Shown here piece after piece: positions 1 through 64,000 of a stretch of 64,000 nucleotides of DNA. Numbering within the stretch: position 1 is the first letter of the stretch; every line of letters starts with the position of its first letter. The notes under the pieces are model-generated. The model searched no databases. It was not told the origin of the DNA and saw only the letters and a list, made by a program, of their open reading frames with translations. A program made the translations under genes and the position numbers. This DNA is from an uncultured Candidatus Rokubacteria bacterium. Lineage in GTDB: Bacteria; Methylomirabilota; Methylomirabilia; Rokubacteriales; DASRDR01. The stretch covers positions 96,001-160,000 of the forward strand of contig CAVPSB010000031.1 of assembly GCA_963708025.1 (NCBI GenBank). The letters run 5' to 3'.

Positions 1-681
1 GCGCTGCAGAACACGGTCTGGTTCACGATCGGCAGCGTCGCGCTCCACCTGGGCATCGGCATGGCGCTGGCCCTGCTGCTCCACAGCCGGATCGATGCCC
101 GGGTCCGGAACGTCTTTCGCGGGCTTCTCATCGTGCCGTGGCTGTTCGCGCCGACGGTGGCCGGCATGATCTGGGTACTGATCTTCAACCCCTTCGGGGT
201 CCTGAACGGCTTCCTCACGACGCTCGGCCTCCTCCACGACACCGCGACCATCAACTGGCTCGGCGACCCCCGGACCTCCCTGCTGGCCGTCACCAGCGTG
301 AACGTCTGGCGCGCGTTCCCGTTCGCCATGGTGATGCTGCTGGCCGGGCTGCAGGCCATCCCGGACGAGCTGTACGAGGCGGCGGCCATCGACGGCAGCA
401 ACGCCGTCCAGCAGTTCCGCTTCGTCACGCTGCCGTCGCTGCGCGGAGTCATCCTGACGATGGCGCTGCTGGACTTCATCTGGACCTTCCGGGCCTTCGA
501 CCTCGTCTACGTGATGACGGGGGGCGGGCCGGTCAACTCCTCCCAGGTCCTGGCCACGAGCATCTACTTCGACGCGTTCCAGAAGTTCCAGTTCGGCTAC
601 GCCTCGGCCGAGGCGATCGCGATGCTGGTGATCCTGCTGGCGGGCAGCCTGGTCTACGTCCGCCGGGCGGTGCGGGAGTGA
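1..681 (+). CDS. Carbohydrate ABC transporter permease (5' part outside window)
   Basis: Open frame from base 1; EAA motif (ELYEAAAIDGS), hydrophobic helices, FDLVYVMTGGGP. Confidence 0.92.
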   Translation, partial: ALQNTVWFTIGSVALHLGIGMALALLLHSRIDARVRNVFRGLLIVPWLFAPTVAGMIWVLIFNPFGVLNGFLTTLGLLHDTATINWLGDPRTSLLAVTSVNVWRAFPFAMVMLLAGLQAIPDELYEAAAIDGSNAVQQFRFVTLPSLRGVILTMALLDFIWTFRAFDLVYVMTGGGPVNSSQVLATSIYFDAFQKFQFGYASAEAIAMLVILLAGSLVYVRRAVRE

Positions 682-1538
682 CGCGAAGCGGGGTGGCCGG
701 ATCGGGGGGTGGAACCCGGCGTCGCCTGGCCCACGCCGCGGCCTACGGGCTCCTGGGACTGGCCACCCTCGTCACCCTGTTCCCGGTCGCCTGGATGCTG
801 ACGGTGTCGGTCCGCCCGAACGTCGAGGTGATGAAGATCCCGCCCCAGTGGATCCCGTCCGTCCTGACGCTCGAGGCGTACGGCCGGGTGCTCGGGAACC
901 CCCGGTACCTGCGCACCTTCGTGAACAGCTACGTGGTGTCCCTGGCGGTGACCGTGTTCTCGCTCGCGGTGGGCGCGCTGGCCGCCTACGCCCTGGCCCG
1001 GTTCCGGTTCCGCGGCCAGAAGAGCGTGCTCATGTTCCTGATCATCACCCAGATGTTCCCGCTCGTGCTGCTCTGCATCCCGTATTTCCAGGTCATGGTG
1101 CGGCTCGGGCTCTTCGATACCCTGGGGGCCCTGGTCCTCGTCTACACCACGTTCACGCTGCCGTTCTGCATCCTGATGCTCCGCGCCTACTTCGCGGAGG
1201 TCCCCAAGGAGATCGAGGAAGCGGCCATGGTGGACGGCTGCTCCCGGCTGGGGGCGCTGGGGCGGATCCTCCTGCCGGTGTCGGTTCCCGCGCTGGTGGG
1301 CTCGGGGCTGTACACGTTCCTGCTGGCCTGGAACGAGTTCCTGTTCGCGGTCGTGCTGATCGAGTCCTGGGAGAATCGCGTGATCACCATGGCCATCTAC
1401 AGCCTCCTGGCGGAGTTCGTCACCGAGTGGAGCATGATGATGGCCTTCTCGCTCCTGGCCAGCGCGCCGCTAGTGGTCGCGTTCATCTTCCTCCAGCGCT
1501 TCGTGGTTCGCGGGATGACGATGGGAGCGGTCAAGTGA
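678..1538 (+). CDS. Carbohydrate ABC transporter permease (second subunit)
   Basis: GTG overlapping the previous stop (GTGA); EIEEAAMVDG EAA motif, AWNEFLFA. Confidence 0.92.
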   Translation: MTRSGVAGSGGGTRRRLAHAAAYGLLGLATLVTLFPVAWMLTVSVRPNVEVMKIPPQWIPSVLTLEAYGRVLGNPRYLRTFVNSYVVSLAVTVFSLAVGALAAYALARFRFRGQKSVLMFLIITQMFPLVLLCIPYFQVMVRLGLFDTLGALVLVYTTFTLPFCILMLRAYFAEVPKEIEEAAMVDGCSRLGALGRILLPVSVPALVGSGLYTFLLAWNEFLFAVVLIESWENRVITMAIYSLLAEFVTEWSMMMAFSLLASAPLVVAFIFLQRFVVRGMTMGAVK

Positions 1539-2474
1539 GCGTCGCGCCCTGCGACGTGGTCGGCTTCGGGGTCAACACGGTGGACCTGACCGCGCTGATC
1601 GACGGCTACCCGGGGCCCGACACCAAGCAGCCGATGGCGGACTTCGACATCCAGGGCGGCGGGATGACCGCGACGGCGCTCGTCGCCTGCGCGCGCCTGG
1701 GGCTGCGCGCCCGGTACATCGGCAAGGTGGGCGGTGACTTCTGGGCCCGGGTCTCGCTGCGGACGCTCCGGCGCGAGGGGATCGACGTGCGCCACGTCCT
1801 CCGGGCGCGGGAGAGCGCCGGCCACGTCAGCCTGGTCCTGGTCGACCGGCGATCGGGAACCCGGACGCTCTTCTTTCGCCGACCGGCGGCCTACGGGGTC
1901 GCCCCCGAGGAGCTCGACCGGGCGGTCCTCACGTCGGGGCGCCTCTTGCACGTTCAACGGGGTCGACGCGGCGGCGACCGTCCAGGCGATCGGCTGGGCC
2001 CGGGAGGCCGGGATGCGGGTCACGATGGACGGCGAGCGGATCGTCGAGGGCATCGAGCGGGTCTGGCCCCTGGTTGACCTGCTCGTCTGCAACCCGCGGT
2101 TTCTCCAGCTGGTCACGGGAAAGACCGGGGTGGAGGCCGGTCTGGTCGCCCTGGCCAGTCGCGGCCCGGCGCGGGTGGCCGCCACCCTCGGCGCCGACGG
2201 GGCGATCGGGCTGGAGGGCGGCCTCTGGCACCGGGTGCCGGGGTTCCGGGTTCCCGTGCTGGACACGAACGGCGCCGGCGACGTCTTCCACGGGGCGTGC
2301 GCGTTCGGCGAGCTGCGGGGCTGGCCGCTCCCGTGGTGCCTGACCTTCGCCAGCGCCGTCGCCGCCCTGAAGTGTCGCGCGCTCGGAGGCCGGCGGGGGA
2401 TCCCCCGGTTGCCCGAGGTCGCCGGGTTCCTGGCGACCCACGGCCACGCGGAGATCGCCCGCGAGGTTGGCTGA
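1535..2474 (+). CDS. PfkB/ribokinase-family sugar kinase, frameshifted near 1952
   Basis: N-half in ORF 848..2077 (GGGMTATALVACARLG), C-half in ORF 1734..2474 (DTNGAGDVFHG PfkB signature). Confidence 0.85.
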
Positions 2475-2585
2475 GAACCTCGAAGCGGAACGCTCCGGCC
2501 GCGCGGCCGGAGTCAGAGAGTTGCGACAATCCGACAGGCGGCGGTACGGAGGGCCGCTGGCATTGGTTCACAGACCTGAGGGGGA

Positions 2586-3224
2586 GTGCCCGTGATTCGC
2601 GCCGTCATCTTCGACGTCGGGGGGATCCTCGAGCCGCCCTGGAGCGAGGCGCTCCTCGGGGAGCTCCCGCCGTTCGTCGGGATGGCCAGGGAGCGCCTGC
2701 AGGCCCACCTCGCCGAGCATCACGTCGCGCTGACCGAGGGCCGGATGTCCCTCGTCCAGCTCTACCGGCGGATCCTACCGGACACCGCATCGTCGGGGCC
2801 CGAACAGGTCGTCGCCCGCCACCTCGAGATCTACCTGCGGGCGACGGCCCGCCTGGACACCCGCGTCCTGGAGCTGGTGGAAAGCCTCAAGCGGCGCTAC
2901 ATCGTGGCCTGCCTCACGAACACCGAGCCCGAGATCGGGGAGCTCAACCGACGGCGCGGGCTGTACCGGCCGTTCCAGCGGGCCTATCTCTCGACCGAGA
3001 TCGGGCTCTACAAGCCGGGCCGGGCGATCTTCGAGTGGATCCTGCGCGACCTGGGGTGTGCCGGCTCCGAGGTGGTGTTCACCGATGACAGCGAGGCCAA
3101 CGTGGGCGGCGCCAGGGCTGGCGGCCTCCACGCCATCCACTACACGGATTTCGACCAGTTCTCCACCGAGCTGGCGAGGCTTCTCCGCGCGGTCGGGGCG
3201 CCTGTCGAGCGGTCGCCGCGCTGA
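2586..3224 (+). CDS. HAD-superfamily hydrolase/phosphatase
   Basis: IFDVGG motif I, LTN motif II, KP motif III, FTDD motif IV. Confidence 0.88.
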   Translation: MPVIRAVIFDVGGILEPPWSEALLGELPPFVGMARERLQAHLAEHHVALTEGRMSLVQLYRRILPDTASSGPEQVVARHLEIYLRATARLDTRVLELVESLKRRYIVACLTNTEPEIGELNRRRGLYRPFQRAYLSTEIGLYKPGRAIFEWILRDLGCAGSEVVFTDDSEANVGGARAGGLHAIHYTDFDQFSTELARLLRAVGAPVERSPR

Positions 3225-3259
3225 TCGCGCGCAACGGACGAGCTTCGAGCGGGGGTCCG

Positions 3260-3790
3260 ATGGCACTTGGGCGTGCCGCGCTCGTGACCGGGGCCACGCG
3301 GAGCCGCGGGATCGCCGCTGCCATCGCGCAGGCCCTGGCCCGGGACGGATGGGGCGTCGCCACGACCGGCTGGCGCCCGTTCGACGCGACCGAGCCGTGG
3401 GGCAGCCGCGCGGAGGAGGCGGAGGCGCTGATCTCGGTCCTCCGGGGCCTCGGGGTCGCGGCCGGGTACCACGAGGACGACCTGGGCGATCCCGCCGCCC
3501 CGGCGCGCATCCTCGATGCCGCCGAGCGGGTCGTCGGCCCGCTGGCCGCGCTCGTCAACGTCCACACCCACTCGGGCCTCGGCGGCCTCCTCGACACGAC
3601 GCCGGAGGACTTCGACCGGCACATGGCGGTGAACGCGCGGGGCACCCTGCTGCTCTCCGCGGAGTTCGTGCGCCGCTTTCGCGGCGAGCCTCCGACCGAG
3701 GGGTCCGATGGCACTTGGGCGTGCTGCGCTCGTCGCCGGGGCCACGCGGAGCCGCGGGATCGCCGCCGCCATCGCGCGGGCCCAGCTTGA
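3260..3790 (+). pseudogene. Truncated SDR-family oxidoreductase (N-terminal half only)
   Basis: ALVTGATRSRGIA Rossmann start and VNARG; no YxxxK; frame runs into a degenerate copy of its own 5' end at ~3700. Confidence 0.7.
3701..3785 (+). repeat. Degenerate direct repeat of the SDR 5' end (copy of ~3252-3336)
   Basis: gggtccgatggcacttgggcgtg...ggggccacgcggagccgcgggatcgccgc occurs at both places. Confidence 0.85.
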
Positions 3791-3924
3791 TGCCGGCCAT
3801 CGCGCCGGGCTAGGCTGAGGCTGGTCCGGCAGCCGGGAGCGATCGGCCGCCCTCATCGGATCAAGGAGCGCGCGTCCGCCGGGCCGGCGACAACCTGACG
3901 GGCCGAGGACGGGAGAGTCAGGAG

Positions 3925-5367
3925 ATGCCCACACCACGCCGCACCGCCATCCGCGCCGGCTGGATCGTCGCCTTCGACGGCCGGGGCCACCGCCTGTTCC
4001 GGGACGGCGTCGTCGTCATCGAGGGCGACCGCATCCTCGAAGTCGGCCCTCGCTTCGATGGGGTCGCCGACGAGATCGTCGACGCCCGCGACCGTGTCCT
4101 CACCCCCGGGCTCATCTCGACCCACGCCCACATCGGCGGCTCGCCGCTCGACCGCTCCTTCATCGAGGACCGGGGGACCCCGCAGTTCTTCTACTCCGGC
4201 CTCTTCGAGATGCTGCCGGTGCGGAGCGGAGCCCAGGACGAGGAGGCCGGCCGCGCCTGCGTGGACTTCTCGATGGCCGAGCTGCTCCGCGGCGGCGTCA
4301 CCACGGTGATGGAGATCGGCGGCCAGGGTGAGTACGTGGTCGAGCGCGCCGCCCACTACGGGCTCCGCGTCTACCTGGGGCTCGCCTTCCGCTCGGGACG
4401 CTGGCTCACGCGGGACGGCAAGCGCGTGGAGTGGGAGTGGGACGAGGCGGCGGGGCGGAAGGGCCTGGAGCGCGCCGTGGAGTTCCACAAGCGGTACGAC
4501 GGCGCCCACGGGGACCTGGTCCGCTGCTTCTTCTCCCCGGCCCAGATCGACACCTGCACCCCCGAGCTCCTGCGCGAGGCCAAGCGCCGGGCCGACGAGA
4601 CCGGCCGGCCCTACCAGGTCCACACCTCCCAGTCCGTCGTCGAGTTCTACGAGATGCTCGCCCGTCACGGGAAGACGCCGGTGGCGTGGATGCGCGAGCT
4701 GGGCGTGCTCGGCCCCAACACGATCCTGGGCCACGCGCTCATCGTCGGCGGCTCCTCCTGGACCAACTACCCGGCCGGCGACGTGCAGATGATGGGGGAC
4801 GCCGGCTGCTCGGTGGCCCACGCGGTCTGGGTCTTCGCCCGGCGCGGCGTGGCCATGGAGTCGTTCGCCCGCTACAAGGCGGCGGGCGTCAACATGTCCC
4901 TCGGCACCGACACCAACCCCCAGAGCGTGATCGAGGCGATGCGCTGGGCCGCCGTCGTCTCGAAGATGATGGAGCGCAGCACGCAGGCGACCGGCGCCGC
5001 CGACGTCTTCGACGCGGCGACCCTCGGCGGCGCCCGGGCGCTCGGGCGCGACGATCTGGGGCGGATCGCCCCCGGGGCCCGGGCCGACCTGGTCCTGTGG
5101 AAGGCGGCCTCCTGGAACATGACGCCGCTCCGGGACCCCGTGAAGAACATCGTCTACAACGCGACCACCGAGGACGTGGACCGCGTCTACGTCAACGGAC
5201 GCCTGGTCGTGGACCAGGGCCGGGTGCTCGCCGCCGACGAGGCGAAGATCCTGGCCGCCCTCCAGGCCGGCGGCGAGCGGATGTGGCCGCGGATGGCGGA
5301 GTTCGACTGGGCCCGCCGCGGCGCCGACGTGCTCTCGCCGCAGACCTACCCGGAGTGGTCGGGGTGA
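3925..5367 (+). CDS. Amidohydrolase (chlorohydrolase/SAH-deaminase-like)
   Basis: PGLISTHAH metal motif, LGTD, G.IAPGARADLV; GGAG RBS upstream. Confidence 0.9.
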   Translation: MPTPRRTAIRAGWIVAFDGRGHRLFRDGVVVIEGDRILEVGPRFDGVADEIVDARDRVLTPGLISTHAHIGGSPLDRSFIEDRGTPQFFYSGLFEMLPVRSGAQDEEAGRACVDFSMAELLRGGVTTVMEIGGQGEYVVERAAHYGLRVYLGLAFRSGRWLTRDGKRVEWEWDEAAGRKGLERAVEFHKRYDGAHGDLVRCFFSPAQIDTCTPELLREAKRRADETGRPYQVHTSQSVVEFYEMLARHGKTPVAWMRELGVLGPNTILGHALIVGGSSWTNYPAGDVQMMGDAGCSVAHAVWVFARRGVAMESFARYKAAGVNMSLGTDTNPQSVIEAMRWAAVVSKMMERSTQATGAADVFDAATLGGARALGRDDLGRIAPGARADLVLWKAASWNMTPLRDPVKNIVYNATTEDVDRVYVNGRLVVDQGRVLAADEAKILAALQAGGERMWPRMAEFDWARRGADVLSPQTYPEWSG

Positions 5368-5408
5368 CGGGAGACCACGCACTCCGAGGCGGCGGACTTT
5401 GCGAACGC

Positions 5409-5815
5409 TCAGTCCAACTCGGTCGTCTCGGCGGCGGGCTTCAGGTGGAGGCTGGCCTGTCCGGCCAGCTTCTGGGACAGAAGCTTCTGCTTCGGTTTCT
5501 CGGCGGGCCATGCTGTGACGTTCGTGTGACACGGTGGCGATCATCGACCTCTAGTTCGAGTCCCTCGCCAGTCACGTGGGACACCGAAGGGCCTGCATGC
5601 CCATACAGGGTCTTGCCTGCGGCGATCGCGACGAATCGTCATCACCAAGCCCGAATATCGACTCGGAGAGTTCACGCGTAAGGAACACGGACAACTTCAG
5701 ATCGGGCGGCGGCATGAACACCGTGTGGATGACGCGGCCGTGGTCCAACGAAATTGCGAGCGTGGTCAGCAGGAAGCGCGCGAGAGGTCGGCAGGGACAA
5801 CCGGCAGGTATGCGA
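5409..5815 (-). pseudogene. Cryptic frameshifted small protein with ADP-ribosyltransferase/RES-like motif pattern (putative toxin)
   Basis: Manual minus-strand translation across two frameshifts: LARFLL...VFMPPPDLKLSVFLTR...KTLYGHA...GLELEVDD / PPCHTNVTAWPAEKPKQKLLSQKLAGQASLHL, stop at 5409-5411. Confidence 0.45.
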
Positions 5816-5816
5816 C

Positions 5817-6200
5817 TCAGGTTCGTGAGCGTAGAAGCCGATCGATGCTCTTGGTTATCTCGTCCGGGATCTCGTCGAGCAGGTACTCGGTTCCACTGGT
5901 ATCCGCCAGCCCGAAAACCCCGGCATACGTCAGACGCCGCTTCGGGCTGATACTGATGGAAAAGACGTGGCGGGGGCTACGGTACCATTCGAAAGAAATC
6001 TCGCCATCGGGATCTGCGCTGAGATCTGGCGGCGGAATCGTTGTGGGGAGGAGATCGAGAAGGAGCCGTGCGATCTCGTAGGTCTCTGGAGACACGGCCT
6101 TGGCACCATACCCATCCCAATTGTCCTTGCAAGTCTCACCGTACGATCAACGAGGGCCAGCATTGCTTCACGGTCCTGGCCAAGCGTTACGCTCGGCATA
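5817..6200 (-). CDS. Hypothetical protein with NWDGYGA motif (5' truncated or frameshifted), putative partner of the downstream toxin-like gene
   Basis: Frame of ORF 5817..6095 extends upstream as ETCKDNWDGYGAKAVS; contains PDLSADPDGEISFEW; lower GC than flanks. Confidence 0.6.
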
Positions 6201-6235
6201 TCATGGCGAGACCGTGGGGAGAGGAGCACGAACGG

Positions 6236-7327
6236 ATGAAGCGCGCCGAGGTCGTGATCGTCGGCGCCGGATGCGTCGGCGCCAACGTGGCCTACCGGCT
6301 GGCGCGCGAGGGAGCGCGTGTCACCGTCCTCGACGCCGGGCCGCCGGGCGGCGGCACCTCGGCGGCCAGCTTCGCCTGGGTGAACGCCTTCAACAAGACG
6401 CCGCGCGACTACCACGCGCTCAACGCCGACAGCATGGCCGAGTTCCCCCGGCTGGCGGAGGGGCTGAGCGACGGGAGCTGGCTCAAGCTCGACGGCGGCC
6501 TCCACTGGCGGGACACGCCGGAGGCGCGCGCGGCGCTCCGGGAGACCGTGGCCCGGCTCGAGGAGTGGCGCTACCCGATCGAGATCCTCACGCCGGCGGC
6601 CGCCCGGGAGCTGGAGCCCGACCTCCACCTCGGGCCGGCGGTGGACGAGGTGGTCTTCACGCCGCGCGAAGGCTACGTGGAGGTGGTCCCGCTCGTCGCC
6701 GCGCTCCTGGCCGCCGCCCGGCGCGAAGGGGCGCGGGTCCTCGCCGGCCATCGGGTGACCGGTGTCCTGCGGGCGGGCGACCGCATCCGAGGGGTGACGA
6801 CGGAGGACGGCGCTCGCTTCGAAGCGGACGTCGTCGTGGACTCGGCGGGCCCTGCCATGGACGAGGTGGCGCGGCTGGCCGGCGTCGCCGTCCCGCTCGA
6901 TCGCGTGCCGGGCCGGCTCGTCTACACGACGCCCGTCGCCACAACGCTCCGGCGGCCGATCCACGCGCCCGGCGTCCACTTCCGCCCGGACGGCGGCGGC
7001 CGGGTCGTGCTCGCCGCCGACGACCACGACGTGACCTTCGACGCGCGCACCGCCTGGGACCCCGAGCGGTCGCTGGCCCGCGCCGTGACCCACCTGCCGC
7101 CCCTCGCCGGCGCCCGCGTGGAAGCGGTGCGCATCGGTATCCGGCCGATGCCGCGGGACCAGAAGCCGATGGTGGGGCCGGTGCCCGGCCTCGAGGGCTT
7201 CTACGTCGTGGTCTCGCACAGCGGCGTCACGCTCGGGCCGCTCTGGGGCCGGGTCGTGGCGGCCGAGATCCTCGACCGGAGGCTGGATCCTCGTCTCGAT
7301 CCGTATCGCCCTGCCCGGTTCTGCTGA
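6236..7327 (+). CDS. FAD-dependent oxidoreductase (DAO/glycine oxidase family)
   Basis: VVIVGAGCVG, GTSAASFAW, HSGVTLGP; GAGGAG RBS. Confidence 0.9.
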   Translation: MKRAEVVIVGAGCVGANVAYRLAREGARVTVLDAGPPGGGTSAASFAWVNAFNKTPRDYHALNADSMAEFPRLAEGLSDGSWLKLDGGLHWRDTPEARAALRETVARLEEWRYPIEILTPAAARELEPDLHLGPAVDEVVFTPREGYVEVVPLVAALLAAARREGARVLAGHRVTGVLRAGDRIRGVTTEDGARFEADVVVDSAGPAMDEVARLAGVAVPLDRVPGRLVYTTPVATTLRRPIHAPGVHFRPDGGGRVVLAADDHDVTFDARTAWDPERSLARAVTHLPPLAGARVEAVRIGIRPMPRDQKPMVGPVPGLEGFYVVVSHSGVTLGPLWGRVVAAEILDRRLDPRLDPYRPARFC

Positions 7328-7328
7328 C

Positions 7329-7570
7329 TCAGGGGGCGGACGGCCGGCGGTAGGCGAGGACCGAGGGAGGCGGCGCGATCCCGGGTGGGAGCCGGGGATC
7401 GGGGACCGGCGCCGCCGGCGAAAGCGCCAGCGGGATCACCCCGGCCCAGCAGGGGAGTCCGTAGTCCTCCTCGTCGTCGATCGGCGGCCCGGTGCGGATC
7501 TTCGCCGACGCCTCCTCGATCGGCAGGCGCAGGACGGCCGTCGCCTTCAGCTCCTGCTCGGTCGGCCATT
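7329..7570 (-). pseudogene. C-terminal remnant of a pyridoxamine 5'-phosphate oxidase-like flavin-binding protein
   Basis: PTEQELKATAVLRLPIEEASAKIRTGPPIDDEEDY..WAGVIPL resembles the C-terminus of this family; no N-terminal part present. Confidence 0.65.
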
Positions 7571-7675
7571 CGCCAGGAAGGGGTGGGGCCATTCCGGCCG
7601 GCCCCAGAAACGGACGGCCGGGCTCGTCCGTTCTCCGTGTGGAGCCCCCGTCTGGCGCGGAGTCCCCGGCCGGGG

Positions 7676-7704
7676 TTGACCCGGTGGAAGGACCCGATTA
7701 AGTT
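7676..7704 (+). promoter_or_regulatory. Sigma70-like promoter of the radical SAM operon
   Basis: TTGACC-N17-TAAGTT about 40 bp upstream of the ATG. Confidence 0.5.
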
Positions 7705-7745
7705 AGGCGACACGGAGGTGGTCCCCGGTGGTGGAGAGAGCTGGC

Positions 7746-9134
7746 ATGCTGGAACGGATTCGCGACCTGTGGCGAACGCTGGACCTGGCCACGCGCCCGG
7801 TCCACCCGGACCTGGAAGCGGCGCTGGCGCGGCGCTGGGAGGAGCTTCCCGCGCACGTGAAGACACCCGCCCAGGCCCTCGGCCGCCGGACCATGGGCTG
7901 CGAGGGGACGCACGGTGTCTTCCCCCGCTGCAACCTGGCGTGCACACCCTGCTATCACTCCCGCGACGCGAACCGCGTCCGGACCGACGGCGCTCACACG
8001 GTGACCGAGGTCGATCGCCAGATGGCCTACCTCCGGGAGCGGCGCGGCCCCGGCCAGCACGCCCAGCTCATCGGCGGCGAGGTGAGCCTCCTGTCTCCGG
8101 ATGCCCACGCCGGCGCGCTCCAGGCCATGCTCCGCCACGGGCGGAAGCCGATGAGCCTGAGCCACGGCGACTTCGACTACGAGTACCTGGAGCGGCTCGT
8201 GCTCGGGCCCGACGGCCGGCCGCGCCTCTCCCACATCGCGTTCGCGGGGCACTTCGACTCCATGATGTTCGGCCGCCGGGGGATCACGCGGGCTCGCAGC
8301 GAGCGTGAGCTGAACCCGTACCGGCAGCGCTTCTGCGAGATGTTCCAGCGGCTCGAGCGGGAGCACGGGGTCACGCACTACCTCGCCCACAACATCACGG
8401 TGACCCCGCGCAACGTCGACCAGATCGCCGAGATCGTCCGCGACTGCTGGGACATGGGCTTCCGCATGTTCTCGTTCCAGCCGGGCGCCTTCATCGGCAA
8501 CACCTCCCGCTGGAAGGACGACTACCGGGACCTGGCCGGCGACCGCGTGTGGACGGAGATCGAGCGCGGGGCCGGCGCCCGCCTGCCGTTCCGCATCTTC
8601 CAGAACGGCGACGAGCGCTGCAATCGAGTCGCCCACGGCTTGCAGGTCGGGGAGCGCTGGGTGCCGTTCATGGACGACCTGGTGCCGGGCGACGTCAAGG
8701 CCCGCGACCTGCTCTATTCCGCCATCGGCGGCATGGACTTCCAGGTCCCGCGGGCCATCCTTCTCGCGAAGCTCACCCGGGTCGTCGCCCGGGTCCCGCG
8801 GGCCCTCCCGGCCGCGCTGGCCTGGGGCGCCCGGCTCGTCAGGCGCGCCGGCCCGGCCGCCTGGCTCCGGCACGGCGTCCGCCCCCTCACGTTCGTGATG
8901 CACAGCTTCATGAACGCCGAGGACGTCCGTCCGGCCTGGGAGGGGCTCCGGCGTGGCGTGCTGTCGGACGACCCGCGCATCCGGGCCACCCAGGAGCGCC
9001 TCCAGGCGTGCTCCTACACGATGGGCCATCCCGACTCGGACATGCTGGTGCCGGCGTGCGTCCAGCACTCGGTGCTCGATCCGGAGGAGAACCGGGCGCT
9101 GCAGAAGCTGTTGCCCCTCGTCCCGGGGACGTGA
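7746..9134 (+). CDS. Radical SAM domain protein
   Basis: CNLACTPC (CxxxCxxC), LIGGEV, C-terminal ACSY...VPACVQH cysteines. Confidence 0.88.
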   Translation: MLERIRDLWRTLDLATRPVHPDLEAALARRWEELPAHVKTPAQALGRRTMGCEGTHGVFPRCNLACTPCYHSRDANRVRTDGAHTVTEVDRQMAYLRERRGPGQHAQLIGGEVSLLSPDAHAGALQAMLRHGRKPMSLSHGDFDYEYLERLVLGPDGRPRLSHIAFAGHFDSMMFGRRGITRARSERELNPYRQRFCEMFQRLEREHGVTHYLAHNITVTPRNVDQIAEIVRDCWDMGFRMFSFQPGAFIGNTSRWKDDYRDLAGDRVWTEIERGAGARLPFRIFQNGDERCNRVAHGLQVGERWVPFMDDLVPGDVKARDLLYSAIGGMDFQVPRAILLAKLTRVVARVPRALPAALAWGARLVRRAGPAAWLRHGVRPLTFVMHSFMNAEDVRPAWEGLRRGVLSDDPRIRATQERLQACSYTMGHPDSDMLVPACVQHSVLDPEENRALQKLLPLVPGT

Positions 9135-9988
9135 CCGGGCTCGTCGTTGACTCGGACAACGGGCTCGGCTCTCCGCGGGGTGACGTTGACGACGGGCTGG
9201 CCCTGGCCGCCCTCTTTCGCAGCGGGCTCCCGATCGCGGCCCTCGCCAGCGTCTTCGGCAACACGGAGGAGTGGCGGGCGCGCGCGAACCACCGCGCGCT
9301 GGCCGCGCTCTGTGGCTACGCGGGCCCCGTTCTCGCCGGCGCCGCCGGCCCCTTGCGGGCGCGGGCCCCGCTGTCGGAAGCGTCGCGGTTTCTCCTCGCC
9401 GGGCCGGGCCCCTGGCGCGTGGTGGCGCTCGGGCCGCTCACCAACCTGGCGGCGGCGCTCGAGGCCGAGCCCCGGGTCGCGGAACGGATCGCCGAGGTGA
9501 TCGCGGTCGGGGGCAACCGGGTTTCGCGTGGCCGCTGGCCACCCGTCTGGCCGTACGAGTTCAACCTCGCTGTCGACCGCCGGGCGGCGCGGGTCGTCTT
9601 CGAGAGCGGCGTGCCGCTGACCCTGGTGCCACTCGACGTGGCCCGGCGGCTCGTGGTGACGCCGCCGGATCTGGCCGCGCTCCCCGGCGCCCTGGGCGAG
9701 CACGTCCGCCGCCACGCGGCGCGCTGGTTCCGGCGAGCCCTCGTCGTCCGGGCCCGCCGCGCCTTCCCGGTCTGGGACCTGGTCGCGGCGCTCTTCGTCG
9801 TGGACCCGGCGTCGTGCGGCACCGAGTCCACCGTGGCCCGGCTCCATCGGAATGGCTGGCTCGAGTTCGGCGCCGGGAGCCGCCCGGTCACGCTCGTCCG
9901 TCCGTTCGACCCACGCGCGCTCTGGCAACGCTTCGTCTCGCTCGCCACGGCCGAGCCTCGACCCGCTCCCCAGCCGACCCCGGCGTGA
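9131..9988 (+). CDS. Nucleoside hydrolase (IU-NH family)
   Basis: DSDNG...DVDDGLAL Asp-rich motif, SVFGN, ALGPLTNLA, EFN, WD; GTGA coupling to the rSAM gene. Confidence 0.85.
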   Translation: MTGLVVDSDNGLGSPRGDVDDGLALAALFRSGLPIAALASVFGNTEEWRARANHRALAALCGYAGPVLAGAAGPLRARAPLSEASRFLLAGPGPWRVVALGPLTNLAAALEAEPRVAERIAEVIAVGGNRVSRGRWPPVWPYEFNLAVDRRAARVVFESGVPLTLVPLDVARRLVVTPPDLAALPGALGEHVRRHAARWFRRALVVRARRAFPVWDLVAALFVVDPASCGTESTVARLHRNGWLEFGAGSRPVTLVRPFDPRALWQRFVSLATAEPRPAPQPTPA

Positions 9989-11139
9989 CCCGGGCGCCGG
10001 CGGTGCTCGTCCTCGCCACCGCGCTGGTCGCCGCGGCGGCGGGCTGCGAGAGCCGGCGCGGCAACTTCTCGCAGAACCCGGGGTTCGCCGCCTACTTCGC
10101 CTCGCATCCGCCGGCCGGCGAGGCGGCGTCGCCGGCCGACCGGGCCCTGCTCCAGCGCTACCGGCCGCGCCTCTGGCTGCCCGCCGGCCACCCGGGCCCC
10201 GTCGACTTCTACGCCGACTACGTGGCCGCCGGCCGGCTGATCGACGGCGCCGGCCGGCCGGCCGCGACACCGGTCACCCGGGCGATCCTCAACGCCCACG
10301 CTCGCGACCCGGGGGCGGTCTTCGTCCACGCGCCGGGATCCTGGCCACCGACGGGGACGGTGTACGGCCGGGTGGATCGCGCGCCGGTGAGCCTTCCGGG
10401 CGATGCCGGCGCGGTCGACGAGCCCTTCACGTTTCTGACCTACCACGTGGTCTTCCGGGTCTCGGGCCTGCCCGCGGCCCTCCCGGCCTGGCAGAGAGCG
10501 CTGCTCCGGGTGGTCGGCTCGCCCGAGGACTGGCACCAGCTCGACCACTACACGGCGGTGACGATCATCCTGGACGGCGAGCTCCGGCCGGTGGCGGTGA
10601 TGCTCCAGGAGCACAACAACCTGCGTACTCATCTCCTCGGCGCCGAGGTGCCGTGGCCGGCCGACGGCCGGGTCCCGATCGACGTGGCGATCCGCTCCAA
10701 CGAGCTGTACCCGCACCGGCCGGGTCGGACCCGGCGGCGGGCGGTGTCCCGGCCCGATCCGGCCGGGATCCGCTACCTGATGACCGGCGAGCGGCCGCCG
10801 TTCGTCTCGGCCGACGACGTGACGGAGCCGGTGGCCGAGGTCGAGTACGCGCTGGCCTTCCTGCCGCCCGACGACGCCTTCTACACCTTCCAGGGCTACC
10901 TCGGCGAGCGGCGGTGGCTTCCCGGCCGCTCGGGGCCGCCCGGAGCCGACTTCAACACGCTCCCGGCGCTCAAGCCGCGGGGCGTGCAGATGCTCGCCTT
11001 CTACTGGCGGGACGGTGACCCGGACGACCTGGCGCGCTTCGACGCGAGCCTGGCGAGCCCGGAGCCGCTGGCCGCCTTCGCCCGCGCCCAGGCGCCCGTC
11101 TTCTACCGCCGCTGGCGATCGGCGAGGCCGGCTGGATGA
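9985..11139 (+). CDS. Hypothetical lipoprotein
   Basis: Hydrophobic leader ending AAGC (lipobox-like); translationally coupled on both sides. Confidence 0.7.
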   Translation: MTRAPAVLVLATALVAAAAGCESRRGNFSQNPGFAAYFASHPPAGEAASPADRALLQRYRPRLWLPAGHPGPVDFYADYVAAGRLIDGAGRPAATPVTRAILNAHARDPGAVFVHAPGSWPPTGTVYGRVDRAPVSLPGDAGAVDEPFTFLTYHVVFRVSGLPAALPAWQRALLRVVGSPEDWHQLDHYTAVTIILDGELRPVAVMLQEHNNLRTHLLGAEVPWPADGRVPIDVAIRSNELYPHRPGRTRRRAVSRPDPAGIRYLMTGERPPFVSADDVTEPVAEVEYALAFLPPDDAFYTFQGYLGERRWLPGRSGPPGADFNTLPALKPRGVQMLAFYWRDGDPDDLARFDASLASPEPLAAFARAQAPVFYRRWRSARPAG

Positions 11140-11975
11140 CGGGCATCCTGCTCGGCGCCCTCCTCGCGGCGTCGGGCTGGACCGTCACGCCCGCCGAGCT
11201 CCAGGCGCGGCCGGCGGGTGCGGTGACGATCCTCGACGCGCGGGGGTTCCTCGATCACTGGCGCGGCCACGTCCCGGGTGCCGTGTGGATCACCTGGTGG
11301 TGGTACCGGGACGGCTGGCTCCGCACCGGGCGGCTGCCGCGCGACCTCGACCGGCTGGCCCGGCAGATGGCGGATCTCGGCGTGGACGCGGAGCGCCCCG
11401 TCGTGGTGTACGGGCGGGCGCGCGAGGGCTGGGGTGAGGAGGGCCGGATCGTCTGGATGCTGCGCTATCTCGGCCACCCCGACGTCGCCCTGCTCGACGG
11501 CGGCTGGCCCGCGTGGCGGGAGGCCGGCGGCGCGGTGGCCCGCGGGCTCGCGGGGCGGCCCCGCCCGGGTCGGCTCGTCGCGAGGCTGCGGCCCGAGCTG
11601 CGGGCCAGCGCCGACGACGTGGCGGCGGCGGCCGGCGCGGGCACCGCGCTCCTCGACGTGCGGTCCGACTCGGAGTGGAACGGCGCCACGCCCTACTTCG
11701 AGGCGCGAGGCGGCCACGTGCCAGGCGCCGTACATCTGCCGTGGACCGCGCTCCTGGACGCCGAGGGCCGGGTCGACCGGTCGGGGCGGGCGCTGGCGCG
11801 GCTCGGGCGGCTCGGCGTGACGCCCGACCGTCCGGTCATCGTCTACTGCACGGGCGGCGTCCGGTCGGCGGAGGCGCTCGTCGCGCTCGCGGCGCTCGGC
11901 TTCCGCGACGTCCGGAGCTACGACGGCTCGTGGTTCGAGTGGGCGGCCGACCGGAGTCGCCCGGTCGCGCAATGA
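11136..11975 (+). CDS. Tandem-domain rhodanese/sulfurtransferase
   Basis: GHVPGAV twice, LDGGWPAW, active-site YCTGGVRS, YDGSWFEW. Confidence 0.9.
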   Translation: MTGILLGALLAASGWTVTPAELQARPAGAVTILDARGFLDHWRGHVPGAVWITWWWYRDGWLRTGRLPRDLDRLARQMADLGVDAERPVVVYGRAREGWGEEGRIVWMLRYLGHPDVALLDGGWPAWREAGGAVARGLAGRPRPGRLVARLRPELRASADDVAAAAGAGTALLDVRSDSEWNGATPYFEARGGHVPGAVHLPWTALLDAEGRVDRSGRALARLGRLGVTPDRPVIVYCTGGVRSAEALVALAALGFRDVRSYDGSWFEWAADRSRPVAQ

Positions 11976-12682
11976 TGTGCGGGCTCCGGTCGTGCGCGGC
12001 GGTGGGTCTGGCGGCGCTGCTGACCGCGTGCGCGGCGGCGCCGCCGGATCGGCGGGCCGCCGGGACGGCCGGCGAGCGGATTCTGTTCGCCGCCGAGACC
12101 GCGATCCAGGACGAGTGGCAGCCGGTGGCGCTCCGGGGGGAGACGGAGTACCGGCTCGCCGTGCTGGACGGCCGGCTCGCCATCCGGGCCGTCGGACGCC
12201 AGTCGGCGTCGGGCCTCCTGCGTCCCGTGCAGGTCGATCCGTCTCGCTGCCCGGTTCTCGAGTGGACGTGGCGCGTCGAGCGCCTGCAGCCCGACGCGGA
12301 CCTCCGCGTCAAGGAGCGGGACGACGTCGCGGCGTCGCTCTTTCTCTTCTTCGGCGACCCGGGGCTCCTGATCAACCCCAACCGGGTGCCGACCCTGCGT
12401 TACGTGTGGACGAGCGCCCGGATCCCGGTCGGCGCCGTCGTCGACAGCCCGTACGCGCCGGGCACCGTGCGGAGCCTGGTGGTGGAGAGCGGCGAGAGCC
12501 GGCTCGGGCGCTGGGTCACCGAGCGGCGCCGGGTCGCCGACGACTTCGAGCAGGCCTTCGGGCGGCGACCGACCGCGCCTGTCCAGGCCATCGCCCTCTT
12601 CACGGACAACGACCAGACCGGTCAGCCCGTCGAGTCGTACTACGCGGGGCCCGCGCCCTCTGCGAGTAAGTGTCGCCGATAA
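11972..12682 (+). CDS. DUF3047-like lipoprotein (true end may be 12669 via a terminal frameshift)
   Basis: LLTAC lipobox; LEWTWRV..KERDDVAA..LRYVW..VVESG..IALFTDNDQTG pattern. Confidence 0.8.
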   Translation: MMCGLRSCAAVGLAALLTACAAAPPDRRAAGTAGERILFAAETAIQDEWQPVALRGETEYRLAVLDGRLAIRAVGRQSASGLLRPVQVDPSRCPVLEWTWRVERLQPDADLRVKERDDVAASLFLFFGDPGLLINPNRVPTLRYVWTSARIPVGAVVDSPYAPGTVRSLVVESGESRLGRWVTERRRVADDFEQAFGRRPTAPVQAIALFTDNDQTGQPVESYYAGPAPSASKCRR

Positions 12683-12816
12683 CCGGTCGCCTTTCTGATT
12701 GAAAGAGCAATCGCGATACAATGGCGGTGCGCCTGTTGCGATCTCCCTGGTGGAAGTATGGTTCGGCCACCGAGGATGCTGGGAGCGCAGTGCACGGCCT
12801 TTGAAAGGAGGCGGTC

Positions 12817-13113
12817 ATGGCGGAAGGAATCGCCCACGGCGAGCCGCCGACGTTCTATGCAAACGTCGTAACTGCGTCGGTCGACCCCGACGTGGTATAC
12901 CTCGAGCTGAGGCGCTACATCACGCCGCACCGAGACATGTACCGGATGACGCAGCCGGCGGGGGAAGTCCCAGCGATCTCCGGCGAAGCAGTCTACGCCA
13001 TAGATCCGGTCGCGCGCGTGGTGCTCACATACACTGCCGCGAGGTTGCTGCAGCAGAACCTGAACGACCTGATTCCGAAGATGGTATCGGCTCGCAGGGG
13101 ATCCGAACAATGA
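12817..13113 (+). CDS. Hypothetical protein (DUF3467-like) in a lower-GC cassette
   Basis: GGAGG RBS; FYAN...PVARVVL pattern. Confidence 0.6.
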   Translation: MAEGIAHGEPPTFYANVVTASVDPDVVYLELRRYITPHRDMYRMTQPAGEVPAISGEAVYAIDPVARVVLTYTAARLLQQNLNDLIPKMVSARRGSEQ

Positions 13114-13575
13114 GGATCGGGCCTCCGCAGACCATCTTCCTTCACCATCATCCCTTGACTCGGGTGGTCGATTTCGCAGGCGCGCCTCCAGAGTTCCTTC
13201 GGTCGAAGCCCGCCGGGATTCCGCCGGTGTTGCCTTTCGAGCTTTTCATCGGACGAGCTACGCCCAGAGTGTCCGCGATACTCGGCAGAACGCCGCTGAA
13301 GTCGCTCCCGTGGCGTACGCGCTGACTCGAGGATCGGGAATACGGGCGGTGGAAAGCGTCGAGCCCGAGAATGGAGCTGGCGAAAGGCAAACGAAGAACG
13401 ACTGCGGCGTGATTTCTTGGGGTTGTGGATTGCCCTAGAAGGCGAGGAGATCGTCGCAAGTGGACCGAATCCCGTGGATGTTGTCCGGCTGGCTCGACAG
13501 CGCGGCATACGTTCTCCGTATGTATTCCGGGTAGAGGCGGCGGCAGAGCCGAGAACCTCCTTTCTGGGTCTTTGA
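13110..13575 (+). CDS. DUF5678-like protein (frameshift or unannotated start near 13300-13330)
   Basis: Frame missing from the ORF track, 13300-13575: REWSWRKANEERLRRDFLGLWIALEGEEIVASGPNPVDVVRLARQRGIRSPYVFRV...FLGL*; upstream ORF starts at ATG 13110 overlapping the previous stop. Confidence 0.6.
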
Positions 13576-13581
13576 GAACCG

Positions 13582-14016
13582 ATGGTCTTGGTCAACTACG
13601 CTCGTACGTTTGACTATCGATACTATGGCGGGCAGTCCTTTCCCATTCTGACCATCCAGCTGAAAAACCCGGATGATGAAGGACTTGCCGTCGAGCAGGA
13701 TGCTTTCCTCGACTCCGGGGCGTCCCGATCTCTCTTCTACGGGCATCTACCGGCGATGCTCGGGCTGGAGTTGCTCGGCGGAGAGCCATGGCACTTTCAG
13801 ACGAATGCAGGCGAGGTGGTAGAGGCGCGAATTCACACAGTTCAAATCATCCTTGCCGAAGCGGAAGGCGAACCGACTCCCCATCCGTTCACTCTTCCGT
13901 TGGCCTTTGCCACCGGGACCATCAGCAGGAATCTTCTCGGCCGAGACTTCTTTGATCGAGTTCAAATCGGTTTCCGGGAACATCACTCGCAGTTCTTCCT
14001 GGAGCCGACACCGTAG
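13582..14016 (+). CDS. Retropepsin-like (clan AA) aspartyl protease
   Basis: AFLDSGAS catalytic motif and NLLGRDFF. Confidence 0.85.
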   Translation: MVLVNYARTFDYRYYGGQSFPILTIQLKNPDDEGLAVEQDAFLDSGASRSLFYGHLPAMLGLELLGGEPWHFQTNAGEVVEARIHTVQIILAEAEGEPTPHPFTLPLAFATGTISRNLLGRDFFDRVQIGFREHHSQFFLEPTP

Positions 14017-14090
14017 AAGGGGAGGTGACCCGCGGACGCCTGGACGGCGGGCGCGTATCGCATGCAGGGCGAGGTGAGCCATGCGAAGCC

Positions 14091-14157
14091 TCCGAGCGCC
14101 GGCTTCGCCGGCGCAACGGCGGGGGGGCATCGGGGGGGTGTTCCGACACCCCCCCGA
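14091..14157. repeat. REP-like double-hairpin element, copy A
   Basis: tccga-gcgccggc-ttc-gccggcgc-aac followed by tcgggggggtgt-tccg-acacccccccga. Confidence 0.65.
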
Positions 14158-14162
14158 AGGTT

Positions 14163-15008
14163 TTAGGGCTGGTTCAGGTTCCAGTCGTAGTCGTGATCGA
14201 GCCCGCCGTCGTAGTCCTGGAGCTGCTTGGCCAGATCGCCCTTCGCGAACTGCTTGAGGTGCTGGAGCACGCCGCCGGTGCTCCCTCCGAAGTCCTCCTG
14301 GAACCAGACGTAGATGCTGGAGACCTTCAGCTTGTTGAACTTCAAGCTGGCCCCCCGCGGATGATTGACGTAGTCGGCGGCGTACTGCATCAGCAGGCGC
14401 TCGGTGTTCTGCCCGGTGTAGGCGGCAGGGGAGAGGTTCGGGCAGCCGAGGCTCGCGCAGTTGACCGCGTAGTGGATCTTCGGGTCCTTCCAGATCGGCC
14501 GGAGGACCCGGTGCTCGATGTCGTTGAGCGAGAGCTTCTCACCCTCCACCGTCACGACCTTCCCGTCCCAGGGTCCGATGGTGAACAACCCGGGCGGGAT
14601 CTTGACCTTCCGGATGGAGGCGACCGGGAAGTGGTCCAGGATGACCTTCACGGTCTCCGTGTTGTAGAGGTTGATCCAGTACGCCTTCTGCTCGTTCCGG
14701 TTGTAGCCCGAGATGGGGACCGCCTGCAGGCGCCCCAGGTAGTCCTCGAGGCTCTTCCGGTCCTCGGGGCTGACCGTCTTGTAGTTCACCCGGTTGATGC
14801 CCGAGGGGTTCTTGGCGTCGACGTACTTGGCGAGGAAGGCGTCCCACGCCGCGTGGTCGATCGTGCGGGTGTCGGCGGGATTGTGCTTCTCCCACCGGGG
14901 CCACAGGTCGCTCTTGGGCGGGCCGAAGAGCTGGGCATTCGCCACCCCGAGCCACCCGAGGGTCACGCCCGCCGCGAACAGTGTCACTTTCCAGACGGTG
15001 CTGGCCAT
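14163..15008 (-). CDS. DUF547 domain secreted protein
   Basis: Signal peptide; AYWINLYN, SLNDIEH, IHYAVNCASLGCP, SSIYVWFQEDF, YDWNLN. Confidence 0.9.
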   Translation of the reverse strand: MASTVWKVTLFAAGVTLGWLGVANAQLFGPPKSDLWPRWEKHNPADTRTIDHAAWDAFLAKYVDAKNPSGINRVNYKTVSPEDRKSLEDYLGRLQAVPISGYNRNEQKAYWINLYNTETVKVILDHFPVASIRKVKIPPGLFTIGPWDGKVVTVEGEKLSLNDIEHRVLRPIWKDPKIHYAVNCASLGCPNLSPAAYTGQNTERLLMQYAADYVNHPRGASLKFNKLKVSSIYVWFQEDFGGSTGGVLQHLKQFAKGDLAKQLQDYDGGLDHDYDWNLNQP

Positions 15009-15027
15009 GTCGATTTCTCCTTCGTCT

Positions 15028-15498
15028 CTACGTTTCTACGATCGATCCCGGCCCGTTGGGTGCCAGGCCGGACGCGCGTCGGTACAGGAGCCATGAAAGC
15101 CCGGCGAGCGCCAGGTCCTCGAGCGGGGAGAACCAGCGGAGCGGCCGCGCCAGGAAGATCCCGAAGCAGCCGCAGTTCTTGAGGTCGAGCCCGCGCGCTA
15201 GCGTGAGGGAGAGCAGGACGGCGTACCCCAGGTTCACGGCGATCGCCGCCAGCGCCGCCGTCGCGGGACGCCAGCCCGAGAGGAGCCACACCCCGAGGAC
15301 CAGCTCGCTGGCCGTGACGGCGACCGCGACCGGGTAGAGAAACACGGGCGTGAGGAGTCCGTAGCTCTCCATCACGCGGACGAAGCCGTGGAGATCGAGG
15401 GCCTTGCCGATCCCAGTCCCCAGGATCAGGATGCCGAGCACGATCCGGAGCACCAGCCGCCCCCGGCCCCTCGACGCCGGCGACCTTGCCGGGGTCAT
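15028..15498 (-). CDS. MauE/DoxX-family membrane protein
   Basis: Four hydrophobic segments and a CGCFG motif. Confidence 0.8.
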   Translation of the reverse strand: MTPARSPASRGRGRLVLRIVLGILILGTGIGKALDLHGFVRVMESYGLLTPVFLYPVAVAVTASELVLGVWLLSGWRPATAALAAIAVNLGYAVLLSLTLARGLDLKNCGCFGIFLARPLRWFSPLEDLALAGLSWLLYRRASGLAPNGPGSIVET

Positions 15499-16247
15499 CG
15501 ACGCGTCCGCTCCGTCCCCCCCACGCTCCCGGGGATCGCCGCCGGGTCGGCGGGCGGCCGCGCCGGCCCGTAGTACCAGCGATGGAGCCGCGCCGGGGAC
15601 GCCCCGCAAGCGTAGAGGAGCCGGAGCGCCCACATGAGCAGGATCGTGCGGACGACGCCGTCCCGCTCCCACTTCCGGGCGGCGGTCGTCACCCGGAGCC
15701 GGAGCGCCGCCCGGCGTCCCGCGCGCTTGAGGCGGCGCGTCAGCTCGACGTCCTCCATCAAGGGGATCTCGGCGTAGCCGCCGAGCGCCTCGAACACCGC
15801 CCGGCGGACGAAGATCGCCTGGTCCCCGGTCGAGATCCCGCTCAGGCGGGACCGGAGATTCATCAGGGCCGCGATCATGCGGAAGGCCGGCCCCGGGTTG
15901 TCGAACCGGACGTCGAACCGCCCGGCGACCACCCGCGGGTCACCGAGCGCGTCCAGGATCGCGGCCCGGGCTCCCGGGGGAAGGCGCGTGTCCGCGTGGA
16001 GGAAGAGGAGGATCTCGCCCGTCGCCGCCCGGGCGCCCGTGTTCAGCTGGCGGGCCCGGCCTCGCGCGCTGTCGAGGAGGGTGACGTGCGGGAACCCGCG
16101 CACCGCCTCCCGGCTCCCGTCGTCGCTGCCGCCGTCGGCGACGATGATCTCGTCCTGGCCGAAGTCGGCGCCCAGGCTGGCCAGCAGGGGCTCGAGGTTG
16201 CGGGCCTCCCGCCAGGTGGGGATGACGATGGACAGCCGGGGCGTCAC
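15495..16247 (-). CDS. Family 2 glycosyltransferase, TIGR04283-like
   Basis: SIVIPT, ADGGSDDG, GRARQLN.GA, FLHADT, GDQAIFVRR, LMEDV, ARKW. Confidence 0.88.
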   Translation of the reverse strand: MTPRLSIVIPTWREARNLEPLLASLGADFGQDEIIVADGGSDDGSREAVRGFPHVTLLDSARGRARQLNTGARAATGEILLFLHADTRLPPGARAAILDALGDPRVVAGRFDVRFDNPGPAFRMIAALMNLRSRLSGISTGDQAIFVRRAVFEALGGYAEIPLMEDVELTRRLKRAGRRAALRLRVTTAARKWERDGVVRTILLMWALRLLYACGASPARLHRWYYGPARPPADPAAIPGSVGGTERTRR

Positions 16248-16275
16248 GGTTCGGGACCTCCCTCCCGCCCCCCAG

Positions 16276-16307
16276 CCCCCCTCCCCCACCCACTGGGGGG
16301 AGGGGGG
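16276..16307. repeat. GC-rich intergenic palindrome (ccctccccc...gggggaggg type); related sequence at 20531-20554
   Basis: cccccctccccc-acccact-ggggggagggggg inverted repeat. Confidence 0.55.
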
Positions 16308-16337
16308 TGTCGGGCACGATGCGCCGTCACGTGGCCC

Positions 16338-17129
16338 TCACCAGGTCCGCAGGAGCTCGCCGGCCACCCGGCTCCGGCGGTGGAGCCAGCGAGGCAGGAG
16401 CGAGACGAGGACGATCAGGACGCCGGCCACGCCGAGGTACGCGAGGGTCCGCCGGGGATTGCCGCCGCCCTCGCCCAGGGCGCCGCCGGCGAGCGCGAAG
16501 GCCGCGGTGCCGGGCAGCATGCAGAGCCAGGACAGGCCGACGAACGTCCAGAAGGGGATGCGGGTCAGGCCGTAGGCGAAGTTCTGGAGGTTGAACGGGA
16601 AGAGCGGCACCAGCCGGGTGATCATCAGGATGCGCCAGCCGTGCTCGGCGACGGCCGCGTCGATCCGGGCCAGCCGGGGGTTCGCCCGCACCCAGCCCTC
16701 CACCAGCCCGCGCGCCGCGTAGCGAGCGGCCAGGAAGGCGAGCGCGGCGCCGAGGGTCGCGCCGATCGAGACGACGATCGTGCCCCGGACCGGCCCGAAG
16801 ACCAGGCCCCCGAGCAGAGTCAGCGGCAGGGCCGGCACGAAGGCCAGCTCGGCGAGCGCGTAGCCCACGATGAACAGGACGGGGGCCCACGCGCCGTAGC
16901 CATCGACCCATGACTTCAGGCGGGCGAGGGTGTCCGCCTGGAAGAGCTGCTGGACCCCCAGGCTCCGGGCGAGGAGCGCGCCGGCGGCGACCACGATCAC
17001 CAGCAACAGGATCCGCCCCCACGGCGCCCGCTGCCGCAGGGGCGCCGCCGGCTCGGCAGCCCCGCGGGAGGGGTTCTCAGCCGGAGACGGCGCGCCGGCC
17101 CATCGCCCTACCGGGTCCAGGCCAGCCAC
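16338..17129 (-). CDS. TVP38/TMEM64 (VTT, DedA-like) membrane protein; start uncertain
   Basis: GATLGA.LAFL.ARY, RLVPLFPFNLQNFAYGLT, MLPGT. Confidence 0.88.
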   Translation of the reverse strand: MAGLDPVGRWAGAPSPAENPSRGAAEPAAPLRQRAPWGRILLLVIVVAAGALLARSLGVQQLFQADTLARLKSWVDGYGAWAPVLFIVGYALAELAFVPALPLTLLGGLVFGPVRGTIVVSIGATLGAALAFLAARYAARGLVEGWVRANPRLARIDAAVAEHGWRILMITRLVPLFPFNLQNFAYGLTRIPFWTFVGLSWLCMLPGTAAFALAGGALGEGGGNPRRTLAYLGVAGVLIVLVSLLPRWLHRRSRVAGELLRTW

Positions 17130-18634
17130 TTCCGGAAGAGGTTCTTGACCGTCGGTGTCAGCCGGGTCCGGTTGTAAGCGTCGCCGAGCTTCCGGATGGC
17201 TTCCGCCTGGGTCGGGTAGCTGTGGATCACGCTGGCGATCTTCCCGAGCCCGATCCCGTGCACGAGGGCGAGGGTCAGCTCGGGCAGCATCTCGCCGGCG
17301 TGCCGGGCGACGATGGTCGCGCCGACGATCTTGTCCGTCCCCTCCCGGACGTGCACCTTCACGAAGCCTTCGGGCTCGCCGTCGAGGACCGCCCGGTCGA
17401 GGTCGGCGAACTCCTGGACGAAGGTCTTGACCCGGATTCCCCGCTTCTGCGCCTCGGACTCAGAGAGGCCGACGTGGGCGATCTCGGGATCGGTGTAGGT
17501 GCAGGCCGGGATCGTGAGCGCGCTGGCCCGGGCCCGCCCGAAGAAGAGGGCGTTCTGGATCACGATCCGCGCCTGGAAGTCCGAGTTGTGGGTGAACTTG
17601 TAGCCGGGGCAGACGTCCCCGGCGGCGAAGATGCGGGGGTTGGTCGTCCGCAGCCGGTCGTCGACCTTGATCCCCTTCGCGTCGTGCTGGACGCCGACCG
17701 TCTCCAGGCCCAGGCCCTCGACGTTGGGCGCCCGGCCGACGCCGACGAGGATCGCGTCGGCCCGCACGGTCTCGCCGGGGCCGCCCGCCTCGACGTGGAG
17801 GAGCTTCTCGCCGCCGGCGGCCTCGACGCGCTGGATCTTGCAGCCGACCAGGATGCGGATGCCGTCCCGGGCGAGCGAGGCCTGCACCATCGCCGCCGCC
17901 TCGCGGTCCTCCAGCGGCAGGATCTGGGGCATCACCTCGAGGAGCGTGACCTGGGCGCCGAAGCGCGCGAAGGCCTGGGCCAGCTCGCAGCCGATCGGGC
18001 CGGCGCCGATCACGGCGAGGCGGCGGGGCAGCTCGGTCAGCCGGAAGACCGTCTCGTTCGTCAGGAAGCCCGCCTCGGCCAGCCCGGCGATGGGCAGGGC
18101 GGCGGCCCGGGCGCCGGTGGCGATCACCGCCTTCTTGAAGGTGAGGCGGGTGCCGTTCACCTCGACCTCGTCCGCGCTGACGAAGCGCCCGGCGCCCATG
18201 AAGACGTCAACGCCGAGGTCGCGGAACCGCCCCGCGGAGTCGGTCTTGCTGATCTTCGCCCGCAGCCGCCGCATCCGCTCCATGACGGCCGGGAAGTTGA
18301 CGCGCGCCCCGGGCGGCACCTCCACGCCGAACTCGCCGGCGTCCCGGACGTCGGCGTAGGCCCGGGCGGCCCGCAGCAGGGCCTTGGACGGGACGCAGCC
18401 GACGTTGAGGCAGTCGCCCCCCATCAGCTCCCGCTCGATGAGCGCGACCTTCGCCCCCAGCCCGGTGGCCCCCGCCGCGGTGACCAGCCCGGCGGTGCCG
18501 GCGCCGATCACCACCAGGTTGTAGCGGCCCGCCGGCTTGGGGTTGACCCACTCAGGCGGGTGGACGTTCTGGACGAGCCCCTGGTTGTGGCTGTCCCAGG
18601 GCTCGATCACGATCGACTCGGTGGCCTTCTCCAT
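17108..18634 (-). CDS. Mercuric-reductase-like FAD-dependent pyridine nucleotide-disulfide oxidoreductase
   Basis: GAGTAG, GGDCLNVGCVPSK redox disulfide, GAGPIGCE, IHSYPT; lacks the MerA C-terminal Cys-Cys. Confidence 0.9.
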   Translation of the reverse strand: MEKATESIVIEPWDSHNQGLVQNVHPPEWVNPKPAGRYNLVVIGAGTAGLVTAAGATGLGAKVALIERELMGGDCLNVGCVPSKALLRAARAYADVRDAGEFGVEVPPGARVNFPAVMERMRRLRAKISKTDSAGRFRDLGVDVFMGAGRFVSADEVEVNGTRLTFKKAVIATGARAAALPIAGLAEAGFLTNETVFRLTELPRRLAVIGAGPIGCELAQAFARFGAQVTLLEVMPQILPLEDREAAAMVQASLARDGIRILVGCKIQRVEAAGGEKLLHVEAGGPGETVRADAILVGVGRAPNVEGLGLETVGVQHDAKGIKVDDRLRTTNPRIFAAGDVCPGYKFTHNSDFQARIVIQNALFFGRARASALTIPACTYTDPEIAHVGLSESEAQKRGIRVKTFVQEFADLDRAVLDGEPEGFVKVHVREGTDKIVGATIVARHAGEMLPELTLALVHGIGLGKIASVIHSYPTQAEAIRKLGDAYNRTRLTPTVKNLFRKWLAWTR

Positions 18635-18749
18635 CACCTCACGCACCTCTCTGGTCGCGCCGGCTCCGCTCTTCCGATCTCAGCCCGATCCGTCGCGCGT
18701 GGGCTTCTCGCGATGCTCAGCCTGTGCTCTCGCGGTCGTGGCGTTCCAC

Positions 18750-18832
18750 TCCGAGCGGCGGCTTCGCCGCCGCAACCCCCTCCCGGGGGAGGTTCCGGAG
18801 GGGGCCCCTTACGATCAGTGGGCCCCCTCCGG
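18750..18832. repeat. REP-like double-hairpin element, copy B
   Basis: tccga-gcggcggc-ttc-gccgccgc-aac followed by ccggagggggccc...gggccccctccgg. Confidence 0.65.
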
Positions 18833-18835
18833 TCT

Positions 18836-19564
18836 CTAGCGCTCGGTGCGCTGCTGAAGGGCTCGCCGGGCGACCCTCGTGACGTACACCGTCACCGCCA
18901 CCGTCGCCAGCAGACCGACCACGCGGAGTGCCCACTCGGCGGTGGACGTGGCCCGCTGACCGGTGCCGACCGCCGCCAGGTCCCCGGCAAGGGAGCCGAA
19001 GTAGACGTACATCACGGTGCCGGGCATCATGCCGATCCAGGATGCGAAGAAGTAGTCGCGGAGCGACACGCGGGTCAGGCCGAACGCGTAGTTCAGGAGG
19101 TTGAACGGGAACGCCGGCGAGAGCCGGGTGAGCCCGACGATCTTCCAGCCCTCCCGGCCGACCGCCTCGTCGATCGCCTTGAACTTGGTGTTGCCCTCGA
19201 TCTTCTTCGACACCCAGTCGCGGGCCAGGTAGCGGCCGACGAGGAAGGCGGCGGTGGCCCCGAGGGTCGCCGCGATCGAGACGATGATCGAGCCCTTGAC
19301 CACGCCGAAGACGAAGCCGGCGCCGAGCGTGAGGATCAAGCCCGGCAGGAAGAGGACGGTGGCGGCGATGTAGAGGAGCACGAAGATCACCGGCCCCCAC
19401 GGGCCGAGCCCGGCGATGCCGTCGAGCGCCTGCCGCAGCAGGGCCTGGGCGTTGAAGTAGCGGGCCGCGGCCAGGAGGGCCACGATGACGAGCACCCAGA
19501 GGACGAGCTTGGCCTTCGAGCCCGATTTCTGTGCCGGAGCTGCCGTGGCCGTGGTCGGTGGCAT
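18836..19564 (-). CDS. TVP38/TMEM64 (VTT, DedA-like) membrane protein
   Basis: ATLGATAAFLVGRY, RLSPAFPFNLLNYAFGLT, MMPGT. Confidence 0.9.
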   Translation of the reverse strand: MPPTTATAAPAQKSGSKAKLVLWVLVIVALLAAARYFNAQALLRQALDGIAGLGPWGPVIFVLLYIAATVLFLPGLILTLGAGFVFGVVKGSIIVSIAATLGATAAFLVGRYLARDWVSKKIEGNTKFKAIDEAVGREGWKIVGLTRLSPAFPFNLLNYAFGLTRVSLRDYFFASWIGMMPGTVMYVYFGSLAGDLAAVGTGQRATSTAEWALRVVGLLATVAVTVYVTRVARRALQQRTER

Positions 19565-19774
19565 ACTTCCGCTCCTTGTCCACGCGGGTCCCGCGTCGAA
19601 TGGTGCTCAGGAGTATACTCTGCTGGCCCGCTCGCTGTCTCCCGGTTCGCGGTCTTCTCGTCGCCGAGGTCTACGTCAGGGCCGAGGAGGCGGGGTTGGC
19701 CCTGGAGGGCCGGCTCCGAAGTAGCCTGCAGATCCACCGACTTCGTCGCCGCCGGGCTCCTGTAGAATGCCGTC

Positions 19775-20524
19775 ATGCCAACCGACGCCAGCGACCGGAA
19801 GCTCGAGATCGTCACCGAGGTCCCCGATCGCGCCATGGTGGTCTTCGCCCATCCCGACGACGGGGAGATCGGCTCCGGAGGCGTGGTGGCCCGGTGGGTG
19901 GCCGCCGGCAGCGAGGTCACCTACGTGCTCTGCACGAACGGCGACGCCGGCACCGCCGACCGGTCGCTGACGCCGGCCGAGCTCGCCACGCGGCGGGCGG
20001 ACGAGCAGCGCGCCGCCGCGGACTTCATGGGCGTCCGGCACGTGGTCATGCTGGGCTATCCCGACGGCGAGCTCGAGGACACCCGGGCGTTCCTCGGCGA
20101 CGTCGTGCGCGCCATTCGCCGGTACCAGCCGCACACGGTCTTCGTCCACGACCCGTATCGGATCAAGGGGTTCCAGCACCGCGATCACCGCAAGGCGGGC
20201 ATCGTGACGACGGATGCCGTCTATCCGTTCGCCCGCGACCACCTGCACTTCCCCGACCAGATCACGCGGGACGGCCTCGAGCCCCACCGGGTCCGCGAGC
20301 TCTGGTACTGGGGCATGGACGAGCCGAACGTCATCGTCGACATCACGGACTCGATCGACCGGCAGATCGCCGCCCTCGTCCGCCACGAAAGCCAGGTGCC
20401 CGGCTTCAACGTGCCGCCGGGCGAGACGCTCGGCGAGCGCGTGAAGCGCCATGCCGTCGAGCTGGCGGCGGGCTACGGCTTCGAGTACGGCGCCGTGTTC
20501 CGGCGCCTGATCGCCCGGCGCTGA
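19775..20524 (+). CDS. PIG-L/LmbE-family deacetylase
   Basis: AHPDD motif, TNGDAG, HRDH, H.SQ. Confidence 0.9.
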   Translation: MPTDASDRKLEIVTEVPDRAMVVFAHPDDGEIGSGGVVARWVAAGSEVTYVLCTNGDAGTADRSLTPAELATRRADEQRAAADFMGVRHVVMLGYPDGELEDTRAFLGDVVRAIRRYQPHTVFVHDPYRIKGFQHRDHRKAGIVTTDAVYPFARDHLHFPDQITRDGLEPHRVRELWYWGMDEPNVIVDITDSIDRQIAALVRHESQVPGFNVPPGETLGERVKRHAVELAAGYGFEYGAVFRRLIARR

Positions 20525-20631
20525 CCGCATCCTCCCCTTCCTGGTGGGGGAGGGAGCGGGCCCGGGGCGCCCGGAAGGCTGATACACTACCCGGCGGCAG
20601 CGGACCGTCGCGTCCGCGAAAGGAGGCCACC

Positions 20632-21657
20632 ATGCCGATCGTGAGGACCCTGGTGCTCGCCGTGCTGGCCGGCGGCGTCATCGCCGCCGGGCCCCCCGCG
20701 GCCGCGCAGACGACGCTCACGATGTCTTCGTGGGTGTCGCCGCAGCACCACGTCACCATCCTGCTGCAGACCTGGGCCAGCGAGGCCGAGAAGGCCACCA
20801 ACGGCCGGGTCAAGTTCCAGATGCTGCCGAAGCACCCCTCGGCGCCGCCGGGAACCTTCGACGCGGTCAGGGAGGGCCTCGTCGACCTCTCGTACGTCAC
20901 CGCGAGCTACACGCCGGCGCGGCATGTCATGACCCTCATGCCGGAGCTGCCCGGCGGCGGCGACACCTCGCTCGTCAACTCGGTCGCCTACTCGCGCATC
21001 CACTGGAAGTACTTCCAGAAGGTCGGCGAGTACAAGGGCGTGAAGCTGCTCGGCGTGTTCACGCACGGCCCCGGCCAGATGTTCACCAAGCGGCCCGTCA
21101 GTGGCATCAACGACGTGCAGGGACTCAAGATCCGCACCGGCGGCGGCGTGGCCGACGCGGTGGCCAAGGCGCTCGGCACCTCGGCCTTCGTGAAGCCCGC
21201 GCCCGAGTCCTACGAGCTGCTCAAGACCGGCGTCGCCGACGGCGTGTTCTTCCCGCTGGAGGCCATCGCCTCCTTCAAGCTCGAGACCGTGCTCGAGCAG
21301 GTCACGATCTTCCCGGGCGGGATGTACAGCTCGGCGTTCGGCTTCTTCATGAACGAGGAGAAGTGGAACAAGCTGCCGAAGCAGGATCAGGACGCGATCG
21401 AGAAGATCTCCGGTGAGCACATCGCGCGCCTGGCCGGCCCGTCCTGGGACGAGGCCGACAAGAAGGGCCTGGAAGCGGCGAGGAAGAACGGTATCAAGGT
21501 CGTCAACGCGAGCCCCGTCTTCGCCACCGAGGTCCAGAAGCGCTCCGCTCCCATCATCGACGACTGGATCAAGCAGGCGAGCGCCAAGGGGGTGGACGCT
21601 GCCAAGATCCTCGCGGAATTCCGCGAGGAGCTGAAGAAGGTCGCCGCCGGTCAGTGA
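20632..21657 (+). CDS. dctP: TRAP transporter substrate-binding protein
   Basis: Signal peptide, GLKIR motif, AGGAGG RBS, followed by small and large permeases. Confidence 0.9.
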   Translation: MPIVRTLVLAVLAGGVIAAGPPAAAQTTLTMSSWVSPQHHVTILLQTWASEAEKATNGRVKFQMLPKHPSAPPGTFDAVREGLVDLSYVTASYTPARHVMTLMPELPGGGDTSLVNSVAYSRIHWKYFQKVGEYKGVKLLGVFTHGPGQMFTKRPVSGINDVQGLKIRTGGGVADAVAKALGTSAFVKPAPESYELLKTGVADGVFFPLEAIASFKLETVLEQVTIFPGGMYSSAFGFFMNEEKWNKLPKQDQDAIEKISGEHIARLAGPSWDEADKKGLEAARKNGIKVVNASPVFATEVQKRSAPIIDDWIKQASAKGVDAAKILAEFREELKKVAAGQ

Positions 21658-22127
21658 GCTCGCCCGAGCGCGGGTGGAGGCGGCACGCCGAGGGGGTCCT
21701 CGGCGTCGCCGCCTCCGCCATTCTCATGGCCATGATGCTCCTCACGTTCGTGGACGTGGTGGCCCGGTACGTCTTCAACCGCCCGGTGAGGGGCGCCTTC
21801 GAAGTGACCGAGCTGATGCTGCTGGTGCTCATCTTCGCCGGGCTGCCGCTGGTGTCGTTCACCGACGGGCACGCCCTCATGGACTTCATCGACCGCCTGC
21901 TCGTCCCGGGGACCCGGCGCCGCCTCGAGCGTGCGGTCCAGCTGATCTGCGCGGCGATCATGTTCCTGCTCGCCTGGCTGATCTGGCTCAAGGCCGACCG
22001 GATCTGGGCCTACCGGGACGCCACCGACGTGCTGCGCATCGTGTACGGCCCCTTCGTCTACTTCATGGCGGTCATGATCGGGCTGACGGCGATGATCCAC
22101 CTGTACAAGGCGGTGGACCGTCCGTGA
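21654..22127 (+). CDS. dctQ: TRAP transporter small permease
   Basis: DVVARYVFNRP..G..E pattern, 4 TM segments. Confidence 0.88.
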   Translation: MSSPERGWRRHAEGVLGVAASAILMAMMLLTFVDVVARYVFNRPVRGAFEVTELMLLVLIFAGLPLVSFTDGHALMDFIDRLLVPGTRRRLERAVQLICAAIMFLLAWLIWLKADRIWAYRDATDVLRIVYGPFVYFMAVMIGLTAMIHLYKAVDRP

Positions 22128-23422
22128 TCGAGGGGCTGGTCGGGCTCACGGCGATCATGGTGATCGCCTTCCTCCGCCTGCCCATCTCCTTCGCCATGGG
22201 CTTGGTCGGGGTCGTCGGCTACGCCTACATGCGGGACTGGAACTGGGCGGTGGCGTTCGCCATGACCCAGACCAAGATCTACGAGACCGGACGCAACTAC
22301 ACGCTGTCGGTGGTGCCGCTGTTCATCCTGATGGGCAACTTCGTGACGCGCGCCGGCATGTCGCAGGAGCTGTTCCGGGCCGCTTACGCCTTCATCGGCC
22401 ACCTCCGCGGCGGGCTGGCCATGGCGACCATCTGGGCCTCGGCCGGCTTCGGGGGGATCTGCGGCTCCTCCATCGCCACCACCGCCACGTTCGCCAAGGT
22501 GGCCTACCCCTCGATGAAGCGCTTCGGCTACTCCGACCGGCTGGCGGCGGGGGTGATCGCCGGCGGCGGCACCCTCGGCATCATGATCCCGCCCTCCACC
22601 ATCATGGTGATCTACGGCGTGTTCACCGAGACCAACATCGGGAAGCTGTTCGCGGCCGGGATCGTGCCCGGGATCGTGGGCGCCATCCTGCTGTGCCTCG
22701 CCGTCCAGTACATGACGTGGCGGGATCCGGCCTCCGGCCCGCCGGGCGAGCGCTCGAGCTGGCGGGAGCGCGGACTCGCCCTCAGGGACGTGTGGGCGGT
22801 GGCCGCGTTGTTCCTCTTCGTGATGGGCGGCATCTACGGCGGCCTGTTCACCGCCACCGAGGGGGCCGGCATGGGCGCCTTCGGCGCCATGATCTTCGCG
22901 CTGTGGCGGCGGGCGCTGACCTGGCGGACGCTCTACGCCGCGCTCCTGGAGAGCGCGCGCACCACCGCCATGCTGTTCATGATCCTGATCGGCGCGCTGA
23001 TGTTCGCGGAGTTCGTCAACATCACCACGATGCCGAGCGACCTCAAGGCCTTCGTCACCCGCTTCGAGCTGAGCCCGATCACGGTGGTGGTGGCGATCAG
23101 CGCGATCTACGTGGTGCTCGGCACCGCCATGGAAGAGCTGTCGATGGTGCTGCTCACCATGCCGGTGTTCTTCCCGGTCATCATGCACCTGGGGTTCGAC
23201 CCGGTCTGGTTCGGGATCATCATCGTGTGCGTCGTCGAGATCGGCCTGATCAGCCCGCCGGTCGGGATGAACATGTTCGTGCTCAAGACGCTGCTGCCCG
23301 AGGTGTCGACGGCAACGGTGTTCAGCGGCGTGATGCCGTTCATGTGGGCCGACGTGGTGCGTCTGGCGATCCTGATCGCGTTCCCGTGGCTCAGCCTCTG
23401 GCTCCCGAGCCTGATGCGATGA
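22124..23422 (+). CDS. dctM: TRAP transporter large permease
   Basis: VPLFILMG, GGTLGIMIPPS, FTATE, ISPPVG. Confidence 0.92.
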   Translation: MIEGLVGLTAIMVIAFLRLPISFAMGLVGVVGYAYMRDWNWAVAFAMTQTKIYETGRNYTLSVVPLFILMGNFVTRAGMSQELFRAAYAFIGHLRGGLAMATIWASAGFGGICGSSIATTATFAKVAYPSMKRFGYSDRLAAGVIAGGGTLGIMIPPSTIMVIYGVFTETNIGKLFAAGIVPGIVGAILLCLAVQYMTWRDPASGPPGERSSWRERGLALRDVWAVAALFLFVMGGIYGGLFTATEGAGMGAFGAMIFALWRRALTWRTLYAALLESARTTAMLFMILIGALMFAEFVNITTMPSDLKAFVTRFELSPITVVVAISAIYVVLGTAMEELSMVLLTMPVFFPVIMHLGFDPVWFGIIIVCVVEIGLISPPVGMNMFVLKTLLPEVSTATVFSGVMPFMWADVVRLAILIAFPWLSLWLPSLMR

Positions 23423-23426
23423 CCCG

Positions 23427-24587
23427 ATGAGCGTCGCCCGCGCGATCAACATCGACGACCTGCGCCAGCTCGCCCGCCGGCGCCTGCCGCGCGTGGTGTT
23501 CGACTACCTCGACGGCGGCGCCGAGGACGAGACGACCCTCGACTGGAACCGGGCGGCCTTCCGGCGATGGGCGCTCGTCCCCCGGGTGCTCCCCGGCACC
23601 GGGAGCGTCAACCTCTCGGTCGACATGTTCGGCGAGCGGCTGGCGCTGCCGCTGATCGTCGGGCCCACCGGTCTCAACGGCATTTACTGGCCGCGCGCCG
23701 ACGTGCTGCTCGCCCGCGCCGCCGGCGCGGCGGGCGCCGCCTTCACGCTGTCGACAGCCTCGAACAGCTCGCTCGAGGAGGTCGCGGCCGCCGGTCCCGG
23801 CGTCAAGTGGTTCCAGCTCTACGCGTGGGGGGAGCGCGCCATCTCGCAGCGGCTGATCGAGCGGGCGGCGGCGGCCGGCTACCGGGCCCTGCTCGTGACC
23901 GTGGACACGCTGACGCTCGGCAAGCGCGAGCGCGACCTGCGGAACGACTTCGCCCACCAGGTCCGCTACACCCCGAGGATCGTCCTCGACGGGCTCGCGC
24001 ATCCCCGGTGGCTGATCGGGACGTGGCTCCGCGCCGGCGTCCCGCGCTTCGAGAACATCGTCGAGTTCGCGCCGAAGGGCGCGACCGCGCGCGAGCTCAC
24101 CGCCTTCGTGCGGGCGCGCCGCAACCTGGCGCTGTCCTGGGACGACCTGGCCTGGATGCGCGGCCGCTGGACCGGCCCCTTCCTGGTCAAGGGCGTGCTG
24201 GCCGCCGAGGACGCGAAGCGGGCGGCCGACCTGGGCGCCGACGGCGTCGTCGTGTCGAACCACGGCGGGCGCCAGCTGGACGGCGCCATCGCCTCGCTCG
24301 ACGCGCTGGTCCCCATCGTGGACGCGGCCGGCGACCGGCTGGCGGTGATCGTGGACGGCGGCGTCCGCCGCGGCGCCGACGTGGTCAAGGCGCTCGCGCT
24401 CGGGGCCCGGGCCGTGCTTCTCGGCCGGGCGCCCCTCTACGGGGTCGCCGCGGCCGGCGAGCCGGGCGCCGCCCGGGCGCTGGCGATCCTGCGCGACGAG
24501 CTGGAGCGGGCGATGTTCTTCGTCGGCAGCCGGAGCGTGGCCGGGCTGTCGCGCGCGTACCTGCAGGAGCGCTACCAGCCGCGTTAG
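23427..24587 (+). CDS. FMN-dependent alpha-hydroxy-acid dehydrogenase/oxidase (lactate/mandelate family)
   Basis: FDYLDGGAEDE, WFQLY, SNHGGRQLD, DGGVRRG. Confidence 0.92.
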   Translation: MSVARAINIDDLRQLARRRLPRVVFDYLDGGAEDETTLDWNRAAFRRWALVPRVLPGTGSVNLSVDMFGERLALPLIVGPTGLNGIYWPRADVLLARAAGAAGAAFTLSTASNSSLEEVAAAGPGVKWFQLYAWGERAISQRLIERAAAAGYRALLVTVDTLTLGKRERDLRNDFAHQVRYTPRIVLDGLAHPRWLIGTWLRAGVPRFENIVEFAPKGATARELTAFVRARRNLALSWDDLAWMRGRWTGPFLVKGVLAAEDAKRAADLGADGVVVSNHGGRQLDGAIASLDALVPIVDAAGDRLAVIVDGGVRRGADVVKALALGARAVLLGRAPLYGVAAAGEPGAARALAILRDELERAMFFVGSRSVAGLSRAYLQERYQPR

Positions 24588-24628
24588 CCTGACGCGGCCG
24601 TGGCTGTCGGGCCAGACGAGGTGAAGCG

Positions 24629-25108
24629 ATGACCGATCTCTCCTCGCCTTCGACTATCGTCATCGGCCGTCTGGCGTCGGGTCCGGTGCCCCCGGACTCG
24701 GCGAGCGCCACCTGGCCGAACGTGCTCCACACGCGCATCGCCGACGTGATGGGGCAGATGGGGCCGCCACCCTGGGCCCGGCGGCTCATCGCGGACGAGC
24801 GCCAGCTCGTCACGCTGATCGCCAGTCCGCCGGGCGGGGGCAACCGGCCGCACTGGCACCGGGAGTTCGACGAGTGGTGGGTCGTCCTCGCCGGGCGGCT
24901 GGAGTGGGAGCTGACCGGCGGGGTCGTCCTGCGGGCGGGCCCGAGCGACATCGTCTGGGTGCCGCGGGGGACCGTCCACCACATCCGGAACGTGGGCGAG
25001 GACGTGTCCCTTCGCCTGGCGGTCGCCATGCCACCGGCCACGCACCACTTCAGCGCCTGCGAGGCGTGCGGCTACACCGACGACGGCCCGCGCGAGTGGA
25101 ACGCGTGA
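24629..25108 (+). CDS. Cupin domain protein
   Basis: PHWH..DEWWVVLAG and VPRGTVHHIRN cupin motifs. Confidence 0.85.
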   Translation: MTDLSSPSTIVIGRLASGPVPPDSASATWPNVLHTRIADVMGQMGPPPWARRLIADERQLVTLIASPPGGGNRPHWHREFDEWWVVLAGRLEWELTGGVVLRAGPSDIVWVPRGTVHHIRNVGEDVSLRLAVAMPPATHHFSACEACGYTDDGPREWNA

Positions 25109-25132
25109 GGCGGCCCCAGCCGGAATCCTGAA

Positions 25133-26495
25133 CTACTCGACAATCGGCCAGCGGGGTCGCGGGGCGAGGCCCGCGCGCGCCAGGTACGGTCCCGACAGCC
25201 GCTCGGCGCGGTCGAGAACCTCGGCCTCGGCCACGGTCGTCACGCGCGCGGTCGTCCAGCACGACGCGCCCGTCGACGATCACCGTCCGCACGCTGGCCC
25301 CGCTGGCGCTGTAGACCAGACTGTTCACCGGGTCGAGCAGCGGGCGCCACTCCGGCAGGTCCAGGTCGAAGACGACCAGGTCGGCGCGCTTGCCCGGCTC
25401 GAGCGAGCCGATCTCGGCCTCGAGCCCCAGCGCCCGCGCCCCGTGGAGCGTGGCCATCTCGAGCACGCGCTCCGGCGGCATCACCGCGGGGTCCAGGCGC
25501 GCGTCCTTGGCGGCGAGGGCAGCCAGGTACATCAGCCGCAGCATGTCGAAGTGGTTCGAGCCGTTGGCGCTGTCGCCGCCGAGCGAGACGGGCACGCCCG
25601 CGTCCAGCATCTCGGGGAACCGTCCGTGCGCGAAGAGGCCCTTGACGTGCTTGAGCGCCGCGGAGGGACAGTGCGAGATCGTCACGCCCCGGCGGGCCAG
25701 GAGGGCGATGTCGGCGTCGTCCACGTACACCATGTGGGCGAGCTTGGTGCGCGGCCCGAGCACGCCCCAGGCGTCGAGGGTGGCCAGCGGCAGCGTGTCC
25801 GCCGTCTGGCGGGACGGATGCGAGGCGAGCTGCATCATCCCCCAGCCGGTCCCGTACCGCTCGGCCAGGGCGTGGGCGCCGCGGATCAGCGCCTCCGAGC
25901 CGGTGCCGAAGCCGATCAGGAGCGGCCAGGCCCGGACGCGTCCGCTCCCGCGCCGGTTCACCTCGTCCAGGACCGTCTCGGTGAGCCGCAGCGCCTCGCC
26001 GGTGGACTGGGCCAGCCGGCCGGGGCCGCGGACCAGGTCCCACGTCCAGCGTCCGAGGACCGCGCGCAGCCCCACCGCCTCCACCGCCTGCGCCACGCCC
26101 CGGACGTCGAAGAGGGTGCCGGCCTCGCAGAACGTCGTCGTCCCCGTCCGCAGCATCTCCAGGCAGGCGAGCTGGGCGGCGGCGGCCTCCTCCTCCGGGG
26201 TGATGGCGCTGTAGAGCGGGACGTACCAGTCCGGGACGTAGCGGTCCACCGGCACCTCGTCCGGCATCAGGCCGCGCGCGAGGTGCTCGGAGAGGTGGAC
26301 GTGGGTGTCGACGAAGCCGGGGAGCACGAGACGGCCCCTCCCGTCGATCACGCGGTCGGGCGGGCGCGGCGGGCGGACCTCGGCGGCGCGGCCGACCTGC
26401 GCGATCCGCGCGCCGTCGATGAGCACGGAGCCGTCCCGGAGGATCCGGCGCGCGGGATCCAGGGTGACGACGATGGCGTGCTCGACGAGGATCAT
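25133..26495 (-). CDS. Amidohydrolase family protein (frameshift near 25245)
   Basis: PGFVDTHVH, LGGDS, GSLEPGKRADLV; tail VTTVAEAEV...PRWPIVE* in a shifted frame. Confidence 0.85.
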
Positions 26496-26556
26496 GGGAC
26501 GCGGCTCACCCGGGAGGCTCCCGGGGAGCTCATCGGGCCGGCGGTGTCGGGGTCGC

Positions 26557-28028
26557 TCAGCCGGCGACCCAGCCGTACCACCGGTGGCTCGGGATCGGCC
26601 CCTTCGTCGAGATAGGCCATCTTGATCCGGCTCAGGTAGTCGTTCGGGATCTCGTTGCGCCTGGCGTTCACGTCCACGCCGAAGACCCGCGCCGCGTTCA
26701 GCCCGAAGATCTGCTCCTTCACCGGGCGCGTGAGGGGCGCGTACCCGTGCTTCTCGACCAGCGCCGGGGGGATCTCGAAGCGCCGGAACGCCTCGATCTG
26801 CCACTGGGGCGTCCCGTACCAGATGGAGTCCGTCCCCCACAGCACGTGGTCGGCGCCGAAGGCGTCGACGACCTGGCCGAGCAGGTGGGCGCAGGCGGTG
26901 GGATCGGTCGTGACGAGCTGACCGAAGGTGGAGCCCAGCTCCATGTAGATGTTCCGGAGGCCCGGCTCCTTCTTCTTCATCTGGCAGAACTCGGTGGTCC
27001 AGGGCACCTCCCCCGACGGCTTCGCCGCCGCCGACCCCGAGCAGCCCGGCGTGGTAGAGGAGGAAGTCGATGTCCGGGAAGTCCCGGGCCGCCTTGATCA
27101 CGTCGCGGGGATGGTTGTAGTCGGCGACGGGGCCGAGGGGCAGGCCCTTGTGGAGGCAGATGCGCCGGACCCCGAGCTTCCGGGCCCGCTCCAGCATCGG
27201 ATAGGCGATCTTCTCGTCGTCGACGAACCAGCCGCGATCGAACCCCTTGGGGGCGGCGCCGGTGTATCCCTTCCAGGCGTCGACCTTGAGCGTGGCCGCC
27301 TGCATGTCCATGAAGTCGAGATCGGCCTGGCCGAGCTGCGGCGTGATGAGGCCGTGGGCGAGCATCCGGCGGGACTGGGTGACGCGGTTGATCTCGTCCC
27401 GGATGTGGGTCATCTCCTTCGGCGGCACCACCGCCTCCTGCGGATAGGGCCCGGGCGGGGTCGAGATGAGCCCGATGTCCGTCTCGCTGTCGAGGAACAC
27501 CTCCTTGACCATGTTCGCCCACGACAGGTCGGCCAGGGTGCCGCGGTCGGAGGCCAGCTTCGGGTTGAGTCGCCGCGACGACCGGCGCAGCCCGAGCAGC
27601 CCCTGCTTCGAGACCGCGCCCCGGCGCCCCGCCTCCTCGTCGTGCGGGTCGTATCCGGCGCCGACGTAGTGGAGCTGCAGGTCGAAGATGAAGAAGGGCG
27701 GGCCCGTGCGCGCCTGGAACGCCGCCCGGTCGGCCGCCTCGACCGGGAGCACGTCGAAGAACCGGCCGAAGACCGCGTTCATGGCGAGGAGCGACGCCGC
27801 CATGCCGCCGCTCGTCCTCAGGAATCCGCGGCGGCTCTGCCCGAGCCGCGGCGCCAGCCGGGCCGCCTCCGCGAGGATCCGCTCCTCGACCGCCCGCTGG
27901 GCGGCCGTCTGGGGGAGCGGCGGGAACTCCTCGTTGGAGACGAGCCGGGTCGGCAGCGGCAGCTCGGTGCGAAGCCCCCGGCGCATCCCGGGACGGAGAC
28001 GGAAGGCGTGGCGGTTCCCGGTCGACAT
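26557..28028 (-). CDS. Amidohydrolase_2-like metal-dependent hydrolase (frameshifts near 27020 and 26595)
   Basis: SNEEF, RRGFLR, FDLQLH, CLHKG, YH; then HVLWGTDSIW and IFGLNAAR in ORF 26492..27007. Confidence 0.8.
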
Positions 28029-28081
28029 GATCGCCTCCTCGAGCGAGGGTGGCGGACGGCGGACGTCCCTGCCGATGACCC

Positions 28082-28134
28082 AGTGTAGGACGCCATCCCG
28101 CGCTGTCAACCGAGACGGCCCGCGGGTTGACAGC
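28082..28134. promoter_or_regulatory. Divergent promoter/operator inverted repeat
   Basis: gctgtcaacc (28102-28111) / ggttgacagc (28125-28134) carry TTGACA on both strands; minus strand TTGACA-N16-TACACT. Confidence 0.5.
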
Positions 28135-28184
28135 CGGCGGCCGGGAAGGCGATGATGCGTCGACACCAACCCCGGGAGGACACC

Positions 28185-28923
28185 ATGGCGATGACGTCTC
28201 TGGAACGGGCCGAGGCCGCCGAGCACGCGATGAGCCAGGAGCTCGATCGCCAGGTGGTGAAGTCCGTGATCTACGTCTCGGGCGAGCGCGACCCTCGGGT
28301 GCCGATCGTGACGGGAGCAGGGCAAGCTCGTCATGATGGGGGACGATCCGCGCCTGCCCAAGATGCCCGCCCGGCCGACCCTGTTCGACTTCTTCAAGTA
28401 CCGCTTCGGGCCGGCCAACCACATGCTCCAGAGCGCCCGGCTCGCCCTGAAGAACGGCGTGGAGGAGAAGGTCGTTCTGGCCTGCCTGCTGCACGACATC
28501 GCCATCACCGGGTTCATCCGGGGCGACCACGGGTACTGGGCCGCCCAGCTCCTCGAGCCCTACGTCGAGGAGGAGGTGAGCTGGGCCATCCGGCATCACC
28601 AGGCCCTGCGGTTCTTCGCCGACGAGTCCGTCGGCTACCAGTACCCGGAGCTCTACGTCAAGCTGTTCGGCGAGGACTACCAGCCCGAGCCCTACATCCA
28701 GGAGGCGTACCGGTACGCGCGCGGCCACAAGTGGTACATGACCTCGCGCCTGATCACCGTCAACGACCTCTACTCCTTCGATCCCAACGTGCAGGTGACC
28801 CTGGAGGAGTTCACGGACATCGTCGGCCGCCACTTCAAGCAGCCGAAGGAGGGCCTCGGCTTCGACGCCAGCCCGTCGGCGCACATGTGGCGCACGATCA
28901 TCTGGCCGACGAAGTATTTGTAG
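28185..28923 (+). CDS. HD-domain-like protein (frameshift near 28310; intact part 28333-28923)
   Basis: HMLQSA, CLLHDI, DHG, IRHH, ND; GGAGG RBS before ATG 28185. Confidence 0.75.
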
Positions 28924-28927
28924 GGGC

Positions 28928-29611
28928 TCAGTCGGGCAGCTCGATCCGGCGGCACAGCGTCTCCTGCTTGCCGTCCTTGTAGCGGACGGTGGCCGACACC
29001 CCGAACCAGCCGCCGGGGCCGTCGCCGAGCAGGGGGAACCCGTCGTCGGCCCGGTTCCGGGAGACCAGGTCGTCGCCGCCGTCCTTGGGCGGAGGATCCA
29101 TCCGCCAGCGCACCAGTCCACTCCCTCCAGGAGGGACTGTGGCGCCCTGGAGCCGCACGAACCACTCGTAGCGGGACTCGCCGCCGGGCGGGAGCTTCCG
29201 GTAGGCGTAGACGAGGGCCAGGCCGCGCGGCGATGGTGTCGACGCGGACTGCACGATCCAGGGGCCCTTGGCGGCCGCCTCGCCAGCGGGGCCCGGGGGG
29301 CCGGAGTGGCCGGGCTCGACGGCGCGTCGTCCGCCGGCGCGGCCGCGGGAGGATTCGCCGGCGCCCCGTCGTCGGCGACCCGGTCGCCCCGATCCGCTGG
29401 GTACGGTGCTCGAGGGCAGGCTCAGCACCAGGCCGCCGACCGCGACGACACAGAAGGCCAGGACCGCGGCGGCCAGGACGGGCTGGGCCCGGACCCACTG
29501 GAGCCACGAGTCGGATGCCGCCACGCGACGCTCGCCCGGCAGGGCCGGGGGCCGATCTCCGGTTTCCCCGCCGGCGGCGGGCGATCGCTTCCCCCGGAAG
29601 GGTGTGGGCAT
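28928..29611 (-). CDS. Hypothetical single-TM protein
   Basis: One hydrophobic segment then a beta-rich C-terminal region; no recognisable family. Confidence 0.5.
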   Translation of the reverse strand: MPTPFRGKRSPAAGGETGDRPPALPGERRVAASDSWLQWVRAQPVLAAAVLAFCVVAVGGLVLSLPSSTVPSGSGRPGRRRRGAGESSRGRAGGRRAVEPGHSGPPGPAGEAAAKGPWIVQSASTPSPRGLALVYAYRKLPPGGESRYEWFVRLQGATVPPGGSGLVRWRMDPPPKDGGDDLVSRNRADDGFPLLGDGPGGWFGVSATVRYKDGKQETLCRRIELPD

Positions 29612-29732
29612 GACGACATTCTACCCACTCGACGGCGTCACGTCCGGGCGACCTCTACGTCGCCTCCGACCGGCCCTCGGAGCGGCGAGCGGCCTCTCAG
29701 GGCCCCGTGAGCGCGGTGATACCGTGAGCGAG

Positions 29733-30270
29733 ATGGAGCCCTCGGCCTGGCTGCGACGAGAAGCTCTACGACCGCCGGATCGTGCTCGTGGCCGGCCGGC
29801 TCGACGACGCCGTCGCGGCCCGGGCGGCGGCGTCGCTCCTGAGCCTCGACGCGGCCGGTGCCGGTCCAATCGAGCTCCACGTGGACAGCCCGGACGGCAC
29901 GCTGGAGGCCGCGTTCGTGCTCATCGACACGCTGGGCCACCTCCGGGCGCCCGTGAGCGCCCGGTGCCGCGGGCAAATCGGGAGTCCCGCGATCGGCGTC
30001 GTGGCCGCGGCCGGCGATCGGTCGGCCTCGTCCCACGCGCGATTCCGGCTCGCCCAGCCGCGGGTCCAGTTCTCCGGAAGCCCCGACCAGGTCGCCACGC
30101 ACGCGCGCCTGCACCGGGACCTCCTCGTGCGGTTCCAGGCCCACCTCGCGCGGTCCACGGGGCGGCCCGTTGACGAGATCGCCGACGACATGCTTCGCGG
30201 GACGGTATCTCGACGCCCGCGAGGCGCTCGACTACGGCTGATCGACCGGATCGCCGACTCCGCACCGTAA
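29733..30270 (+). CDS. ClpP-like protein, degenerate catalytic triad, frameshifted
   Basis: RRIVLV.G.LDD, IELHVDSPDG, CRGQIGSP, RFRLAQP, TGRPVDEI..D, and EA.DY..IDRI across frames. Confidence 0.75.
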
Positions 30271-30294
30271 CGCGTCGTCGCCGTCCGGGCGGAG

Positions 30295-30352
30295 GTCAGG
30301 CGTCGGGCCGAAGCGGGCGCGGACGACGACGAGGGCCTCGTCGGCCCGCTCC
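30295..30352 (-). repeat. Degenerate copy of the aminotransferase 3' end (30664-30722)
   Basis: gtcaggcgtcggg(g)ccgaagcgggcg.ggacg.cg.cga.ggcctcgtcgg.ccgctc at both loci. Confidence 0.8.
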
Positions 30353-30608
30353 ACGGGACATCGCCGAGCTGGATTTCGTCGTCAAGCGGGGTCGCCGCTA
30401 CGGCGTGGAGGTCAAGTTCATGGACGCTCCGCGCCTCACCCCCTCCATGCGGATCGCGCTTTCCGATCTGCGACTGGAGCGTCTCACGGTCCTCTATCCT
30501 GGAGACCTGCGCTATGCGGTCGATCCTCGCGTCACGGTCGTGCCGCTCGCCGAGCTGGCGGTCGATTCCGAGATCATCACGCGCAGCGTGATGGGGGTCC
30601 GAGGGTAG
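30353..30608 (+). pseudogene. C-terminal remnant of an AAA ATPase/DUF4143 (nuclease-like tail) protein
   Basis: AELDFVV..G / RYGVEVKFMDAPRLTPSMRIALSDL.LERLTVLYPG; no N-terminus. Confidence 0.65.
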
Positions 30609-30664
30609 ACGCGCGACCGGCCTGGTCGAAGGCCTTGCCGGATCGCCCTGCCCAGCGGCGGACG

Positions 30665-31924
30665 TCAGGCGTCGGGGCCGAAGCGGGCGTGGACGGCGGC
30701 GAAGGCCTCGTCGGTCCGCTCGAGCGCGCAGCGGACGTCGTCGGGGGTGTGGGCGGCGCTCAGGAACCAGTTGTGCCAGGGGTGGAGGTAGACTCCCCGG
30801 CGCGCGGCCTCCCCGGTGAAGACGTTGGCGCGGTCGAAGGTCCCGGCCGCGACGTCGTCGGCGAAGGTCAGGAACGGGAGCTGCACCGGCCCCGTCTGGC
30901 GGATGCCGAGGCCGTGGGCTTGGGCCTGCCGATCCAGGCCCTCCCGCAGGAGGGCGCCCGCGCGCTCCATCGTCGCGATGCCGTCCTCCTCCTCCAGGCT
31001 CTGGAGCGTGGCGAGGGCCGCGGCCATGGGGACGGCGGCGAACCAGAAGGACCCGGTGGCGAAGACGGCCGTGGCCGCGTCGCGCAGGGAGTCGGCGCCG
31101 GCGACGGCGGCCAGCGGGTGGCCGTTGGCGATGGCCTTGCTGTAGGCGGCCAGGTCGGGGCGGACGCCGAGCGGCACCCAGCTCCCGCCCAGGTGGAGCC
31201 GGAAGCCGGCGCGGACGTCGTCGAGGACCAGCGCGGCGCCGCGCCGGTCGCAGAGGGCGCGCACGCCGCGGGCGAAGGCCGGATCCACCAGCTCCTGGTC
31301 GTGGCGCGCGTCGTGGCGGAAGGCGGAGACGAGCACGGCGGCGAGGTCCGGGCCGGCCTGGTCCGCCGCCACCTCGACGCTGGCGAGGTCGTTGTAGGTG
31401 TACGTCAGGAGGTGCGCGCGGTCCTCGGGCGTGGTGCCGGCCGGACGCGGCGTGCACCAGGGCGCCGAGCCGTGGTAGGCGCCGCGGGCCACCAGCACCT
31501 TGGCCCGCCCGGTGGCGGCGCGGGCGATGCTCAGGGCCAGCGTGGTGGCGTCGGTCCCGTTCTTGGCGAACATCGCCCAGCCGGCGTGCGGCGTGAGGTC
31601 GACGAGGCGCTCGGCCAGCTCCACCATGCGCGGCGAGGGGCCGTTCTGGCAGTCGGCGAGGGCCTGCTGGGCGGCCACCGCCGCCTCGACCCGGGGATGG
31701 GCGTGGCCGAGCACGATCGGGCCGAAGCTGCACATGAAGTCGAGGTACTCGCGCCCGTCCACGTCCCACACCCGGCTCCCGCGCCCCCGCTCCATGAACT
31801 GGGGGAACTCCGGGGGCAGGGTCGCCGCGTTCTGATGGCCGTACATCCCCCCGGGGATCACCTGCCGCGCCCGGGCCCGCAGCGCCTGATCGCGCGTCTC
31901 GACCGCCAGCTGTGCCGTGCCCAT
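30665..31924 (-). CDS. Class III aminotransferase (glutamate-1-semialdehyde aminomutase-like)
   Basis: DVDGREYLDF, KNGTDAT, YHG, DDVRAGFR, SKAIANG. Confidence 0.9.
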   Translation of the reverse strand: MGTAQLAVETRDQALRARARQVIPGGMYGHQNAATLPPEFPQFMERGRGSRVWDVDGREYLDFMCSFGPIVLGHAHPRVEAAVAAQQALADCQNGPSPRMVELAERLVDLTPHAGWAMFAKNGTDATTLALSIARAATGRAKVLVARGAYHGSAPWCTPRPAGTTPEDRAHLLTYTYNDLASVEVAADQAGPDLAAVLVSAFRHDARHDQELVDPAFARGVRALCDRRGAALVLDDVRAGFRLHLGGSWVPLGVRPDLAAYSKAIANGHPLAAVAGADSLRDAATAVFATGSFWFAAVPMAAALATLQSLEEEDGIATMERAGALLREGLDRQAQAHGLGIRQTGPVQLPFLTFADDVAAGTFDRANVFTGEAARRGVYLHPWHNWFLSAAHTPDDVRCALERTDEAFAAVHARFGPDA

Positions 31925-32071
31925 CGCGTTGGGCCCCTTTCTTCTTCGTCAGGTCTGCCGAGTCGGTCCCTTCTACCGCGGCCGGGCGCCGTCCCGCCAT
32001 GATGCCACAGCCTCGGGTTCCCGCGGGGCTGGGTCGCAGGGCGGTCAGGGTGGGCCTGCGACCTGCCCGGC

Positions 32072-32100
32072 TTGGCTCGTCTGCATCTTCGATGCATAAT
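32072..32100 (+). promoter_or_regulatory. vapBC promoter with overlapping palindromic operator
   Basis: TTGGCT-N17-CATAAT; tgcatc-ttc-gatgca (32082-32096); ATG 7 nt after the -10 box. Confidence 0.6.
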
Positions 32101-32107
32101 GGTCTGC

Positions 32108-32308
32108 ATGAGAACCACGCTGAATCTCGATGAGCGCTTGATCAGAGAAGCGGGGCGCCTCACCGGACTTCGCGTCAAGACCGAAGTCATTCACGAGGGC
32201 CTGCGCGCGCTGATCACCCGAGAGAGTGCTCGTCGGCTCGCTGCCCTTGGTGGCACCATGCCGGGTGCGAAGGCGCCGCCTCGCCGCCGTGCGCGCCGGG
32301 CGCGCTGA
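32108..32308 (+). CDS. vapB: VapB antitoxin
   Basis: MRTTLNLDERLI.EA..LTG...KT.VI..GLRALI; TGATG overlap with the PIN gene. Confidence 0.9.
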   Translation: MRTTLNLDERLIREAGRLTGLRVKTEVIHEGLRALITRESARRLAALGGTMPGAKAPPRRRARRAR

Positions 32309-32670
32309 TGCTGGTCGATACGTCGGTCTGGATCGACCACTTCCGCCGGTCCAATCTGGCTCTTGCTACTGCGCTCGAGCGAGGGGACGTGGAATGCCAC
32401 GACTTCGTCCTCGGCGAGCTCGCCTGTGGCACGCTGCCTCGCCGGGACGACGTGCTGGTGTTCATGCAGACCCTGCCACGGATCGCCCCGGTACCCCACG
32501 GTGATGTCATGGCGCTGGTGTCGGAACGCGGGCTCTGGGGGCGAGGGCTCGGCTGGGTTGACGTAAGCCTTCTCGCCGCCGTCCTCGTCGCCCGCGCCGG
32601 TCTCTGGACGCTGGACCGTCGGCTGCGGCGAGTTGCTTCGAGCCTGGACGTCGGCTGGGAGCCGGCGTAA
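32308..32670 (+). CDS. vapC: VapC PIN-domain toxin
   Basis: LVDTSVWID, GELACG, GWVD, LWTLDRRL. Confidence 0.92.
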   Translation: MLVDTSVWIDHFRRSNLALATALERGDVECHDFVLGELACGTLPRRDDVLVFMQTLPRIAPVPHGDVMALVSERGLWGRGLGWVDVSLLAAVLVARAGLWTLDRRLRRVASSLDVGWEPA

Positions 32671-32772
32671 GGCCCGTGAGCACGGGGCTGGACGGCGCTG
32701 GAAGACTCATCAGGACGCTGGCGGAGCTGCGGCACGCAGGCGTGTCGTGGCTTCCCTGGTGAGAGGATAGCA

Positions 32773-33720
32773 ATGGCCGTCGAGTTCGGCGTGCTGCTTC
32801 CGACCCGCGAGGCCGTCACGTCCGGCCGCCCGGAGACGGCCCCGCTCCTGACGATGGCCGAGCGTGCGGAGGCCGCGGGCTTCGACTCGGTGTGGATCGG
32901 CGACTCGGTGACCGCCCGTCCGCGCCACGAGCCGCTCACCCTGCTCGCCGCCGTCGCCGCGCGCACGCGCCGGGTGCGCGTGGGCACCGCGGTCCTGCTC
33001 CCGGCGCTCCGCCAGCCGGTCGTGCTCGCCCACGTCGTCGGCACGCTGGACCGCGTCGCCGAGGGCCGGGTCGTCCTCGGCGTCGGCATCGCCTCCGACA
33101 TGCCGGCGATCCGCAAGGAGTTCGAGGCCGTCGGCGTGCCGTTCGAGCGTCGCGTCGGGCGCTTCCTCGAGACGCTGGAGATCTGCCGCGCGCTGTGGCG
33201 CCAGGACCACGTCAGCTTCGGCGGCAAGCACTTCACGCTCCAGGACGTCACGATGGAGCCGAAGCCGCACCGCCGCGGCGGGCCGCCCATCTGGATCGGC
33301 GGCAGCGGCCCCACCGCGCTCCGCGAGGCGGCCCGCTTCGACGCCTGGTTCCCCACCGGCCCGGGCGTCGAGTACTTCGCCGAGCACTTCCCCCGTGTCC
33401 AGGCCGCCGCCCGCGCCGCCGGCCGCCCGGCCGACGCCGTGACCGGCGCGGCCTACGTCACGCTCGCCCTCGACCCGAGCCCGGCCGCCGCCGAGCAGCG
33501 GCTCCACGCCTTCCTGGAGACGTACTACGCGGCGCCGGCGCGCGCGATCATGGCCCGCCAGGCCACCTACGCCGGCCCGATCGAGGGCTGCGTCGAGTGG
33601 CTCCAGCGCTGGATCGACGCCGGCTGCCGCCACTTCTGCCTCCGCTTCGCCGGCGGCGACCAGCTCGCCCAGGTGGACGAGACGGCCTCTCGCCTCCTGC
33701 CGCGGCTCCGGCGCGGCTGA
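32773..33720 (+). CDS. LLM-class flavin-dependent oxidoreductase
   Basis: AEAAGFDSVWIGD, GRVVLGVG, PPIWIGG. Confidence 0.9.
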   Translation: MAVEFGVLLPTREAVTSGRPETAPLLTMAERAEAAGFDSVWIGDSVTARPRHEPLTLLAAVAARTRRVRVGTAVLLPALRQPVVLAHVVGTLDRVAEGRVVLGVGIASDMPAIRKEFEAVGVPFERRVGRFLETLEICRALWRQDHVSFGGKHFTLQDVTMEPKPHRRGGPPIWIGGSGPTALREAARFDAWFPTGPGVEYFAEHFPRVQAAARAAGRPADAVTGAAYVTLALDPSPAAAEQRLHAFLETYYAAPARAIMARQATYAGPIEGCVEWLQRWIDAGCRHFCLRFAGGDQLAQVDETASRLLPRLRRG

Positions 33721-33737
33721 ACCGCGAAGGCCGGCCG

Positions 33738-34427
33738 TTGAAGACTATCGGGATCCTCGGGGGCCTCGGGCCCCAGGCCACGATGGACTTCGAGGCCCGC
33801 CTCCACCGGGCGGCCCAGCGGCTGATCCCGCAGCGCCAGGGCACCGGCTATCCTCCCCTGGTCGTCTACTACCACCGCCACCCACCGGTCCTCGTGACCG
33901 ACGAGGGTCTGCCGCGGCTGCCCATCCAGTGCGATCCCCGGCTGCTCGACGCCGCCCGACGGCTGGGCGCCTTCGTGGACTTCCTCGTCATCACGTCCAA
34001 CAGCCCCCACCTGTTCCAGGCCCAGATCGAGGAGGCGGCAGGGCGCCCGGTCCTGAGCATGATCGACCTGGCCCTGGCCGAGGTGCAGCGCCGGCGCTGG
34101 AAGACGGTGGGCGTCCTGGGGCTGGGCGACCCGATCGTCTACACCCGGCCGCTGGAGCGGCTGGGACTCGCGCCCGCGACGCTCGACGCCGGGCTGCGCG
34201 CCCGACTGGACCCCGCGATCTTCGGCCTGATGGAAGGGCGCGCCGACGCCGCCTCGTCGGCCATCGCCCGCGAGGCGGTCGCCGCGCTCCGCGCGCGCAG
34301 CGTCAACGGGATCATCCTCGGCTGCACCGAGATCCCCCTGCTGCTCCGGGACGCCGCCGACGCACCGGACCTGATCGACCCGGCCCAGCTCCTCGTTGAC
34401 GCCGCGCTGAGTCACGCATTGACCTGA
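33738..34427 (+). CDS. Aspartate/glutamate racemase family protein
   Basis: TIGILGGLGPQAT, ITSNSPH, ILGCTEIP; TTG start. Confidence 0.85.
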   Translation: MKTIGILGGLGPQATMDFEARLHRAAQRLIPQRQGTGYPPLVVYYHRHPPVLVTDEGLPRLPIQCDPRLLDAARRLGAFVDFLVITSNSPHLFQAQIEEAAGRPVLSMIDLALAEVQRRRWKTVGVLGLGDPIVYTRPLERLGLAPATLDAGLRARLDPAIFGLMEGRADAASSAIAREAVAALRARSVNGIILGCTEIPLLLRDAADAPDLIDPAQLLVDAALSHALT

Positions 34428-34611
34428 CCCGGCGGCCCCGCCCCGGGAGCTCTCGTCTGGCCGCCTTGCGCGAAGGCCCTGACTTCGACATCGGAACCCG
34501 GCGATGCGGGGGCGCTCCCGAAGACGGCTGGCGTGCGACCCCCGTCGCGGAGAGGGACTCGCCGGCTGGACCTGGCACGGTTCCCAGCCGGCGAGCGCCA
34601 GGCGCGGTGGC

Positions 34612-35058
34612 TCACGGGGAACTGATCGCCACCGCCGTCTTGCCGGACAGGACAATGGTCAGCATGAGGTCGTCAAAGCCCCCAGAAAGCCGCATCGCCG
34701 TGACCTTGGCCGGGGACAGCCGATAGGTCGCCACCAGCGTCAACGTTTGGTCGAAGATCTGGAGCACCGCAGATTCGAACTTCTGACCCACCGCGAGGGC
34801 AGCGAGGTCGCTTCGCGAGAAAGACAGGGTGACGCTCAGCGTGTCTTCCTGCTTCGAGTCGGCATTCAGGTCGATCGCCGTGGCGAAGCCCGTCGGGCCG
34901 CCCGCCAACGTGAGCCCAAATACGAAGCCGACGACACCGGGGCCTGGGCCCTCGGCCGCGCCCCAGGCTCGACTCACCTCTCCCCCGAGCACCACGGCGC
35001 TCATGACCACAGCCGCGATCAAGCTCGTTCGCCTGCCTCGTGTCAGCCACCGCGTCAT
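34612..35058 (-). CDS. Hypothetical secreted beta-rich protein
   Basis: GGAGGG RBS, signal-peptide-like N-terminus, alternating beta-strand pattern; lower GC. Confidence 0.6.
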   Translation of the reverse strand: MTRWLTRGRRTSLIAAVVMSAVVLGGEVSRAWGAAEGPGPGVVGFVFGLTLAGGPTGFATAIDLNADSKQEDTLSVTLSFSRSDLAALAVGQKFESAVLQIFDQTLTLVATYRLSPAKVTAMRLSGGFDDLMLTIVLSGKTAVAISSP

Positions 35059-35355
35059 TGCTGTTCCCTCCTGTCCTGAGGTCTTGTCCATGTGCAAACG
35101 AGCTCAGGCGGCGGCCTTCCTCTCGGCCGTGCTCTGGCTCGGCTTCCCCCGCGCGCCGTTGATGTACGTCACGCCCTCCGCTCCCTCGGCCCGCAGCTCG
35201 GGCGCGTCGAGCTGCCGCCGGACCGTGCGCCGGTGACCCGGCCGGGCCGGTCCCGGTCCAGCCGGGCGATGGACGCAGCACGTCCCCACCGGGGCCGGGC
35301 TCTCCAGGCGGCCGCGACCCCAGCGTGGAGCCGCTGCCGCGACGGGGCAGGCATG

Positions 35356-36991
35356 CTACGCGCCGTTGCTGAGCCGGTCCCGCCACAGGATGTGGTCCAG
35401 GCAGCGCTCGGCGAGGGCGCCGATGGTGAACGACGGATTGGCGAGGCCGGTGGACCCTTCGATCAGGGCGCCGTCCACCACGTACAGGCCCGGGTAGCGC
35501 TTCACCCGCCCGTCGAGATCGCAGGCCTTGCCCAGGACGGCGCCGCCGAGCGGGTGGGCGGACACGAACGGGTTGATCGAGAGCGTCAGCGATCCATTGC
35601 GCTGGTCCAGGACCGCGAGGGTCTGCTGCGCCGCGGCCAGGAAGTTGGCCAGCCGGGGATCGGCGGCGGGCCAGTTCAGGTCGACGGCATCGGCGGCGGG
35701 GTCGTAGGCGAAGGAGCCGATCGCGGGCGGGATGCCCAGGCTCGCGTAGTTGGCGAAGTGCGGCGGCGCGCCGACGGCCGAGAGCGCGGCGTTGATGTGG
35801 GGGGGCAGCACGAGCTCGACGAGGCTGGTGGGCCCGAACGGGTTGTCGAGGTCCTCCAGGATGAAGTGCCCGGCGGGGCCGCCCGTCCCCGCGTTGGTCG
35901 GCGGCAGGAGGCCCCGCGTCACGGGCAGGTCGCCGTTGGCCGCCCAGTGCTGGCCGACGTGGTCGTTCAGCGCCGGCAGCGCCCCCGTGGCCCGCGCGCG
36001 GACGAGCAGGCTCGTCGTGCCGACGGAGCCCGCGGCGAGGAACAGGTACTTGCACACCAGGCGCCGGGGCGCGCCCACGACGTCCCCGTCGTCGCTGAGG
36101 CGGAGCGTCGTCACCACGTAGCGGCCGCCGGGACCCCGCTCGATCGCGACCACCTGGTGCAGGGGCAGGATCTCGACGTGGCCCGTCGCCTCGGCCCGGG
36201 CGAGGTAGTTGCGATCGAGGCTGCGCTTGGCCCCGCTGTTGAGCCCGTAGAACGACTGCCCGGCGATGGCGGAGGGGACCCGCCGGCCGGCGATCTCGTC
36301 GCGCACGATGTCCCAGTCGACGGCCAGGTCGACCGGGCGCGTCGGGAATCCCGCCGTCCGGGCCTGGGCCAGGCTCACGCGGCTGGAGCGGTAGTACTCC
36401 GTGGCCAGGATGTCGTCGGGAATCGGCGCCGAGCGGATGATCCCCTTGACGCGCGGGTAGTACACGTCCTCCATCTCGTCGAAGTCGATCTGCCCGCGGG
36501 AAGAGGCGCTCGAAGAGCTCGCGGCGCGGCTTCACGATGATGGCGTTGAAGACGAGCGAGCCGCCGCCCACGCCCGCGCCGGCGCCGATGTAGATGCCGT
36601 TGCCCTCGGTGACGCCGTTGCCCTCGATGACCTCGAGGACGCCGACGTACCGGTCGATGGGCTTCTCGAGCTGGGGCAGGCCCAGGATCGCCTCGCCGGT
36701 GCGGTCGCGCAGCCAGTAGGCGCGCCCGTCGGGCTGCTCGAACGTCGCGAAGGTGTCGCCGTCGCGCCGGATCGGCCAGCGCCGGCCCCGCTCGAGCACG
36801 ACGGTGTCGATGCCGGCGTGCCCGAGCCTCAGCGCGGCGACCGCGCCGCCGAAGCCGCTGCCGATGACGACGGCGGGAACGAAGTCGGAGTGGCGTGCCC
36901 ACGCCCGGTGGCTGGAGCCGACGAGGCCGGCGCCGGCCGCCGCGAGAATTCCGCCTCGCAGGAACTGGCGCCTCGAGAGGTCCCTGGACAT
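35356..36991 (-). CDS. Tat-exported GMC oxidoreductase, cholesterol-oxidase-like (copy 1; frameshift near 36495)
   Basis: SRRQFL Tat motif; FVPAVVIGSGFGGAVAALRLG, GAGVGGGSLV, LAAGSVGT, AHPLGG, LYVVDG..NPSFTIGALAER. Confidence 0.85.
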
Positions 36992-37017
36992 GGCGTTTCC
37001 CCCTTGCTTCCAGTCGG

Positions 37018-37290
37018 TCATGGCCGCTGGGCGTCCTGGATGATCCCGTCGAGCAGCTCGGCGGGGTCGGAGATCAGCATGCCGTGTACCGCGTCCGGGC
37101 CGGACACCTCGACGAGCCCGGTTCGCCGGCGGTCAGGTACTCGTGGAGCAGGGCCTGCTCCTCCGGGCGGACGATGACGTCCTGCTCGAAGCCGACGACC
37201 CGCATGCGTGGTCCGGGCGTGGGGGCGAAGATCCTGGCCTCGATCGAGGGGTGGGCCAGAGGCGGCGCGCCGATCAGGGCAAGCGCGGGA
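37018..37290 (-). pseudogene. C-terminal gene remnant cut by the MITE-like element (copy 1)
   Basis: MRVVGFEQDVIVRPEEQALLHEYL...VSGPDAVHGMLISDP across frames (hydrolase-like tail); conserved in copy 2. Confidence 0.45.
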
Positions 37291-37486
37291 GGGGTCAGGC
37301 TTTGACTTCTTGACACTTCGAGGAACCCGAGGGGAGGTCGGCAGGCCGCCTGCCGGGCGGAGTGGTCCCGGTGCGGCGGCCGCGAGGGTCTCCTCACTGG
37401 TTCGCCCGGACATGGGGCACCACGCAAACTGGCCGCGTGCCCGTTCAGCGGCAGACGCCATTGTTCAGAAGTCAAAGCCTGACCCC
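37291..37486. mobile_element. MITE/REP-like element with perfect 20-bp terminal inverted repeats (copy 1)
   Basis: ggggtcaggctttgacttct (37291-37310) ... agaagtcaaagcctgacccc (37467-37486); no coding capacity. Confidence 0.7.
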
Positions 37487-37545
37487 ATCCTGCGCTCCGT
37501 GATCATCGGGTCCTCCTCCGGTTCCCAGCAGTCATCCCCGTGTCG

Positions 37546-38982
37546 CTACAGCGCGAACGGGAGTGACGCGGGCGGCGTGGCCTGGCCGGAGCCGTTGTCG
37601 CCCCAGCACGCCACGGTCCCGTCGCCCCGGATGCCGCACGTGTGAGTGCGCCCCGCGGAGACCTGGCTGAAGGGGCCGCCGGGCGGCGTGGCCTGGCCGG
37701 AGCCGTTGTCGCCCCAGCACGCCACGGTCCCGTCGCCCCGGATGCCGCACGTGTGCAAGCCCCCCGCGGAGACCTGGCTGAAGGGGCCGCCGGGCGGCGT
37801 GGCCGCGCCGAAGCCGTTGAAACCCCAGCACGCCACGGTCCCGTCGCCCTGGATGCCGCACGTGTGAAAGCCCCCCGCGGAGACCTGGCTGAAGGGGCCG
37901 CCGGGCGGCGTGGCCTGGCCGGAGCCGTTGACGCCCCAGCACGCCACGGTCCCGTCGCCCCGGATGCCGCACGTGTAATTGACCCCCGCGGAGACCTGGC
38001 TGAAGGGGCCGCCGGGCGGCGTGGCCTGGCCGGAGGCGTTGACGCCCCAGCACGCCACGGTCCCGTCGCCCCGGATGCCGCACGTGTGACTGACCCCCGC
38101 GGAGACCTGGCTGAAGGGGCCGCCGGGCGGCGTGGCCTGGCCGAAGCCGTTGACACCCCAGCACGCCACGGTCCCGTCGCCCCGGATGCCGCACGTGCTC
38201 AGGCCCCCCGCGGAGACCTGGCTGAAGGGGCCGCCGGGCGGCGTGGCCTGGCCGAAGAAGTTGTCGCCCCAGCACAGGACCCCGCCGAGGCGGGTCAGCC
38301 CGCAGGTATGACTGTTGCCCGCGTCCACTCCGGGCTGCGTCGCGAACGCAGCTCTCAGCACGACGCCACCCGGGCAGGTCAGCGTGACCAGGCCGAGGGT
38401 GCCGTCGAACGCGGCCGCGCAGCCGCCTCCCGAGCCCGGCGGTCCCTGCGGCCCCTGGGCGCCCGTGGCCCCGGTCTCGCCCTTCTCTCCCGGGATCCCC
38501 TGAACGCCCTGGAGCCCCGGCAGCCCCTGGATCCCCTGGATTCCCTGCGGCCCTGGCTCCCCCTGGACGCCCTGCATGCCTGGCGGCCCCTGAGGTCCTG
38601 GCTTTCCCTGGGGTCCCGGATCACCCGGCGGCCCCGGCTCGCCCCCGCCGCCGATCGCCACCTCGAACGGAAGCGCCGGGATCGGGAGCGCGCCGCCGCG
38701 GATCACCAGGAGTTGGTAGCTGGCCGGCTCGATGCCGACCGGCAGCGCGGCGACGATCTCCGTCGGCGAGTGGAGGAGCACCGTCAGCGGCACCCCGGCG
38801 AGCCGCACGCCGGGCGTCGCCGGCCCGAAGTTCACGCCCCAGACCGTGAGCCGCAGGCTCTCCAGGTCCGCGTCCACCCGCAGGATCAGCGGCACGGGCA
38901 GGTCGGCCCGCGCCGCGACCGCGAAGAGCAGCACCGTGATGATCCCGAACAGCCCCACCCCCAGCCGTCCCACCCTGGTCAT
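37546..38982 (-). CDS. Secreted protein: signal peptide, IPT/TIG-like domain, collagen triple helix, 7 RCC1/BLIP-II repeats (copy 1)
   Basis: LTVWGVNFG, (GXY)n GPQG.. run, repeats [22 protein letters not shown]. Confidence 0.88.
37571..38275 (-). repeat. 111-bp tandem repeat array (six near-identical units) in the RCC1 domain
   Basis: ggcggcgtggcctggccg at 37571 and 37682; unit recurs every 111 bp with minor variants. Confidence 0.92.
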
Positions 38983-38983
38983 G

Positions 38984-39253
38984 TCACGACCCTCCCTCGC
39001 CTCGAAGCCGCCTGAACATCGTCTCGATCACGGAGCCCAGCGTCTCCAGCCCCCGGAAGGTCTCCTTGCGCCCGGTCCGGACGGCCTCGACCACGCCCCG
39101 CAGCGCGCCGTCCGCGTCCTCGCTCACCGACACGACGAAGGAGCGGCGCACCCACGGCGCCTCGTCTCCGGCCGGCACCGGCCGCTCGGAGGGCGGGCTC
39201 CCGGTTGACCCGGAGGGCCCTGGGGAGCGCTCGCCTCGCCGTGTCGCTTTCAC
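38984..39253 (-). CDS. Small conserved hypothetical protein (copy 1; start uncertain)
   Basis: [30 protein letters not shown] is homologous to 51617..51814. Confidence 0.65.
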
Positions 39254-39357
39254 CGCGCCATCGTCCACCCGGCTCGTGAACGATGCGTTAAAGCCGCGCC
39301 GACACAGGCTTGTCATGGGCGGGTCCGTGGGGTAGGGTAGGGCCCGGTCGCCACCTC

Positions 39358-42300
39358 ATGGCGCGGCTCACGCTGACGCTGCTCGGGGGGTTCGAGGGCC
39401 GGCTCGACGAGAGCCATCCCCTCTCGCTGTCCGCCCGCAAGGCCTGGGCGCTCCTCGCCTACCTCGCCGTGCCGCCCGGCCGGGCGCACCCCCGGGACAA
39501 ACTGGCCGCGCTGCTCTGGGGCGGAGTTCCCGAGCCCCAGGCCCGGACGAGTCTCCGCCAGGCGCTCTTCGCTCTCCGGCGCGCCCTGGGCGAGGCCGCC
39601 CCCCTCCTGGTGATGGAAGGCGAGGGCGTGAGCCTGGCCGCGCCGGGCGTGGCGGTGGACGCGGTCCGCTTCGAGCAGGGGCTGGGCGCCGACGGTCGGG
39701 TCCCGCTCGAATCCGCGGTCGAGCTCTACCGGGGAGACTTGCTCGCCGGCCTGGCCGTGGACGAGCCGCCCTTCGAGGAGTGGCTCATGGCGCAGCGCGA
39801 GCGCCTGCGGGAGCTGGCGCTGGAAGGCCTCGCCCGTCTCCTGGCCCGCCAGCGGGCGGCCGGCGCCCTGGAGGCGGGGGTGACACCGCGATCCGCCTGC
39901 TCGCCATCGACCCGCTGCAGGAGGTGGGACACCGCACCCTCATGCGGCTCTATGCCGCGCTCGGCCGCCGTGGCGACGCGCTCCGCCAGTACCGGGAGTG
40001 CGTCGCCGTGCTCGCGCGCGAGCTAGAGGCGGAGCCCGAGGCAGAGACGCGACACCTGTACCAGGAGATCCTGCGCGAGAGGCTCGGCCGACCGTCCCGG
40101 GCCGACCGTGACCGGACGGCGGCCGACCCGCTCACGACGCCGCGTCGCGACCTTGCGCCACTGGCGTCGGGGCTCACGGAGGTGCCGCTCGTGGGCCGAG
40201 CGGCCGAGCTCGATCTTCTCCGGGCGGCGCTCGACACGGCCTGGGCGGGGCATCCGCGGCTCTTCCTCGTGCGGGGCGAGGCGGGGATCGGCAAGAGCCG
40301 GCTGATCGCCGAGGGGACCACCGGAGCGGTGCGCCGAGGGGGCCGGGTCCTCGTCGGCCAGTGCCACGAGAGCGAACAGGCCTTGCCGTTCGGCCCCTGG
40401 GTTGACCTCCTGCGAACGGCGCTGGCCGAGCTCGGCCCCCAGCTCGCCGGCCTGGCCCCCGCCTGGCGGGTCGAGCTGGCGCGGCTCCTCCCGGAGCTGA
40501 GCGACGCGGCGGCGTCGCCGCCCGAAGGTCCGGCCCACCACCGGCGCCTCTTCGAGGCCGTGGCGACATTCGCCCACACCCTGGCGCGGTCACGGCCCCT
40601 CGTCCTGGTCCTGGAGGACCTCCACTGGGCCGACGAGCCGAGCCTCCGGCTCGCGGTCTCCCTCTGCCGCCGTCTCGGAGACGCGCCCGTCCTCGTCGTG
40701 GCGAGCGTCCGCGAGGAAGACCTGGCCGACACGCCCGAGCGCGCCCACGTGCTCGACCTCGTCACGGAGGCGGCGGCGACGGTGACCCTCGGGCCGCTCT
40801 CCCGTCCCGATATCGCCCGCCTGGTCGCGGCGCTCGGCCGGCGCGGGGCCGACGTGATGACCACGAGCCAGCTGGCCGACCGCGTGTGGGCCGTGAGCGA
40901 GGGGCATCCGCTCATGGCCGTCGAGGCCACCCGGGCCTACGGGGCCGAGCCGGAGGCCCCCGGGGCCGGGCCGGAAGCCCCCGCGGCCAGGCTGGCGCTC
41001 CCCGAGCGCATCCACGACCTCGTCGTGCGGCGCCTTCGCCGGGTGAGCGACGCCGGCCGCGCCGTTCTCGCGGGGGCGGCGGTCGCCGGACGCCCGGTCG
41101 ACTTCGCGGTCCTGCAGCAGGCGGCCGGTCTCGCCGAGGCGGATGCCGCGGCGGCCGTCGAGGAGCTCGTGCGGCGCCGGCTCCTGCGCGAGGTCGGCGA
41201 GGGGCTCGTGCTCACGCACGACCGCGTGCGAGAGGTGGTGTACGGGGGGCTCCTCGCCCCGCGGCGGCGGCTGCTGCACCGGCGGGTGGCCGAGGCCCTC
41301 GAGGCCCAGGTCAGCGGGCGCACCGAGCCGCACGCGCTCGCGCTCGGCCGCCACTTCGAGGCAGCGGAAGCGTGGGACAAGGCCGCCCGGTACCTGCGCC
41401 AGGCGGGGCTCGACGCCTTCGCCCGGGGCGCCAGCCGCGAGGCGGCGCAGTCGCTCGAGCGGGCGCTCGGGGCGGCGGAGCGGCTTCCGGCCGGCCGGCC
41501 CCGCCAGGAGCAGCTGATCGATCTCCGGCTCGACCTGCGCCTGGCGCTGGCCCCGCTGGGCGAGGTCGAGCGCGTCCTCCGGTACCTGGAGGAGGCCCGC
41601 AGCCTCGCCACGACCCTGGGGGACGCGCGCCGGTCGGCGCGCGCCAGCGTGCTGATGAGCTACTGCTTCCACTGGATGGGCCAGCCGGCCCGCGGCCTCG
41701 AGTCGGCCCGCCAGGCCCTGGCGATCGCGTCCGACCTGGACGACCGGGTCCTCGCCATCGAGGCCAGCTACCACCTCGGCCAGACGGCCATCCCCCTCGG
41801 GCGCTTCCGCGACGCGCTCGAGGCGCAGCAGAAGGTCCTCGCGCTCCTCGAAGGCGCCGGGGGCGATGTCCGCCTGAGTCTCCCCTACCGGCCCGCCGTC
41901 GCGTGCCGGATCTACATCGGCCTCTGCCTCGGCTTCCTGGGGGAGTTCGCGGACGCCGGCGTGTCCCGGCAGGAGGGGCTCCGGCTGGCGGAATCGGTGG
42001 ACCACGTGAACACCCGCGCGTTCGCGCTCCAGGGTGCCGGGTGGCTCGCCCTGATCCAGGGCGAGGCGCTCGAGGCGATCCCGCCGCTCGAGCGGGCCCT
42101 CGAGATCTGCACCCGGTTCGACATCGTCCCGACGTGGCCGGTGGCCGCCACGCTGCTCGGCTGGGCGTACGCCCTGACCGGACGACCGCCGGAGGGCATC
42201 GCGCTCGTCGAGGAAGCCGAGCAGCGGAGCGCCCGACTCCGGCTGGAGCTCGTCCACGGCGGAGCCCTGGCCGCACTGTCCGAGGCCTATCTCCTGGGCG

Positions 42301-42654
42301 ACCGCCGGGCCGACGCGCAGGCGGCCAGCCAGCGCGCCCTCGAGGCGGCGCGGGCTCACCAGCAGCGGTGGCAGGAGGCCGAAGCGCTCAGGGTCCGGGG
42401 CGACATCGTGGCGGCCGGAGCGGCCGGGCTCGAGGCGGATTCCTGGTACGGGGAGGCCCTGGCGCTGGCCTCGACGCTCGGCATGGCGCCCCTCGTGGCG
42501 CGGTGCCGGTTCGCGCGCGCGATGCTGCTCCGCCGGGAGGGGCACGAGGAAGACGCGCAGGCAGAGATGGAGGCCGCACGCCAGTCGTTCCGACGCATGG
42601 GCATGAAGACCTGGCTGGAGCGGACGGAGGCGACCCTCATCGGGGGAGCGCTGA
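39358..42654 (+). CDS. SARP/BTAD - AAA(STAND) ATPase - TPR transcriptional regulator (copy 1; frameshift near 39880)
   Basis: LTLLGGF, ALLAYLA, RDKLAALLW, LYRGDLL, DPLQE..HR.LMRLY, GEAGIGKS Walker A, LEDLHWAD Walker B, THDRVREV. Confidence 0.88.
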
Positions 42655-42656
42655 TC

Positions 42657-44285
42657 GTGACGGGACCCGTCCCCATCGACCGCCGGAGCTGGCTGAGGCT
42701 CGCCGGAGCGGCCGCCGCGGCTTGTTCGGTCGGCGCCACCGCGAGCCCGACGCCGAAGCGCGGCGGCGTGTTCCGCCTCCGCGGCGAGGACCCGACGACC
42801 GGCTTCGACCCGCATCGGACCGTCTCCTTCCGGACGTTGACCACGCTGTCCCTGACGCACAGCCGGCTGGTGAAGGTGAAGGCCGGGACGGGCGTCGCCC
42901 CCGGGACCGTGCCGCTGGAGCCGGACCTGGCCGAGTCGTGGACGCGACCCGACGACAGGACCTATCTCTTCCGGCTCCGCCGCGGCGCCCGCTGGCATCC
43001 GAAGCCCCCGGTGAACGGCCGGGAAGTGACCGCGGAGGACGTCAAGTACACCTACGATCGCTTCCGCGCGATCACCGGGAATCCTGCCCGGAGCCTGCTG
43101 GATCCGGTGGAGAAGATCGAGGCGCTCGACCGGTACACGGTCCGGTTCGTCCTCACGGAGCCCTTCGCGTGGTTCCTGGACGTGCTCGCGTCCACCTCGA
43201 TGTGGATCGTGCCGAAGGAGGCCGTCGACCACTGGGGCGACCTCCGGCGCGCGGAGGCGTGCGTCGGCACCGGACCCTGGATGCTCGAGCGCTACGAGCC
43301 CGGCGTCCGGCTCACCTTCGCGCGGAACCCGCATTACTTCCTCGCGGACCTCCCGTACGCCGACGCCGTCGAGGTGACCGTGGACGCCGATCCCGCGTCC
43401 AGGCTGGCGGCATGGCTGGCGGGGCAGTACGACTTCGCGCCCGAATACGACATGGTCGTGCGTCGCGTCGATCTCGACCTCGTCCAGCGCCGGAAGCCGG
43501 GGCTCCAGACCGCGGAGTTCGTCTGGCTCGTGGGCGCGCTGGGCGCCCTTCGCCTGGATCGAGAGCCGTTCAAGGACCTGCGCGTCCGGCAGGCGCTGGC
43601 CCTCGCCGGCAACTGGAGGGAGGGGCTCGACGCCAACGCGTTCGCCCAGGGCCACGGTGTTCCCAACCCCGCGGTTCCGGCAGCCTTCCGGGAGTGGTCC
43701 ATTCCCATCGACCAGCTTCCCGCCGCCGGCCGTCGGGTCTACGAGCAGAGCCTCCCCGAGGCCCGGCGGCTTCTGGTCGAGGCCGGCTACCCGAACGGGC
43801 TGAAGATCCCGGTCGAGACCACGGCCGGCTACGGCCCCGACTACATGGACCTGGTGCAGGTCCTGCTGAAGAACTGGAAGGCGGCGGGTGTCGAGGCCGA
43901 CCTGCGGCTGAAGGAGTACGGCGCGTTCCTGGCGAGCGCCGTCTTCGGGAAATTCGACGCGCTGGCCCTCAGCCTGCTCGGCGCCTGGACGGAGCCCGAC
44001 AGCTATCTCTACCGGCTCCACATGCCGGGTCAGCCGACGAACGCGAGCGGTGTCGACGACCCGAGGCTCAGCGAGATGATCCGCCTTCAGCGCCGCGCCT
44101 TCGACCCGGCGCGGCGCCGCCAGATCCTGTACGACATCCAGCGCTACCTCTCCGAGCGGGTGTACTACCTCTACGACGCCTCGATCAGCGTCGTGGCCGC
44201 CTGGGAGCCATACGTCAGGAACTTCGCCCCGAACTTCGGCCACGACTACGGGGGGCGGCTGATGGTCGCGTGGCTCGACCGATAG
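42657..44285 (+). CDS. ABC transporter substrate-binding protein, family 5 (peptide/nickel), Tat signal; in frame with the upstream regulator
   Basis: DRRSWLRL Tat-like leader, PKRGG, PDLAESW, TAEDVKYT, VGTGPW, LL.EAGYPNG. Confidence 0.88.
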   Translation: MTGPVPIDRRSWLRLAGAAAAACSVGATASPTPKRGGVFRLRGEDPTTGFDPHRTVSFRTLTTLSLTHSRLVKVKAGTGVAPGTVPLEPDLAESWTRPDDRTYLFRLRRGARWHPKPPVNGREVTAEDVKYTYDRFRAITGNPARSLLDPVEKIEALDRYTVRFVLTEPFAWFLDVLASTSMWIVPKEAVDHWGDLRRAEACVGTGPWMLERYEPGVRLTFARNPHYFLADLPYADAVEVTVDADPASRLAAWLAGQYDFAPEYDMVVRRVDLDLVQRRKPGLQTAEFVWLVGALGALRLDREPFKDLRVRQALALAGNWREGLDANAFAQGHGVPNPAVPAAFREWSIPIDQLPAAGRRVYEQSLPEARRLLVEAGYPNGLKIPVETTAGYGPDYMDLVQVLLKNWKAAGVEADLRLKEYGAFLASAVFGKFDALALSLLGAWTEPDSYLYRLHMPGQPTNASGVDDPRLSEMIRLQRRAFDPARRRQILYDIQRYLSERVYYLYDASISVVAAWEPYVRNFAPNFGHDYGGRLMVAWLDR

Positions 44286-44430
44286 GCCGCTGGCGATAGC
44301 CGGCCGCTGGTCCATCCCGGCCGCCAGCCGTCGAGGATCGCGAAGCGTCGCCGTCCCGAGGCATGGTCCCGGGACGCCCCGCGGCCCCTGCCTGAGCACT
44401 TCTCGCCTACCTTGCCGTTGCCGCCCGGCC

Positions 44431-44993
44431 GGGCGCTTCCCTAGACGCTCGAGATCTGCCGGGCCCTGTGGTGCTGCGACGGTGTCGGCTTCGCGGGCCG
44501 GCACTTCAAAAAGCACGACGTCACCATGGAGCCGAAGCCGCACCGCCCCGGCGGGCCGCCCATCTGGATCGGCGGCAGCGGCCCCACCGCGCTCCGCGAG
44601 GCCGCGCGCTTCGACGCCTGGTCCCCCACCGGCCCCGGCGTCGAGTACTTCGCCGAGCACTTCCCCGGCGTCCAGGCCGCCGCCCGCGCCGCCGGCCGCC
44701 CTGCCGACGCCGTGACCGGCGCGGCCTACGTCACGCTCGCCCTCGACCCCAGCCCCGCGGCCGCCGAGCAGCGGCTTCACGCCTTCCTGGAGACCTACTA
44801 CGCGGTGCCGGCACGCGCGATCATGGCCCGCCAGGCCACCTACGCCGGGCCGATCGAGGGCTGCGCCGAGTGGCTCCAGCGCTGGATCGACACCGGCTGC
44901 AGCCACTTCTGCCTCCGCTTTGCCGGCGGCGACCAGCTCGCCCAGGTGGACGAGACGGCCTCCCGGCTCCTCCCGCGGCTGCGCTCGCGCTAA
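44431..44993 (+). pseudogene. 3' partial duplicate of the LLM oxidoreductase (33158-33712)
   Basis: Near-identical DNA and protein (MEPKPHR..GPPIWIGG...RLLPRLR); 5' half absent. Confidence 0.85.
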
Positions 44994-45138
44994 GCGCGAT
45001 CACGGCGTCCGGGGCTCGTGTGTTGGCGGCGGCGCCAGGGTCGGGCTGGTTGCTCCTCGTCCTCTTGCCGACCCCGCATGTCGGCTTCCCGCAGGGCAGG
45101 GGACACGAAACGAGTGAATGATGTAAGATTTCGGGCGG

Positions 45139-45489
45139 ATGAGCCCTCTCCATCACGATGCAGCACAAGGGGACCTCCTCCGGCAGGTCAGGGACCGGAT
45201 CATGACCGCGGACGGTCGTGCCGTGCGCCGGCTGATCCTCTTCGGATCCCGTGTCCGTGGCGATGCGAGACCGGACAGCGACTATGACATCCTCGTGCTG
45301 GTGACCGGCATGGACGCGGCGCAGCGCTCGGCGTTCGCGTCCAGGCTCTACCGGGCGATGGAAGGCCTCGGCGTCAGCGTCGAGCCGTGGGTGATGAGCG
45401 AGCAGGAGTTCGAGGAGAGCAAGACGGTCGTCGGCGGTCTGGCCCATCCGGCGTGGAAGGAAGGAGTCGTCTTCCATCCGGACGCCTGA
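45139..45489 (+). CDS. Minimal nucleotidyltransferase (MNT) domain protein
   Basis: LILFGSRVRGDARPDSDYDILV; C-terminal KEGVV. Confidence 0.88.
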   Translation: MSPLHHDAAQGDLLRQVRDRIMTADGRAVRRLILFGSRVRGDARPDSDYDILVLVTGMDAAQRSAFASRLYRAMEGLGVSVEPWVMSEQEFEESKTVVGGLAHPAWKEGVVFHPDA

Positions 45490-45507
45490 GCAAGTCCGGT
45501 GGGACTA

Positions 45508-45822
45508 GTCCTGGGGCTGGGCGACCCGATCGTCTACACCCGGCCGCTGGAGCGGCTGGGACTCGCGCCCGCGACGCTCGACGCCGGGCTGCGCGCCCGA
45601 CTGGACCCGGCGATCTTCGGCCTGATGGAAGGGCGCGCCGACACCGCCTCGGCGGCCATCGCCCGCGAGGCGGTCGCCACGCTCCGCGCGCGCGGCGTCG
45701 ACGGGATCATCCTCGGCTGCACCGAGATCCCCCTGCTGCTCCAGGACGCCGCCGACGCACCGGACCTGATCGACCCGGCCCAGCTCCTCGTTGACGCCGC
45801 GCTCCGCCACGCCTTGACGTGA
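45508..45822 (+). pseudogene. 3' partial duplicate of the racemase (from 34113); similarity continues into downstream DNA to ~45903
   Basis: VLGLGDPIVYTRPLERLG...GCTEIPLLL nearly identical to the first copy. Confidence 0.85.
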
Positions 45823-45982
45823 CCCGGCGGCCGCCGCCCCGGGAGCGGGCATGGCGTCCTTCCGTGTGACGCGGTGAAGCTCTCGGTCTGGCGGCCTTGC
45901 GCGGGCGGCGGGCGACGCCTCTAGCTGCTAGCGGACCTCGGTCCTCGCCTTCTACTGCCAGGAACGGTGAGCGGGATATGGG

Positions 45983-46609
45983 CTACCCCTGGCCCTCGGC
46001 TGGCGTTCGCGCCCTCTCCACGAGCCGCACCAGTACCTCGTAGGGCTGCGCGCCCACGACGCCCCAGCGGCCGGCGACGAAGGTCGGCACGCCGCTGATC
46101 CCGAGCTCGCGCGACAGCGCCCAGTCGGCATCGATGGCTGCCTCGAACGTCCGCCGCTCCAGCACCTCGCGCGCGGCCTCGACCGGGAGGCCGACGCGCT
46201 CGGCGATCTCCAGCAGCACCGCGGGCTTCGAGATGTCGCGGGCCTCCACGAAGTAGGCGCGGAAGAGTGCCTCGTGGATGGCCTCGCCGCCCGGCTGCGT
46301 GTCGGCCCACTTGCCCAGCTCCTGCGCCAGCCGGCTGTTGTACGTCATCGTGCGCTCGCCGTAGGGAAGGTCCTCGGCGTCCATGCGCGCCTTCATCTGG
46401 GCGTGCATGGCCTGCCGGTCCAGGTTGCGTCCCGCGAAGAGGTCGTCCAGGGAGCGGCCTTCCGCCGGGGTGTCCGGGTGCAGCGGGAAGTGCACCCACT
46501 CGACCTTCACGCCGTGCTCGGCCTTGAGCCTCTCAATACGCACGGTACTGAGATAGCACCAGGGTCAGACGTAGTCGGTGAAGACCTTCAGCGTGACCGG
46601 CTCGCTCAT
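45983..46609 (-). CDS. DsbA/FrnE-family oxidoreductase, probable selenoprotein (UPWC; UGA at 46565-46567)
   Basis: GAGGAGG RBS + ATG 46609; MSEPVTLKVFTDYV-TGA-PWCY in frame with FPLHPDTP...GISGVPTF. Confidence 0.85.
46531..46553 (-). promoter_or_regulatory. Putative bacterial SECIS hairpin
   Basis: UCUCAGUAC-CGUGC-GUAUUGAGA, 9-bp stem with a G-containing loop 20 nt after the UGA. Confidence 0.7.
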
Positions 46610-46635
46610 GAGGCCTCCTCTGGGGCCGGAGAGGA

Positions 46636-47985
46636 TCAGCCCAGGAGCAGCTCGCACACCTCGAGCCACGCCTGGGTGGTCAGCGCGAGCGACTCCACGT
46701 CCACGCGCTCGTCGTTCCCGTGGAACCGCCCGCCCATCGCCTCGGCGGTCAGGGCCCGTGAGAAGAGGCCGAAGCCGTAGGCGATCGCGCCCCGATCGCG
46801 GAAGTAGGGCGCATCGGTGAAGCCGACGATCATCTTCGGCAGGAGGCGGGCGCCCGGGTAGTGCGCGTCCACCACCCGGCCCAGCACGTCCCACAGCGGG
46901 GTACCGGTGGGCGACACCGAGGCCGGCTTGGAGAAGAGCCGCTCGACCTCGACCTCCTCGGCCAGGCCGCCGAGGGCCTTGTCGAGGTGCCGGCGCACCT
47001 CGTCCTCGCTGTCGCCGGGGACGGTGCGGATGTCCACCTCCACGTCGACCGTGTCCGGGATCACGTTGGTCTTGACCCCGCCGTGGCAGACGTTCGGCGA
47101 GAGCGTCGTGTGGGTGGCCGACCACGCGAGCCGGGCCAGGCGCGGGTCGAGCCCGGCGATCGCCTCGTCGACGCGGGAGGGGTCGGCCAGGGCGGCCTTC
47201 GTGGCCGGGTCGAGGTGGAGCGTGTCGACGAAGGCCCGCCACAGCTCGTCGACATAGGGCGCCGGGCGGTAGTCGGCCAGGCGGCTCACCACCCGGGCGG
47301 CCTTCACCAGCGCGTTGTTCGCGCCGTACGGCATCGAGCCGTGGCCGGGCGTGCCCTTCACCCGGAGCCGCCGCCAGGCGACGCCCTTCTCGCCGACGTG
47401 CACGGTGACGGCGAGCTCGCCGGTCGCGCCGCGGCTCACCGTTCCCCCGTTCTCGGTGAGGCAGTAGTCGGCCCGGAGAGCGTCCCAGTGCCGCTCGCAC
47501 ACGTAGCCGGCCCCCAGCGTGCCGCCGGCCTCCTCGTCGGCGCAGGCGAGGTAGACGAGCGAGCCGCGCGGCCGCCAGCCGGCGGGCCGGCGGGCCAGGG
47601 CGCGGAGCGCGACGGCCTGGGAGGCGGTGATGTTGAGCATGTCCACCGCGCCGCGGCCCCACACCTCGCCGTCGACCAGCTCGCCGCCGAACGGATCGCG
47701 GGTCCAGGCCTTCGGGTTCACCGGCACGACATCGGTGTGGCCCATCAGGCACAGCGTGGGCGCCGTGGGGTCGCTCCCCTCGATCCGGGCGACCAGGCTC
47801 CCGCGGCCGGGGGCGTGAGGCGGCTGGTACACCTCGATGTCGAGGCCGCTGCCTTCCAGGTAGCTCCTCAGGGTGTCGCTGTTGCGCGACTCCTGGCCCG
47901 ACGGGAGGGTGCCGTCGTTGACACACTGGTTGCGAATCAGCTGCTGGAGCAACTCGACGGTCTGGCCGGTCAATGCGTCGTCCAT
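46636..47985 (-). CDS. M20/M25/M40 metallo-hydrolase (acylaminoacyl peptidase-like)
   Basis: GHTDVVP, WGRGAVDM, ADEEAGG, HGSMP, GFTDA, HGNDER. Confidence 0.92.
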   Translation of the reverse strand: MDDALTGQTVELLQQLIRNQCVNDGTLPSGQESRNSDTLRSYLEGSGLDIEVYQPPHAPGRGSLVARIEGSDPTAPTLCLMGHTDVVPVNPKAWTRDPFGGELVDGEVWGRGAVDMLNITASQAVALRALARRPAGWRPRGSLVYLACADEEAGGTLGAGYVCERHWDALRADYCLTENGGTVSRGATGELAVTVHVGEKGVAWRRLRVKGTPGHGSMPYGANNALVKAARVVSRLADYRPAPYVDELWRAFVDTLHLDPATKAALADPSRVDEAIAGLDPRLARLAWSATHTTLSPNVCHGGVKTNVIPDTVDVEVDIRTVPGDSEDEVRRHLDKALGGLAEEVEVERLFSKPASVSPTGTPLWDVLGRVVDAHYPGARLLPKMIVGFTDAPYFRDRGAIAYGFGLFSRALTAEAMGGRFHGNDERVDVESLALTTQAWLEVCELLLG

Positions 47986-48197
47986 GACGGTATCCTAGCC
48001 AGCGGCGGCCGCGCTGTCGAGGGCGGGGTCAGGCCCGCTCGAAGAGCGCCTGGACCGAGACGATGCGGTGCTCCTCGCGATTCCCGGGTGGCGCGGTGGC
48101 ACGTGGGCTCCGCGTCCATCGCGCCATCCTAACGCGGATCGTCAGCCAGGCCACCCTCGCCGCCGCAGGCCTTCCCTCCCCACCGGAGCGCCGGGAG

Positions 48198-49834
48198 CTA
48201 CGCGCCGTTGCTCAGCCGGTCCCGCCCCAGGATGTGATCCATGCAGCGCTCGGCGAGCGCGCCGATGGTGAACGACGGATTGGCGAGGCCGGTGGACCCT
48301 TCGATCAGGGCGCCGTCCACCACGTACAGGCCGGGGTAGCGCTTCACCCGCCCGTCGAGATCGCAGGCCTTGCCCAGGACGGCGCCGCCGAGCGGGTGCG
48401 CGGACACGAACGGGTTGATCGAGAGCGTCAGCGATCCATTGCGCGCGTCCAGGACCGCGAGGGTCCGCTGCGCCGCGGCCAGGAAGTTCGCCAGCCGGGG
48501 ATCGGCGGCGGGCCAGTTCAGGTCGACGGCATCGGCGGCGGGGTCGTAGGCGAACGAGCCGATCGCGGGCGGGATGCCCAGGCTCGCGTAGTTGGCGAAG
48601 TGCGGCGGCGCGCCGACGGCCGAGAGCGCGGCGTTGATGTGCGGGGGCAGCACGAGCTCGACGAGGCTGGTGGGCCCGAACGGGTTGTCGAGGTCCTCCA
48701 GGATGAAGTGCCCGGCGGGGCCGCCCGTCCCCGCGTTGGTCGGCGGCAGGAGGCCCCGCGTCACGGGCAGGTCGCCGTTGGCCGCCCAGTGCTGTCCGAC
48801 GTGGTCGTTCAGCGCCGGCAGCGCCCCCGTGGCCCGCGCGCGGACGAGCAGGCTCGACGTGCCGACGGAGCCCGCGGCGAGGAACAGGTACTTGCACACC
48901 AGGCGCCGGGGCGCGCCCACGACGTCCCCGTCGTCGCTGAGCCGGAGCGTCGTCACCACGTAGCGGCCGCCGTGACCCCGCTCGATCGCGACCACGCTGG
49001 TGCAGGGGCAGGATCTCGACGTGGCCGGTCGCCTCGGCCCGGGCGAGGTAGTTGCGATCGAGGCTGCGCTTGGCCCCGCTGTTGAGCCCGTAGAACGACT
49101 GCCCGGCGATGGCGGAGGGGATCCGCCGGCCGGCGATCTCGTCGCGCACGATGTCCCAGTCGACGGCCAGGTCGACCGGGCGCGTCGGGAATCCCGCCGT
49201 CCGGGCCTGGTCCAGGCTCACCCGGCTGGAGCGGTAGTACTCCGTCGCCAGGATGTCGTCGGGAATGGGCGCCGAGCGAATGATCCCCTTGACGCGCGGG
49301 TAGTACACGTCCTCCATCTCGTCGAAGTCGATCGCCCGCGGGAAGAGCGCGCTCGAAGAGCTCGCGCCGCGGCTTCACGATGATGGCGTTGAAGACGAGC
49401 GAGCCGCCGCCCACGCCCGCGCCGGCGCCGACGTAGATGCCGTTGCCTTCGGTGACGCCGTTGCCCTCGATGACCTCGAGGACGCCGACGTACCGGTCGA
49501 TGGGCTTCACGAGCTGGGGCAGGCCCAGGATCGCCTCGCCGGTGCGGTCGCGCAGCCAGTAGGCGCGCCCGTCGGGCTGCTCGAACGTCGCGAAGGTGTC
49601 GCCGTCGCGCCGGATCGGCCAGCGCCGGCCCCGCTCGAGCACGACGGTGTCGATGCCGGCGTGCCCGAGCCTCAGCGCGGCGACCGCGCCGCCGAACCCG
49701 CTGCCGATGACGACGGCGGGAACGAAGTCGGAGTGGCGTGCCCACGCCCGGTGGCTGGAGCCGACGAGGCCGGCGCCGGCCGCCGCGAGAATTCCGCCTC
49801 GCAGGAACTGGCGCCTCGAGAGGTCCCTGGACAT
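48198..49834 (-). CDS. Tat-exported cholesterol-oxidase-like GMC oxidoreductase (copy 2; frameshifts near 49340 and 48995)
   Basis: Near-identical to copy 1 at DNA level. Confidence 0.85.
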
Positions 49835-49860
49835 GGCGTGTCCCCCTTGCTTCCCGTCGG

Positions 49861-50135
49861 TCATGGCCGATGGGCGTCCTCGATGATCCCGTCGAGCAGC
49901 TCGGCGGGGTCGGAGATCAGCATGCCGTGCACCGCGTCCGGCCCGGACACCTCGACGAGCCCGGTTCGCCGGCGCCGTCAGGTACTCGTAGAGCAGGGCC
50001 TGCTCCTCGGGGCGGATGATGACGTCCTGCTCGAAGCCGACGACCCGCAGCGTGGTCCGGGCGTGAGGGGCGAAGATCCGGGCCTCGATCGACGGGCGGG
50101 CCAGAGGCGGCGCGCCGACCAGGGCAAGCGCGGGA
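49861..50135 (-). pseudogene. C-terminal gene remnant (copy 2)
   Basis: Homologous to 37018-37290. Confidence 0.45.
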
Positions 50136-50333
50136 GGGGTCAGGCTTTGACTTCTTGACACTTCGAGGAACCCGAGGGGAGGTCGGCAGGCCGCCTGCCG
50201 GGCGGAGGTGGTCCCGGTGCGGCGGCCGCGAGGGTCTCCTCACTGGCTCGCCCCGGACATGCGGCACCACGCAAACTGGCCGCGTGCCCGTTCAGCGGCA
50301 GACGCCATTGGTCAGAAGTCAAAGCCTGACCCC
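50136..50333. mobile_element. MITE/REP-like element with 20-bp terminal inverted repeats (copy 2)
   Basis: ggggtcaggctttgacttct ... agaagtcaaagcctgacccc. Confidence 0.7.
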
Positions 50334-50349
50334 ATCCTGCGGCCAGTCG

Positions 50350-51557
50350 CTACAGCGCGAATGGGAGTGACGCGGGGGGCGTGGCCTGGCCGAAGCCGTT
50401 GAAGCCCCAGCACGCCACCGTCCCGTCGCCCCGGAGGCCGCACGTGTGAAAGGCCCCTGCGGAGACCTGGCTGAAGGGGCCGCCGGGCGGCGTGGCCTGG
50501 CCGTTGCCGTTGACGCCCCAGCACGCCACCGTCCCGTCGCCCTGGAGGCCGCACGTGTGATTGCCCCCTGCGGAGACCTGGCTGAAGGGGCCGCCGGGCG
50601 GCGTGGCCTGGCCGGACCCGTTGTTGCCCCAGCACGCCACCGTCCCGTCGCCCTGGAGGCCGCACGTGTGACTGCCCCCTGGGGAGACCTGGCTGAAGGG
50701 GCCGCCGGGCGGCGTGGCCTGGCCGGAGAAGTTGGCGCCCCAGCACGCCACCGTCCCGTCGCCCTGGATGCCGCACGTGTGAGAGAACCCCGCGGAGACC
50801 TGGCTGAAGGGGCCGCCGGGCGGCGTGGCCTGGCCGGACCCGTTGTTGCCCCAGCACAGGACCCGGCCGAGGCGGGTCAGCCCGCAGGTGAAATCGCCGC
50901 CCGCGCTCACTCCGGGCTGCGTCGCGAACGCAGCTCTCAGCACGACGCCACCCGGGCAGGTCAGCGTGACCAGGCCGAGCGTGCCGTCGAACGCGGCCGT
51001 GCAGCCGCCTCCCGAGCCCGGCGGTCCCTGCGGCCCCTGGGCGCCCGTGGCCCCGGTCTCGCCCTTGTCGCCCTTATCCCCCTTGTCGCCTCTGTCCCCC
51101 TTCTCGCCTTGCATCCCCTGAGGACCCTGGGGTCCCGACGGCCCTTGAATTCCCGGGATTCCCTGCGGTCCCGGCTGGCCCTGGGGTCCCTGGGGGCCCT
51201 GCGGGCCCACGGCGCCGTCTCCGCTGCCGATCGCCACCTCGAAGGGGAGCGCCGGGATGGGGAGTGGGCCCCCCCGGATCACCAGGAGCTGGTAGGTTGA
51301 CGGCTCGATGTCGTGCGGCAGCAGGGCGACGATCTGCGTCGGGGAGTGGAAGAGCACCGGGAGTGGCACGCCGGCGAGCTTCACCACCGGCGTCGCCGTC
51401 CCGAAGCTCGTGCCCAGATCGTCAGCCGCGAGCTCTCCAGGTCGGCATCCGCTCGCAGGATGAATGGCACGGGCAGGTCCGCCCGCGCCCCGACCGCGAC
51501 GACCAGCACCGCGATGATTCCGACCAGCACCACGCCCAGCCGTCCGCCTCTCGTCAT
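50350..51557 (-). CDS. Secreted IPT-like/collagen/RCC1-repeat protein, 5 repeats (copy 2; frameshift near 51410)
   Basis: [17 protein letters not shown] leader homologous to copy 1; collagen GXY run; RCC1 repeats. Confidence 0.85.
50376..50857 (-). repeat. 111-bp tandem repeat array (four units)
   Basis: Same unit as 37571-38275. Confidence 0.9.
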
Positions 51558-51616
51558 GTCACGCCCTCCTCTTCTTCGTGTCTCGGCCTGACGCAATCGA
51601 GACCACGCCGACGCCG

Positions 51617-51814
51617 TCAGGAGCCCGGCGCCGGCTCGGCCTCCCCGCGCGCCAGCATCGCGGCGAGGAGCCCTCCGACGTCCTCCAGCCCGTCCACCTT
51701 GGCCTTCTCGCCGGTCCGGACCCGCTCGACCACCCCGGTGACCCGCCCGAGCCCGTCCCGGTCCAGCCGGACGATGAAGACCGCTCGGTGAAGCCCCACG
51801 CCCTCGTCCGCCAT
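51617..51814 (-). CDS. Small conserved hypothetical protein (copy 2)
   Basis: AVFIVRL..D..G.VTGVVERVRTGEK..V.GLE.VG..L..M. Confidence 0.7.
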   Translation of the reverse strand: MADEGVGLHRAVFIVRLDRDGLGRVTGVVERVRTGEKAKVDGLEDVGGLLAAMLARGEAEPAPGS

Positions 51815-51921
51815 GACGTGCCCACCATGGCCGGGGGGGCGTTAGCAAACCGTCTGCGGCGGCGTTAGTGGCTGGTAATGTGGCGGGACATCGTGCTAAA
51901 GTCCGCCCACTGGCGGCGGCC

Positions 51922-54900
51922 ATGAGCCGGCTCAGCTTGAGGCTCTTCGGCGGCTTCGAGGTGGAGGGGGACCTCGGACGGCACCGCGTTGTCCCGACCC
52001 GGAAGGCCCAGGCCCTCCTCGCCTACCTGGCGCTCACGCCCGGCCAGACCCATCCGCGGGACAAGCTGGCCGCGCTCCTCTGGGCCGACACGCCCCCGGG
52101 GCCGGCCCGTACCGCGCTCCGCCAGACCCTCTTCGTCCTCCGGAAGGCGCTCGGCGCCGCCGACGGCGCCCCGCTCGTCATGACGGGCGACGCCGTCGCG
52201 CTGCCGTCGGAGGCCGTGCAGACGGACGTCGGCGGCGTTCGAGCGGGCGGTCGCCGAGGGGACGCCGGCCGCGCTCGAGCACGCGGTCGGGCTCTACCGG
52301 GGCGACCTGTTGGCCGGGCTCGGCGTCGCCGCGCCGATCTTCGAGGACTGGCTCATGAGCGAGCGGGAGCGGCTCCGCGAGCTGGCCCTCGAGGCCCTCG
52401 CGCGGCTCCTCGCCCACCAGCGGACGCGCCGGCGCGACCGCGCCCGCGATGCAGACGGCGCTCCGGCTCCTCGCCCTCGACCCGCTGCAGGAGGCCGTGC
52501 ACCGGACGCTGATGCGCCTCTACGCGCAGCTCGGGCGGCGCGACGCCGCGCTCCGCCAGTACCAGGAGTGCGTCGGAGATCCTCCGCCGCGAGCTGGCGG
52601 TCGAGCCCGAGGCCGAGACCCAGGCGCTGTACCGGGAGATCCTCCGGCAGCGGCCCGTGCCAGACGGCGGCGGGACGCCGGTCGCGGCCGGGCCGTCCGA
52701 GGCGCCGCTCGTCGGTCGCGACGGCGAGGTGACGCGGCTCCACGAGGCGCTGGCCGCGGCGTGGGCCGGACACGGTCGCGTCCTCGCCGTCCTCGGCGAG
52801 GCCGGGATCGGGCAAGAGCCGGCTCGCTGGCCGAGCTCGCCGCCGAGGCCGGACGCCGGGGCGGCTCGATCCTGCTCGGCCGCGCCTACGAGAGCGAGCA
52901 GATCCTGCCGTTCGGGCCCTGGGTCGACTGCGCTCCGGCACGCCGGCGTCCTGATCGACGCGAGGTCCCTGGAGGGTCTCGAGGCGCGTCTGGCTGCGCG
53001 GAGCTGGCGCGCCTGTTCCCGGAGCTGGCGCAGGCCGACCCGCCAGCGGCGGCCGACCCCGGAGACCAGCTCGCGCCTGTTCGAGGCCCTCGCCCGGCTG
53101 CTCCGGCATCTCGCCGTCGCGCCGGCCGCTCGTCGTCCTGCTGGAGGACGTGCCACTGGGCGGACGACATGAGCCTGCGCTTCCTCGCGTTCCTCGGCCG
53201 CCGCCTGCACGCGGCGCCCATCCTGGTGGCGATCAGCGTCCGCGAGGAGGAGGTGATCGACAGCCCGCTGCTTCGCCGCGACGCTCGACGAGCTCGCGGC
53301 CGAGGGGCGGCTGGTCCGCCTGACGCTGCCGCATCGCTCGACCATGACGACACGCTGGCGCTCGTCCGTCTGCTCGGGCGCGCGGACAGCCGGGCGGTCG
53401 CCGTGACGCAGCGGGGCGAGCAGGTCTGGGCGGCCAGCGCCGGCAATCCGTTCATCGTGGTCGAGACGATGCGCGCGATCGGTGACGGGTCCGAGGTGGA
53501 GTCCCTGGCCAGCCTGCCGGTCCCGACGCGGGTCCGGGACATGATCGCCCGCCGCCTCGACCGCCTCCAGCCGCTCGGACGGCAGCTCGCCAGCGTGGCC
53601 GCCGTCATCGGCCGCGAGTTCGACTTCGCCTTGCTCCAGGAGGCCGCGGGTCTCGATCCCCGCGACGCGGCCGAGGGCCTCGAGGAGCTGGTCCGCCGGC
53701 GCGTGGTGCACGGGGTCGGCGACCGCTTCGACTTCACGCACGACCGGATCCGGGAGGTGGCGTCTGGCCGGCTCTTGCTCCCGCGCCGGCGCGCGCTGCA
53801 TGGCGCCGTGGCGGCCGCGATGGAAGCGCTGCACGCGGGGAGCCTCGAGCCCCACTACGCGGCGCTGGCCTTCCATTATCGGGAAGGCGAGACATGGCCG
53901 AAAGCGCTCGAGTATCTCCAGCGGGCGGGCGCCCAGGCCATGGCCCGCGGCGCCTACCGGGAAGCGGCGACCTGCCTCGAACAGGCGCTCACCGCCGCCG
54001 AGCGCCTGGCCGGCCCGGAGGCAGCGCAATCGGCCCTGGAGCTGCGCCTCCGCCTGCGGAACGCGCTCCTGCCTCTCGGAGACCAGGCCCGGATGCTCGA
54101 CAACCTCCGGGAGGCGGAAGCCCTCGCCGAGCGGCTGGGCGATCAGCGCCGGCTCGGCTGGATCCTTTCGTACTCGGCTCTGGAGGTCTGGCGGCTCGGC
54201 GATCGGAGCGGGCGATCGGTCTCGCCGGGCGGGTCCTCGCCATCGCCGGGACTCTCGACGACGCCGGCCTGCGCATCATCGCGGGGATTCGACTGGGGCA
54301 GGCCTTTCACGGCCTCGGTCGGTACGCCGAGGCGATCGACGCGCTGCGGACGACGACCGCCGAGCTACACGGCGACCGGCGACGCGAGCAGTACGGTCTG
54401 TCGGCCCCACCCTCGGTGATCGCCCGGACCTGGCTCGCCTGGTGCCTGGCGGAGCGCGGGGAGTTCGCCGAGGGTCAGCGTCACGCCGAGGAGGGGCTCG
54501 CCATCGGCGAGGAGGTGAACCAGCCCTACCCGCTCGTGGCGGCGTGCTTCGGGCTCGGCCTCCTCCACCTCCGGCGCGGCAACGTCAACGATGCGATCCG
54601 CCTGCTCGAGCGGGGCATGGCGCTCGGTCGAGTCCGGGAGATCCCGGTCTTCTCCGCCTGGACCGCATCGTCGCTCGCCCTGGCCTACCTGCTGGCCGGC
54701 CAGCCCGAGCGAGGCCGGCCTCTCCTGGAGCCGCCCGTGGAGTCCGACATCCTGGCGAAGGCGGCCCAGCAGGCGTTCCCGTTCCTGTGGCTGGGCGAGG
54801 CGCATCTCCTGGCCGGTCGCCTCGACGCGGCCGCCGAGCGCGCCCGCCAGGCGCTCGGCCTCGCCCGCGCCCGGCGCGACCGCGGACACGAGGCGTACGC

Positions 54901-55135
54901 CCTGCGTCTCCTGGCCGAGGTCGCGGCTCGTCGCGAGGCCCCGGACGCCGTCGAGGCCGAGAGTCTGCATCGCCGCGCCATCGCGACGGCGGAGGAGCTG
55001 GGGATGCGGCCGCTCGCGGCCCACTGCCGGGCCGGTCTCGGCCGACTCTACCATCGAATGGGCCGCGCTGACGCTGGCGCGGCCGAAGCCGCCGCCGCGA
55101 CGGCGGCCTACCGGTCGATGGGGATGAACATCTGA
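51922..55135 (+). CDS. SARP/BTAD - AAA(STAND) - TPR regulator (copy 2; many frameshifts)
   Basis: LRLFGGF, RDKLAALLW, DPLQEAVHRTLMRLY, GEAGIG, HWADD, GNPFIVVE, THDRIREV, LGMRPL.AHC across frames. Confidence 0.82.
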
Positions 55136-55158
55136 GCGAGGCGAAAGCGGGTAGGGCG

Positions 55159-55644
55159 TCAGGGGGCCGAGCCGGCGGGCGGCATCGCGGGGCCCAGGTC
55201 CGTGACCGGGCTCGCGTAGGTGCCGGCCCAGCGGACGACGGTGCCGTCAGAGCCCGCCACCGGCGCCCCCTCGACCCAGAAGCGGTTCCGGTGCTGCGTG
55301 CGCTCCCGGAACCCCTCCGGAAGCTCGATCGGCTTCCGCACGAAGGCGCTCAACGCCATGTCGCCGGTGACCACGATGGTCCGGTCGGGGCCGGGCTGGG
55401 TCCGCTCCGTCGGGCGCGCCAGGCCGAAGAAGCGCGGCAGGAGGCCTTGATAGACCCACGCGCTCCCGATCCTCACCGGCTCTCCGGGAAGAATGACCCC
55501 GAGCCGAGGCATGGCCTGGAGCAGGGCACGCAGCCCATCGTCCCCGATGTCAACGGCGCCGAAGTGCGGCGACGCGATGTACGCCCGCGACGGCTGGGTC
55601 CGGGTTAACATGACCCGTCCGAGAGGACGTTCGATCCCCGACAT
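55159..55644 (-). CDS. Hypothetical protein
   Basis: 161-aa ORF with plausible composition; no family recognised. Confidence 0.5.
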   Translation of the reverse strand: MSGIERPLGRVMLTRTQPSRAYIASPHFGAVDIGDDGLRALLQAMPRLGVILPGEPVRIGSAWVYQGLLPRFFGLARPTERTQPGPDRTIVVTGDMALSAFVRKPIELPEGFRERTQHRNRFWVEGAPVAGSDGTVVRWAGTYASPVTDLGPAMPPAGSAP

Positions 55645-55772
55645 GCTCGCCCCATGTTATCGTGAGAGTTCTCCGACGTGAGAGCGGGCAGGGACCCCGT
55701 GCCGCACGTCCGACACCGGCCCCGCTCGCTGCTGGCGGGCCGCCCGGCCTGGCTCACTCGTCGATCGGCCGA

Positions 55773-57004
55773 TCAGCCGAGCGCCCGGAGGCGCCGGGAG
55801 GTGAGGAGCAGCAGCGCGTTGGCGGCGACCATGGCGCCGCCGACCGCCACCGCGAAGCGGGCGCTCACCGCCGCCGCCATCGCTCCCGCCAGGAGGCCCC
55901 CGAGCGGCACCAGGTTCCAGCAGAGGGCGTAGAGGCTCATCACGCGGCCCCGGAGGCGATCGGGGACGGTCTGCTGGACGAGCGTGCTGACTTGCGTCAG
56001 GTAGAAGGTGTTGCTGAAGCCGACGAGCACCAGGGTCGGCAGGGCCAGCCCCATCCCGGGCGACTGGGAGAACAGGATGAGGAACAGCCCGAGGCCCACC
56101 GCCGCCGTCAGCAGCGCCGTGCCGGGGCGCCGGATCCGGCTGGCGAGCGTGGCCAGGGTGAGCGTGCCGATCAGCGCTCCGACACCGTGGGCGGCGCTCA
56201 GGAGCCCGTAGCCGGCCGAGCCTGCCGCGAAGTACCCGTCCGCGTAGATCGGGAGCAGGGTGATGTAGGAGAGGCCGAACAGGCTGTTGAACAGGGCCAG
56301 GCCGATCAGCCCCGCGAACACGAAGTTGCCCCCGACGAAGCGCAGGCCCTCGAGGAGCTGGAGGAGGACGCTGCGCCCGTCACCGGCCGGGGGCTCGCCG
56401 CTCGGACCCGAGGCGGCTGTAGAGGATCAGCGCGACGCAGGACGCCCCCGCCGCCAGCCCGAACCCGACGGTGCCGCCGAAGGCCGCGATGAGGATGCCG
56501 GTGATCGACGGGCCGATCATCCGTCCGGCCTGCCAGGGGATGGAGCCGAGGGCGACCGCGTTCGGGAGCCGCTCGCGATCGACGAGCTGGGGGATCAGCG
56601 ACATCCGGCTCGGCTCGTCGAAGGCCCGGAAGGTGTAGCTCAAGCGCCGCCAGCACCAGCAGGTGCTCGACCCGGACGAGCCCGAGCAGCGTCAGGACGA
56701 AGGCGACCGTCAGGGTCAGGGCGGTCAGGATCTGGGTGCCGATCAGGAGGCGCAGCCGGTTGGTGCGATCGGCCAGGACGCCGCCGAACAGCTGGAAGAC
56801 GACCAGCGGCACCCCCTGGGCCAGGCCGAGGTAGCCCAGGGCCAGCGGGTCGTGGGTCACCTCCCACGTGATCCAGGCGAAGGTGACGTATTCCGCCCGG
56901 TGCCCGAGGACGTAGAAGACGAGGCCGATCCAGTAGAGGCAGTAGTTCCGCGTCTCGAGCGCGGCGAACGTGGAGAGCCTGGCGGTCCGGGTGGAGGCAG
57001 GCAA
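55773..57004 (-). CDS. MFS transporter (frameshifts near 56640 and 56410)
   Basis: GGVLADRTNR motif A, PSRMSLIPQLV, VPDRLRGRVMS. Confidence 0.85.
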
Positions 57005-57014
57005 CTCCTCGCGG

Positions 57015-57950
57015 TCACTCCACCGTCAGCACGGCCTTGCCGGGGAAGCGACGGGCGATGAGGTCCTGGGCGACCTGGGCGATCTCCGCCCACGGCCGCT
57101 CGAGGCTGATGTGGGGCGCGAGCTGCCCCGTCGCCACCAGCTCGGCGAGCCGGCGGAGGCCGACCGCCGCCGGCTCGCTCCCCAGCTCGGCGAAGAGGTA
57201 GAGGCCGTAGAGCGTCGCGCGGCCGCCGACGAAGAACTGCCGGGCGTCGAAGGTGACCTCGGCGGAGGCCGAGACGCCGAACGCCACGCAGACGCCGCCG
57301 CGCTCGAGGGCGGCCAGGGCGGTGCCGAGCGTGCGGCCGCCCACCGAGTCGAGGACGAGGTCGTACTTGGGCGAGGGCGGGATCTCGTCGCCCACCACCA
57401 CCTCGTGGGCGCCGAGCTGGCGGAGCGCCGGCGCCTGGTCGGCGCGGCGGGCGCTCGCGGTCACGTGGGCGCCGCCGAGCCGCGCGAGCTGGACCGCGAA
57501 GTCGCCGACGCCGCCGGTGGCGCCGGTGACGAGCACGCGACGGCCCAGCGCGAGCCCGCCCTTCGCGAGCGCGTGGAGCGCGGTGAGCCCGGCCACCGGG
57601 AAGGTGGCGGCCTGGGAGAGCGTCACCTTGTCGGGCAGCTCGGCGAGCGCGTGGGTCGGCACCGCCACCCGCTCCGCCCACGCCCCTTCGGGCAGGAGCC
57701 CGACCACCCGCGCGCCGGCGCGCGGGCCCGAGCCGTCGGCGGCGGCGCGCTCGACCTCGCCGGCCAGGTCCCAGCCCGGGCGCCAGCCGGCCGCCGCCAT
57801 GCCCGCCCGCCGCACCTCGCCGCGGTTGAGCGAGATGGCCCGCACGCGGACGACCGCCTCGCCGCGGTCGGGCGCGGGGTCCGCCACCGGGCGGATGACG
57901 AGCCGGCCCGGCGCCTCCGGATCGACGACGACGGCACGATTGGCGCTCAC
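57015..57950 (-). CDS. Zinc-binding dehydrogenase/quinone oxidoreductase (MDR)
   Basis: SLNRGE, PGWDLAG, VTGATGGVG, GKAVL. Confidence 0.9.
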   Translation of the reverse strand: MSANRAVVVDPEAPGRLVIRPVADPAPDRGEAVVRVRAISLNRGEVRRAGMAAAGWRPGWDLAGEVERAAADGSGPRAGARVVGLLPEGAWAERVAVPTHALAELPDKVTLSQAATFPVAGLTALHALAKGGLALGRRVLVTGATGGVGDFAVQLARLGGAHVTASARRADQAPALRQLGAHEVVVGDEIPPSPKYDLVLDSVGGRTLGTALAALERGGVCVAFGVSASAEVTFDARQFFVGGRATLYGLYLFAELGSEPAAVGLRRLAELVATGQLAPHISLERPWAEIAQVAQDLIARRFPGKAVLTVE

Positions 57951-58048
57951 GGCTGGCCTCGCTTCCTGTCAGGCGGCGTCGGGCGGAGCCGCCACGACGT
58001 CCTCGTACCGGTGCCGCCGGGTGATCAGGCCGGAGTGCTGGAACCCTC

Positions 58049-59158
58049 TCATTCCCGGTACACGATCACGCTGCGCTTGACCTCCCCGTGACGCAGGAGG
58101 TCGAAGGCCTCGTTGATCCCGGCCAGCGGCAGTCGCCGGCTGATCAGCTCGTCGAGCTTGTACTTGCCGTCCATGTAGAGGTCGATCAGCATCGGCACGT
58201 CGGTGCGCTGGTGCCCGCCGCCGAACGAGGTGCCGGTGAGCGTGCGCTGCTGCAGGAACATTGTCGGGTCGAGCGACAGCCGGGTCCCGGCGGGGCACAC
58301 GCCCACCACCACCACCATGCCGCCCCGGTGCGTGGACGCCAGCGCCTGCTCGATGGTCTTCTGCGTCCCGACGACCTCGAAGGCGTAGTCCACGCCGCTC
58401 CGGCCGGCGATGGCCTGGACCCGCGCGACGGGATCCTCCCTCGCCGCGTTTACGACGTGGGTCGCGCCGAACTCCTCGGCCCATTTCAGCTTCTGCTGCA
58501 GCACGTCGACCGCGATGATCTTCCCGGCGCCCACGAGCCGGGCCGCCTGGATCGCGTTGAGCCCCACCCCGCCGCAGCCGAAGACGGCGACGGTGGCCCC
58601 GGGCGGCACCCTGGCGTGGTTGATCACCGGGCCGGCGCCGGCCAGCACGCCGCAGCTCACGAGGCACGCCACGTCGAGCGGCACATCCTTGCGGATGGGA
58701 ATCACGCCGTCCTCGAGCATCACCGCGTGGGTGGCGTAGCCGGAGACCTGGAGGAAGTGGTGGAGCGCCTGGCCGTCCTTCCGGAACCGGCTCGTCCCGT
58801 CGAGCATGAACCAGCGGGGCTTGTCGCGCAGCGCGCACAGGGTCGGCCGGCCGTTGATGCAGTACCAGCACCGCCCGCAGGACGGGATGTAGCTGGAGCA
58901 CACGTGATCCCCGACCGCGACCGACTCCACGCCGGCGCCGACCCGCTCGACCACGCCGGCGGCCTCGTGCCCCAGCACCACCGGCAACGGATGCGGGTAG
59001 TCGCCCGTGATCACGTGCAGGTCGCTGTGGCAGACGCCGTTGGCCACGAGCCGGACGAGCACCTCGTGGGGCCCCGGCTCGAGCACCTCCACGTCCTCGA
59101 CGACCAGGGGCTTGTTCAGCTCGTACAGGACCGCGGCACTGGCGCGCATGGCGCTCAT
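58049..59158 (-). CDS. Zn-dependent alcohol dehydrogenase
   Basis: GVCHSD, GHEAAG, CGRCWYC..C structural Zn, GCGGVG. Confidence 0.93.
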   Translation of the reverse strand: MSAMRASAAVLYELNKPLVVEDVEVLEPGPHEVLVRLVANGVCHSDLHVITGDYPHPLPVVLGHEAAGVVERVGAGVESVAVGDHVCSSYIPSCGRCWYCINGRPTLCALRDKPRWFMLDGTSRFRKDGQALHHFLQVSGYATHAVMLEDGVIPIRKDVPLDVACLVSCGVLAGAGPVINHARVPPGATVAVFGCGGVGLNAIQAARLVGAGKIIAVDVLQQKLKWAEEFGATHVVNAAREDPVARVQAIAGRSGVDYAFEVVGTQKTIEQALASTHRGGMVVVVGVCPAGTRLSLDPTMFLQQRTLTGTSFGGGHQRTDVPMLIDLYMDGKYKLDELISRRLPLAGINEAFDLLRHGEVKRSVIVYRE

Positions 59159-59161
59159 CGG

Positions 59162-59991
59162 TCACCCCCGAAGATGGCTTTCAGCTCCTTGCTGGGGACG
59201 GTGTCGCGCACCCAGGTGAACCCGCCCTGTCTCCTTCATCTCGCGGGCGCCCTTGAGGAAGGCGGCCAGGGCGAGCCGCGACAGCGCGCCGCCGACGCTG
59301 ACGCGCTTGACGCCGGCCTCGGCGAGCTGGGCGAGCGTGATGGCCGGGTCGGCGGCGCTCATCACGACGTTGACCGGCTTGCCCACCGCGGCGACGACGG
59401 TGCGGATGGTGGCGAGGTCGCGGAGCCCCGGCGCGTACAGCACGTCGGCCCCGGCCTTCTCGAAGGCCTGGAGCCGCCGGATGGTGTCGTCGAGGTCGAG
59501 GCGGCCGTGGAGGAGGTTCTCCGCCCTCGCCGTCAGCACGAAGGGGAGCGGGCAGCGACGCGCGCGACCTCGACCGCGGCGTGCACCCGCTCGACCGCGA
59601 GCGCGAAGTCGTAGATCGGCCGGGCCGGGTCGCCCGTCGCGTCCTCGATCGAGCCGCCCACGACGCCCGCCTCCGCCGCCAGCCGGATCATCTCGGCGGC
59701 GGCCCGCGGCTCGTGGGCGTAGCCGTTCTCCAGGTCGGCGTTGACGGGCAGGTCCGTCGCCCCGGCGATCGCCCGGCAGTTCTCGAGGACCTCGCCCCGG
59801 CTCACCGCGCCGGTCCCGTCGACCCGGCCGAGCATGTTCGCCAGCCCCAGGCTCGTCGTCGCCAGGGCCTCGAAGCCGAGCGCGGCAAGGAGCCGGGCGG
59901 TGCCCGCGTCCCAGGGGTTCGGAATGATGAAGGCGCCCGGCCGCGCGTGCAGCGCCCGGAACGCCGCCGCCTTCTCCGCCTGCGTCCGCAT
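59162..59991 (-). CDS. Isocitrate lyase/PEP mutase family protein (frameshifts near 59555 and 59225)
   Basis: PNPWDAG, ATTS, ADLENGY, SIED; then LTARAEN, AGADVLYAPG, RVSVG. Confidence 0.85.
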
Positions 59992-60061
59992 GAAAGACCT
60001 CTCCTAACCCTGCTGGAGGCATGAGACGACGTCTGCGTGAATGGGGAATGTCGGATTGCGG

Positions 60062-61333
60062 CTAGGCCTTTTCGAAGTCGATGCGCTCCACCACCGGCAG
60101 CCCCTGGAGATGGCGGCGCAGGCAGTCCAGCGCCATCTCGACCGCGCCCAGGCGCACCCACTCGCGCCCGCCGAGGATGCGGCTCCGCCGGGAGGCGACC
60201 TCCTGTTCCGTCGCGATCGCCAGCCAGATCGTCCCCCCGAAGTCGATCCGGTCGGCGCCCTCGTCGAGGTCGACCAGGACCGCCAGCGCGTGGGTGGCGC
60301 CGGCCTGACGCCGGGCGGCGCGGGCCACCGCCTCGGCCGTCTCGCGGGTGAGCTCGCCCGCCGCCGGAGGGCCGTCGAGGCCAACGGCCGCCCACACCTC
60401 GGCGAGGTCGCGGGCCACGAGGCCCCGGCGGAAGACCTTCTCCGCGCCGGGGAGGGGGGCGACACGGGCGGCGATCGCGCCGCCGGTGAAGGTTTCCACG
60501 ATCGCCAGCGAGCCCTGGCGGCCGGCCAGCTCGCCCAGCACCACGCCCTCGAGCGTCTGGTCGTCCTCGGCCAGGATGAAGTTGCCGAGCCGCCGGCGCA
60601 CTTCCCGCTCGACCGGCGCCAGCTTCCGCCGGATGTCGTCCGGGTCGGTGCCGCGCACGGTCAGCTTGGTCTCGAGCTGCGGGTAGTGGGCCCGGAAGCC
60701 CAGCTTCACGCTCCCATCGGGGGCGAGGGCGTCCACCCCCGCCAGCAGGCTGTCGACGTGCGATTCGCCGAGCCCGTACGAGTGGAACCGCTTCAGGAGG
60801 CTCGCCGTCTGCAGGCCGCTCTTGGCGAGGAGCCGCGGGATGACCTGCTCCTCGAGCATCCGGTGGAGCTCGCGGGGCACGCCGGGGGTGAAGAAGAAGC
60901 GGCCTCGGCCGATGTCGAGCGCGAAGCCGCAGGCGGTGCCGATCGGATTGTCGATCAGCTCGGCGCCGACGGGCAGCATCGCCTGCTTCCGGTTGCTGGG
61001 CGGCATCACGCGGCTGCGCCGGCGGAACAGCTCCGCCATCTTGGCGTACCACTCCTCGCTGAAGACGAGCTCGACGCCGGCGGCCTGAGCCGCGACCTCC
61101 TGGGAGAGATCGTCCACGGTGGGACCCAGGCCCCCGTTGACGATGACCGCGTCGGCGCGCTCCCCGGCGAGCTGGAACGCCCGGAGCAGGGTCTCCCGAT
61201 CGTCGCCGACCGTCGTGCCGCACTGGACCGTGAGCCCGACGTCCTCGAGCTTCTGGCTGATGTAGCCGAAGTTCGTGTTGACGATCTTGCCGGTCAGGAC
61301 CTCGTCACCGGTGCAGATGATCTCGATGCGCAT
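60062..61333 (-). CDS. cinA: CinA-like competence/damage-inducible protein
   Basis: GDEVLTG..VNTN, GGLGPTVDD, NPIGTA, PGVPRE, ETFTGG. Confidence 0.85.
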   Translation of the reverse strand: MRIEIICTGDEVLTGKIVNTNFGYISQKLEDVGLTVQCGTTVGDDRETLLRAFQLAGERADAVIVNGGLGPTVDDLSQEVAAQAAGVELVFSEEWYAKMAELFRRRSRVMPPSNRKQAMLPVGAELIDNPIGTACGFALDIGRGRFFFTPGVPRELHRMLEEQVIPRLLAKSGLQTASLLKRFHSYGLGESHVDSLLAGVDALAPDGSVKLGFRAHYPQLETKLTVRGTDPDDIRRKLAPVEREVRRRLGNFILAEDDQTLEGVVLGELAGRQGSLAIVETFTGGAIAARVAPLPGAEKVFRRGLVARDLAEVWAAVGLDGPPAAGELTRETAEAVARAARRQAGATHALAVLVDLDEGADRIDFGGTIWLAIATEQEVASRRSRILGGREWVRLGAVEMALDCLRRHLQGLPVVERIDFEKA

Positions 61334-61403
61334 ACCCCGGGAGCGTAGCACCTGCCCCGGCACGCGGCAACCGTGCGTGCGCGCGGCCGTGCCGTTGAGC
61401 TGG

Positions 61404-62035
61404 CTACCCGGTGAAGCGGCAGACGGGCGGGGACGGCGGATTGGCCGCGGGGTGCAGGACTCCGATCGCCCAGTGGAGGTCGAGCCGCTCCCCGAACCAG
61501 TCCGGGCACCCCGTCCGCGCGTCGATCGCCAGGCCGTTCGTGCGGTTGGTCGCGACGAGGACCTGCATCGGGTCGGGCGGCACTGCCGGGGGCGCCGGGA
61601 CCTCGGGGATTGGCCAGCCGTTCGGGGTGCGGAAGTGTAGCGTGCCCTCGGCGTCACGCTCGATCTGATAGCCCTCCTCGTGCACGGCGCGGTGATGGAA
61701 CCCGCACACCAGCGCGAGGTTGTCCAGCCGGGTCGGGCCCCCGTTCGCCCAGTGATGAAGATGGTGCCCCTGGGTGTGGCGCACCCCGCAGCCCGGGAAC
61801 CGGCACCCCCGGTCCCGCGCCTGCAGCGCTCGTCGCAATGCCGGCGGAATCGTCCGCGTCCGCCGCCCCACGTCGAGCACCTGCCCGTCCCCCGCGTGGC
61901 GGAGGATGACCCGGGTCGCGTCACAGGCCAGCCGCCGGGACGTCTCCGCGGAAACGTGCACGCCGTCCTCGAGCGCCGACTGCCCCGGCTGCTCGGGGTC
62001 GGCCAGCGCGGCGGCGTACGTGGACGACGATCACT
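61404..62035 (-). pseudogene. C-terminal fragment of a DUF222/HNH endonuclease
   Basis: RRLACDA, RDRGCRFPGC, HHLHHWANGGPT..NL..C.FHHRAVH; N-terminal part absent. Confidence 0.8.
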
Positions 62036-62079
62036 GGACGCGATGCCGGGCCGTTTGCCGTCGCGCGCCGCGGTGTGCG

Positions 62080-62769
62080 ATGGTGGCCGGCGTGACGCTC
62101 CTGGCCATCCTCCGGCGCGAGCTGCGCCGGGTCGCCGACCCCGCCAAGGCGCCGGCGATGCAGGCCTACATGAAGTCGGCGATGCCGTACCACGGCGTGT
62201 CGGCTCCCGTCCTGCGGGACGTCTGCCGCCGGGTGTTCGCCGGACACGACCTCTCCGATCCGACCCGCTGGCGGCGCGACGCGCTGGCCCTCTGGCGCCA
62301 GGCGCGCTACCGCGAGGAGCGGTACGGCGCCATCGCCCTCACCGGCGACCGGCGGGCCGTGCCCTTCCAGACGCTCGAGACGCTGGCCATGTACGAGGAG
62401 ATGATCGTCACCGGCGCCTGGTGGGACTACGTGGACGACGTCGCCACCCACCGGCTGGGCCTGCTGCTCCGGCGCTACCCGTCCCGGATGAAGCGGGTCA
62501 TGCGCGTCTGGAGCCGGTCGCCCGACATGTGGAAGCGCCGGAGCGCCATCCTCTGCCAGATCACCTTCAAGGCTGCCACCGACCTGGAGCTGCTCTACGC
62601 CTGCATCGAGCCGTCACTGCCGTCCCGCGAGTTCTTCCTCCGCAAGGCGATCGGCTGGGCGCTGCGCCAGTACGCCTGGACGGATCCCCGTGAAGTGGTC
62701 CGCTACGTGCGGGCCCACCGAGCAGAGCTGAGCCCGCTCAGCCGGCGCGAGGCACTGAAGAACGTCTGA
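62080..62769 (+). CDS. DNA alkylation repair protein (AlkD-like)
   Basis: AYMKS, YREERY, WWDYVD, EFFLRKAIGWALRQY, LS.REALK. Confidence 0.88.
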   Translation: MVAGVTLLAILRRELRRVADPAKAPAMQAYMKSAMPYHGVSAPVLRDVCRRVFAGHDLSDPTRWRRDALALWRQARYREERYGAIALTGDRRAVPFQTLETLAMYEEMIVTGAWWDYVDDVATHRLGLLLRRYPSRMKRVMRVWSRSPDMWKRRSAILCQITFKAATDLELLYACIEPSLPSREFFLRKAIGWALRQYAWTDPREVVRYVRAHRAELSPLSRREALKNV

Positions 62770-62779
62770 CGGCCCGCCT

Positions 62780-63526
62780 TCAGTGCGCGGACTGGGGATG
62801 CTCCGGGATGCTTCGAAACCGTCGCTCGTAGTCGTTGGCCAGCGCGCGGAGGGCGGTGGCCCCGTCACCGGCGAAGGACGAGCCGTGCATCAAGGCGAGC
62901 GTGCGCGGGCGGAGCTCGGCCAGCCGGCGGATCGTGGGCGCGGTGTCGGGGGTGAGGCAGGAGGCCCGGAACATGTCCTCGGCGGCCCCGGCCGGTCCGA
63001 CGACATCGTCGTGGGTCAAGGGCGGCCCATCGCCCACGTGGGTGAAGAGATCGCCGCAGAGCAGGGTCCCGGTCGTCTCCTCGTAAAGGACCCGCGCCTC
63101 CCAGGCGTGGGGCACGTGGGGCGTGTCGAGGTGGCGGACGCGCTTGCCGCCGAGGTCGATGACCTCACCGTCGGCCAGGGCTCGGGGCGCCCGATCGGCG
63201 AGATCGTTGAGCGACACCATGCAGCCGACGACGCCGTGGGCGACCTGAGCGCGGGGCGCGGCGGCCAGCCACTGGTTCATCGACCCGCACTCGTCGGCCT
63301 CGACGTGGCCGAAGGTGATCCACCGCAGACGCTCCAGGGGCACGACCCTGGCCGCCGCTGCCGACACGGACGCGAAGAGGCTGCGCAGGCCGCAGTGGAA
63401 GAGCAGCGGGTCGTCGGCGAGGACGAGGAACTGATTGAAGGTGAAGCCGGCGGGGGCGGCGATCTCCGGCACGAACGTGGAGAGGCGATAGATGCCGCCG
63501 GCGATCTCGGCCACTCTGGTTTCCAT
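62780..63526 (-). CDS. MBL-fold protein (FprA/flavodiiron-like N-terminal domain)
   Basis: FNQFL, GHVEADECG, TPHVPH, CGDLF, MHGS. Confidence 0.85.
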   Translation of the reverse strand: METRVAEIAGGIYRLSTFVPEIAAPAGFTFNQFLVLADDPLLFHCGLRSLFASVSAAAARVVPLERLRWITFGHVEADECGSMNQWLAAAPRAQVAHGVVGCMVSLNDLADRAPRALADGEVIDLGGKRVRHLDTPHVPHAWEARVLYEETTGTLLCGDLFTHVGDGPPLTHDDVVGPAGAAEDMFRASCLTPDTAPTIRRLAELRPRTLALMHGSSFAGDGATALRALANDYERRFRSIPEHPQSAH

Positions 63527-63596
63527 CGTGCGCTGTTCCTTTCCGTCTAGCCAGGGGCGGGGTCCGCCGGGATGAGGAACTTGAGCCCCCTCCCTC

Positions 63597-64000
63597 CTAC
63601 AGGTGCACGCCCTTCATCTGGGGCTCGGGGTAGCGGGAGCCGGCGGCCGCCCCGGGCGGCATCGCCTCGTCGATCCGCTGGACGTCGCCGGGGTCCAGCC
63701 GGACGTCGAGGGCGCCCACGTTCTCATCGAGGTGCGCCCGCCGCTTGCTGCCGGGGATCGGGACGATGTCCTCGCCCCGGGCCAGGAGCCAGGCCAGGGC
63801 GAGCTGGGCGGGCCGGACGCCCTTTTCTTTGGCCATCTCCTCGATCCGCGCGACGAGCCGGGCGTTGTGCTCCAGGTTCTGCGCCTGGAAGCGGGGATGC
63901 TGGTGACGCCGGTCGCCTTCCGGGATGTCGGCCGCGGTGTGGACGGTCCCGGTCAGGAAGCTGCGTCCCAGCGGCGAGTAGGCGAAGAAGGTGATGCCCA
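63597..64000 (-). CDS. Aldo/keto reductase (5' part outside window)
   Basis: AYSPLGR, PRFQ..N, AQLALAWLL, IVPIPGS. Confidence 0.9.
   Translation of the reverse strand, partial: GITFFAYSPLGRSFLTGTVHTAADIPEGDRRHQHPRFQAQNLEHNARLVARIEEMAKEKGVRPAQLALAWLLARGEDIVPIPGSKRRAHLDENVGALDVRLDPGDVQRIDEAMPPGAAAGSRYPEPQMKGVHL

Follow-up and report, generated by a model that had tools for sequence, protein, structure and literature searches.

What kind of system is encoded by genes that occur twice, in neighbouring copies, in the 64,000-nucleotide stretch of Candidatus Rokubacteria DNA analysed here (the window)? In each copy a regulator gene is divergent from a small gene that is followed by a collagen/RCC1 gene and an oxidase gene. 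The doubled gene order and this architecture, both put forward in the original prediction, are borne out by self-BLAST, a repeat search and the Pfam domains of the two copies, which consist of the following parts.

35356–37021, minus strand: oxidase copy 1, a ChoA-like GMC oxidoreductase with Tat signal and FAD-binding part, about 554 aa, one frame break
37022–37545, no strand: spacer between RCC1 gene and oxidase, 524 nt, 96% conserved in copy 2
37546–38982, minus strand: collagen/RCC1 protein copy 1, intact, 478 aa
38984–39151, minus strand: small protein 1, 55 aa from a GTG, in an ORF open up to an ATG at 39316
39152–39357, no strand: divergent intergenic region 1, with one TAACG box
39358–42654, plus strand: regulator 1, with wHTH, BTAD, AAA_16 and TPR (Pfam)
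42660–44285, plus strand: solute-binding protein SBP_bac_5 (Pfam; Opp/Dpp/Nik type), in frame with regulator 1
48198–49864, minus strand: oxidase copy 2, two frame breaks
50350–51557, minus strand: collagen/RCC1 protein copy 2, one frame break
51617–51814, minus strand: small protein 2, 65 aa, canonical
51815–51921, no strand: divergent intergenic region 2, carrying on the small-gene strand a pair of CTAACGCC boxes at a distance of 23 nt, the first at 51867
51922–55135, plus strand: regulator 2, with Trans_reg_C, BTAD, AAA_16 and TPR (Pfam)

Identity between the copies is mosaic. Self-BLAST and the repeat search pair 35355–38053 with 48197–50857 (94.6% over 2706 columns), 37791–38995 with 50373–51569 (85.1%) and 39434–41496 with 51998–54015 (66.6%). 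In a sliding comparison the oxidase and most of the spacer are 97.5–99.5% identical, the RCC1 repeats 90–94%, the collagen/N-terminal part 70–81% and the small gene region 57–73%; oxidase, spacer and RCC1 repeats taken together give 92–99%. This comparison shows that the predicted gradient, from a near-identical oxidase end to diverged regulators, small genes and collagen N-termini, was right. The genes also lie at the positions predicted for them, but there is no stop at 42654 and the duplication reaches further left than had been thought. In the repeat search 33156–33710 matches 44430–44983 (91.4%, a luciferase-like monooxygenase fragment) and 34113–34450 matches 45508–45846 (96.2%, a racemase fragment). 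The flank and the DNA between the copies contain:

32773–33720, plus strand: intact luciferase-like monooxygenase (Pfam Bac_luciferase, 5.6e-61), its last two thirds repeated at 44430–44983 (91.4%)
33700–34427, plus strand: Asp/Glu/hydantoin racemase family gene (Pfam Asp_Glu_race, 1.1e-26; frame from the GC3 plot), its 3' part repeated at 45508–45846 (96.2%)
34612–35097, minus strand: 161-aa ORF whose translation has a hydrophobic, signal-like segment at the N-terminus; no significant Pfam match
35230–35290, minus strand: small-gene remnant of the copy-2 type just past the oxidase-1 stop (42 nt at 90% to 51735–51776), whose translation contains ...IARLDRDRPGRVTG...
44430–44983, plus strand: monooxygenase fragment marking the start of the second copy (repeat search)
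45139–45489, plus strand: nucleotidyltransferase-domain ORF, in copy 2 only (Pfam)
45508–45846, plus strand: racemase fragment (repeat search, Pfam)
45983–47985, minus strand: DsbA-like gene (45983–46543) and M20 peptidase gene (46636–47985), in copy 2 only (Pfam)

The diverged end of the module belongs to a larger family. Regulators 1 and 2 are 66.6% identical to each other and 66.6–67.0% to four or five other loci of the genome. Their homology ends near residue 700, so the sensor (TPR) parts are different, as the original prediction had it. Inside its frame segments regulator 2 shares 60–88% amino acid identity with its orthologue, the regulator of the Rokubacteria locus L010; the small protein of that locus is 69% identical to small protein 2, while small proteins 1 and 2 are 43% identical. 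A neighbourhood check for the small-protein family beside BTAD-STAND genes found the divergent pair at all six regulator loci of this genome and, with the regulator N-terminus 69–252 nt upstream of the small gene, at 16 of 22 foreign loci, two of which (L008 and L017) are the same DNA. Six of the 22 foreign small genes have no divergent regulator within the DNA covered. By ORF coordinates the small-gene stop directly adjoins or overlaps a cargo-gene start (in copy 1 it lies 1 nt ahead of the RCC1 start), and the two genes may be co-transcribed. The cargo itself differs among loci: a DUF5122 propeller with RTX and CARDB, FG-GAP, beta-helix, SDR with DUF4394, a 1239-aa Ig/PKD/cadherin protein, DsrE with sulfide dehydrogenase, and AraC with a sigma factor. 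Modular exchange is seen elsewhere in the genome in cassettes C31a and C16: a shared block made up of small gene, intergenic region and the initial ~2050 nt of the regulator shows 98.15% identity, while the TPR part (27% amino acid identity) and the cargo diverge.

The ~57-aa small protein is confidently predicted to have a beta-beta-beta-alpha fold (core pLDDT about 95). It has no signal peptide and no match in Pfam, NCBIfam or PADLOC. The family counts 694 representatives at E<=1e-3 and eight matches in this genome, and is present in 33 of 201 genomes of the phylum, all within two families of one order. Twelve residues are invariant across 26 sequences; small protein 1, the most diverged member in the genome (52 bits), departs from two of them.

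Upstream of the small genes, paired T[AG]ACG boxes with a spacing of 11, 12, 23 or 24 nt are present in 10 of 16 regions, the very sequences from which the motif was derived. Such pairs occur in 0.37% of random genome 230-mers and in 0 of 16 regions on the opposite strand. The whole window has only three, one of them at the promoter of small gene 2. Since intergenic region 1 has just one TAACG box, its second box would be degenerate. Seven small genes have, in their upstream regions, a TA-hexamer 7–8 nt past the proximal box: those of L006, L019 and L020, of L008 and L017 (one and the same DNA), and of C31a and C16 (nearly identical to each other). Box pairs and hexamer match the promoter geometry of AfsR/afsS given in the cited part of PMC11301090, which also covers AfsR domain architecture.

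The cassette resembles AfsR/afsS of Streptomyces coelicolor and the large SARPs PimR, PolY and SanG in the order of OmpR-type DNA-binding domain, BTAD, STAND ATPase and TPR. As in AfsR/afsS, the small gene adjoins the regulator and direct repeats with helical spacing stand just before a -10-like hexamer. However, the regulator is not an AfsR orthologue (52.8 bits against the NCBIfam cut-off of 1430), the cassette is found in another phylum, and its small gene is divergent, not downstream. Its small protein, predicted to fold as a beta-beta-beta-alpha domain outside any assigned family, may differ from AfsS as well. Unlike the large SARPs, the cassette is multi-copy, with variable, often secreted cargo instead of antibiotic genes, and its T[AG]ACG box differs from the CGGCAAG heptamers of PimR in the cited part of PMC3367932. 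A looser analogy may be drawn with RRNPP-type pairs, in which a TPR transcription factor has a small ORF as its neighbour; here the gene behind regulator 1 encodes an Opp-type binding protein. The cassette differs in that its small protein is a conserved folded domain without signal peptide and its regulator a STAND ATPase with a SARP head.

Both cargo proteins next to the small genes have Pfam Collagen and RCC1_2 matches. Copy 1 has a signal/TM segment, a weak TIG-like domain, 26 G-X-Y triplets and seven RCC1_2 blades of 37 aa each (111-nt repeats); copy 2 has 24 triplets and five blades. The IPT domain claimed for them is not confirmed, the TIG match (E 0.045) reaching 14.2 bits where the cut-off is 20.9. 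The triplets and the N-terminal signal/anchor recall the collagen-like surface proteins Scl1/Scl2 and Lcl, but the C-terminus reads ...ASLPFAL with no LPXTG anchor, and NCBIfam scores are 28–34 bits against cut-offs of 325–500. RCC1_2 links the repeats to RCC1/BLIP-II-type propellers, from which they differ in their short blades, and modelling gave no confident propeller fold (pLDDT 38). In relatives the collagen and RCC1 parts mostly occur in separate proteins. The spacer behind this gene has a 25-nt inverted repeat (37291–37315 / 37462–37486), but beyond the two window copies it has no further copy in the 8.17-Mb genome, and we drop the label MITE.

With slightly better than even confidence we read the locus as two neighbouring members of a cassette family of one order of Rokubacteria/Methylomirabilota that obtained the same cargo by a recent segmental copy and are switched by their sensors. 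The core is an AfsR-type 'large SARP' (OmpR-type wHTH, BTAD, STAND ATPase and hypervariable TPR sensor) with a divergent ~57-aa protein. Once its TPR sensor is triggered, the regulator would bind direct T[AG]ACG repeats that are spaced by one or two turns of the helix and lie just upstream of the -10 region of the small gene, a geometry like that of AfsR at afsS; small protein and cargo would thereby be switched on. Pair 2 is orthologous to a pair of another MAG, and pair 1 is a different paralogue. Both cassettes would have the same cargo because a segmental copy (2–9% divergence) set monooxygenase-racemase-oxidase-RCC1 DNA beside two different, older cores. This cargo would be a collagen-stalk protein, bound to the membrane or the surface and with an RCC1-type propeller at its end, and, after the 524-nt spacer, a Tat-exported ChoA-like flavoprotein oxidase. 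The oxidase remains a candidate member of the regulated unit, because it lies 524 nt past the RCC1 gene and no T[AG]ACG box pair precedes it in a scan of the whole window.

As assembled, most module genes are split between reading frames. The breaks lie at 36491 in oxidase 1, at 48996 and 49348 in oxidase 2, near 51413 within a C run in RCC1 gene 2, at the G-run (G5) 39876–39880 in regulator 1, and at about 52228, 52428, 52575, 52820 and 54300 in regulator 2. Regulator 1 has lost its stop: frame 39780–44285 continues into the SBP_bac_5 gene, which carries its own RR/lipobox signal. With both regulators interrupted, the predicted control of effectors by two sensors is not supported by the assembled DNA, and with both oxidases and RCC1 gene 2 also out of frame the system may be dead. 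The duplicated genes might then be pseudogenes in a recombination-prone region with nothing functional left, a reading that we find rather unlikely. It would account for the frame breaks, which number 10 or more within about 14 kb and are mostly single-base insertions outside homopolymers, for the lost stop of regulator 1, and for the truncated monooxygenase and racemase fragments and the small-gene remnant. The window has further genes that are broken or partial and fit it too: an MFS transporter, lying in two frames at 55776–56691, and a PEP mutase fragment. However, both oxidases read through 554 codons without a stop and differ at 18 synonymous and 12 non-synonymous codons; as pN/pS is about 0.25, the single-base frameshifts are probably recent or artefactual. 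Regulator 2 has kept its identity to the orthologue in each frame segment, two breaks sit in G or C runs, and four paralogous regulators elsewhere in the genome are intact (1091–1177 aa).

The original prediction saw here a dedicated secreted system, inducible by a ligand and directed at eukaryotes that contain sterols: the oxidase would act on membrane sterols, the collagen/RCC1 protein would hold on to the target, and one set of effectors would answer to two sensors. The oxidase is indeed cholesterol-oxidase-like. Tat-signal/FAD N-terminus and GMC_oxred_C are found by Pfam in both copies, an arrangement shared with the class I (GMC-fold) enzymes ChoA/ChoB (PDB 1B4V, 1COY) and PimE/SgnE. Among solved structures the closest to it are cholesterol oxidases of class I: the C-terminal part has 12 PDB matches at E<=1e-3 (best E 2.3e-54), every one a cholesterol oxidase, and so are the best 12 of 14 for the N-terminal part. 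Residues aligned with the ChoA His and Asn, which we take to be catalytic, are kept, and the export signal scores 16.9 bits with TIGR01409 (cut-off 16.7) and 20 bits with Pfam TAT_signal. The unrelated TPR parts of the regulators also suit such a system. On the other hand, the cut-off of the NCBIfam equivalog for cholesterol oxidase is 850 bits, of which the oxidases reach 68.4 and 33.7, and identity to ChoA is low. They fall into a metagenomic clade of their own, whose ~541-aa members are highly conserved, with more than 100 intact homologues at 78–90% identity among the 120 matches listed of 1002, mostly among unrelated genes. Linkage to the module is scarce elsewhere, largely the outcome that the original prediction itself named as refuting it: the oxidase turned up in none of the 200 other sampled genomes of the phylum, and near its close homologues RCC1 genes occur in 4 of 39 metagenome loci (one lineage, other orientation), the small-protein gene in 1 of 39, and BTAD proteins in two loci (L037, L054); the last figure comes from a Pfam scan of 8 of the 39 loci (23 neighbour ORFs), in which the remaining genes were unrelated. 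The lack of a box pair before the oxidase and the unrelated cargo of the core elsewhere also argue against a dedicated system. Nor is the Streptomyces polyene frame supported. No polyketide genes are present in the window, unlike the setting of PimE/SgnE, and all 11 foreign genome loci are MAGs, nine of them Rokubacteria/Rokuibacteriota or Methylomirabilota. PimR and PimE are an indirect precedent and not a direct SARP-oxidase pair, because in the cited part of PMC3367932, on pimaricin, the gene on which PimR acts is pimM, and PimM in turn targets pimE. We consider the sterol-directed system improbable and its link to sterols speculation.

Least probable is that the second copy is a chimera or mis-join of strain variants and that the organism has one module: this is a MAG whose contamination is estimated at 8.18%, single-base indels are numerous and no independent read or contig bridges the junction 44286–44430, but both copies lie inside one 398-kb contig and, unlike strain variants, differ in blade and triplet number, in the genes inserted in copy 2 and in the paralogue subfamilies of regulators and small genes, and the truncated pieces in the flanks agree with a genuine segmental duplication.

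Returning to the two-cassette reading, the pair of regulator and small protein is a widespread, undescribed cassette of uncultured soil Rokubacteria with varied cargo. Collagen/RCC1 protein and Tat-signal oxidase form one such set of cargo, which two distinct cassettes share through recent copying.

The gene order of the original prediction, a regulator divergent from a small gene that is followed by a collagen/RCC1 gene and an oxidase gene, is real and present twice in the window (G000:C31:96001–160000; G000 is this genome, assembled into 8.17 Mb in 49 contigs with 71–72% G+C), as repeat search and self-BLAST both demonstrate. The homology continues leftward past the limits originally drawn for the modules, and the repeated features are the following.

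33156–33710 and 44430–44983: monooxygenase fragment, 91% identity between copies
34113–34450 and 45508–45846: racemase fragment, 96% identity between copies
35356–42654: cassette 1, regulator divergent from small gene, collagen/RCC1 gene and oxidase gene
48198–55135: cassette 2, same gene order

Identity between the copies depends strongly on the part compared. In the window searches it is 94.6% between 35355–38053 and 48197–50857, 85.1% between 37791–38995 and 50373–51569, and merely 66.6% in the regulator part (39434–41496 and 51998–54015). Column-wise comparison gives 97.5–99.5% for the oxidase and most of the spacer separating it from the RCC1 gene, 90–94% for the 111-nt RCC1 repeats, 70–81% for the collagen/N-terminal part and 57–73% for the small gene. 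Between the homologous blocks, copy 2 alone carries a nucleotidyltransferase ORF, DsbA and an M20 peptidase, and copy 1 alone a 161-aa ORF and a small-gene remnant. The remnant is of the copy-2 type and lies at about 35230–35290 on the minus strand, immediately past oxidase 1 (region 34612–35290); the 161-aa ORF next after it has a signal-like N-terminus and no family. Together they could be what is left of a third cassette. The spacer had been labelled a MITE, for which we required terminal inverted repeats and many genomic copies. A 25-nt inverted repeat does exist (92%), but BLASTN against all 49 contigs matches the spacer only to the two module copies, and the label is not supported. Other direct repeats in the window are 3239–3335/3685–3783 (91% over 99 nt) and 16505–16842/19015–19352 (70% over 343 nt). 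Rfam (E ≤ 0.1) found nothing over 32000–56000, and there is no tRNA in the window.

The two window regulators are 66.6% identical, and each matches five other paralogues at least as well. Identity between small proteins 1 and 2 is 43%; for regulator 2 and small protein 2 alike, the nearest counterparts are in a cassette of L010, a Rokubacteria MAG distinct from this genome. Because the regulators and small proteins are old paralogues and the cargo is near-identical, with cargo and left flank diverged by 2–9%, the comparison points to a recent segmental copy as the source of the shared cargo, its right edge fading inside the collagen/RCC1 gene. Either two cassettes that already existed may have recombined, or one core may have been replaced later. 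Elsewhere in the genome the arrangement is reversed. Cassettes C31a and C16 (L001 2297–4729 and L004 4204–6636, from C31:1–9000 and C16:406000–419000) are 98.15% identical over a core that runs from the small gene through the putative operator into the regulator, of which it takes in the first ~2050 nt, about two thirds. Their TPR parts have 27% amino acid identity and their cargo differs (DUF5122-RTX-CARDB versus FG-GAP). This mosaic, the opposite of that in the window, points to a swap of sensor and cargo around a homogenised core.

What is conserved in these loci is the regulator and the small protein. In tblastn with small protein 1 a homologue adjoins each paralogous regulator of the genome (C31 at 2.3–2.7 kb, C32, C14, C16 and both window copies), and in 16 of the 22 foreign loci the N-terminus of a divergent regulator lies 69–252 nt upstream of the small gene. 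The neighbourhood search proposed in the original prediction thus bears out the association of the small-protein family with BTAD-STAND genes. Of the six cassettes in this genome, four have a small-gene stop codon that overlaps or abuts the next start codon, as judged from ORF coordinates. The genes that follow are varied: a DUF5122 propeller with RTX and CARDB, an FG-GAP protein, a beta-helix protein, an SDR with DUF4394, a 1239-aa Ig/PKD/cadherin protein, DsrE with a flavocytochrome-c sulfide dehydrogenase, or AraC with a sigma factor.

The small protein, of ~57 aa, has the consensus MTFIVRLxRDEAGRLTGIVERVRTGEKERF..., with 12 invariant residues in 26 sequences, and no Pfam, NCBIfam or PADLOC assignment; PADLOC gave no match for any of seven cassette proteins. 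A structure model confidently predicts three strands and a helix (beta-beta-beta-alpha). No convincing relative was found with this model by Foldseek (best E 0.18) or by VIA-align 2 against 48,161 chains (best Z 4.2), which does not imply a new fold, and the ESM Atlas returned only 'hypothetical protein' clusters (0.87–0.88). At E ≤ 1e-3 a profile search retrieved 694 cluster representatives, with lengths of 47–173 aa among the 150 listed. Among 201 sampled genomes of the phylum the family occurs in 33, all within two families of one order, and this genome has the highest number (8 copies). A search of one-genome-per-species contigs yielded 11 loci, all from MAGs, nine of them titled Rokubacteria/Rokuibacteriota or Methylomirabilota. 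Nothing here shows an origin in Streptomyces. In the literature searched, which was not exhaustive, neither the cassette nor the small protein is described. Two cassettes have a second, weaker small-protein-like domain slightly downstream (C14:398250–398384 and C16:415203–415355), one of them at the C-terminus of a 123-aa ORF. In the cassette subfamily of L001, L004, L008 and L017 an upstream ORF of about 33 codons (MVTQQELEALRDRYPDLPW…), read by eye from the upstream sequences, precedes the small gene; it has a good AGGAGG site, and its end overlaps the small-gene start as ATGA. In L001 it lies at ~2500–2610.

Both window regulators contain Trans_reg_C, BTAD, AAA_16 and TPR in Pfam searches. 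Regulator 1 matches Trans_reg_C at 4.3e-5 (23.9 bits, slightly below the 26.2 cut-off), BTAD at 6.1e-14, AAA_16 at 5.8e-32 and TPR_12 at 3.2e-11; regulator 2 matches Trans_reg_C at 9.9e-6, BTAD at 2.2e-6 and TPR_12 at 1.7e-13. The intact paralogues reach 27.0–27.1 bits for Trans_reg_C in C31a and C16, 21.3 in C14 and 16.6 in C32, and about 1e-26 for BTAD. The P-loop G..GIGK is invariant across eight regulators. Judged by these profiles, the domain order is that of large SARP or AfsR-type STAND proteins: an OmpR-type winged helix, BTAD, a STAND/AAA_16 NTPase and C-terminal TPR. They are not AfsR orthologues, as the intact C32 paralogue scores 52.8 bits for NCBIfam NF053617 against an equivalog cut-off of 1430. 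Residues 1–680 of the eight regulators are 36–66% identical and the TPR parts 14–42%. There is no sign that the TPR sensor co-varies with cargo type: C31a and L007 have DUF5122-RTX-CARDB cargo in common and TPR parts that are 25.5% identical. Complex prediction for residues 1–900 of the intact C32 regulator, the last 210 TPR residues being excluded, with the small protein scored 0.05 against a mark of 0.32, from an 8-row alignment for the regulator and a 26-row alignment for the small protein; this score speaks neither for nor against a complex. The C14 locus that holds a SARP-AAA_16-TPR cassette also encodes a 1083-aa adenylate/guanylate cyclase-AAA_16-TPR protein (L003 1286–4537).

Upstream of the small genes a putative operator is made up of direct T[AG]ACG boxes, 23–24 or 11–12 nt apart and always on the small-gene strand. 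Paired boxes occur in 10 of 16 upstream regions, in none of the 16 on the opposite strand, and in 0.37% of random genome 230-mers, an enrichment that is descriptive only since the motif was defined on the sequences in which it was counted. Cassette 2 has a perfect CTAACGCC box pair and cassette 1 a single box. The entire 64-kb window has three T[AG]ACG pairs, and scanning it revealed none before an oxidase. Several loci have a TA-hexamer 7–8 nt beyond the proximal box. The same box-to-hexamer geometry is reported for AfsR at afsS in PMC11301090, and heptamer repeats in helical phase are given as the rule for SARP sites in PMC3367932. We took AfsR-type binding to involve direct repeats on one DNA face, overlapping the −35 and about 8 nt upstream of the −10. 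A promoter and terminator consensus scan of 34300–39900 gave no promoter and one terminator-like site, which is chance level. Regulation by the cassette is plausible for the RCC1 gene and may or may not extend to the oxidase.

Both surface proteins match Collagen and RCC1_2 in Pfam. Copy 1 has 7 RCC1 blades and 26 G-X-Y triplets, copy 2 has 5 blades and 24 triplets; RCC1_2 is found as 7 stretches in copy 1 (3e-54) and 5 in copy 2, in agreement with CWG/TCG motif counts of 7 and 5. An RCC1-like or BLIP-II propeller was understood as seven tandem RCC1-type blades folding into a propeller, and the single-sequence AlphaFold model of the RCC1 part has a pLDDT of 38.3. The proposed IPT/TIG domain is not supported: residues 1–107 of RCC1 protein 1 give Pfam TIG an E of 0.045 and 14.2 bits, against a gathering score of 20.9. 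A collagen-like adhesin of the Scl/Lcl type was also rejected; the protein has the G-X-Y run but no C-terminal LPXTG, and NCBIfam scores are 28–34 bits against cut-offs of 325–500. Of the 201 phylum genomes, 24 have relatives of the collagen/RCC1 protein, most of them matching the N-terminal-collagen part or the RCC1 part separately, and nine such loci in other genomes, with flanks of about 1.5 kb, have no small-protein, regulator or oxidase match.

The oxidases have a Tat-type signal, an FAD-binding N-terminus and GMC_oxred_C (Pfam, 8.4e-7). All 12 PDB matches of the C-terminal part are cholesterol oxidases (best E 2.3e-54), as are the best 12 of 14 for the N-terminal part (best 1.6e-27), and the two parts align end to end with the Streptomyces and Brevibacterium enzymes, with a junction at about residue 137 of ChoA, a class I cholesterol oxidase. 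At the positions of the catalytic His and Asn (His447 and Asn485 in ChoA numbering) the oxidases keep identical residues, in HPLGG and NP respectively, and the Glu361 region is gapped. In their GMC fold, FAD-binding N-terminus and closest solved relatives the oxidases resemble class I cholesterol oxidases. The NCBIfam cholesterol-oxidase equivalog NF058674 is not reached (68.4 bits for the C-terminal and 33.7 for the N-terminal part, against 850). The best 120 of 1002 homologues (E ≤ 1e-10) are 78–90% identical and mostly ~541 aa long, and some sources name them 'cholesterol oxidase' or 'GMC oxidoreductase'.

In the genomes and loci sampled, the oxidase is seldom linked to the other genes. The gene is found in none of the 200 other sampled phylum genomes. 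Among 39 metagenome loci with an oxidase homologue, an RCC1 gene is nearby in four (L036, L038, L039 and L041, which are similar contigs with another orientation) and a small-protein homologue in one (L054). Pfam search of 23 neighbour ORFs from eight oxidase loci revealed BTAD proteins at two of them, L037 and L054; the other neighbours are unrelated genes. In L054 (1–5891) a 1065-aa ORF comes after the oxidase homologue and shares its strand; its AAA_16 is N-terminal and its BTAD C-terminal, the reverse of the SARP order. Then come the small-protein homologue (4846–5037) and a GntR gene.

Several of the window genes are interrupted, as seen in GC3 frame plots, tblastn and direct reading; many of the breaks are single-base.

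Oxidase 1: frame break at 36491
Oxidase 2: frame breaks at 48996 and 49348
RCC1 gene 2: frame break near 51413, in a C run
Regulator 1: frame break in the G5 run 39876–39880
Regulator 2: about five frame breaks, near 52228, 52428, 52575, 52820 and 54300

RCC1 gene 1 is intact, as are both small genes. Over 42240–42760 the regulator-1 frame runs on without a stop into an SBP_bac_5 (Opp/Dpp/Nik-type) gene that has its own RR/lipobox signal (…IDRRSWLRLAGAAAAAC…); either the stop was lost or there is another indel. Further to the right, an MFS transporter is split over two frames (55776–56691) and a PEP mutase gene is truncated to the first 134 profile positions (59536–60003). Long-standing decay is argued against because both oxidases read through their breaks as 554 codons with no stop, because 18 synonymous and 12 non-synonymous codons distinguish the copies (pN/pS ~0.25), because regulator 2 retains 60–88% amino acid identity to its orthologue inside each frame segment, and because four paralogues of the regulators in other parts of the genome are intact and other genes of the window are split as well. 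This leaves very recent inactivation or consensus errors, and we lean towards errors. In public reads, four runs over 42500–50300, no piece bridges 44286–44430 or covers the indel sites decisively. The pieces are short and of low depth; the best run contains a fraction of 0.20 of the sampled words, and no listed contig piece covers more than 640 nt of the window. Four contig pieces of run X1 differ from the window by 0–2 letters.

Regarding the proposed sterol-directed system, what speaks for it is that the nearest solved relatives of the oxidase are cholesterol oxidases. For the original claim the practical outcome is negative: together the oxidase and RCC1 genes make up just one of many cargoes, and a sterol-directed function should not be assumed. 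The meaningful unit is the SARP-STAND/small-protein cassette and not a sterol-directed weapon, and the oxidase/RCC1 pair is a single cargo set copied between two cassettes. By analogy with AfsR and AfsS, we tentatively suggest, with considerable doubt, that the small protein and the divergent regulator form a two-component, portable sense-and-respond cassette outside Actinobacteria. The TPR sensor would diversify fast, the SARP head, ATPase, small protein and operator would be kept and homogenised between copies, and the cargo would be swappable, the window capturing its copying between two cassettes. The small protein would then not be a passenger; it might be an obligatory cofactor of the regulator, a feedback element on it or a general transcription factor.

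If this is true, an unannotated small-protein family of 694 clusters would gain a genomic context and a testable partner, and the loci would show by what route sensors and cargo pass from one cassette to another. The large SARP regulators, until now chiefly associated with Streptomyces antibiotic clusters, would in addition count as a modular family of sensors in a soil phylum that is uncultured.
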